DNA from: a virus
Taxonomy: Duplodnaviria > Caudoviricetes
Length of the DNA stretch: 36,124 nt
Reading direction: 5' to 3' (one strand)
IMG/VR virus record: IMGVR_UViG_3300028586_000010
Coordinates: 1-36,124 of that record
Positions within the stretch are counted from its first letter, which is position 1. The number at the start of each line of letters is the position of its first letter. Made by a program: the position numbers and the translations under genes. Shown here piece after piece: positions 1-36,124 of the stretch. The notes below the pieces were generated by a model. That model searched no databases. It saw only the letters and a program-made list of their open reading frames with translations, and was not told the origin of the DNA.

Positions 1-127
1 CTTGCCGAAGTCGCCCTCGCTCGGATCCATGCCGGCGAAGTCGGCCAGGTAACGCCAGGCCAGCAGCACTGCGGCGTAGTTGCCTGCCATGCGCTTGGCG
101 CCGTCGTCGCTCTCGCTGGCCCGGCTG
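1..127 (+). repeat. Terminal direct repeat, copy 1 (circular-assembly overlap)
   Basis: Identical to 35998-36124; lies inside a coding sequence. Confidence 0.95.
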
Positions 128-2373
128 TTGCGCAGGCAGTAGTCCCGCAGGCCTTCGTACTTGGCCAGCACGTCGGCGCGGTCCAGGTCGGTCAGGTACT
201 GCAGCCACTGGCGCACCGGGAAGCGCGGGAGATCCGCCGGCATCAGCGGGCCGCGCTTGCCGCTCAGGTCCGTGCGGACCAGCTTGCCCAGCAGGCTGCG
301 CACCGGCACGTCCTCGCCGGCAAGCATGACCGGCGCCGACAGCACGAACTGCGTCATGGCGGTGCCGCGCTTGGTCACGGTGTACTGGTAGCTCTCCTGC
401 AGCAGGCCGACCGCCTTGTCGATCACGTCCTGGCGGCGGGCGCTCAGTTCTTCCCAGCCCACGGGATGGCTGGTGTGGCTAATGCTGGTCAAGAGGCGGA
501 ATTCAGTCTCCAGACTTTGCCCGGAGAACATGGTGAAGCCCAGGGAGCGCTCCAGGCGCTTGATGAGGGTGGATTTACCGGCGCCCTTGTCGGCCTGGAC
601 GGTGATGTGCGGCCAGAAGCCCAGCAGGGCCTTGAGGTGGCCGCCCAGGGCCCAGGCCAGGGGGATGGCGGCCGCGTTCCGGTGGAACGTGCTTTGATAG
701 GCGCGGATCACGGTGGCGGCGTCCTGGACGTGGCCGGCCGGGAAGGTGAGGTTGTAGTAGGGGCACTGCTTCTCTGGCTCGGTGAAGTAGCAGTCGGGCC
801 CCTCGTTGACAGCCAGGCGGCTGTCCAGCCAGGCCAAGCCCACGAAGTTGGCGGCCGTGCGCGCGCCCAGGTGGGCGGTGCGCTCCAGGATCGTGACCAT
901 GCGGGAGAAGCGCTTGGGCTCGAAGATCGGGCCGAACTGACCCCATTGGGCCAGGTTGTGGACCTGCTTGTCGCCCATGACCTCGCGCACCAGCTGGGCG
1001 CCGTGGCGTGGGGTCTGCACGGTCACGGCGAAGTAGACGGTAGGGGAGTGGTCCGGGTCGCCGGTCATGGTCGACGAGGCGCTGGCCACGGCCACGCGGC
1101 TGAACGAAGCCACACGAAAGCCGCACAGGTCGGTATAGGTCGGCGTTTCCTCGCCTTCGTCGCCCTTCTGGTCCATGTTCAGGATATAGCTGGAGAAGTC
1201 CGGGCGTACCCTGTACCGCCAGTACTGCGAAAAGTCGTGGGTAGGCAGGTAGACGCGGGGCTTACCCTTGCGGGTGTCGTCACCAGCCAGGCCGGCGATC
1301 AGCCAGGTCTCCAGCTCGTCCATGGCCTTGCCCAGCTGCTGCGCGCCATGCTCCTGCAGGTAGTCGTTGGCGTCGTTGATAGTTTCGCCATCGAAGTCTT
1401 CCCCCTTCTTCCATTTCGCCTGGTCAACTATAAGCGCGCTGATGTTGAGCGCGGTCAGGCTCTCGTAGATCTTCCAAGCGGCGTTGGGGCCTGGCCGCTG
1501 GCCAGCCAGGCGATGCTCGGGTCCGAAAGGCTCGTCGTTGTCCATACAGATATAGACCTGCTTGCCGCGCAGGAACGTCCAGTCGATCAGCTCTGCATTG
1601 TTCAGGCCGCGCAGGGCGAATGAGGCCCATGCCGGCTTATCGGCAGTGTCGATCGACAGGGCATTGATAGCGCTTTCCACGATTGCCACATTCTTGGACC
1701 GGTCCAGCTTACGTGGGTCGGCCGTCCAGCCAATGCCGTCCTTCTCCCCCTGGCTCTGGGTCTTGTATCCGCCGTTCAGCTCGGGCTCGATGTAGCGCAC
1801 GTCCACGCCGGCCACGCGCTTGGTTCCTGGGAAGTAGGCAATGAAGGCGGCGCCAGGGCCGCCGTGGCCTTGCGTGCCGGCGGGCTTCTTCGGGCTGGTC
1901 CAGGAGTTGTAGCCCAAGGTGTTCGCCCGCAGCGCGGCGTCGATCGCCTCTTTGCTGATGCCCCGGTTTACGAGGTAATCCCGGATCTGTTCCTTCTCGG
2001 CCAGACTGCGCTTGGCGATACTCTCTGCCAGGGTCAGGGGTTCTCTGGGTTGGTTGGCCCGGTCCGGCGTGCTGAACGGAATACGGAACATTTCGTGCAG
2101 GATCTTCATGGCTTCGCTGACATCGCACCCGTGGACATAGCGCACCAGATCGATGCATGAACCGCCTTCTCCGCTGCTCCAGTCCTTCCAGCCGGTCCCG
2201 TGGTCGCGGTCGTCTACGAAGATCGATAGCGATGGGCTGCTGTCCTTGTGGTGCGGAGAGTGATACAGGGCCTTGCCCTTGCCCGGATCCTGGCCGGCGC
2301 CCAGGCGGAGGCCCAGGCGGTCGGCCAGCTCGTGCAGGTCAATGGTGCGTTTCAGTTCATCAATCGAGGCCAT
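1..2373 (-). CDS. Primase-helicase replication protein, N-terminal 791 codons (continues at 35997 to stop at 35584; ~928 aa total)
   Basis: Absent from the ORF track because it runs off the window end. ATG at 2373 gives MASIDELKRTIDLHELADRLG..YHSPHHKDSSPSLSIF..WKDWSSGEGGSCIDLV (DnaG zinc-finger-like N-terminus), TOPRIM-like VYICMDND..DANDYL, and Walker A QADKGAGKST. In frame with 35584..36087; frame spot-checked, not read codon by codon. Confidence 0.85.
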   Translation of the reverse strand, partial: MASIDELKRTIDLHELADRLGLRLGAGQDPGKGKALYHSPHHKDSSPSLSIFVDDRDHGTGWKDWSSGEGGSCIDLVRYVHGCDVSEAMKILHEMFRIPFSTPDRANQPREPLTLAESIAKRSLAEKEQIRDYLVNRGISKEAIDAALRANTLGYNSWTSPKKPAGTQGHGGPGAAFIAYFPGTKRVAGVDVRYIEPELNGGYKTQSQGEKDGIGWTADPRKLDRSKNVAIVESAINALSIDTADKPAWASFALRGLNNAELIDWTFLRGKQVYICMDNDEPFGPEHRLAGQRPGPNAAWKIYESLTALNISALIVDQAKWKKGEDFDGETINDANDYLQEHGAQQLGKAMDELETWLIAGLAGDDTRKGKPRVYLPTHDFSQYWRYRVRPDFSSYILNMDQKGDEGEETPTYTDLCGFRVASFSRVAVASASSTMTGDPDHSPTVYFAVTVQTPRHGAQLVREVMGDKQVHNLAQWGQFGPIFEPKRFSRMVTILERTAHLGARTAANFVGLAWLDSRLAVNEGPDCYFTEPEKQCPYYNLTFPAGHVQDAATVIRAYQSTFHRNAAAIPLAWALGGHLKALLGFWPHITVQADKGAGKSTLIKRLERSLGFTMFSGQSLETEFRLLTSISHTSHPVGWEELSARRQDVIDKAVGLLQESYQYTVTKRGTAMTQFVLSAPVMLAGEDVPVRSLLGKLVRTDLSGKRGPLMPADLPRFPVRQWLQYLTDLDRADVLAKYEGLRDYCLRNSRASESDDGAKRMAGNYAAVLLAWRYLADFAGMDPSEGDFGK

Positions 2374-2480
2374 GTCTCTGGTCTTTCTGGTCTTGTTCTT
2401 CGTTGCGGCGGCGTAAACGGGGGCCTACCGCGGCGCAGGTCGCGCTGCAGCAAGGCGTTATTTCTTGGATTGGTGGTGTA

Positions 2481-2816
2481 CTACTGAAGGGGCGACAAGC
2501 GGGCCAGCTTGGCCAATTCCACCAGGTCGGACGCGGTCAGTATGATGGCCTCGCCGTCCTCGTCCTTCATGAATAGGGTGAAACTGGTGGTTCGAGTACA
2601 GTCGATGCTCACCTTGCTGTGGCACGCGGACAGCTCGCCCAGGGCCTGCAGGGTGACCGTATGGGCCGTATCGGTGGACACGCAAGCGGTCTCGAGCAAA
2701 TGTTCAATGCAGCGGTCGACCAGGAGCTGGCGGTCCGGGCTCAAGTATTCATCCTGGTGGTCCTGCAGGAAGCTCAGGGCATTGGTGGTAAGCGCGTGGG
2801 TAGACATAGGCTTCAT
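2481..2816 (-). CDS. Hypothetical early protein (~111 aa)
   Basis: 3' part of ORF 2481..3071; start moved to MKPMSTHAL (2816; 2807 is an alternative) to avoid overlapping ogr. Confidence 0.65.
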   Translation of the reverse strand: MKPMSTHALTTNALSFLQDHQDEYLSPDRQLLVDRCIEHLLETACVSTDTAHTVTLQALGELSACHSKVSIDCTRTTSFTLFMKDEDGEAIILTASDLVELAKLARLSPLQ

Positions 2817-2829
2817 TCGTTTAGTCGGA

Positions 2830-3084
2830 TCAAATGGCCAGCTGCATCTGCTGCATGACACGCTCCCTCGCATGCGGGGACATAGGCACACGCACGTCTT
2901 GATTAGGCTTGCCGGAAGGGGATAGCCCACGAACGATTTCAAGTGCCGCCACGTAGGTGTAACCGCACTCCACGTCGAGGCACTGATAATGAATCTCTCG
3001 CATGGTCGAAGTCTTCTCATAGCTGCTACGCGCGATGCAGCGAGCTCCACAGTGAGGGCAACGGATAACAATTCGCAGGCTCAT
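2830..3084 (-). CDS. ogr: Ogr/Delta-family zinc-finger late-gene activator
   Basis: CPHC..IHYQCLDVECGYTY..LSPSGKPN, the C4 zinc-finger pattern of Ogr. Confidence 0.92.
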   Translation of the reverse strand: MSLRIVIRCPHCGARCIARSSYEKTSTMREIHYQCLDVECGYTYVAALEIVRGLSPSGKPNQDVRVPMSPHARERVMQQMQLAI

Positions 3085-3125
3085 AATTAACTAGTCGAGT
3101 AATAGAAAGACCCCCCGGTCCTGTA

Positions 3126-3299
3126 TTACAACTGCTGTCCTTGTTGGGATTTATATGCCTTGAGGCCTAATCGGTAGATAATCCCAGCCATGGACTGTCG
3201 GCTGCGAACTTCGTCTTTACACATCTTTTCCAGCTGACTGTCCTCCTCCGGGGTGAGTGGGATTGGGACGCGGGGATCTTTGCGGGTCTCGGTTTTCAT
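3126..3299 (-). CDS. 57-aa ribbon-helix-helix-like regulator at the Cro/Cox position
   Basis: My translation: MKTETRKDPRVPIPLTPEEDSQLEKMCKDEVRSRQSMAGIIYRLGLKAYKSQQGQQL; strand-helix-helix pattern; divergent from cI; TAGGA just upstream; below the ORF-track size cutoff. Confidence 0.75.
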   Translation of the reverse strand: MKTETRKDPRVPIPLTPEEDSQLEKMCKDEVRSRQSMAGIIYRLGLKAYKSQQGQQL

Positions 3300-3431
3300 T
3301 TCCTATTCTACGCTCGTTACATTATGTGATAATTCGTTACGTTCCGTGAATTTGTGTGGAGTAACGTAAATTTTTGTTGCATAGCGTAAAATTCTACGCT
3401 CTACTCCCGGCTCCGTACAGTCTTTTCGTCG
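3300..3431. promoter_or_regulatory. Divergent immunity switch region (cI / RHH gene) with candidate operators
   Basis: AT-rich; CGTTAC/GTAACG repeats; inverted repeat AGCGTA-N6-TACGCT at 3383-3400; minus-strand CATAAT upstream of the RHH gene. Confidence 0.6.
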
Positions 3432-4148
3432 ATGAATCGAAATATCAAAATCTATAATATGCAAACAAAACAAGTCCTTGTACAAGAAATCATCGACAGG
3501 ATGAAAGCCGTATTGGGTTTCTCCAAGGACGATGAACTGGCCAATTACCTTGGTAAAAGCCGCAGCACGCCCGCTGGGTGGCGTACAAGAGGAATGATCC
3601 CGATTCAGGAAGCTATCGAAATCGCTCTGCAGCACGACATCAGCCTTGACTGGCTCGTTCTTAAACGTGGTAAGGGTCCGGGGCCGGAAGAGCCGGAGCA
3701 AACACAATCTACTGATGACAGTGTGGTGATGACTGGGGTGGGTGAGATTCCCGGTTACGTCGATCTTCCCGTGCTTGATATGGCCACCTTCAACTCGACC
3801 AGCAAGGATCGCGCCTGGAAAGTTCCGCGTCTGTGGCTTGACCAGGAAGGCCTGACGGAAACCGAAACCGTGATGGTGCGCGCGGCCGGCGATTCGATGA
3901 TCCCGGCCATCCAGGACGGACAAATGGTTGTTGTCGATCGACGTCAACGCGATTCGGATGGGGTCTACCTGGTGCGTTTCCGAGATGGTGATACGGTGCG
4001 CTTCAAGCGTGTGCAACGCATGTTCGATGGTTCCCTGCGCTTGTCGAATGACAACCCGGCTTACACCGTCGACACCGTTCCACGCGATGAAGTCGAGCGC
4101 ATCGAATTCATCGGGTACTGTCACGCTTCCGTGCAGTCGGTGCGATAG
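3432..4148 (+). CDS. cI: CI-like repressor, N-terminal HTH plus S24 peptidase domain
   Basis: IIDRMKAVLG..DDELANYLGKSRST..WRTRG (phage CI HTH); GDSM..P..DG..VVVD and FKRVQ..LSNDNPAY (S24 Ser/Lys). ATG 3459 is an alternative start. Confidence 0.88.
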   Translation: MNRNIKIYNMQTKQVLVQEIIDRMKAVLGFSKDDELANYLGKSRSTPAGWRTRGMIPIQEAIEIALQHDISLDWLVLKRGKGPGPEEPEQTQSTDDSVVMTGVGEIPGYVDLPVLDMATFNSTSKDRAWKVPRLWLDQEGLTETETVMVRAAGDSMIPAIQDGQMVVVDRRQRDSDGVYLVRFRDGDTVRFKRVQRMFDGSLRLSNDNPAYTVDTVPRDEVERIEFIGYCHASVQSVR

Positions 4149-4276
4149 ATCAGCGCCCACGCTGCGGCGCCCAGTTCTGGCGCCGCCAGCGCGTATGTCT
4201 TCCATCATCCTTCCTCCGCCGCACCCTTCTCCAACGTTCGCCGCTATGCAGCCGCATTGTCTTCAGGAAATAAAAA

Positions 4277-4302
4277 AACTACTGTATGCGTATACAGTAG
4301 TT
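4277..4302. promoter_or_regulatory. LexA (SOS) box overlapping a TACTGT -10 element
   Basis: aactaCTGTatgcgtatACAGtagtt: CTGT-N8-ACAG inside a perfect 11-bp inverted repeat; very close to the TACTGTATATATATACAGTA consensus. Confidence 0.85.
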
Positions 4303-4443
4303 CTTGGCGCGATTTTCTGCAAGGGTAATGCGAAGTATGCATTAACATCATATAATCATTACGTATATATGATGTATAGATGCCGTTACATTATGTGAGT
4401 ATCACTATTGATATTTACTTATCACCCTGTAGATCTTCATTTT

Positions 4444-4737
4444 CTATTCTCGGCTTTCCATCCAATCTGCCGCTGTCGCCTCAGCATCTTTATAGGCCTC
4501 GACCAATAGGAAGGCGGTGTAGGCATTGGCAGCGCTTGCCACACGGGGAGCGCACTGCTGCAGATGCCAAGCCCGTTCATCTTCCTGCATTCCATTCCAC
4601 CAAGCGATGCCTTTTGCCTCATCTGCAATGGCCGGGAACACTCCTCTTCCTACTTCTTGGCCGTCCTGTAGAAGACGGAGGTTCCAGCCACCACCCAGTT
4701 CGGTCGCACGTGGATTAATTTCGTAACTGTAGGCCAT
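4444..4737 (-). CDS. Hypothetical protein (97 aa)
   Basis: GGAG upstream; last gene of a tightly packed three-gene leftward unit. Confidence 0.7.
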   Translation of the reverse strand: MAYSYEINPRATELGGGWNLRLLQDGQEVGRGVFPAIADEAKGIAWWNGMQEDERAWHLQQCAPRVASAANAYTAFLLVEAYKDAEATAADWMESRE

Positions 4738-4739
4738 TG

Positions 4740-4955
4740 CTACTCCACCGTCATCTCGGCCAAGAGCAGGCGCCGGCCGGCCGCCAATTCATCAACAGCG
4801 TGCGCACGTTCGCGCTGCAGTTCCTGGTACTGGGAGCTGTCGCCGCATTCAGCAAGTTGGTTATCGATGTACTCGATCTGCCGCAACAGGTCTTCTTCCT
4901 CAGCATCGGTCAGGATGGCCAGGTCAACGTCTTGGTTGTAGTCATTTTGATTCAC
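4740..4955 (-). CDS. Small acidic hypothetical protein (71 aa)
   Basis: AAGGAA SD and GTG start; D/E-rich helical sequence; packed between neighbours. Confidence 0.65.
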   Translation of the reverse strand: MNQNDYNQDVDLAILTDAEEEDLLRQIEYIDNQLAECGDSSQYQELQRERAHAVDELAAGRRLLLAEMTVE

Positions 4956-4967
4956 GTTGTGTTCCTT

Positions 4968-5228
4968 TCAGGTAATGGTGGATTGTTCTCGTTGCCACTT
5001 TGTGAAGTCGACCTCGGCGTGGCGCAGGCCCAGGCCCTGAATCTCTACTAAAGCGGTCTCGATCTTGGCGAAGGCCTTAGGGTTCTGACGCGCAGAACGC
5101 ACAATGAACTCGTGGCGCCCGCGCAACACGATGGCCCAGCGCCGGCCGTCGAAGCATTCGATGATCGCTCGCGTGACGGCGTTAGTGGCTACCAGTGTCT
5201 TGGCCGTGTCGATAGTGACGCTTTCCAT
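4968..5228 (-). CDS. Small plasmid-associated protein, resembling those annotated 'partition protein C'
   Basis: T-I-D..L..LV..W.I..R..F.K.ET....++..G+...EVD pattern recalled from plasmid ParC-like proteins; GAGG upstream. Confidence 0.55.
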   Translation of the reverse strand: MESVTIDTAKTLVATNAVTRAIIECFDGRRWAIVLRGRHEFIVRSARQNPKAFAKIETALVEIQGLGLRHAEVDFTKWQREQSTIT

Positions 5229-5251
5229 GCTGACGTAGCCTCAATAAATTA

Positions 5252-5281
5252 AAAGTGTTCTACACTTTATATCAAAGTGTA
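5252..5281 (-). promoter_or_regulatory. Promoter/operator with three alternating AAAGTGT/ACACTTT boxes
   Basis: aaagtgt-tct-acacttt-atatc-aaagtgt, overlapping a minus-strand TTGATA -35 element. Confidence 0.55.
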
Positions 5282-5310
5282 TGGCGGTAGCTAGCGCGGT
5301 GTAGCTGTCG

Positions 5311-5338
5311 AGTTGACATAAAAGCCGTTACACGCGAC
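5311..5338 (-). other. dif-like XerC/XerD recombination site
   Basis: Minus strand GTCGCGTGTAA-CGGCTT-TTATGTCAACT has the 11-6-11 layout of E. coli dif (GGTGCGCATAA-TGTATA-TTATGTTAAAT). Confidence 0.55.
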
Positions 5339-5831
5339 GACCAGCAGGATCACTTCCATCCCATAGACCATAGCGATAGCGTTTCTCGCCCTCCGCCTCG
5401 TCGTTCAAGCGCTGCACCAGCGCAGTCATCTCGTCTGGCGGCAGGGTATGGTGTGAGGTACGGAGCCAATCCCCGGCCGAGCCCGTCCACCGCTCAAAAA
5501 TATAGTATCCATCGCGGCCCATGGTGGCGCGGTCGTTCTCGTTCATCGTTTCCCTCCAAGTTGAATCTGCAGCTCTGGCGCGATCCCCAGCCGTTTCTAG
5601 TTCACGCTCTTTGGCGCGCTCGATGTCGATGTGGGCATCTAGTTGCTCTTTGCCAGCGCACCACTGCAGCGCGCCGTTGTTCTTCGGATCGGCCGCGATC
5701 CACCTGTACCTGGCGCCGTCCTGCAGCAGCGGCATCAGCTGCGTGGCCACTCGCCTGATCGAACTGTGGTGCATCTTGGTGTTCGTCAGCAGGATGGATG
5801 TCAGCTCTTCCCAAAGCTGCTTATCGTTCAA
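5328..5831 (-). CDS. Hypothetical protein (~167 aa)
   Basis: ORF 5328..5894; start more likely the TTG at 5831 after AGAGGGG, which minimises overlap with the upstream gene. Confidence 0.6.
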   Translation of the reverse strand: MNDKQLWEELTSILLTNTKMHHSSIRRVATQLMPLLQDGARYRWIAADPKNNGALQWCAGKEQLDAHIDIERAKERELETAGDRARAADSTWRETMNENDRATMGRDGYYIFERWTGSAGDWLRTSHHTLPPDEMTALVQRLNDEAEGEKRYRYGLWDGSDPAGRRV

Positions 5832-7605
5832 CCTCTTCCCCTCTAAGCGATGATAGAAATTCTTGGTGAATAATATTTGAGCCCTTGTTTCCAATATCTT
5901 TTTCGATAAGTTCTTTGATCTGAAAATTGTTTAATTTCTGCACATCGCTCAAGCCGCCCCATTTGATCTGAGTGAGTTGCTCTACCTTTACACCCTGGCA
6001 GAGCAACGACCATGCAAGAGTTGCATGCCCCGATCGAACTGCTGGAACTCCGGAAATCTTCTGCTTAATAGCGTAATCATGAAATTCATATGTTGAGGCA
6101 AACCTCTTGGCAACTTCAAAACATGCTGCACCGAACTGATCACCTACCCATATATTTTCTTTAAGTGAAGCTGGAGCCTCATTAAAAGAAACTCTATCTG
6201 CTAAGCTGCGCTCATAGAGACTATGCCAGTCCACCTTCGTTCCCTCTTTCATTTTGATATCAGGTCGAATGCGAATGACTAAATCATATTCTTTCCCAGA
6301 TTTTTCCGCTAACTTAAAGCACTCCGATATTTTATAGAACATCTTGTCCTGATTTGTAAAATTACGAAAGCGCTCATCTGATTCGTCATCAATTACCGTC
6401 ACGGTTTCTTTGCCGTAGGCATCTTTAATCTCAGACTCGATTGCAATCAAGCCGGCAGCTTTCGTCGAGAATATGCTGGGATACATTTCCGTAATGGTCG
6501 CAATCCCGTATTGAGCGCACATCCTGATATATGAATCTACAAAACTAGCATCGCTGAATCGGCGCTCGACATGACCTTTCCAAGCTGGGTCTGGGAAGCG
6601 AACGCCGACGTTTTTCCACGTATGCACGTAGTAGTCGGTATCGTGGTCATTTAGTCCCAAGAGCGACCAGGTAGCTTTGGCGTCCTTGAAACCACGCAGC
6701 TGGCCCGACACACATACGGCAATCCGCAATTTTCTGGTCCGGTCTGCTGGTGGGCGATTCGCATCGATTGGCTGCTGACCATTGATGCTGGCCATGCTCC
6801 ACGTGAGCTTCCATCCAGTGAGTCCATTGCGTCCTTCGACCTGAACTTGCCGAGCGAACCTCTCGCATAAGCTGCGATAAACATCATGCGAAACAACTGG
6901 ATAAGCGATGACTAAAAGGTTGATCTTTTGTAGGTCAGTGAGATTTTCAATCGGGACCTGTTTTCCGATAATCTCATCAGTAATCTGCCGTACCAGAGTG
7001 GCATTTTTTGTCAGCTTATGCGGTCTAAGAATCCTCGCTATTTGCCAAGGCTGCGCCGTATTCAGGAGGCCTAAAAGATTCGTGTATTCCTTGTCGGTCG
7101 ATTTGTCATACTGCTCGCATACTAAAAAAATTGCCACGTGATTTTCGTATTTGGTGAGATCCAGGCGTTTTGCTTCTGCGGCCAAAATATTTCTCAGAAT
7201 CAAATATTCACTGTAATCATCTCGAACCAAAAGGCTAATTTCGCATGCGAAGTTAATCGCATCGTTCATTAAAGCGGTTATTGCAGAAATTAGCGATTTC
7301 TGAAGGGATATGGCGGAGGTCAAGCCCTCGCGCGAACTAAGAATTCCTTTGGGGTAAAGTTTGACGTCGCCAGAGTTTGAAATCCAATGGCTTAGGATTT
7401 TTTGCTGATCGCCGCTGTCTTTAATTAAAGATTTTTCGATCAATGAAATTTCGGAATTGCTGCCATGAGCAGCCTTAAACTTTTTCGTGATCTCTAAAGC
7501 AATATGAGTCTGTCCCTTCAATCGCTGCCGGTTAATCTCGTTATAAATTATTTCGGAAGGTTGGGACAAAATTTCGTCAAAATACTTATCAATTGCGTCT
7601 TGCAT
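5821..7605 (-). CDS. Low-GC moron protein, 594 aa, with C-terminal glycosyltransferase-like domain
   Basis: RIAVCVSGQLRGF..DYYVHTW..KMFYKI..YDLVIRIRPD..VGDQFG motif series of a GT-A-like family; helical N-terminal half; visibly AT-rich. Confidence 0.7.
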   Translation of the reverse strand: MQDAIDKYFDEILSQPSEIIYNEINRQRLKGQTHIALEITKKFKAAHGSNSEISLIEKSLIKDSGDQQKILSHWISNSGDVKLYPKGILSSREGLTSAISLQKSLISAITALMNDAINFACEISLLVRDDYSEYLILRNILAAEAKRLDLTKYENHVAIFLVCEQYDKSTDKEYTNLLGLLNTAQPWQIARILRPHKLTKNATLVRQITDEIIGKQVPIENLTDLQKINLLVIAYPVVSHDVYRSLCERFARQVQVEGRNGLTGWKLTWSMASINGQQPIDANRPPADRTRKLRIAVCVSGQLRGFKDAKATWSLLGLNDHDTDYYVHTWKNVGVRFPDPAWKGHVERRFSDASFVDSYIRMCAQYGIATITEMYPSIFSTKAAGLIAIESEIKDAYGKETVTVIDDESDERFRNFTNQDKMFYKISECFKLAEKSGKEYDLVIRIRPDIKMKEGTKVDWHSLYERSLADRVSFNEAPASLKENIWVGDQFGAACFEVAKRFASTYEFHDYAIKQKISGVPAVRSGHATLAWSLLCQGVKVEQLTQIKWGGLSDVQKLNNFQIKELIEKDIGNKGSNIIHQEFLSSLRGEEVER

Positions 7606-7661
7606 TGCTTTGCCTTAAAAAATTAAGTGGTGTGGCTTAAATTTATAACGTCTGAACTGGC

Positions 7662-8108
7662 TTAGTCTGCGGCTACCCATACCTCAGGCCGGTCCTGGCG
7701 CGCGGCGGTCGCAGCCACCGCCGGCGCGGCGCGGCGAATACTGTGCATCATCGCTTCCTTAAACTGTGCCTCGGTGAAGCCGGCCTGAATCGCGCGGGCG
7801 ACCAGCTCGCGGCGGATTCGCTGCGCGTTTGCATTGATGACAGCCCCTTCTCTATGGTTCGCCGGCATGACCCCATCCCGGGTCATCGGGCCAGTGCAGA
7901 TAGTGCGGTCGAAAGCTTCGGTACGGAGGTGGAACTCGTCGGCCAGCTCGACCAGCACGCGGTCCCGCGCCTCGATCGAGAACTCCCCCTGGAACAGCGC
8001 TCGGTGCTGTTCATGCGTTAGGGCCTCATCGCCTGTGGCGCGCATGGCGCGCAACATCGTGTTGCGTCCATAGCGGCGCGGCATCATGAAAATCGCCTTG
8101 CCCTTCAT
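7662..8108 (-). CDS. Hypothetical protein (148 aa)
   Basis: ATGA overlap with the upstream HTH gene; GC-rich phage-like codon use. Confidence 0.65.
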   Translation of the reverse strand: MKGKAIFMMPRRYGRNTMLRAMRATGDEALTHEQHRALFQGEFSIEARDRVLVELADEFHLRTEAFDRTICTGPMTRDGVMPANHREGAVINANAQRIRRELVARAIQAGFTEAQFKEAMMHSIRRAAPAVAATAARQDRPEVWVAAD

Positions 8109-8344
8109 CCGCGCACCTCGTCCAGTAGTTCAGGGTGGCGCTCGAGCAGCTGCAGCAGCTTGACAGTGGAGACTGGCGGCCGGGTCTTACCATTCTCATA
8201 GCGAGAGAAGGCATTGTCGCCGCCGCCGAAGATCGCGCCGGCCTCCCGTTGGTCCAGGCCCAGTTTGCGGCGCACGGTCAGGATATAGATGGGGTCGACT
8301 GCCAGGCTGCTGGCCTGGCGGCGTTGAGGGGTGTGTTTTTCCAT
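8105..8344 (-). CDS. MqsA-family HTH (C-terminal domain only), orphan antitoxin-like regulator
   Basis: VRRKLGLDQREAGAIFGGGDNAFSRYENGKTRPP..KLLQLLERHPELLDEVR is the MqsA HTH signature; no N-terminal CxxC zinc domain. Confidence 0.82.
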   Translation of the reverse strand: MEKHTPQRRQASSLAVDPIYILTVRRKLGLDQREAGAIFGGGDNAFSRYENGKTRPPVSTVKLLQLLERHPELLDEVRG

Positions 8345-8354
8345 GAGAATATTT

Positions 8355-8387
8355 TAACCTAAAAGCCAAAAAATAACCCCAGAGGTT
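8355..8387. promoter_or_regulatory. Candidate MqsA-type operators
   Basis: TAACCTAAAAG (8355-8365) and AACCC-CAG-AGGTT (8375-8387) resemble the AACCT-N3-AGGTT palindrome bound by E. coli MqsA. Confidence 0.5.
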
Positions 8388-8545
8388 TAGGAAAACTGCC
8401 GGCAGCCGTACTAAAAACGTCCGCTATCGTGGTCGTGACTTTTTACTAGCTGCAACGCCGGCGGGAAAACCACAAGAGGCAATGGCGGATCGCCTGGCGT
8501 TCAATACGGTTGCAACTACTCATGGAGGGCCCGATGGGCAAATGG

Positions 8546-8577
8546 AACAAAGTGGGGCGCAAAGTGCGCCCCTTGTT
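8546..8577 (-). terminator. Probable terminator of the FI-D tail operon
   Basis: GGGGCGCA-aag-TGCGCCCC 8-bp stem (8554-8572) with short T tracts on both strands, downstream of gene D. Confidence 0.45.
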
Positions 8578-8640
8578 GGAGATGGCCGTCAGTGGTGCAC
8601 GCCTGGCGTATTACTTGATGATGATGATGGGGAGGGACAG

Positions 8641-9663
8641 CTAGTCGTCGGCGCCGGTGCCAGCGGCCTCGGTGTCGCGCACCTCGAGCTCGAGCTCGGT
8701 GGTGAATCCACCGTCTGCTATCGAGTGGCGGACCTGCTTGACCAGCCAGGGCGTGCTGTCGATCTCGGGCTTGAACCCGGACACCGATATCGGCAGCTCG
8801 GGCGAGATCTCGGCCCGGCCGATCGCCAGGCTGTAGGACAGCGTGGCTTCATTGCGTTGCATGCGCTTGAGCTCGGCGCCGGCGGCCGCGCGCGCTTCGC
8901 TCTCGGTCGGGTAGACCTCGGGCAGGCGCTTCAGGTTTTTGTTGCTCTCGCCGCCCACGGTCACCTGCTTTTTCTCGGCGTCCCCATTGCTGTGGTAGGA
9001 AGCGCGCACGCCGGCATAGGTCTCGCGCTCGGTAATGTTGTACCGGTGCCGATCGCCATCAGCGCGCTTGATCGTCAGGGATGGCAAGGCGCGGCCGCTG
9101 GCGGTGCGCGCGGTGCCGATCGGCAGGAACAGCAGGTTCCCATCCTTCACGGTCATGACGGCATCGTATCGCTTGGCCAGGCGCGTCAGGAACGACATAT
9201 CGCTCTCGTTCGTCTGGTCGATGTGCGGGACCACGATGCTGGCTAGGCGCTCACCCACAACCGGCTTCAACTGGTGGCGGCCAGCGATCGTGCGCACGAT
9301 CGCGCCCAGGTTCTGGCCATGCCAGCTTTTCTCCTGGCGTTCGCCCATGCCATTGGTCATCGACGCGCTGCGCGCGCGGATCGTGATGCTGTCCGGTGAG
9401 CCGCTGTGTTCGACCTCGTTCACGGTGAACGTGCCCTTGTTGACCAGGCCGGCGCCGGCCCAGCCGATCGACACCTCGAGAACCGCGCCGCGGTTCGGGA
9501 TGGCCATGCGGCCGTCGTGGTCGTCCAGGGTCAGATCCAGGGTGTCAGCCTCGTCCTGCCGGGATTCACTGATGCTCAGGGCCTGCAGGCGCGGCTCGAT
9601 CTTGCTTGTCAGGTCGCGGCCGTCCAGGGTGATGCGGAATGCTGGCTCGAGTGCGGTCGTCAT
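8641..9663 (-). CDS. D: Tail/baseplate hub protein GpD
   Basis: EADTLDLTLDDHDG..HIDQTNESDMSFLTRLA..SGFKPEID, P2 gpD motifs and position. Confidence 0.93.
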   Translation of the reverse strand: MTTALEPAFRITLDGRDLTSKIEPRLQALSISESRQDEADTLDLTLDDHDGRMAIPNRGAVLEVSIGWAGAGLVNKGTFTVNEVEHSGSPDSITIRARSASMTNGMGERQEKSWHGQNLGAIVRTIAGRHQLKPVVGERLASIVVPHIDQTNESDMSFLTRLAKRYDAVMTVKDGNLLFLPIGTARTASGRALPSLTIKRADGDRHRYNITERETYAGVRASYHSNGDAEKKQVTVGGESNKNLKRLPEVYPTESEARAAAGAELKRMQRNEATLSYSLAIGRAEISPELPISVSGFKPEIDSTPWLVKQVRHSIADGGFTTELELEVRDTEAAGTGADD

Positions 9664-10115
9664 GCGTAGCTCCCGAAGTCCTGGCCAGCGCCCAGGTCGC
9701 CCACGTAGCTGCCCTGGCGCGGGCTCGGCGCTGCGCGGTCGTCATCGGTCCGGGTAAGGTTGATTGTGAAATCCACGCGGCGCGGCGTGCCATCCTTGTG
9801 GTGCAAGGTTTGACCCTCGTCCAGGCCCTCGAGGAGGAAAGCGCCGTATACCTGGCCGGCGCCGTCGACCAGGGCATAGGCGGCGCCAGTGTCGCCCATC
9901 GCGCGCAGCTCCTTGAGCGATTCCAAGGAGCCAGTCAGCTCCGGTGCCAGGAGGCCGGTGATGGTGATGGTGTCATCCCCCTGGCCCAGAAACTGACGTG
10001 CATCGCGTGCACCGATGCGTGATGCGCTCGAATGCTTCCAGCGGGTTTGCCTCTGCAGCTCGCTAAACGAAAGCGACTCCATACCGAATACGAACTGGCC
10101 AAGTGCCATCAACAT
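9660..10115 (-). CDS. U: Tail protein GpU
   Basis: MLMALGQFVF..QFLGQGDDTITITG, P2 gpU. Confidence 0.92.
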   Translation of the reverse strand: MLMALGQFVFGMESLSFSELQRQTRWKHSSASRIGARDARQFLGQGDDTITITGLLAPELTGSLESLKELRAMGDTGAAYALVDGAGQVYGAFLLEGLDEGQTLHHKDGTPRRVDFTINLTRTDDDRAAPSPRQGSYVGDLGAGQDFGSYA

Positions 10116-10128
10116 AGGTTCTCCTTTC

Positions 10129-12612
10129 TCAGTCGGTCAGGCGGGAGCCGTTGCGCGTCCGGGCCGCGCGATCGCGGCGATCCAGTTCGGCGGCAACGGC
10201 GCGCCCGATCGCAGCGGCATCCATGCCAGGCTGCGGGTAAATATTGATCGTGACCGGGCCGCCGGCTGCCGCACCAGGTGCGCCTGCAGCTGCAGCGCCG
10301 CCGGCGGGCCCGGTGAACTGGAAGGGCTGGGCGGCGGCCGGGGTGAAGGCGATCGTCGCGGCGGTGGCCAGGCCGGTGGCTGCCGCCGTGATGCGCCCTG
10401 TACCGTTCTCCATGCCGATCGCTGCGCCCTCGCTCACGAAGCCGCCCAGCTCACCGAACACGCGGCTCGGGCTGCGGATCCCCAGCTTTTCCTTGAACCA
10501 GGTCACGGCGCCGCCGCCCATGCTCACGATCGCCTCTTTCACAGCGCCGAGGCGCGACGTGATGCCGTTGACCAGGCCATCGACCAGGTTGGTGCCGAAC
10601 TCGGAGAAGCGGGCCGGCAGCGACCGGAACCAGGTCATTACATCCTGGAATGTTGCCTTGACGCCGTCCCACAGGCTCCCGAAGAAGGCCTTGATCGGCT
10701 CCCAGTATGTGTAGATCCCGTATGCAGCTAGAGCGATCGCCGTAATGGCCAGTCCGATCGGGTTCATCAGCAGCGCGCGGCCCAAGAACATGACAGCCTG
10801 GCCAGCCATGCGCAGCCCGCCGCCCAGGACACCCAACACCTTGGCGAAGGTGAGTCCCTGGATGCCCAGGGTGACAAAGGCGAACTTCAGGGCGGCCAGG
10901 GGGCCGAGTACGGCGCCGAGCATCAGCATCAAGGCGCCGCCGGCGGTCAGCAGCAGGGCGATCACGGCGATGGTCTTCATCAGGGCGCTTGCCATAAGCG
11001 GGTTTTCCTTTGCCCACTTGCCCATGCCCGAGGCAGCTGCACCCAGCCACTCGGTCACGGCCTTGAGCTCGGGCGCGATCGCTTCCCCGAACAGGACCAT
11101 TGAGTTGGTGAACGTGCCGCTGGCCGCATCCCACAGATTCTTGAGGGTGCCCAGCTGGCGGTTCACCCGCTGCTGCAGGGATGCCTGGTTGGACATGCGC
11201 GCCTGCACCTCACCGTAGCCCTTCATGCCCTTGTCCATCATCAGGGCCACGGCCTGTAGGGTTTCGGCGTCGTCGCCATAGAGCGCGGCCAGGACGGAAA
11301 GCCGGTCCTGGGTGTTCAGGTCTTTCAGCTTCTCGAACTGCTTGAACATCTGCTCGAGCCCGCCGAACTCGCCCGCGCCGTCGGTGAACTCCAGCTGTCG
11401 ATTCTTGCTCAGGTTCTTGTTGGCCTTGGCTACCTTGTCGGCATTGAGCGACATCTGGAATATCTTGCGGAAGGCATTGCCCGCGGCCTCGCCCTGCATG
11501 CCGGCCTGGTCCGCCATCACCAGCAGCGGCGCCAGGACTTTGGTCCCTTCCAGGCCCTTCTGTTTGATGGTGTCCATCGCCGGCGACAGCTTCGACAGGC
11601 CGGCCAGCATGTTGGTGTCGTCCATGCCCAGGTAGTAGGTTCGCTGGATCACGTCCATGAGACTGAGCATGTCGGCTTCGCTGGTTCGGGTCGCGTCCTG
11701 CAGCTTCGCGGCGAACTCGGCGGCCTCCGCCGGCGCCTTCTTCAGCTGGACGGCCAGGTATGCGGTGGCTTCGCCCATGCCGCCCAGGATCGTTGTCGGC
11801 GCAATGCCCTGGCGGACCAGCATCGTCATCAGATCCTGGAAGTCGGAGGTGGTGCCGGGAAGGCGATCACCCAAGCCCACGGCCAAGGCGTTGATCTTGG
11901 CAAACTCCGGCGCGATCTTGCCGCCGGCGCGCATCATGGCCACCTCGAGGGCGGTAGCCGAGTCTTCGGCGGCGGCGAAGGCGGCCACAGGGACCGAAAG
12001 GGCCGCGCCGGTGGCGGCACCACCAGCTGCAGCCGCCGCGCCGGCGCCGGCCAGGCGTCCGCCCAGGGCCTGTGTTCTCTGCATGCGTTCACGCGCCTGA
12101 TTCAGTCGGCGCTGACGCTCGGCCAGCTCGGCCAGGACACGTTGCTGGCGTTCCATCTCGGCCGTGGTGGTACGGACATTGTTACGCAGGTCGCGTTCAT
12201 GTTGTGACAGATTGCGGGTGTCGATACCGGCGCCGCGCAGGCGATTGCGCAGCTCGCCCAGCTGGGCTTGCTGGCGAGCCTGGGTTTCGGCCAGCTGCCT
12301 GGCTGCTTTACGCGCACGGTCAAAGTCGCGCTGCATCGCCTTCGTTGGCGCGCCGCTTGCGTTCATCTGGCGCGCCAGGTCGGCTACGCGCTTGCGCGCC
12401 TGCTCGAGGTCATTCGACGTGCTTGTCATGCTCGAGCGCAGCTGGCGGAAGGAGCTGACATCACGCTGCGCATCGCCGAGCTGCCGCAGGCGATCGCGGG
12501 TCTGCCGCAGCGCTCCGGCGGCTTGGGTGCTGCCGGCGGTCATGTTGCGCAGCGGCCGAGTGACGTTCTCGACCAGGTTCATCAGCACGCGGAGGCGCAG
12601 ATCTTGGCTCAC
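10129..12612 (-). CDS. T: Tail tape measure protein
   Basis: 827 aa, Ala/Gly-rich coiled coil; LGDRLPGTT, NPIGL and LGIRSPSRVF motifs; position after E. Confidence 0.95.
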   Translation of the reverse strand: MSQDLRLRVLMNLVENVTRPLRNMTAGSTQAAGALRQTRDRLRQLGDAQRDVSSFRQLRSSMTSTSNDLEQARKRVADLARQMNASGAPTKAMQRDFDRARKAARQLAETQARQQAQLGELRNRLRGAGIDTRNLSQHERDLRNNVRTTTAEMERQQRVLAELAERQRRLNQARERMQRTQALGGRLAGAGAAAAAGGAATGAALSVPVAAFAAAEDSATALEVAMMRAGGKIAPEFAKINALAVGLGDRLPGTTSDFQDLMTMLVRQGIAPTTILGGMGEATAYLAVQLKKAPAEAAEFAAKLQDATRTSEADMLSLMDVIQRTYYLGMDDTNMLAGLSKLSPAMDTIKQKGLEGTKVLAPLLVMADQAGMQGEAAGNAFRKIFQMSLNADKVAKANKNLSKNRQLEFTDGAGEFGGLEQMFKQFEKLKDLNTQDRLSVLAALYGDDAETLQAVALMMDKGMKGYGEVQARMSNQASLQQRVNRQLGTLKNLWDAASGTFTNSMVLFGEAIAPELKAVTEWLGAAASGMGKWAKENPLMASALMKTIAVIALLLTAGGALMLMLGAVLGPLAALKFAFVTLGIQGLTFAKVLGVLGGGLRMAGQAVMFLGRALLMNPIGLAITAIALAAYGIYTYWEPIKAFFGSLWDGVKATFQDVMTWFRSLPARFSEFGTNLVDGLVNGITSRLGAVKEAIVSMGGGAVTWFKEKLGIRSPSRVFGELGGFVSEGAAIGMENGTGRITAAATGLATAATIAFTPAAAQPFQFTGPAGGAAAAGAPGAAAGGPVTINIYPQPGMDAAAIGRAVAAELDRRDRAARTRNGSRLTD

Positions 12613-12794
12613 TTAGGGTCCTCCTTCTTCTCATAACGAACCCGGGCGCGCTCGCGCCACGTCATCAGTTCGGCAATGCTGAAATCGGCCATATCGCCTG
12701 GTCTCCATCCGAACACCAGGGCGAGATCGGCCATGGCTTCGTCGACTAGTTCTGGGAGACCAGCTGGGCAAGCGCGGCCTTCGGCGTCAAAAAA
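12609..12794 (-). CDS. E': GpE' frameshift extension of the tail assembly chaperone
   Basis: MADLALVFGW.P.DM..FS+AELMTWRERA in the -1 frame after slippery TTTTTTG (12794-12788). Confidence 0.85.
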   Translation of the reverse strand, partial: FFDAEGRACPAGLPELVDEAMADLALVFGWRPGDMADFSIAELMTWRERARVRYEKKEDPK

Positions 12795-13039
12795 CCGGCC
12801 ACCTCCGCGGCGCACTGCATGAAGTCGGCCGGGTCCATGTTGTGGATCTCGGTAGGGGTCAGGGTTGGATCGGAAATCCGGGGGAGCACCTTCGACAGCG
12901 CAGCCACGTCCATCATGGCCAAGTCGTGCAGCTGGGTGCCGCGCAGCTCGCCCGCGGAAGGCTTGCGCAGGTTGATGGCGGTGATGGTCTGGTCGCCGCG
13001 CTTGATGGGAGTGTCGAGGGTGATGATGGCGGTGGTCAT
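12746..13039 (-). CDS. E: Tail assembly chaperone GpE
   Basis: ITLDTPIKRG..LRKPSAGELRG..LPRISDPTLT..MDPAD. Confidence 0.92.
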   Translation of the reverse strand: MTTAIITLDTPIKRGDQTITAINLRKPSAGELRGTQLHDLAMMDVAALSKVLPRISDPTLTPTEIHNMDPADFMQCAAEVAGFLTPKAALAQLVSQN

Positions 13040-13105
13040 GGTGTTCTTTCGTAGTCAGGGGTAAGTAAAAGGGGAAGCGGCCGCGCGCGGCGGCCGCTGG
13101 CCGGC

Positions 13106-13618
13106 TTAGGCCATGCCGATGGCTTTGCGGTCTTTGAGCAGAAGGTCGACTCCGCCGACCTTCTCGACCATGCCCACCACGTCGATCTCGATCAGGACCT
13201 CGCCGTTGATCGTCAGCTTGTAATAGCTCACCTGGGTGACGACTTTCTGGGTGGTGTCATCACCCACCTTGGCCGTGCCCATGTCGATCTCGCTGTGGCG
13301 GCCGCGAACGACCACCTCGACGGCCATCGGTTCGTCCTTGTCCTCGGCACGGTAGGAGCCGGCGAAGCGCAGCTGCACGCCGTCGTGCTTGATCGCGCCG
13401 TATTGCTTCAGGGCGTCGACCATGATGCCGCCACAGGTCCATTCCAATACCAGCGCTTCGCCGCCCTGGTCCCACATGATTGGACGGCCCATGCCACCGC
13501 CGCGCCACTCTTCCATCTTGCGGGTCAGCTTTGGCAGAACGACCTCGGCAACTTCGCCCATATAGCTGGCGGCGTCGTTGAAAAGGTTCATGTACTTCAG
13601 TTTATGGGGGAGTGCCAT
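13106..13618 (-). CDS. FII: Tail tube protein GpFII
   Basis: MALPHKLKYMNLFND..LPKLTRKMEEWRGGGM..YYKLTING. Confidence 0.95.
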   Translation of the reverse strand: MALPHKLKYMNLFNDAASYMGEVAEVVLPKLTRKMEEWRGGGMGRPIMWDQGGEALVLEWTCGGIMVDALKQYGAIKHDGVQLRFAGSYRAEDKDEPMAVEVVVRGRHSEIDMGTAKVGDDTTQKVVTQVSYYKLTINGEVLIEIDVVGMVEKVGGVDLLLKDRKAIGMA

Positions 13619-13641
13619 GCTCTATTTCTCCGGTATAGGGG

Positions 13642-14817
13642 TTACAGGGTCACCTGGGCCGCGAAGTCGACCAGGTACTGGTCGGTGATGCGCTGGCGGA
13701 GGGTGATGTTTTCCGCCGGCGGTACCGGCGTGTAGTCGTAGTCGATCACCAGCTGGCCAGCCTTGAGCGTGTCCGCGGTGTTGGCCTCTGCATCCACCCA
13801 GGCCTCGGCGCCCAGGAGGTAGCCGGCGTTGACCAGGTTGCGGAAGGCGTTGTTGATCGACTCGATGATGTCGCGCGCCAAGGACGGGGTCAGCGGCTTG
13901 TCGACGGCCCACATGAGCGATTCCGCGATCGAGTCTGCCAGCACGTGCGCAGTGCGGGTGTAGTTCTCGAAGGCGAACAGCGGATCGTCCGAACAGGTGC
14001 GTGAGCCCCAGAAGCGGTAGCCGGTGGCGCGGATCAGCGTGGTCACGTCCTTGCCATTCAGGAAGCCGGCGTCGGTGTTCGGGTCCTGCAGGTCCCAGAA
14101 CACATCGCGCGAGATCCCGGTAGGGCCATTGACCGCCACGTTGGACAGGGTCTTGTGCCAGCCGGTCTCCTGGTCGATTTTGGCGCGGGTGCCCAGGGCG
14201 AAGGCGACGGCGGGAACCGGCTCCGCTTCACTGGTCACGGTGTTCCAGGTGATGAACTCTGGCCAGATCACCATCAGCTCGCGTGCTGCGAACTTGTCGC
14301 GGTAGGCGCCGGCTTCTTCCTTGGTGGCACAGTCGTGGGCGTGGGCGTACACGAAAGCGCGCAGCTTCTGGGCGGCCGACACCAGGGCGGTGGTCACCGC
14401 CTCGGTGTCCAGGCCCGGAGCGCCGATGATGCGTGGCTTGACGCCCAGGGTCGATTGCGCCGCCAGCAGGGCGAGAATACCGGTGTACTTGCCCTGGGCA
14501 TTGGTGGTGCCGATCACGTTGGAAGTCGTGGCCGCTGCGTCGGCGCCCTCTTCCACCCGCACCACGATGGTGGGCGCCTTGGTCTGCAGGGCGATGGCGC
14601 GCAGCGTACCGCGCAGCGTGCCCTGGATGCCTGCCTTGGCCTGGCCAGCCTGGACGTCGGTAACCAAGACAGGGGTATTCAGGGGGTAGGCGGCGGGGTC
14701 AGCATCGGTCGCCGTGCAGACCACGCCAATGACGGCCGTGGACATAAAGCGAATCGGGCGCGAGCCCTCGTTGATCTCGATGACGCGCACGCCGTGGTGG
14801 CGATCGGTGATAGCCAT
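13642..14817 (-). CDS. FI: Tail sheath protein GpFI
   Basis: HHGVRVIEINEG..GWHKTLSNV..RFWGSRTC..YDYTPVPP; start moved to MAITD (14817) after GGAG. Confidence 0.95.
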   Translation of the reverse strand: MAITDRHHGVRVIEINEGSRPIRFMSTAVIGVVCTATDADPAAYPLNTPVLVTDVQAGQAKAGIQGTLRGTLRAIALQTKAPTIVVRVEEGADAAATTSNVIGTTNAQGKYTGILALLAAQSTLGVKPRIIGAPGLDTEAVTTALVSAAQKLRAFVYAHAHDCATKEEAGAYRDKFAARELMVIWPEFITWNTVTSEAEPVPAVAFALGTRAKIDQETGWHKTLSNVAVNGPTGISRDVFWDLQDPNTDAGFLNGKDVTTLIRATGYRFWGSRTCSDDPLFAFENYTRTAHVLADSIAESLMWAVDKPLTPSLARDIIESINNAFRNLVNAGYLLGAEAWVDAEANTADTLKAGQLVIDYDYTPVPPAENITLRQRITDQYLVDFAAQVTL

Positions 14818-14876
14818 GTGTTCTCCAGGTGAGGATTGGGCCGAGGTGGCCAGGTCGATAGGGAATCGGATAAGCC

Positions 14877-14942
14877 ATGTTGCCCCGCGCACGCGCGAGA
14901 CGCAGCAACCGGCTTATGTGCCCGCAACGAGTACAAAAAAAA
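14877..14942 (-). promoter_or_regulatory. Ogr-type late promoter pF
   Basis: CGGCTTATGT-GCCCGCAACGAGT-ACA box (14910-14935); CAACAT -10 lies 27 bp from the box edge, as at pV and pO. Confidence 0.75.
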
Positions 14943-14970
14943 GCCGGCGCCCATCTCTGGGTCGCCGGCT
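14935..14970 (-). terminator. Rho-independent terminator of the V-W-J-I-H-G operon
   Basis: Minus strand AGCCGGCG-ACCCAGAGATGGG-CGCCGGCT followed by a T run. Confidence 0.8.
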
Positions 14971-14996
14971 GATAAAGCGTGCCTGGATCTAGCTGG

Positions 14997-15296
14997 TCAC
15001 TTTTGGTCCATCACCGCCAGCACATCAGGGTTGGCCTGGAGGAACCTGGCCAGTTTCTCCAATGGATCTTCGACAGGAGCTGCTAGAGCCGGTTCCGTGG
15101 AGCCAGTCATGGCCCAGCTGGCGCCGATCCAGCGCGGCCAGGCCCCTACCGGCCAGGTGTCGCGTGGTGGCGGAGCTTGTTCAGTGGTGCGTGCTGGTAA
15201 GTGGAAGACACCTGGCTCGAGCGGGCTCTCGTCGGCTTCAGTTTGACCCAGGTAGCGGCCCGCGACGTCGAATTGGTACACGATTTTCGATGACAT
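14997..15296 (-). CDS. Tail fibre assembly protein (G-like)
   Basis: VYQFD..G.YLG.TEADESPLEPGVFHLPA motif; directly after the tail fibre gene. Confidence 0.75.
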   Translation of the reverse strand: MSSKIVYQFDVAGRYLGQTEADESPLEPGVFHLPARTTEQAPPPRDTWPVGAWPRWIGASWAMTGSTEPALAAPVEDPLEKLARFLQANPDVLAVMDQK

Positions 15297-15306
15297 GGAA
15301 TGCTCC

Positions 15307-16731
15307 TCAGAACTTGATACAAGCCAGCAGGGCGATATTTCGAGGGCGGGCTTCGGTGCCCCCGCTTTCGTCCGTTGTCAAAGAGTGGCTGTGCGCGCCG
15401 GCCGACTGCGTTGTGCGCAGCTCGCTGTTTTCCCAGATCCCCTTGAACACATTGCCGTTGGAGAGTCCCGGATTGCCAGGAGGGTGCATTGGGCGGCCGT
15501 CGACGTAGTCATGAGAGTGCGACCCACCTGAAGAGGTTCTACCGCCATGGCTGTGCGCCAAGTTCTGGCTTGCCTGTGCGCTTCCAAGTCCACGGCTCGG
15601 GTCAACACCGCGGCCGTCGTCCAGTCCCCGGATAAACTCGCCACGTAGATCAGGCAGGTTGAACGTGTTGAATCCATCACCCTTGCCGTACGTTTCACCA
15701 ATAACCGAGAACAGCAGGGCGTATGCGGTCCGACTGATAGCAGCCCCGTTAGCTTTCATCCAGCCAGTAGGTGCTGCACTGCCGGCGTAGTGCATGACTG
15801 CGCCAGGCTGGATCACCATCTTGTTCACTTCAGACTTGCTGTACACGCCCAGGTTTGAGCGTGCGATCGCTACGTCCTCCAGGTCGGCCAAGTTCTGGTC
15901 GATTTCCAGCGGCGCAGAAGCGCTACCCGACGGCTCGTTCTGGGTCAGCACAATCATGGTGCCGTCTGGGTATGATTTCCCCAGGATGATCTTGGTATCC
16001 GACTCGCCAGCGTCCGCGACTGTCCAGCCTTTTTCCCCGGTGCCCTTTGCCAAGCGGTGACCGTCGATATACACGGCCAGGCCCCGTGTGGTGGTGAACG
16101 CCAGGTCGACAATGGTCTGGCCCTCGGCAAGGGTCTGCGGTTCTTCTATGCAGTCCACTGTGACATTGACGTTACCCAAGTCCATCCATTTGAACTTACC
16201 GTTCGCATTCGACTCTTTTGCCAAAACTTGGTTGGTCGTGCCGCCGGGGATCAGCACGGCTGCTGTTACGTTGTTCTGGATCCAGGTGCGCGTGACCACC
16301 ACAACATTCGGATCGACCTGAATGGAAACCACGCTGGCCGAGGAGACCAGGAAATTAATTCGCACGGCGGCATCAGAATACGCTCCTTCTTCTTCGATCG
16401 GCTTGTAGGTTGCGGGGAGGTTCCCTACAGCAAACAAGGCACCTTCTGCATCAAAAATCCCGATCTCGTGCATCGTGAAGCCGCCGATTTTCGCGGGGAT
16501 GATCAGCTCGGCTGTAAACAGAAGCGGATTCTCAGGGTCTTGAAAAACCCGGTTGATCGGTCCACGGAACTTCTCGCGCACCAGTTGGGTTTGTTCGTAA
16601 TCCGGGAGGGTCGGATTGCCGTCTCCGTCTCCGATAGCCATGTGGGTCAGGTTGATCGAAATGCCGACTGCTTGGGCCGCAGCCATGCGCTGCAGGCCGT
16701 AGAAGGTATGAATTGTAGAAAATTGAGCCAT
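15307..16731 (-). CDS. H: Tail fibre protein GpH (P2 H-type N-terminus plus collar domain)
   Basis: THMAIGDGDG..GGFTMHEIGIFD..P.TYKP; collar domain GWMKANGAAISRTAYALLF..FNLPDLRGEFIRGLD; ends EARPRNIALLACIKF. Confidence 0.9.
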   Translation of the reverse strand: MAQFSTIHTFYGLQRMAAAQAVGISINLTHMAIGDGDGNPTLPDYEQTQLVREKFRGPINRVFQDPENPLLFTAELIIPAKIGGFTMHEIGIFDAEGALFAVGNLPATYKPIEEEGAYSDAAVRINFLVSSASVVSIQVDPNVVVVTRTWIQNNVTAAVLIPGGTTNQVLAKESNANGKFKWMDLGNVNVTVDCIEEPQTLAEGQTIVDLAFTTTRGLAVYIDGHRLAKGTGEKGWTVADAGESDTKIILGKSYPDGTMIVLTQNEPSGSASAPLEIDQNLADLEDVAIARSNLGVYSKSEVNKMVIQPGAVMHYAGSAAPTGWMKANGAAISRTAYALLFSVIGETYGKGDGFNTFNLPDLRGEFIRGLDDGRGVDPSRGLGSAQASQNLAHSHGGRTSSGGSHSHDYVDGRPMHPPGNPGLSNGNVFKGIWENSELRTTQSAGAHSHSLTTDESGGTEARPRNIALLACIKF

Positions 16732-16743
16732 TGGATTTCCCGG

Positions 16744-18618
16744 TTACACCAAGTTCAAAGAAGTGCTGCGCACGACACCATCCGAACCTTTCACGCGCAC
16801 GGTCAGCGTGGTATTGCTGGTTAGTTCAAACAGCATTTCGCCGTTATTGTTCGGCTGCGCGCTAGATACCGGCTTGATGGTTAGGCCGTCCACCTCATCC
16901 AGTCGCATGCGCTCAGTACCGGTGCTGGTAGTGGTGTTCGTCGCTGTGAACCATTGATGTCGTGTTGCCGCGTTGTATAGGGAGCTACCGCCGCCATAGA
17001 TCACACTGTTGTTTCCCGCCGTGCATTGCACGTTCAATGCAGCGAAGTCTTTCTCTGCATTGGTGTAGTGCTTGCTCAACAAATAGTTAATCTTGTTAGT
17101 TGCATCCGCTTCGGTATTGCCGAACCGAACACCGCCTAGCATCGGCTGAGGGAACATCGTCGTTTGCACACGCGCCCCTGGCGCGCCGGTCACGCGGATA
17201 TAGCGCGGGCCCCCAGCCACGGTGGCCAGGTTTACTGTGATCAGGAAGGTACTGTTGTTCGTGCTCTGGATTGTCACCAGCTCGCCGCCAGCAAAGGGCA
17301 CACCGTTCAGGTCCAAGACTGGAGTGCCGGACCCGTAGAAAGAAACCTGGCGCACTTCCATCGAGTACATGAAATCGAGCATCTGATCGAGTGTCGTAAT
17401 CTCAGCCCCCAGGATCGGGTCGATCAGCTTGTCGTTCAGCCGAGGCCATACGCCTCCCTCAATGTCGCCTTTGCGGAAATTGTTGTAGGGGCGAACGGCC
17501 GGCGAAAAATCGATCGAATCAGCCGCGGCTGACATTTCCTCGAAGACCACGATGCCGTCAACTTTACTGGCGGCGGCGTCCGCGCCGCCCGGGCCGCGGT
17601 GAATATAGAACGTGAAGATTTTTCCGTCCTTGTCTACGTATGCGCCCTCATTTTCAATACGCGTACAGCCGACCCCGTTGTCGTGCATGATCTGCATCAT
17701 GCTCAACGGTTCCATGATGCTCTCGGCGATGCAGGCGCCGGCCAGATTGAACAACTTGATCCCTTGATACCCGTAGCCGATCGAACTGGCGGCCGTTGCT
17801 GCCGTGTAGCCGCCATAGCTGAACACGACATAGCCATCGCCTACCGCACAACCCTGCCGCTTCGGAAATTTGTCCCAATAGACCGTACCGGCAGTCTCAC
17901 CGGCGAAGCCGGTATCAGATTTGTCAAAGAAGGCTGCGCCCACTCGGTTGAGATCAGCGTCATACCAGGCGAACGTCGTACGGGCGACGAACATGCCCAG
18001 CGGCGTGCCCGCCTGTTCCACGAAGTACCGATCTTTATGGAAACTGATCTGGCTGTTCAGGCCAATGTCAAAAGTCGCAACTGGCTCGATGGTCGAACGG
18101 TTCTCTGGTCGCGTGGTGATGTCGTAACGACCTAACACACGATCCAGATGCTCAGTCTCGAGATAGCGCTTTCCGTCGATGTAGCGAACGACCATGCCCT
18201 CGGTAACGTTCACCTGACCGACGCCAAAACAGCCCTTGTACGCGCTGGTTGTGCGGTCATATGCCACTACCCACTTATAGCGACTGGTTACCGAGGTGCC
18301 GCAATACATGAATAGGATTTCATTACCGATCTCGTCGATAGTCCACGCCTGGGGGTAAACATTCGGATTGCCAGTGAGAGCGATGATGGCGGCGTAGTCC
18401 GGGAACAGGAGCGGGAAGCGATGCGAAATCCTCTTCATATGCGCTCGCTGTAGCTGGCTCTTGGTCAGCTGGGCCTCATGGTCCGCGATCAGCTTGGCTA
18501 GGGACCGAACCGGCCCGCCTTCTGTCTCTACGACCGTGTTTTTATCACCATGGACGATCGCGCGCATCTTTGGCACAAGATCATCCGTAAATTGTCTTAC
18601 CTTGTTCGCAAGGGTCAT
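16744..18618 (-). CDS. Second receptor-binding / tailspike-like protein (624 aa)
   Basis: Between I and H; N-terminal HGD..T.V.TEGGPVRSLAKLIAD anchor-type motif; beta-rich middle; C-terminal NGEMLFELTSNTTL..KGSDGVVRS typical of tail appendage proteins. Confidence 0.7.
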   Translation of the reverse strand: MTLANKVRQFTDDLVPKMRAIVHGDKNTVVETEGGPVRSLAKLIADHEAQLTKSQLQRAHMKRISHRFPLLFPDYAAIIALTGNPNVYPQAWTIDEIGNEILFMYCGTSVTSRYKWVVAYDRTTSAYKGCFGVGQVNVTEGMVVRYIDGKRYLETEHLDRVLGRYDITTRPENRSTIEPVATFDIGLNSQISFHKDRYFVEQAGTPLGMFVARTTFAWYDADLNRVGAAFFDKSDTGFAGETAGTVYWDKFPKRQGCAVGDGYVVFSYGGYTAATAASSIGYGYQGIKLFNLAGACIAESIMEPLSMMQIMHDNGVGCTRIENEGAYVDKDGKIFTFYIHRGPGGADAAASKVDGIVVFEEMSAAADSIDFSPAVRPYNNFRKGDIEGGVWPRLNDKLIDPILGAEITTLDQMLDFMYSMEVRQVSFYGSGTPVLDLNGVPFAGGELVTIQSTNNSTFLITVNLATVAGGPRYIRVTGAPGARVQTTMFPQPMLGGVRFGNTEADATNKINYLLSKHYTNAEKDFAALNVQCTAGNNSVIYGGGSSLYNAATRHQWFTATNTTTSTGTERMRLDEVDGLTIKPVSSAQPNNNGEMLFELTSNTTLTVRVKGSDGVVRSTSLNLV

Positions 18619-18622
18619 TTCA

Positions 18623-19270
18623 TCACCAGAAATTTGGGGTTGGCATTGTTTTGTTCAGCATCGTGTCCAGAGCCTCGACGCCAGCCTCGGTTTGTTCCAT
18701 CCCGTTGACCACTCCTTCGATCATCAGGTGTACGTCAGGCAGGCCATATCCCACGACGATCTCGCTTCCTATCCCTGCTACGGCAGCAGCCATTGGCCGC
18801 ACGCCCGTGGTTACCGTAAGGACAGTCTTGTCCAGGTGTGACCGCAGATTTTTTGTGGCTGCAACGACGGCTTCCACTCTTTGCATGCCTTCCTGGCTGA
18901 TCCCTACCTGATCCACTTCCAGTAGGAGGCGATAGGTGTAGGGGGCGCCAGTTGGGATCTGGTTGAACCATTCCTGAAGGCGGACTGTGAAACCAAGGGC
19001 GGCGAGCGAGCGGCGGACGGCTCCGATCGTGCCTTTGACACGATGAACACTCAGACTTTCTTGGATAGACGCGCGCTTCTGCGCATCCGTCCAGTCGTCT
19101 TCCCACGAATCTACGGAAAGGTGCTGGGCTAGCCAGGGGAGAAATTCACTCGGGCAATCAGCTGGTCGCATTAGGGCGCCGATCAGAATCGGTATATCGC
19201 TCAAGCGAGAGTTAACCGTGGCAAGGTTGCGCTCCAGTGTGGTTGCATTCGGTGGCAACAGATCAGCCAT
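18623..19270 (-). CDS. I: Baseplate/tail protein GpI
   Basis: LLPPNAT.LE..CP..FLPWLA..SVD.W..HRVKGTIGAV..KNLRSH. Confidence 0.93.
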   Translation of the reverse strand: MADLLPPNATTLERNLATVNSRLSDIPILIGALMRPADCPSEFLPWLAQHLSVDSWEDDWTDAQKRASIQESLSVHRVKGTIGAVRRSLAALGFTVRLQEWFNQIPTGAPYTYRLLLEVDQVGISQEGMQRVEAVVAATKNLRSHLDKTVLTVTTGVRPMAAAVAGIGSEIVVGYGLPDVHLMIEGVVNGMEQTEAGVEALDTMLNKTMPTPNFW

Positions 19271-20162
19271 GCGCGCCGCCGGTAATCAAGATTGAAGTAC
19301 AGTGCGGTGCCTGGGTTTCATTTGCCACCAGGTCGGCGGTAGGTTGGATCAGTGCCACTCGATCGACTCCGCCCACGTGCAGGGCGGCGTAAATGCCGGA
19401 CAGGGCCACTTCGCGGCCGATTTTGTGACATTCAAGCAGGTAGGCGTCAAGGTTCTTGCGTGCTTCCGTCATTACCAGGGAACTATCCGGACCAGGGAAG
19501 GTATAGATGCGCGCCTCAACCTCGTAATCCAGAATCTCGGCCGATTGGACAACCACCTGGTCAGTCAGCGGGCGGACATCTTCGGCGCCGACTGCGTCGG
19601 AGACAATGTTCAGCAGGTCCGTATCGGCAGTGCCGTCTCCATCCCTCGACAAGACCGTGACCAAGACAGTCCCCGGGACAGGGCTCGTGGCCCCTGCATC
19701 CAGGACGCGGCCATCAGCATTCATCGCACTGGATTTATATGCCCCTACTGGCCCAGCTACCGAAAAGCTCTCGGGGGCCAGCTGGACTCGAATGCGCAAA
19801 TTCGCATCGGATTCCATCACGGCCGAGGTTTCAAAAGTGGCGGGGGTGATAATCAAGCGCTGAACCCCTAGTAATGCCGCTACGTGATCCAGGGTGCTAC
19901 CGCGTGCGTAAGCCAGCAAGACCGAGCGGGCCGCATCGTTGACTCTCTGTCGAAGATTAATTTCCCGGTAGCAGCTCTCCTGAAGTAGCAGGGCCTGCGG
20001 TTCCGACTCCAGTTCAAGCGTTGCAGCCACTTCAGCTTGCTTCTCGATGGGGTACAGCGAGATAAGCCGGGCCTTCCGTTCTGCATACAGGGTCTCGAAG
20101 TCGATGACCTCGACCAGCTCCGGCGCCGCCAGGCGGCTCAGGTCGATCGCGGAACTGTTCAT
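19263..20162 (-). CDS. J: Baseplate wedge protein GpJ
   Basis: IDLSRL.AP..LRQRVNDAAR..SVAGP.GAY..VRPLTD. Confidence 0.95.
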   Translation of the reverse strand: MNSSAIDLSRLAAPELVEVIDFETLYAERKARLISLYPIEKQAEVAATLELESEPQALLLQESCYREINLRQRVNDAARSVLLAYARGSTLDHVAALLGVQRLIITPATFETSAVMESDANLRIRVQLAPESFSVAGPVGAYKSSAMNADGRVLDAGATSPVPGTVLVTVLSRDGDGTADTDLLNIVSDAVGAEDVRPLTDQVVVQSAEILDYEVEARIYTFPGPDSSLVMTEARKNLDAYLLECHKIGREVALSGIYAALHVGGVDRVALIQPTADLVANETQAPHCTSILITGGAHG

Positions 20163-20518
20163 GCGGTGATACCTCCCAGATTGACGGGAACGGCGATATC
20201 GACCCGCTCCCGGGAAATGTTGGTAATGCCCTCGATCTCAATCACGATGGTGCCGGGCGCAGCTGCGTCGAGCGTGAACCCGACCCGCTCCAGCTTGAGA
20301 CGCGGTTCCCAGCGCATCAGCGCGGTGGCGACGGCAGCGAACAGGCGCAGGCGGGTGGCGGCGTTGCTCGGCGCGTCGACCAGCTCGAACAATTCGGACC
20401 CGTAGTTCCGGCGAGCGATGCGCGAACCCAGGGGCGTGGAAAGAAGCCGGGCGACCGACTGATTCAGGTGCCGCGCGCCTTCCAGGGCCTGGCCAGTGGT
20501 GTGGTTCATGCCGATCAT
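20159..20518 (-). CDS. W: Baseplate protein GpW
   Basis: MIGMNHTTG..HL.QS+..L.TPLGSR..RR.YGS..WEPR; ATGA overlap with V. Confidence 0.92.
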   Translation of the reverse strand: MIGMNHTTGQALEGARHLNQSVARLLSTPLGSRIARRNYGSELFELVDAPSNAATRLRLFAAVATALMRWEPRLKLERVGFTLDAAAPGTIVIEIEGITNISRERVDIAVPVNLGGITA

Positions 20519-21126
20519 TGCGGCTTCCCGACCAGCTTGCCGTCGCCCTGTTCCATGTGGACGTGGCTGGCCAGGCTGACGGTTCCGGCCTTCACGTCGG
20601 CTGGCGTCGTTATGTTCTCGCCGGCGGCGATCGCGCCGTCGACCTCGAGATTGCCGGTGCACCTGGTAGTGGGCGCGTCGATCACGACCACATCGGCCTC
20701 GAGGCGGGCCGACTTGGTCCGGACGGTGACGGTCGCCGGCGACTCCACCAAGATCTCGCCGCCGGCCGGCAGTACTACAGTCAGGCGGTGGGCCTGGTGG
20801 TTGTACTCAACCACGGCGCCATCCGGATAGATGATGGTTTCGGTGTCCGGGCTGTCGCTTGGCGCCGGCGCTTTGGTCGAGAAGATCCCGCACAGGGCTA
20901 CAGCCTCGGCCGGGTCGCCACCTGGTGAGATCAGCAGGACCTGTTCTCCCGCGGTCGGCGGCCGCCAAGCGCGGGTGGTGCCGGCGGCCAGCGACAGCCA
21001 CGGAATCCAGTTGGTTTGCAGCTCGCCACTGGCGACACGGCACCGCGCCGCCTGGTGGTTCACTTCCAGGATGGCGCCCTTGCGGACCAGGTTGAGAAGG
21101 AGCCGATTAAGTTCGTTGGTTTGCAT
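20515..21126 (-). CDS. V: Baseplate spike GpV
   Basis: NELNRLLLNLVRKG..TNWIPW..PP..GEQV..YPDGA..EY..SLASHVH; start MQTNE at 21126. Confidence 0.93.
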   Translation of the reverse strand: MQTNELNRLLLNLVRKGAILEVNHQAARCRVASGELQTNWIPWLSLAAGTTRAWRPPTAGEQVLLISPGGDPAEAVALCGIFSTKAPAPSDSPDTETIIYPDGAVVEYNHQAHRLTVVLPAGGEILVESPATVTVRTKSARLEADVVVIDAPTTRCTGNLEVDGAIAAGENITTPADVKAGTVSLASHVHMEQGDGKLVGKPQ

Positions 21127-21132
21127 TCCACG

Positions 21133-21231
21133 ATGTTGCCCCTCACGCGCGCGTAGCGCAGCAAGCGGCTTATGTACTCGCTGCGGGCACATAAGCCGAG
21201 TGTCGCAAGACGCCGCCGTCCTGCCGAGAAT
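21133..21231. promoter_or_regulatory. Ogr-type box serving pV (leftward) and probably a rightward methyltransferase promoter
   Basis: 33-bp palindrome CGGCTTATGT-ACTCGCTGCGGGC-ACATAAGCCG (21166-21198); CAACAT on the minus strand and GAGAAT on the plus strand are each 27 bp from the box. Confidence 0.75.
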
Positions 21232-21270
21232 GTTGTTTCTCGCGCGCAAGGGTGCGCGACACCTTACTGA

Positions 21271-22044
21271 ATGGACATCGTGAATATGATCAGCAACACC
21301 GAGGCAGCGGTACCGCCGCTCCTCTTTAACCACCTCCACCATGGCGATGCGCTGCAGCTGTCCCGCCAACTGCCCGATGAGTCGCTCGATATGCTGCTGA
21401 CGGATCCGCCCTACTCATCCGGCGGCCTGCACGTCGGCCAGCGCACTCAGACCACCAGCCAGAAGTACATCTCGGGCAATGCCAAGTACCTCGACTTCGC
21501 CGGCGACAAAATGGACCAGCGCTCTTGGTCGTTCTGGTGCCACGCCTGGCTGTCGGAAGTTAACCGGGCCTTGAAGCCAGGTGGCTTGGTGGTGTGCTTT
21601 ATCGACTGGCGGCAGCTGCCGACGCTCACCGATGTGATTCAGGCTGCAGGCTTCATCCTGCGCGGTGTGGCGGTATGGGATAAGACGGCTGGCCGGTTTC
21701 GGCCGCGTCAGAACGGTTTCGGCCAGCAGGCCGAGTTCATCGTATGGGCCAGCAAGGGTGCCCTGCCGAAAAACGATGTCTATTTGCCCGGGGTGTTCCA
21801 GGCAAAGCTGGCCTTCCCGAAACAGCACTTGACCGAGAAGCCGATCGAGATCGCGGATCAGATCGTGCGCCTGGTGCCGCCCGGTGGCACCGTGGCGGAT
21901 CTGTTCGCCGGCAGTGGCCCGTTCCTAGCCGCGGCGAAAGCGGCGGGCCTGCAGTGGATCGGCTGCGAGCTGAACAGCGACATTCACCAAGTGGCCAGCG
22001 CGCGCCTGGCCAGGACCGAGATCCGGGCGCAACTGGTCGCCTGA
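21271..22044 (+). CDS. Orphan DNA amino-methyltransferase (N6-A/N4-C, beta class)
   Basis: TDPPY catalytic motif N-terminal; H.TEKP..DLFAGSG SAM-binding motif C-terminal; no cognate endonuclease nearby. Confidence 0.92.
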   Translation: MDIVNMISNTEAAVPPLLFNHLHHGDALQLSRQLPDESLDMLLTDPPYSSGGLHVGQRTQTTSQKYISGNAKYLDFAGDKMDQRSWSFWCHAWLSEVNRALKPGGLVVCFIDWRQLPTLTDVIQAAGFILRGVAVWDKTAGRFRPRQNGFGQQAEFIVWASKGALPKNDVYLPGVFQAKLAFPKQHLTEKPIEIADQIVRLVPPGGTVADLFAGSGPFLAAAKAAGLQWIGCELNSDIHQVASARLARTEIRAQLVA

Positions 22045-22051
22045 AACGTAT

Positions 22052-22525
22052 TCACGGCGCCAGGCTGTCGGTCAGCATATCCCGGATCATGTCCCGGTCC
22101 GACTGGCTCAGGCCCAGCACCTGGCGGACCGGGTATTTGTACATGACACCGCCGGGAGCCACCTGGGACGACCGTCCTTCCTGGTGGACGCGCGCGATGC
22201 GCGCAACACGCTTGCTCCAACCGATCGAGATCCCGTCGGCGTCTCGCTCGATCGTCATCATCTTGGCCGTACGCAGCTTGGCAAACATCGCCTTGGCCTT
22301 GCGCTTCACCCTGCCGGCCTTCGCCCGGGGCCGGTCTCCCTTTTTCCTCCTGGGCTTGCGCGGCTCGAATGCGCTGCCATCCGGCTCTTGCTGGGCGGCG
22401 ATCCGCTTCTGCTGGCTGCGGCGCAGCGCACGGCCAATGTCCATGGCCACCTTGCGCCGTGCCGCCGGCGTCAGTCTGGCCAGGAGCGGATCCGCCCAAT
22501 TCTCAAAGGCCTCGAGGTCGTCCAT
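22052..22525 (-). CDS. S: Tail completion protein GpS
   Basis: LRRSQQKRIAAQQEPDGS.FEPRK..MFAKLR..IARVHQEG..YP.RQVLG; start MDDL at 22525. Confidence 0.9.
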   Translation of the reverse strand: MDDLEAFENWADPLLARLTPAARRKVAMDIGRALRRSQQKRIAAQQEPDGSAFEPRKPRRKKGDRPRAKAGRVKRKAKAMFAKLRTAKMMTIERDADGISIGWSKRVARIARVHQEGRSSQVAPGGVMYKYPVRQVLGLSQSDRDMIRDMLTDSLAP

Positions 22526-22938
22526 CAGGCGGCCCAATCCGGCGCGGTTTCCACTAGGTGGCGGATCTGGCGCGCGCCGGCGCTGTCCTGGGACACGCGG
22601 ACCGACTCGGTCAGCGGCAGCTCGATCGACAGGTCGTAGGTGTCGTGGGTGCCGTGGTCGACCTCGAACGTAATGACGTTGCTGTCGTCGTTGACCTGCA
22701 GCAGCTCCGGCTGGTTCACTGCTGCCCATTCCAAGATGGCCACCATCACCGGGTCGGCGCTGCCGCTGATATCGGTGAGGATCAGGTTCAGGGTGTAGCC
22801 GTACTCGAAGGATAGACCCTTGGGGCCCGGAGAGAGAACCCGGCCCTTGTCCACAAAGACCAGCAGCTTGGACGGATCGTCCTGCAGGGCAGGAACGGCC
22901 GCTTTCACCACCTCGCGCAGCGCGGCCGGCTTAATCAT
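22525..22938 (-). CDS. R: Tail completion protein GpR
   Basis: MIKPAALR..LSFEYGYTL..NQPEL..DLSIELPLTESV. Confidence 0.92.
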   Translation of the reverse strand: MIKPAALREVVKAAVPALQDDPSKLLVFVDKGRVLSPGPKGLSFEYGYTLNLILTDISGSADPVMVAILEWAAVNQPELLQVNDDSNVITFEVDHGTHDTYDLSIELPLTESVRVSQDSAGARQIRHLVETAPDWAA

Positions 22939-23197
22939 GGCCGCTCTCCCGGGCCTGGCATTCCACGATCACGTCGACCACGGCGGCACACTCGCCCCAG
23001 GCCGCCTCGGCCCGGCCCAGGGCCGCGTCGAGATCGCCGTTATTTCTCGCCTTCACCGCCGGCAGCCTGCACCGCTGCACCTTCGGACAGGTACTGTCGG
23101 TAAGCCGCGGCGCCGACGAAGGAGCCGTGTTCGCGCAGCCGGGCAACAGGGCCAGGCACAGCAGCAGTGGCCCAGGAGCGAATTTCAGCGTTTTCAT
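22931..23197 (-). CDS. lysC: o-spanin LysC (Rz1-like lipoprotein)
   Basis: Lipobox LLPGC; CPKV..C.LP..NGDL..AEAAW..CAA.VD..V.CQ; overlaps lysB. Confidence 0.88.
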   Translation of the reverse strand: MKTLKFAPGPLLLCLALLPGCANTAPSSAPRLTDSTCPKVQRCRLPAVKARNNGDLDAALGRAEAAWGECAAVVDVIVECQARESGHD

Positions 23198-23474
23198 CTA
23201 CCAGTTTCCTCATCAGGATTTCACGATCTTCCAGGGCGCTCCGGATGCCGTTGCGCTCTCCTTCCAGCTTGGCGGCCGCCACCTCCCTGCGCTGCACCAG
23301 GTCGCGCAGCTGCGTGATGGTGCCGGCGGCGTCGTTCGCCGCTTTGGTAGCGATATTGACGTCGGTTTCCGCCTTGGTCAGTCTGGCCTGCAGGCCGTCC
23401 AGGTACAGATATCCTAGGGCGGCGATCGCCAGCACGGCCAGGATCACGCCCAGGCGCGCGCCCAGGGCGCTCAC
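23040..23474 (-). CDS. lysB: i-spanin LysB (Rz-like)
   Basis: N-terminal TM helix, coiled coil, ENAEIRSWATAAVP; GTG start overlapping the endolysin stop. Confidence 0.85.
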   Translation of the reverse strand: MSALGARLGVILAVLAIAALGYLYLDGLQARLTKAETDVNIATKAANDAAGTITQLRDLVQRREVAAAKLEGERNGIRSALEDREILMRKLVDENAEIRSWATAAVPGPVARLREHGSFVGAAAYRQYLSEGAAVQAAGGEGEK

Positions 23475-24274
23475 GCCGCCACCTTTTCCCGCTCGGCGTA
23501 CTTGGCGTAGGCCTGGGCCAGCTTCGCGTCGTACAGGTTCCGCGCATAGCCCGGGCCGTTGTAGCCCTTGGCGAATGTCGCCCACTTGCGCGCCTTCAGG
23601 GCGGCCGCCAAGCCGGGCACATGCAGGACATAGCGCACGAAGCTGTCCAGGTGCGCCCCCTCGCTCTCATGCATCTTTTTCACGAAGTCGATCACGCTGG
23701 AGTAGCCCAGAGCCTGCCAGTGGTAACCCATGACCTGGAAGCATCCCCAGCTGGCCGACTCGTATGCCGCCTGCAGGTGGATCTGCTTGGCTTGCTCAAG
23801 GCGGATCTCTTCGGCCGCACCGCCACGGTAGCCGCCCGCCTCGGGATTGCACAGGCCTGGGAACTTGGCAGCGATCGGCGCCGGGTCGACGCCGTACTTC
23901 TTCAGCTGCTTGTAGAACACATGCCGCTCGAACAGGATCACTGGCCGGCCATCAGGAAGGAACCCCTGGCCACGCGACTCCACCTCGTTGACAGCGCGGA
24001 TGGTGGCCATCTGTACGCCCAGCTGGCCGGCGGCGCGCTCGAGGTCGGCGGCCGACAGGTGCCGGGCTTGCGTGGCGCCTACCAGGGCCATGAACGACTT
24101 CGGGCCGTAAATGCCGTCGTCGACCAGGTTGTTGGCCAGCTGCAGCGCGGTTACGGCGCGCTCGGTGGCATCGTCATAGACGCTGGTCTGGACGACCGCA
24201 TAGCCAGCTTTCTGCAAGCGCTGCTGCAGCAGGGTCACGTCCTCGCCGCGATCGCCATGTTGTAGGACTTTCAT
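23471..24274 (-). CDS. Endolysin: peptidoglycan-binding domain plus N-acetylmuramidase (DUF3380-type)
   Basis: LQHGDRGEDV..LQ..DGIYGP; AVNEVESRGQGF..ILFERHVF..SASWGCFQVMG..FAKGYNG. Confidence 0.93.
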   Translation of the reverse strand: MKVLQHGDRGEDVTLLQQRLQKAGYAVVQTSVYDDATERAVTALQLANNLVDDGIYGPKSFMALVGATQARHLSAADLERAAGQLGVQMATIRAVNEVESRGQGFLPDGRPVILFERHVFYKQLKKYGVDPAPIAAKFPGLCNPEAGGYRGGAAEEIRLEQAKQIHLQAAYESASWGCFQVMGYHWQALGYSSVIDFVKKMHESEGAHLDSFVRYVLHVPGLAAALKARKWATFAKGYNGPGYARNLYDAKLAQAYAKYAEREKVAA

Positions 24275-24543
24275 TTGTCACTCCAGAGAAGCCGCGCGAC
24301 ATTGCCGCGCGTGCGAACGATGAGAAGGGCCAGCAGCGCGGCGCGGCCGGCGTCGAATGGTCCGACGTCGCCGGCGTATACCAGCTGCTCGATGGCCGAG
24401 CCGCCTGCGATCACCAGCAGCAGCCAGGCCACCCAGGACGACTGAGGGCAGTGCGCGGCGCCGTCGCGGCGGTACAGCAGCAGCGCGGCGACGGTCACCA
24501 TGTACGCCGTCAGGGCGATCACAGCGAACGGGTTCGGCATCAT
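24271..24543 (-). CDS. Holin-like membrane protein
   Basis: Three hydrophobic segments; ends RGNVARLL; in the lysis cassette. Confidence 0.8.
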   Translation of the reverse strand: MMPNPFAVIALTAYMVTVAALLLYRRDGAAHCPQSSWVAWLLLVIAGGSAIEQLVYAGDVGPFDAGRAALLALLIVRTRGNVARLLWSDK

Positions 24544-24887
24544 GAGCCCCCTTTCTTCGTGGTGATGAGGCCGATCAGGTCGCCAGCCTTCTCGATCAGC
24601 TGCAGGGCGATGACGATGGCCAGGGCGGCGCCGAAGAAGGCAGCTACGCCCGTTGAGCGGATCGGCGTCAGGCCAACGATGTCCTGGGCGCCCTGGTAGC
24701 CGACGATCATGGAAATGATCAGGTAGGCCGCGCGCTTGGCCAGGGTCAGGTCCTTGCTGCTGACCACCAGCAGCGCGGCGCCGGCGAATGCGCCGATCAG
24801 GGCGTTGCCGTCGACGCCCGGGAACAGGCTGGCCAGCCCGACGCCGGCGGTGGCGATCGCAATTGTTGATGGGAGGGGTTCGGCCAC
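24540..24887 (-). CDS. Putative holin
   Basis: MAEP..GVD.NAL+GAFAGA; several TM helices; first gene of the lysis cassette. Confidence 0.8.
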   Translation of the reverse strand: MAEPLPSTIAIATAGVGLASLFPGVDGNALIGAFAGAALLVVSSKDLTLAKRAAYLIISMIVGYQGAQDIVGLTPIRSTGVAAFFGAALAIVIALQLIEKAGDLIGLITTKKGGS

Positions 24888-24900
24888 GATTGGCTCCTTT

Positions 24901-25107
24901 CTAGTCCCACAGCTTCAGCAGCGTGGTGTTGGTCTGTTGGGTTGGGGTGTCGGGCAGGTCCACCTGCAGACCATGCGGGAGGATCGGGCCGTGGTCGGCC
25001 AACCCTGGGTTGCGCTCGAGCACGGCTTCGACCAGGCCTTGGGTGCGGCCGAAGTGGCGATAGCACAGCGCGTCCACGGTGTCGCCCTGGTGCGTGACGA
25101 CGCGCAT
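24901..25107 (-). CDS. X: Tail protein GpX (LysM-like)
   Basis: QGDTVDALCYRHFGRTQG..NPGLA..LPHG..LWD. Confidence 0.93.
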   Translation of the reverse strand: MRVVTHQGDTVDALCYRHFGRTQGLVEAVLERNPGLADHGPILPHGLQVDLPDTPTQQTNTTLLKLWD

Positions 25108-25583
25108 CAGATCAGCTCGATGGTGGTACGGGGCAGGCCCAGGATGTCTCGGATAGCCCACCTCGCGGCGCGGCGCTCCGTTTCGACCATCGCCTCGAGC
25201 TGCTCGGCGTCGTCGTCGCCGGACTTGGTGGCATCGAAGTTGCGGAACTGTTCGTTAAGGTCGGCCTTGACCGTGCGGTAGATGGCTGTGAGATAGCGGC
25301 GCAGCTGGACAGCCTCGCGGTCGACCTTGGGCTCCATCTGGTCCACCGACACCATGCCGGCCAGCAGCTGGGCGGCCTTCCAGCCAGCCAGTTCGGTGTT
25401 GACGCTGATGACGGCCTCGACCACGGCGTTTCGCAGGCGCTCGTCGGTCACGGTGCCGTCCAGGCGCGCGGTGATGCGCAGGCGCGCCAGGTCGATATCG
25501 GGGAAGAATCCGTCATTGGCCACGGTGGCGGCCTCGGGCGGCTGTTGCGGCGCGGGCGCCGGTTCGGTGGCAATGAAGCTCAT
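25107..25583 (-). CDS. L: Head completion protein GpL
   Basis: NDGFFPDIDL..RLDGTVT..RL..ARWAIRDILG..TIELI; start MSFIA at 25583. Confidence 0.9.
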   Translation of the reverse strand: MSFIATEPAPAPQQPPEAATVANDGFFPDIDLARLRITARLDGTVTDERLRNAVVEAVISVNTELAGWKAAQLLAGMVSVDQMEPKVDREAVQLRRYLTAIYRTVKADLNEQFRNFDATKSGDDDAEQLEAMVETERRAARWAIRDILGLPRTTIELI

Positions 25584-25679
25584 GGGATTGTCTCGGGAAA
25601 GTGGGCGGTGGGCCGGCATCGGATGGATCAGGCAAAGCCATCCCATCGTCCGCCGGCGCCGCCCTGGCCGGGGGGCTCG

Positions 25680-26360
25680 TTACGTGGTGGCGCCGTCCTG
25701 CGCGCCACCGTCCAGCTGCTTCTGCAGCCGGGCAATGTCTTGTTTCACGCCAACGCGATCGAACAGCTTGACCGCGCGCTCGAGGTACGGCAAAGCCGTG
25801 GCTGGATCGCTCTGCTGGGCCAGGCCGATCGCCTTGTACTGCTTGGCGCGCACCTGGTCATGCATGTCGATCGGGTCGGTCAGCTTGGCCACCTCCAGCA
25901 GCTGCTGGACGTCGAACAGCTGCTCGGCCTTGATCGCCTCCAGGGCGCGATCCGAGATCTCCTCGGCCAGCACCGTGGCCAGCGACCGGTCGAAGTGGTC
26001 AGGCATGGTCAGGCCGTGCTGCAGGGCGTAGCCGGCGATCGCCAGCGCGCCGGCGATGTCGCCCACGTCGATGCGCCAGGTCATGACCGTGACCAGCACT
26101 TCGTCCTGGGCGCCGCGGCCGCCGGCCAGCACGCCATCGACGTACTCGACGTAGTCCGGCAGCAGCTCGCGTTTGACGTCGACCTTGCGCTCGACCGACT
26201 GCACCGACTTGAGGCGCCGGCGGTCAGCGTGCAACTTGGCCATCATCAGCTCGTAGGCGCTGGATCCGGCCATGCTGGCCGACCCATCAGCCGAGGCCGA
26301 GGCGGCCGCCAGCTGCGCGGTCACCTGTTGGTAGTGGCGTTGGGCTGGCGTCTTCATCAT
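25680..26360 (-). CDS. M: Terminase small (endonuclease) subunit GpM
   Basis: TPAQRH..YELM..RRLKSVQS.ERK..QDEVL..WRID.G..DMHDQVRAK..VGVKQDI. Confidence 0.92.
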   Translation of the reverse strand: MMKTPAQRHYQQVTAQLAAASASADGSASMAGSSAYELMMAKLHADRRRLKSVQSVERKVDVKRELLPDYVEYVDGVLAGGRGAQDEVLVTVMTWRIDVGDIAGALAIAGYALQHGLTMPDHFDRSLATVLAEEISDRALEAIKAEQLFDVQQLLEVAKLTDPIDMHDQVRAKQYKAIGLAQQSDPATALPYLERAVKLFDRVGVKQDIARLQKQLDGGAQDGATT

Positions 26361-27373
26361 TCCCACTCGGTCGTGATGTTCTCAACCAGGCAGCCTGCGC
26401 GGTAGTCCTCGATCACGTAGTCGTCATTGCTCGACTCGTAATTTTCGATCTGGTCGCGCTTCGGGTTGTCGATGATGGCGCGGCGACGGGCGCCGTCCTG
26501 GTAGTAGATCGACAGGTTATCGAGGCGAGTAATCATCACCGCATTGGCCGGGAAGAATGGGACCTGGACAGCCTGCAGGCCGCCGATGCGCTTCTGGCTG
26601 AGAACGACGTCGGCCGCCATCTTTTCGCTGTTGTCCTGGTCCTTGTTCACCAGTGGGAAGTACTTGTCCTGCAGCAGGCCGCGGCCGCAGATCACGACCA
26701 GCTCGGGATCGTCCGCATACACCTCGTCGACCAGGTTGTTGACGGCATCCATCACCAGGGCGTCCAGGTTCTTGTAGTCGGCGCCGGCCGCGATGCCAAC
26801 GCGGATCTCGCCCACGGTCGCGCCCTGCTTCATGACGCGCGCCGGAGCTTGTTCGCGGTACTTCTGCAGCCAGCCTTTGCCCACGTCCTGCAGCTTGGGG
26901 TTGGCGGCGCGGTTCGAGGTGGCGGCGCGCTCGACACCATTGAAGCCGATCATGATGCGATCGCGGGCTTGCTGCTTGACGATGGCATCGCGCACGCGAG
27001 TCTGGAAATCCGGGAACTTTGCCCAGGAGTCCAGCTTGGTATAGCGCAAGGCGGTATCGAAGTTGATCTGCTGGCACTGGTACGTATTGCCAGTCATATC
27101 GGTCGGATCGGTCGGGGTCCGGTCCTTGGTGGTGGTGTCGGTCGTGCTGGCGATGGTGCCGGTCGTGCCCAGGCCCAGCTTTTCGCCTTGCTGTTCGTCC
27201 ACGCCGATTACGTTGATGCGGGACAGGAAGTCGCTCGACAGTTGGATCCGGTCTTCCAGCTTCTGCTGAACGGATGGAGCCACCGAGAATTTCTCGGCAG
27301 CGTTAGCTACACCGCTCAGTTGAGCGATGGCCACCGCATAGGCGGTGTATTTGAGGCGGGTGTTGTTACGCAT
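26357..27373 (-). CDS. N: Major capsid protein GpN
   Basis: MRNNTR..FSVAPSVQQKLE..DRIMIGFNG..LQDV.KGWLQK..LDNLSIY..ESSNDDYVIEDY. Confidence 0.96.
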   Translation of the reverse strand: MRNNTRLKYTAYAVAIAQLSGVANAAEKFSVAPSVQQKLEDRIQLSSDFLSRINVIGVDEQQGEKLGLGTTGTIASTTDTTTKDRTPTDPTDMTGNTYQCQQINFDTALRYTKLDSWAKFPDFQTRVRDAIVKQQARDRIMIGFNGVERAATSNRAANPKLQDVGKGWLQKYREQAPARVMKQGATVGEIRVGIAAGADYKNLDALVMDAVNNLVDEVYADDPELVVICGRGLLQDKYFPLVNKDQDNSEKMAADVVLSQKRIGGLQAVQVPFFPANAVMITRLDNLSIYYQDGARRRAIIDNPKRDQIENYESSNDDYVIEDYRAGCLVENITTEWE

Positions 27374-27399
27374 GGTCTCTCCAGTGTGCGTGTTAGGGA

Positions 27400-28362
27400 T
27401 TAGCAGTCGGTAACGACCTTGTTGTCGCCGCCGGTAACCAGTGGACGTGGCGGAGTGCCATCCGGCGCAGCGGACAGCTTGGCGGTGAGGTCAGCCACCT
27501 GGTCGCGCAGCTCTTTGAAGCCGGTTGCTACGGCGGCTGCTGTTTCCTGGCTGTGCGTGGCGACGGCTTCCACCGCCTCGTGCACGTCCTTGAAACGCGC
27601 GTCGGATGCCTGGTCCTGCTCCTTGGTGGATTTGCCCAGCAGGCCCTGGACCTTCGACAGCAGCACGGCGCCAAGGCTCTTGGTTTCCATCTCGATGACC
27701 AGCTCCTCATCGGCCGCACTGAACAAGTTGGCCGGGTCCTGCTTTTTCTTGGCCAGTGGGCTGGCGGCCGGATTCTTGGCGGCGAAGGCCAGGATCTCGG
27801 TACCCAGGCTGGCCGGGTTGTCGGTTACAGCCAGGCCGACCAGGTAGGCCTCGCCGGTGTCGGCAAAGCTCGGGTTGATCTCACAGGAGGTGTAGATCTT
27901 CTGGCCGGCCTTGGTCATGGCCACCAGGTCGGCGGTTGGCTTGATCTGGGCGTACAGGCCCAGCTTGCCATCTGGCTCGTCGCGGGTTTCCAGGGCCAGG
28001 ACATCGCCATAGGCCTTGAATGGGCCATCCGGAACGACACCGCGGAAGTGTTCCAGGTTGATCCGGGCACCGTAGGTATTGACCGGGTCGTAGTTGGTGG
28101 CCATCTGCTCCAGCCAGTCGCGTTCGATGACGCGGCCGTCCGTGGTCGCGCCTTCCTTGGCAATGCGGAAGAGCTTGGTCTTCTCGGCGTGGTTACCGGT
28201 GCCGCCGGCGGCCGCGGTCATGCCCATCAGGCCGAGGCCGGTGGCGATGCCGGCATCAGCACCGGGCATCTGCAGGGCTGCTGCTGCCTGGGTATCGAAA
28301 GCACAGGCTACCAGGGCGGCGACGGCGCCCAAAGCCAGCGGGAAGTAGCGTTTGCGGATCAT
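27400..28362 (-). CDS. O: Capsid scaffold/protease GpO with hydrophobic N-terminal extension
   Basis: FRIAKEGATTDGR..ARINLEH..QKIYTSCE..YLVGLAVTDNPASLGTE; GGAG SD before MIRKRY at 28362. Confidence 0.92.
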   Translation of the reverse strand: MIRKRYFPLALGAVAALVACAFDTQAAAALQMPGADAGIATGLGLMGMTAAAGGTGNHAEKTKLFRIAKEGATTDGRVIERDWLEQMATNYDPVNTYGARINLEHFRGVVPDGPFKAYGDVLALETRDEPDGKLGLYAQIKPTADLVAMTKAGQKIYTSCEINPSFADTGEAYLVGLAVTDNPASLGTEILAFAAKNPAASPLAKKKQDPANLFSAADEELVIEMETKSLGAVLLSKVQGLLGKSTKEQDQASDARFKDVHEAVEAVATHSQETAAAVATGFKELRDQVADLTAKLSAAPDGTPPRPLVTGGDNKVVTDC

Positions 28363-28399
28363 GTGTTCTCCAACGAGGTTAATGGTGTTGACCAGAGGC

Positions 28400-28504
28400 A
28401 TGTTGTCCTGTTGCGCTTGCTGACTCAATCACCGGCTTATGTACTCGCAGCGAGTACATCAGCCGCTTGTCGCCCTCACGCGCGCGTAGCCCTACGCTTC
28501 GTCC
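28400..28504. promoter_or_regulatory. Ogr-type box shared by the divergent late promoters pO and pP
   Basis: CGGCTTATGT-ACTCGCAGCGAGT-ACATCAGCCG (28433-28465); -10 elements CAACAT (minus) and TACGCT (plus), each 27 bp from the box. Confidence 0.8.
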
Positions 28505-30268
28505 ATGCTCGACAACACCCCAACCGATCAACCCGATTTCGACCCGCGCCGGGCCGCGCGTGCCCTGTATTGGCAGGGTTGGCGGATCTCGTCCATTGCC
28601 CGCCATTTCAGCTTGAAACGCGCCACGGTGGAGTCCTGGAAACAGCGTGATGAGTGGGATAAGTCGACCCTGCTAGAACGCATTGAGTCGTGCGTCGAGA
28701 CGCGCCTGGTGGCCCTTATCTCTAAGGAGAAGAAAGACGGCATCGACTTCAAGGAAATCGATCTGCTGATGCGCCAGATGGGCCAGTCGGCGCGCGTGAA
28801 AAAGTACGAGGACACTGGGCGCGAAAGCGACCTGAACCCGAACTTGGAGCGCAAGGACGCTAAGCCGCGCAAGAAGGCGGCGCGCAACGAATTCAGCGAG
28901 GAGCAGATCGAGAAGATCCGGGAGGCCTTCCTGGACTCCCTGTTTGGCTACCAAAAGGTATGGCATCGCCAGGGCCATCAGCGCACGCGCAACATTCTCA
29001 AGTCGCGCCAGATCGGCGCCACGTGGTACTTCGCGCGTGAAGCGCTGCTCGATGCCCTGGAGACCGGCCGCAACCAGATCTTCCTCTCAGCCAGCAAGTC
29101 TCAGGCTCACGTTTTCAAGCAATACATCATCCAGTTCGCCCGGGAGGTGTGCGATATCGAGCTGCAGGGGGATCCCATCGTATTGCCGAACGGCGCGCAC
29201 CTGTACTTCCTGGGCACGAATGCCCGCACCGCGCAGAGCTACCACGGAAATTTCTACTTTGACGAGTACTTCTGGGTGCCGAAATTCCCAGAGCTGAACA
29301 AGGTGGCCTCGGGCATGGCCATGCACGACAAGTGGCGCAAGACCTACTTCTCCACACCGTCGAGCATGAGCCATAGCGCCTATCCATTCTGGAACGGCAA
29401 CCACTACAACAGGGGCCGATCGAAGGGTGAACAGATCAACCTGGACGTGACGCACAAGATGCTGGCCAAGGGCCGCCTTTGCGAAGACGAACAGTGGCGG
29501 CAGATCGTGACCGTGGAAGACGCGTTTGAAGGCGGCTGTAACCTGTTCAATCTGGATCGCCTCCGCCGGGAATACAGCGCGGAGGAATACGCCAACCTGC
29601 TGATGTGCCAGTTCATTGACGACACGGCCAGCATCTTCAAGTTCAGTGACCTGCAGGCCTGCGGCGTCGACAGCTGGGTGGACTGGGTGGACGTCAAGTT
29701 CTTCGCCATGCGGCCGTTCGGCCACAACCCGGTTTGGATCGGGTACGACCCGGCGCGGTCGGGCGACTCGGCCGGCTGCGTCATTCTGGCGCCGCCGAGT
29801 CGTCCAGGGGGCAAGTTCCGCGTGCTGGCACGCCACCAGTGGAAGGGAATGGACTTCGAGGCACAAGCCAAAAGCATCCAGGACCTGTGCGCACAGTACA
29901 ACGTGACCTACATGGCGATCGACACGACCGGCATCGGCGCCGGCGTCTATGAGCTGGTCAAGAAGTTCTACCCGGCCGTGGTGGGACTTCACTATTCGCC
30001 GGAAGTGAAAAGCCGGCTGGTCCTCAAAGCACTGTCGGTCATTGGCAACGGTCGCCTGGAGTGGGATGCCGGCTGGACCGACATGGCGCAATCGTTCATG
30101 GCCATCCGCAAGACGATGACCCCTACCGGTCGCCAGGTCACATTCACCGCCGGGTATAGCCAAGAGACCGGGCATGCCGACCTGGCTTGGGCCTGTATGC
30201 ACGCCCTGGGCAATGAACCGCTGGAAGGCGGCACCGCCACCAACACCTCAATACTGGAGTTTTCCTGA
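28505..30268 (+). CDS. P: Terminase large (ATPase) subunit GpP
   Basis: LYWQGW..WKQRD.W; NILKSRQIGATWYFAREA; YFDEYFW; IGYDPA..GD; HADLAWA. Confidence 0.96.
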   Translation: MLDNTPTDQPDFDPRRAARALYWQGWRISSIARHFSLKRATVESWKQRDEWDKSTLLERIESCVETRLVALISKEKKDGIDFKEIDLLMRQMGQSARVKKYEDTGRESDLNPNLERKDAKPRKKAARNEFSEEQIEKIREAFLDSLFGYQKVWHRQGHQRTRNILKSRQIGATWYFAREALLDALETGRNQIFLSASKSQAHVFKQYIIQFAREVCDIELQGDPIVLPNGAHLYFLGTNARTAQSYHGNFYFDEYFWVPKFPELNKVASGMAMHDKWRKTYFSTPSSMSHSAYPFWNGNHYNRGRSKGEQINLDVTHKMLAKGRLCEDEQWRQIVTVEDAFEGGCNLFNLDRLRREYSAEEYANLLMCQFIDDTASIFKFSDLQACGVDSWVDWVDVKFFAMRPFGHNPVWIGYDPARSGDSAGCVILAPPSRPGGKFRVLARHQWKGMDFEAQAKSIQDLCAQYNVTYMAIDTTGIGAGVYELVKKFYPAVVGLHYSPEVKSRLVLKALSVIGNGRLEWDAGWTDMAQSFMAIRKTMTPTGRQVTFTAGYSQETGHADLAWACMHALGNEPLEGGTATNTSILEFS

Positions 30269-31311
30269 TGAAGAAGCACAATTACCGCCGCGGCGCTGCT
30301 GCTGCGCCAGCTGCCGCACCGGCCAGTCCGCCGGCATCCGTCGAGGCCTTCACGTTCGGAGATCCGACACCGGTCATGGACCGCGCCGAGATCCTGAATT
30401 ACCTGGAATGCCTGTCCAACGGCCGCTGGTACGATCCGCCGGTTAGCTTCGCCGGCTTGGCCAAGTCATTCCGCGCCGGCGCGCACCACGCCTCCGCGCT
30501 GTACTTCAAGGCCAACATCCTCACGTCCACCTTCAAGCCACACAAGCTCTTGTCGAGTGCCGAGTTCGGGCGCCTGGCCTTGGACTATATGACGTTCGGC
30601 AATGGCTACGTGGAGCGCCGGGATAACCTGATGAACCGTCCCCTAAAGCTGGTGGCCCCGCTGGCCAAGTACATGCGCCGCGGCCTCGAGGCGGGACAAT
30701 ACTTTTCCCTGGATGGCACAAACGACCCTCACGAATTCAAGACCGGCTCAATCTTCCACCTGGTCACGCCGGATATCAACCAAGAGGTGTATGGCTTGCC
30801 CGAGTACCTGGGCGCCCTGCATTCGGCGTGGCTGAACGAGTCGGCCACGCTGTTCCGACGCCGCTATTACGAGAATGGCAGCCATGCCGGCTTCATCCTC
30901 TACATGACCGACGCAGCTCAGACAGAGGCGGACGTTACCGCGCTGCGCACGGCGCTCAAGGACAGCAAGGGGCCCGGCAATTTCCGCAACCTGTTCATGT
31001 ATGCGCCTGCAGGGAAGAAGGATGGCATCCAGCTCATCCCAATCAGCGAAGTGACCGCGAAGGACGAATTCTTCAACATCAAGAACGTGAGCCGGGACGA
31101 CATGCTGGCGGCGCATCGAATTCCGGCCCAGCTGATCGGCGTGGTGCCGCAAAACGCAGGCGGATTCACTGATCCGGCGACAGCGGCCAAGGTGTTTGGC
31201 CGCAATGAGATCAAACCGCTACAGACGCGCTTCCTGCAGCTGAACGAGTGGCTGGGAGATGAGGTGGTGCGCTTCGTGCCATACACACTAGAGATGGACG
31301 AAGCGGCATAG
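30268..31311 (+). CDS. Q: Portal protein GpQ
   Basis: EAFTFGDP.PV..QEVYGLPEY..LNESATLFRRRYYENGSHAGFI..KG.GNFRNLF. Confidence 0.96.
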   Translation: MKKHNYRRGAAAAPAAAPASPPASVEAFTFGDPTPVMDRAEILNYLECLSNGRWYDPPVSFAGLAKSFRAGAHHASALYFKANILTSTFKPHKLLSSAEFGRLALDYMTFGNGYVERRDNLMNRPLKLVAPLAKYMRRGLEAGQYFSLDGTNDPHEFKTGSIFHLVTPDINQEVYGLPEYLGALHSAWLNESATLFRRRYYENGSHAGFILYMTDAAQTEADVTALRTALKDSKGPGNFRNLFMYAPAGKKDGIQLIPISEVTAKDEFFNIKNVSRDDMLAAHRIPAQLIGVVPQNAGGFTDPATAAKVFGRNEIKPLQTRFLQLNEWLGDEVVRFVPYTLEMDEAA

Positions 31312-31314
31312 GTT

Positions 31315-31848
31315 CTATTCGAGAAGGCTGCCTTGCGCCGGCGCGGGCGCCGCCGGATCGATAGCGTCCAGCTGGATCTCCTCATTGAAGTGCATGAGCG
31401 GTACTGCCAACATTTCCTCGGCCTGCTGAATCAGCTCGTCAACCTGCTGGGCCTGCTCGGACTCGTCCACCAGGATCTGGGCGTTGAACGAAGCAAACCG
31501 GGCGCCCCGTTCTCCCTGCCAGGCCACGCGAGAGTTGATGATATAGACGTTGGCATTGCCAGACTTCAGCACCTGGACAAACTTGCAATCACGTAAGACG
31601 ACGATGGTGTTCTGCACGGTACGCTGGGAAATTCCCATCTGCTTGGCGATCGCGGCCGCGCTCATGACAACTCCGTTGGTTCCGCGTGACAGTTTCGAGA
31701 CCATGAAGTGTAAGACAGACAACGCCATCGGATGCTGAATACCCAGCTTCCACATTGCCTGATGTGCCGCCTTGTCCGACTGCAGCCAGCCTTGCGTCTT
31801 ATTGCCTCGACCATCTTCTTGCGGAAGCGTAATGTTTTCGCCCATCAT
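31315..31848 (-). CDS. rep: Plasmid replication initiator, pBBR1-Rep/RepL-like winged HTH
   Basis: GW+Q.+..AH.A..L..P.A..+LH.+V..N.VV+S..+.K.+G.S.RTVQ..Y++N.RVAW..F.A.++VD..+Q, matching pBBR1 Rep as I recall it. Confidence 0.85.
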   Translation of the reverse strand: MMGENITLPQEDGRGNKTQGWLQSDKAAHQAMWKLGIQHPMALSVLHFMVSKLSRGTNGVVMSAAAIAKQMGISQRTVQNTIVVLRDCKFVQVLKSGNANVYIINSRVAWQGERGARFASFNAQILVDESEQAQQVDELIQQAEEMLAVPLMHFNEEIQLDAIDPAAPAPAQGSLLE

Positions 31849-31859
31849 GTCACCTCGGA

Positions 31860-32220
31860 ATGCTATGGTTACGCATGGTAGTGCATAGATCGCGCATTTG
31901 CAACGTATTCGGACGCAATATATGGGTACTGAATACTTCCCGAGTGCGTAGCCCTACGCACCGCGCAGCGTATTACACCGCCTTACCGAAACTCCAAAGG
32001 TTTCGATTTATCCACGCGCATTCTCGCCTCTTTTTTGCGCAAATGTACGCACCCCGATTCGCAGTTCTACGCACCACGGTTCGCAGTTCTACGCACCAGC
32101 GTGCGTAATCGTCTTTTCAAAGTAGCCTTAGAGAAATAAGGCGGCGTTCATCTTTTTGCAACTTATTTGCCCTATTAGGATGTTGCACCTTTTCTGGTGC
32201 TCTCCAAGGGTATGAAAAGT
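31860..32220. repeat. Putative plasmid oriV: TACGCA palindromes, iterons and AT-rich segment
   Basis: TACGCACC at 32046, 32068 and 32090 (22-bp period; shared TTCGCAGTTCTACGCACC); palindromes at 31944-31961 and 32090-32107; AT-rich 32108-32220; directly upstream of rep. Confidence 0.75.
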
Positions 32221-32937
32221 GACTGCAACCGCCTTACGGCGGCCGCACAAGGTGCCGGCCGGTTCCCGGCCTCATAAACTCAAACCCATAACGCATCTGC
32301 TAACGGACGACCCGGCAGACCTTCGCCGGGCTACGGGTTGGCCGCGCTCGAGCGCGGCCAAGTCCTACCGGACCGGCCCTACCGGCTCACCCTGAGCGCT
32401 ATGCGCCCAGGGCTTTGGGCCCTGCCGTTCCGTTGACGCTGGCCGAAACCCCGCGCCCTCTCGGGACGCGGCGGCCGCTCGCCATCACAACGCAGCTTCA
32501 GCAAACCCGGCTCCCAGCTTATGGGCGGCCTGTTGCAGCAGCATCGCGCGGTACCGGGTTTTTGTTCTAGGGGGATACCCCCGTTAACCGGGCGTGCCGG
32601 TTTCCGAAGGAAATCGGTGCGCAACCAAGCGGGAGCGCGGGAGGTGTACCACTTGCTTGCCATGTGGCCCGGTCCGATTGCAGGCTGATAAAGGGTCTAG
32701 CCATCTGGTCGACCAGCTGCTGTTGAATGCATCCTGGTGTTCGATAGCGCAAGACCATGCGCAGTACTACGCACTACAACGACACACAAACACGACACAA
32801 ACAGATCTAGCCAGCGTTGCCAGGGACTCTAGAACGCATCAGGCGCTGCGAACTGGTGCAGCTGCGCTTGGCCCCGGTATTGGCTGGCCACGAGCTCTCA
32901 CGGCCCCTGTGCCCCCCTCGTAGGCCTCCCCGAGCAT

Positions 32938-32976
32938 CCCCCTCCCCCCCCCCCGGCCCCCCCCCCCTCGGCCCCC
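32938..32976 (-). other. Poly-G tract with G-quadruplex potential
   Basis: Plus strand C5-T-C11-GG-C11-TCGG-C5. Confidence 0.6.
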
Positions 32977-32989
32977 GGCCTTCGGAGGT

Positions 32990-33105
32990 CCCCTCCCCGC
33001 CTCCGGTCTATGTCGAGGCCTCTGTTGTGATGCGCGCCCCCTCCCCGGGCCGCAGCCCGCTCCTGCTGGGCTTCGCCGGGATCCTGGGCGAATCGGTTTG
33101 ATGCG
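32990..33105 (+). other. Candidate cos packaging region
   Basis: Downstream of Q as in P2; TCCCCGCCTC and GCGCGC..TCCCCG..GCCCGCT..CGGTTTGATGC resemble the P2 cos region as I recall it. Confidence 0.35.
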
Positions 33106-33189
33106 GATTGATGCGGGAATGGGGGGCATTTTCGACACCAAGCGGGGACCTGGAAGGGAGGGAGGCTTGAAGCCGACACACGGAGAAAA

Positions 33190-33590
33190 CATCGTGGATT
33201 CGTGGATCAGGTCATTTCCTGCTGTAACTCTTTGATTTTTTTCAAATTGGGCTTCCATGGAATCCACGAAAAACCCGATTCGCCCATGGAAAACCCGTGG
33301 ATTAAAAAATAGGCAGATTGGAAAACTCATGGAGACGAGGCTAAACCCTGTGGATGCGCGTGTGGGGGCCTTTGTATCTCTCTGCCCTTCTTTCTTCTTT
33401 CTTTTCAATAACTTAAAGAAGAAGAAGAAGAGGGCGGCGCAGGCGGTCCGGCAGGGCCTGCAAACAGAGTTCGTGGAAAAACTGGGGTAGTTCGTGGAAT
33501 TCTGTGGGGTAGTCGTGGGAGGTTTTCCCTCGCCAATCAATGACTTAGGTGAAAAGTGTACCGCAATCCACGGGTTTTCTGTGGTGTGTG
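33190..33590. repeat. Putative lytic origin: CGTGGA-type repeats, IHF sites and purine/pyrimidine AT-rich core
   Basis: Many CGTGGA/TCCACG/CATGGA hexamers; WATCAANNNNTTR matches at 33225-33237 (minus) and 33535-33547 (plus); central TTCTTTCTTCTTT...AAAGAAGAAGAAG inverted tract. Confidence 0.6.
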
Positions 33591-33677
33591 TGTCCTCCCA
33601 TTGCCGAGAATGCACGGAGGCCGCCAGGCCGTCGACGCCCGCCTGGCCAGGGCGCTGAATCAATCCGGGGAAAACTC

Positions 33678-33769
33678 ACATCAACATTACATCAACTTGC
33701 AATATGAATTAAGTTGATGTATTGTTGATGCACACAACACATTATGTTGATGTATACATGATGTATAGA
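33678..33769. repeat. parS-like/operator repeat cluster 1 (ACATCAAC)
   Basis: ACATCAAC at 33678 and 33689; inverted copies at 33713, 33724 and 33746; variant at 33758. Confidence 0.7.
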
Positions 33770-33831
33770 CCCGCCTGTTTATGCATCGCCTATTACTGCC
33801 CGGCCCCGGGCGACCATTGAAAGGACGCACC

Positions 33832-34188
33832 ATGAAAGACCTGATGCAAGAGACCACGGAAGCGATTGCAGAGTATGAAAAGGCGGCGGCCGCCCTGGAC
33901 ACCATTGACCTGGTGGGCGGGTACGTGATCCGTTGCCAGAATGTCTATCTGACGTTCGACGTGTCGGAGGCTGGCGACGTATTCAACCCGCGGCCTTGCC
34001 GGCCGCACCTGGCGCGCAGCTTCACCTGGCTGCAGGCCAAGGCCTTGGCGGCGCACGTTTGCAACGGCGAGAAGCATGTGGGGGAAGTCGTCCACGTTCG
34101 CCAGGCCGTGGCCGAAGTCCTGGACGCTTACCGCGCCGTGCTGGGAACCCTGGAAGCGTTTGAGCGCGGCGACGATCCGGCGCTGTAA
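33832..34188 (+). CDS. Hypothetical protein (118 aa) upstream of parA
   Basis: AAGGA SD before MKDLMQE at 33832. Confidence 0.7.
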   Translation: MKDLMQETTEAIAEYEKAAAALDTIDLVGGYVIRCQNVYLTFDVSEAGDVFNPRPCRPHLARSFTWLQAKALAAHVCNGEKHVGEVVHVRQAVAEVLDAYRAVLGTLEAFERGDDPAL

Positions 34189-34195
34189 TGCAGAC

Positions 34196-34240
34196 TTGAT
34201 GTATAGATACCGTATAGATACAATCAACCTGATATCAACA
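34196..34240. repeat. parS-like/operator cluster 2 (parA promoter region)
   Basis: TTGATGTATAGA, a GTATAGATAC tandem, and ATCAAC x2. Confidence 0.55.
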
Positions 34241-34253
34241 TAAGGTAAATGCC

Positions 34254-34910
34254 ATGACGATTTACACCGTAGCGAACACCAAGGGCGGGGTGGGCAAGTC
34301 CACCAGTACTGTCCAGATCTCGACCGGCTTTTCCCTGCGTGGGGAGGATCCCTGGGTGGTGGACGCCGACAAGAAACAGACGTCGGCCTTGCTGTCGCTG
34401 ACGAACAGGGTAAATGCCGGCCTGCCCGGGATTCCGGCCACCGAACTCGGGGACGGCGCCACGCTGCGCGCCCAGGTGCGCCTGCAGGCGCCGAAGTTCA
34501 AACACACGTTCATCGACGTGGGCGCCCGGGATTCCGGCGCGCTGCGCGCCGCCCTAACGATCACGCAAGTACTTGTGGTGCCGTTTGCGCCCCGGGCTTA
34601 TGACCTCTGGGCATACGAACAGATGATCGAGCTGGTGAGGGAAGCCCAGGAGGAACGCGAGATCCTGGTGGTGCCGTTCCTGAACATGGCGGACCCACAT
34701 GATGGCCCAGGATCCGACAACGCCATTGCGATCGCTGACGTGGAGGCCTATGGCTTCAAAGTCGCCCCGGTTCGCTTGGGCAATCGCAAGGCTATTGACC
34801 GGGCCAGTGCGGCCGGGCTGAACGTGAGTGAGTACAAGCCAGCCGACGAGAAGGCCCGCCTTGAGGTAGGCCAGCTGGTCGACTACCTCCTGGGACTCTC
34901 GCGCTCTTGA
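34254..34910 (+). CDS. parA: ParA Walker-type partition ATPase (short, type Ib)
   Basis: NTKGGVGKST deviant Walker A; VVDAD; FIDVG; no N-terminal HTH. Confidence 0.93.
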   Translation: MTIYTVANTKGGVGKSTSTVQISTGFSLRGEDPWVVDADKKQTSALLSLTNRVNAGLPGIPATELGDGATLRAQVRLQAPKFKHTFIDVGARDSGALRAALTITQVLVVPFAPRAYDLWAYEQMIELVREAQEEREILVVPFLNMADPHDGPGSDNAIAIADVEAYGFKVAPVRLGNRKAIDRASAAGLNVSEYKPADEKARLEVGQLVDYLLGLSRS

Positions 34911-34922
34911 TACCTCATGAGT

Positions 34923-34963
34923 GCATCATTTCTACATCAACATGATGCACCTTATACATCAAC
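34923..34963. repeat. parS-like/operator cluster 3
   Basis: ACATCAAC at 34934 and 34956; GCATCAT/ATGATGC variants. Confidence 0.6.
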
Positions 34964-34981
34964 ACTACTGTAGGATTGAAT

Positions 34982-35293
34982 ATGGACCGTAAGATCCCAC
35001 CAAAGCCGCAACGCCCGGAAATGTCGGACGAGGCAGCGGCCCGCTTTATCAACCAGGCGCCGGACGTTAAGCCGGCCGCGGCGCCGGAAGTGCCTGGCCA
35101 GCCAGCTGCAGCACAGCCGGATCCGGTCGTGCCGCGCACGCTGCGCAAGCGCAAGGAGCCGGTCACGATGACCCTGGATCCGGGCATCCTGGCGGAGTTT
35201 GACGAACTGGCGGCCACCATGGGCTTGAGCCGTGCGGCCGCCACCGGCATGGCCATGAGGCGAATGATTGATGAGGAAAAGAAAAAGCGATGA
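34982..35293 (+). CDS. Ribbon-helix-helix centromere-binding protein (ParG/CopG-like ParB)
   Basis: Flexible Pro/Ala-rich N-terminus (..AARFINQAPD), then KEPVTMTLDPGILAEFDELAATMGLSRAAATGMAMRRMI; directly after parA. Confidence 0.85.
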   Translation: MDRKIPPKPQRPEMSDEAAARFINQAPDVKPAAAPEVPGQPAAAQPDPVVPRTLRKRKEPVTMTLDPGILAEFDELAATMGLSRAAATGMAMRRMIDEEKKKR

Positions 35294-35319
35294 CAGCGTG
35301 ATGGGTCATGCGAAAGGAC

Positions 35320-35349
35320 AAGGGCCACCATGACGGTGGCCCTTTTTTT
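35320..35349 (+). terminator. Rho-independent terminator between the par operon and the convergent early operon
   Basis: AAGGGCCACC-atgac-GGTGGCCCTT followed by a T run. Confidence 0.85.
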
Positions 35350-35575
35350 ATGCCTGCAGCCTGGCCATGTAGGCCCGGCGCTGCTCGACCTGGTCGGTGT
35401 CCAGTTGGTCGTACTTGGTGCAGTCGCGCAGGGGTTCAGCCGGGTAATAGCGGGCCGGGTCTGGGTGGCCCTGGCAGCGGCCCAAGCCCTGGGCCCGCAT
35501 GCCCTTGTCGCTGCGTTCATGGGTCATCCGGTCCTTGACCGTGAAGCGGCGGCAGCTGATGCAGTTGACTGGCAT
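35348..35575 (-). CDS. Small Cys-containing hypothetical protein (75 aa)
   Basis: AGGAG SD before MPVNCISCRRF..GRC..DC; directly after the primase-helicase stop. Confidence 0.7.
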   Translation of the reverse strand: MPVNCISCRRFTVKDRMTHERSDKGMRAQGLGRCQGHPDPARYYPAEPLRDCTKYDQLDTDQVEQRRAYMARLQA

Positions 35576-35583
35576 GGCCGCTC

Positions 35584-36124
35584 CTATTCGGCGCTCGGGC
35601 CGTTGTTGAGCTTGACGGCCACGTGCAGGCCATAGCCGGCCAGGGCTTGGAGCGATAGCGGCGTGAGGTTGTTGACGCGCATGTTCAGGATGGTACGTTC
35701 CACCTCCTTGTCGCCCTGCAGGACCTTGGCGGTCTTGAGCTGCTTTTTGAACACGGTGGCCGACTTCACCGGCATGCCGTTCCACTTGTCGCGCAGGTGC
35801 ATCGACGTGGCCAGGTGCTCCATGACGTGAGACGTGCGGACCAGCAGGCATTCCTCGCCGTCCACCTTGTCGAACTTGTACGGATGCTTGAAGGTGCCGC
35901 GGTCGATCTCCGACAGCAGCGTTTCCATGATCCAGACCCACGGCGAGCGGTCGGAGTCCGATTCCGAAATGTGGGAGTTCATTTCCGCAATCAGGTCCTT
36001 GCCGAAGTCGCCCTCGCTCGGATCCATGCCGGCGAAGTCGGCCAGGTAACGCCAGGCCAGCAGCACTGCGGCGTAGTTGCCTGCCATGCGCTTGGCGCCG
36101 TCGTCGCTCTCGCTGGCCCGGCTG
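35584..36124 (-). CDS. Primase-helicase, C-terminal part (joins 1..2373 across the circular junction)
   Basis: Same frame as 1..2373 through the 127-bp overlap; winged-helix-like C-terminus. Confidence 0.85.
   Translation of the reverse strand, partial: SRASESDDGAKRMAGNYAAVLLAWRYLADFAGMDPSEGDFGKDLIAEMNSHISESDSDRSPWVWIMETLLSEIDRGTFKHPYKFDKVDGEECLLVRTSHVMEHLATSMHLRDKWNGMPVKSATVFKKQLKTAKVLQGDKEVERTILNMRVNNLTPLSLQALAGYGLHVAVKLNNGPSAE
35998..36124 (+). repeat. Terminal direct repeat, copy 2 (circular-assembly overlap)
   Basis: Identical to 1-127. Confidence 0.95.

What the first reader, a model, noticed from the sequence alone, without database searches (positions are those of the whole stretch)
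1..36124. P2-like phage that appears to lysogenise as a pBBR1-type plasmid (dual-replicon phage-plasmid)
Seen: a complete circular P2-type virion gene set with no integrase or recombinase. In their place are a Rep with adjacent iterons just downstream of Q, parA plus an RHH gene with repeat clusters, and a dif-like site. Known: typical P2-likes (P2, 186, phiCTX, RSA1) integrate, and pBBR1 Rep drives a broad-host-range plasmid. Inference: the prophage is a partitioned plasmid (Rep/oriV), while lytic growth uses the primase-helicase and a second origin. I do not know a characterised P2-like phage with this exact combination. KS14-like Burkholderia phages are the relatives to compare first.
Basis: partly seen in the sequence, partly recalled or inferred. 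Interest (0 to 1): 0.85.

Follow-up and report, generated by a model that had tools for sequence, protein, structure and literature searches.

The report
KS14-like P2 phage-plasmid with Xer cassette
This is a complete P2-type bacterial virus with no integrase that likely persists as a low-copy plasmid in Massilia/Duganella-like bacteria, a lifestyle already shown for phage KS14; its one unusual trait is a widespread dif-like site plus small gene that likely borrows the host's XerCD enzymes to untangle plasmid dimers.

Summary
Observation confirmed; the lifestyle is already known. The window is a 35,997-bp circle with a full P2 virion set and no tyrosine or serine recombinase. After the portal gene come a RepL-family rep with 22-bp-spaced repeats, a cos-like site, a second repeat origin, and parA plus an RHH gene. 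Burkholderia phage KS14 has this gene order and was isolated as a plasmid prophage in 2010; FLC5 has a RepL homologue in the same slot. The Rep is only 31% identical to pBBR1 Rep, so 'RepL family' fits better than 'pBBR1-type'. The closest relatives are stand-alone 34-35 kb integrase-free contigs in Massilia and Duganella genomes. Similarity to KS14 is about 32%, so this is a different genus. What is new is a swappable slot after cI: 12 of 19 related elements carry a small serine recombinase, 6 carry a dif-like site plus a ParC-like gene, 1 has the gene alone, none has both. The site lies 108-111 nt upstream of that gene in 38 of 39 distinct loci, most of the long ones lacking P2 genes. It likely resolves dimers through host XerCD; this is untested.

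The parts
1..2373 (-). Primase-helicase, N-terminal part (928 aa across the circle junction); predicted lytic replication protein
   Evidence: phrog_5629, 1369 bits, Toprim_3; 66% to KS14 gp2, 67% to integrase-bearing SBP15
35584..36124 (-). Primase-helicase, C-terminal part
   Evidence: phrog_5629 positions 748-920
2830..3084 (-). Ogr/Delta late activator
   Evidence: PF04606 E 1e-16
3126..3299 (-). Arc-like repressor (predicted Cro-like role)
   Evidence: phrog_3431
3432..4148 (+). CI-type repressor with S24 peptidase domain; predicted SOS-inducible switch
   Evidence: PF07022 + PF00717; 40% to KS14 gp5
4444..4737 (-). Small conserved ORF that usually travels with the ParC-like gene
   Evidence: co-occurs in most cassette loci; no family hit
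4968..5228 (-). ParC-like small protein (86 aa) of the dif cassette
   Evidence: NF041544 E 1.8e-4, 21 bits against cut-off 95; Atlas PF28031 clusters, score 0.88, a lead only; 130 homologues
5229..5310 (-). Conserved ~80-nt flank between the XerD arm and the ParC-like start codon, with ACACTTT/AAAGTGT palindromes
5311..5338 (-). dif-like Xer core site (11-6-11)
   Evidence: fixed 108-111 nt offset in 38 of 39 distinct loci
8641..28428 (-). P2 tail, baseplate, lysis and head genes D to O, with a methyltransferase on + at 21271-22044
28505..31311 (+). Terminase P and portal Q
   Evidence: 71% and 67% to KS14
31315..31848 (-). RepL-family plasmid initiator
   Evidence: PF05732; FLC5 ORF44 43.5%; pBBR1 Rep 31%
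31944..32107 (.). Predicted plasmid origin: palindromic site plus three 22-bp-spaced iteron-like repeats
   Evidence: the repeat type changes with the rep allele
32985..33003 (.). Predicted cos site
   Evidence: aligns with FLC5 position 1, which the authors set at the cos end
33190..33600 (.). Predicted lytic origin for the primase-helicase: TCCACG/TCCATG repeats round an AT-rich polypurine block
   Evidence: 10 repeats in 500 bp, shuffle maximum 5; two blocks shared with SBP15 at 10406-10545, between its int and primase genes
33678..33769 (.). parS-like repeat cluster (further clusters at 34185-34240 and 34918-34968)
   Evidence: conserved in G001, G002, G005, G006
34254..34910 (+). ParA partition ATPase
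   Evidence: phrog_164, NF041546
34982..35293 (+). Ribbon-helix-helix partner (predicted ParG-type centromere binder)
   Evidence: PF01402 E 0.0012, below cut-off; phrog_18157

Best explanation
This is a P2-type phage with KS14's gene order and no recombinase that likely lysogenises Massilia/Duganella-like hosts as a low-copy circular plasmid and likely uses host XerCD at a dif-like site to resolve dimers. Shown: the gene set, the absence of recombinases, the repeats, the dif-like site and its fixed linkage to a ParC-like gene, and integrase-free relatives on their own contigs in bacterial genomes. Inferred steps: DNA circularises at cos; CI represses lytic genes; RepL initiates at the 22-bp repeats; ParA and the RHH protein partition the plasmid via parS; XerCD at 5311-5338 stands in for KS14's small serine recombinase; after SOS cleavage of CI the primase-helicase replicates from the second origin and Ogr switches on late genes. 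My odds: plasmid prophage about 0.9; dimer resolution by XerCD about 0.7; ParC-like protein a required cofactor about 0.25.
For: KS14 has the same layout and was recovered by plasmid miniprep from five lysogens. Nearest relatives sit on their own contigs: Duganella sp. SG902, 34,319 bp with a 95-nt terminal repeat; G489:C246, 35,331 bp with 127 nt; Paraburkholderia lycopersici, 33,955 bp with 95 nt; Massilia sp. YIM B02763, 35,079 bp, no repeat but gene order closing on itself. None has a hit to the SBP15 integrase. The chromosomal dif flanks of G002 and G489 show no phage sequence (1.5 kb each side, only ~160 nt on one side in G489). In run X23 a ~96%-identical element has word depth 617-714 and the single dominant rpoB contig 357, about 1.7-2 times (a rough hint, the tool warns depth is no copy number). 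Plasmid-type elements form one primase clade (96/98) apart from SBP15, G177 and G244. The repeat type changes with the rep allele. The second-origin blocks are shared with integrase-bearing SBP15. Serine recombinase and dif cassette never co-occur in the cI-D interval: 12, 6, 1 gene only, 0 both, of 19. All 38 cassette spacers read differ from the common host dif spacer at 4 or more of 6 positions.
Against: No lysogen of this exact phage was seen; the record comes from a metagenome, and any cos phage assembles as a circle. ParA of this type also occurs in P2-like phages with gpA and another layout, so it is not diagnostic alone. G006 has neither recombinase nor site, so resolution may be dispensable. 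The 19 elements are kin, not independent, and the site profile was trained on cassette loci. Lynch et al. call KS14 gp6 invertase-like; 'resolvase' is my inference. Several cassette-bearing contigs without P2 genes also carry a serine recombinase (L280, L285, L301, L304, L307). One ParC-like homologue lies on a 7.44-Mb Pseudoduganella contig, context not seen.
Confidence: 0.8

Rival explanations
1. The phage integrates at the host dif site through XerCD (an IMEX), with Rep and Par serving an episomal phase or left over.
For: Well-formed XerD arm, 10 of 11 to host dif. IMEXs lack their own integrase (PMC5357621). One ParC-like gene is on a 7.44-Mb contig and a fragment lies ~96 kb from dif in G438.
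Against: The spacer matches the host spacer on neither half, whereas TLC attP shares the central region and VGJ attP differs only on the XerD side. G002 and G489 carry free circles with phage-free dif flanks. No high-depth loose end at the site among the rows shown for X1 or X23 (table cut).
Confidence: 0.07
2. Plasmid prophage, but the dif-like site marks the edge of a mobile dif module that shuffles cargo, and the ParC-like gene is a passenger with its own promoter/operator.
For: Sequence conservation stops at the XerC arm. The cassette is on 17 of 22 long contigs without P2 genes. L280, L304 and L307 have a second dif-like site 3-5 kb away. The conserved flank is on the XerD side and looks like a promoter/operator.
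Against: Most long loci and all complete circles with the cassette have a single strong site. The 108-111 nt spacing holds across proteins down to 67% identity. The cassette fills the slot of the serine recombinase.
Confidence: 0.25
3. The phage is lytic or a carrier-state phage, and the plasmid genes no longer work.
For: The FLC5 authors leave open that FLC5 cannot lysogenise. The source is a metagenome.
Against: cI, rep, parA and the RHH gene are intact and 53-99% conserved in the Massilia/Duganella clade. Relatives persist in bacterial genome assemblies.
Confidence: 0.05

Closest known systems
Burkholderia phage KS14 (Kisquattuordecimvirus; PMC3091744)
   Same: Gene order primase-ogr-arc-cI-[slot]-tail-head-P-Q-rep-parA-RHH; no tyrosine integrase; plasmid prophage shown by miniprep; 33 of 45 queried window proteins hit, mean 54% (one query was out of frame). 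Listed as a phage-plasmid in the VP882 community (PMC7969092).
   Different: Rep_3 initiator instead of RepL; serine recombinase instead of the dif cassette; about 32% intergenomic similarity; Burkholderia host.
Burkholderia phage FLC5 (PMC7815583)
   Same: RepL-family gene in the same slot (43.5%), cos between rep and parA, ParA 43%.
   Different: Serine recombinase and no dif-like site; different origin repeats; lysogeny not shown; ORF44 annotated as hypothetical.
pBBR1 and other RepL-family replicons
   Same: Homologous HTH initiator (31% over 146 aa). A Paracoccus RepL plasmid, pMOS6, replicates from its Rep alone with iteron-like repeats upstream (PMC3832669 passages; not shown to be among my hits).
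   Different: Only family-level identity; small alphaproteobacterial plasmids score higher (31-41%); no origin homology to pBBR1 was tested.
Other P2-like plasmids: pArsFIN13 (Arsenophonus), pZM36 (Zymomonas)
   Same: P2 virion genes, a ParA-type ATPase and no annotated integrase, on circles filed as plasmids.
   Different: pArsFIN13 pairs P2 gpA with an RPA-family initiator, so it is a separate build of the same two-replicon idea.
Plasmid Xer sites cer/psi and TLC XafT (PMC5357621, PMC6744903)
   Same: 11-6-11 Xer core on an extrachromosomal element; FtsK-independent use needs a helper.
   Different: Here the conserved flank is ~80 nt, lies on the XerD side and ends in an element-encoded gene. 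cer/psi use ~180-200 nt and host PepA with ArgR or ArcA (that these lie on the XerC side is recalled). XafT has a DUF3653 domain and serves integration.

Membership tests
P2-like phages (Peduoviridae) | P2-type head, packaging and contractile tail genes in P2 order | tested here: met
P2-like phages (Peduoviridae) | cos site near Q | tested here: met
   32985-33003 aligns with the FLC5 cos end; by sequence only
Genus Kisquattuordecimvirus | At least 70% intergenomic similarity (threshold as quoted in PMC13100340) | tested here: not met
   32.1% to KS14, 33.0% to FLC5 by my own BLASTN calculation with VIRIDIC-like settings
KS14-type phage-plasmid | Plasmid rep after Q, parA plus RHH, primase-helicase, no tyrosine integrase | tested here: met
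KS14-type phage-plasmid | Extrachromosomal prophage in a lysogen | tested here: inconclusive
   Not testable for the window itself; shown indirectly for relatives
KS14-type phage-plasmid | Small serine recombinase after the repressor | tested here: not met
   the dif cassette fills the slot
pBBR1 replicon | Close Rep identity to pBBR1 | tested here: not met
   31% over 146 aa; family-level only
RepL-family iteron replicon | PF05732 initiator with direct repeats upstream | tested here: met
RepL-family iteron replicon | Autonomous replication from rep plus repeats | not testable with these tools
   needs cloning
Xer target site | Two 11-bp arms round a 6-8 bp spacer resembling host dif | tested here: met
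   host XerD over cut-off in 3 of 3 host genomes
Xer target site | Recombined by XerCD | not testable with these tools
   needs a resolution assay
IMEX | Central-region homology with host dif and presence at dif | tested here: not met
   4 or more of 6 spacer mismatches in 38 of 38; dif flanks phage-free in 4 of 4 genomes examined, two of which carry a circle
ParC family (NF041544) | Score above the curated cut-off | tested here: not met
   21 bits against 95; a distant relative at most

The most novel reading that the evidence does not exclude
The dif-like core, its 80-nt XerD-side flank and the ParC-like gene form a self-contained mobile resolution cassette in which the element's own small protein licenses host XerCD without FtsK, PepA or ArgR. 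This would be a new route of plasmid Xer control and a first function for ParC-like proteins, and the cassette is interchangeable with a serine resolvase in P2 phage-plasmids.
Probability: 0.25. Interest if true: 0.65.

Novelty: new variant of a known kind. Interest (0 to 1): 0.33.

Why it matters
The headline (a P2-like phage living as a plasmid with two replicons) has been in print since 2010 for KS14, so it is not a surprise. The window extends that group to a likely Massilia/Duganella lineage below the 70% genus line. It also shows that two slots swap between close relatives: the replicon (two RepL alleles or Rep_3, each with its own repeats) and the resolution slot. The dif-plus-ParC-like cassette gives a cheap test of how Betaproteobacterial plasmids use XerCD and of what ParC-like proteins do. 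I found no description of it in three literature searches (listings only for most papers).

Tried and rejected
A strict dif pattern found nothing in the window; an arm-by-arm scan did. A weak integrase_1 hit on 7662-8108 (15 bits against 350) was rejected; the protein resembles KS14 gp7 (41%). AlphaFold model of the ParC-like protein: pLDDT 84. Foldseek gave no match at E 0.001 or better, and the best VIA match was ribosomal eL38 at Z 6.8, within noise, so no function follows. The XerD-ParC-like complex prediction returned no answer. The ParC-like protein has no match in PLSDB plasmids. Distant NF041544 loci: 9 of 20 upstream windows exceed the background 95th percentile for Xer arms, three with a CGGG spacer at 119-133 nt; AT-rich promoters may explain this, so it is not used. 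KOPS-like motifs: only 4, uninformative. Rfam: 0 hits. PADLOC: only the methyltransferase, 1 of 6 proteins. Earlier scan findings: none. A search for Massilia/Duganella plasmid prophages listed nothing relevant among 15 of 1,033 papers. The Duganella rep first looked like a new family but is a distant RepL allele. One query ORF was out of frame and was corrected to 33832-34188. Small-share sequencing runs were not used, apart from X10, laid once on rpoB with no useful cover.
Full report
Observation. The window is a closed circle of 35,997 bp (127-nt terminal repeat; direct terminal repeats and 100% complete). The P2 head, packaging, tail, baseplate and lysis genes are present in P2 order. Six-frame searches find no tyrosine recombinase and no serine recombinase, with positive controls ringing. 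After Q come rep (31315-31848, minus), iteron-like repeats (31944-32107), a cos-like site (32985-33003), a second repeat array (33190-33600), parS-like clusters, parA, an RHH gene and a 928-aa primase-helicase that crosses the junction. All three repeat clusters exceed 100 of 100 dinucleotide shuffles, with motifs chosen after inspection.

The Rep. It is PF05732 RepL. It matches pBBR1 Rep at 31% over 146 aa, small alphaproteobacterial plasmids at 31-41% and, as the only phage among 50,697 records, FLC5 ORF44 at 43.5% (two records). 'RepL family' is therefore the defensible label. A RepL plasmid of Paracoccus replicates from its Rep alone and has iteron-like repeats upstream (PMC3832669, passages).

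What is known. KS14 has the same gene order with a Rep_3 initiator. Lynch et al. recovered it by plasmid miniprep from five putative lysogens (PMC3091744; passages and section 12). Pfeifer et al. list it among phage-plasmids (PMC7969092, passages). FLC5 and CEP1 share the layout (PMC7815583, first part of the text). pArsFIN13 and pZM36 are other P2-like plasmids. The window is about 32% similar to KS14, 33% to FLC5, 57% and 53% to the Massilia and Duganella contigs and 65% to G005, all under the 70% genus line quoted in PMC13100340 (passages; that paper has no occurrence of 'plasmid').

Lifestyle and host. The two best of 80 loci kept (257 relatives) in the genome scan with a ParA alignment are stand-alone contigs of Massilia sp. 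YIM B02763 (82%) and Duganella sp. SG902 (79%). The Duganella, Paraburkholderia and G489 contigs close with terminal repeats and have no integrase hit; the Massilia contig has no repeat and 56 N. G489 is in the same genus as SG902. Host dif flanks are free of phage DNA in 4 of 4 genomes examined. In run X23 a close relative has about 1.7-2 times the depth of the dominant rpoB contig, which is 91.5% identical to Massilia rpoB; the tool warns that such depth is no copy number, and minor other organisms are present. The primase occurs in 5 of 401 and 7 of 401 sampled genomes. The two copies I fetched from long contigs (G177, G244) lack rep, par and dif hits within 20 kb and fall outside the plasmid clade in a 21-row primase tree (midpoint root). 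The host assignment to Oxalobacteraceae is inferred from these relatives. Against: no lysogen of this phage was seen, circles arise from any cos phage, and this ParA type also occurs in P2-like phages of another layout (that phiE12-2 integrates is recalled).

Two replicons. The repeats next to rep change with the allele: one set with the window's RepL, another with the Duganella RepL allele, another with Rep_3. Distinct portals with each rep beside Q number 15, 7 and 10. The second array keeps two blocks in KS14, FLC5 and integrase-bearing SBP15, which has the primase but no rep or parA hit. It therefore likely serves the primase. Both assignments are inferences from co-variation.

The dif cassette. 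The best Xer-like site is 5311-5338 (minus). Against a Duganella chromosomal dif it has 1 mismatch in the XerD arm and 4 in the XerC arm, and 0 of 60 shuffles match as well. It starts 110 nt upstream of an 86-aa gene distantly related to ParC. Of 62 loci fetched with this gene's alignment, 45 had at least 65% identity, an intact 5' end and enough upstream DNA; they collapse to 39 distinct sequences, and 38 have the core at 108-111 nt. The 17 left out were short, partial or distant; one of them, L316 (83% over a partial match), showed no site. Conservation begins at the XerC arm and runs through an ~80-nt palindrome-bearing flank to the start codon. Of 22 loci of 9 kb or more, 17 lack P2 genes, and several carry parA or Rep_3. 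In the cI-D interval, 35 rows collapse to 19 elements: 12 serine recombinase only, 6 site plus gene, 1 gene only, 0 both. The window's nearest primase relative, G007, has the recombinase and the other RepL allele, so both slots swap over short distances. These elements are kin, and KS14 gp6 is described as invertase-like, so equivalence to a resolvase is inferred. The spacer differs from the common host spacer at 4 or more of 6 positions in 38 of 38 sites read, which argues against integration of the TLC or VGJ type (PMC5357621, passages). Plasmid Xer sites need helpers, either host proteins on ~200 bp of flank or XafT (PMC6744903 passages; PMC9226527 passages). An element-encoded gene at a fixed distance is thus a candidate helper. 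The predicted fold gave no functional clue, and the flank may simply be the gene's promoter and operator.

Literature limits. Ten searches were run; none listed a description of this cassette or of such phage-plasmids in Massilia or Duganella. Most hits were seen as listings only, subscription journals are not covered, and no supplements were read; the phage-plasmid tables of PMC7969092 may hold further KS14-like elements.

Verdict. The window is a new genus-level variant with a RepL replicon, already present in FLC5, and a dif-plus-ParC-like cassette in place of a serine recombinase. Interest 0.33. The most novel reading, an element-encoded Xer helper, has probability about 0.25 and would merit about 0.65.

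Noticed in passing
window 5821-7605 (-): 594-aa low-GC (~46%) cargo gene with only an unknown PHROG hit and no PADLOC hit; close relatives in runs X2, X23 and X24 skip it.
   Followed up: partly
window 8105-8344 (-): C-terminal half of an MqsA-type antitoxin, also in G001, G005 and G008; no toxin partner was identified among the ORFs scanned.
   Followed up: no
window 32220-32480: Hairpin-rich non-coding block between the iterons and cos, conserved (about 80%) in relatives with a different rep allele; no Rfam hit; function unknown.
   Followed up: partly
window 14877-14938, 21133-21194, 28400-28461: Three 62-nt repeats before FI, before V and between O and P, each holding a TGT-N13-ACA box; likely Ogr-activated late promoters.
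   Followed up: partly
window 4345-4400: A stray parS-like repeat and a copy of a cI-operator-like motif (also at 3315) just downstream of cI; may tie the cassette's transcription to partition or immunity control.
   Followed up: no
window 16744-18618 (-): Second 624-aa tail-associated gene between I and H with a weak glycerophosphodiesterase-type PHROG hit; a possible surface-polymer hydrolase.
   Followed up: no
L098-L150 (IMG/VR): Many P2-like loci carry this ParA-RHH pair beside P2 gpA in a different layout, without a plasmid rep hit; the role of the pair there is unexplained.
   Followed up: no
L280:5026, L304:5025, L307:6795: Second dif-like sites 3-5 kb from the cassette on contigs without P2 genes; possible dif modules in Oxalobacteraceae-type plasmids.
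   Followed up: no
PLSDB NZ_CP014526.1, NC_015969.1, NZ_CP066556.1: Further 32-35 kb 'plasmids' with a P2 capsid gene in Haematospirillum and Enterobacter; possible further P2 phage-plasmids.
   Followed up: no
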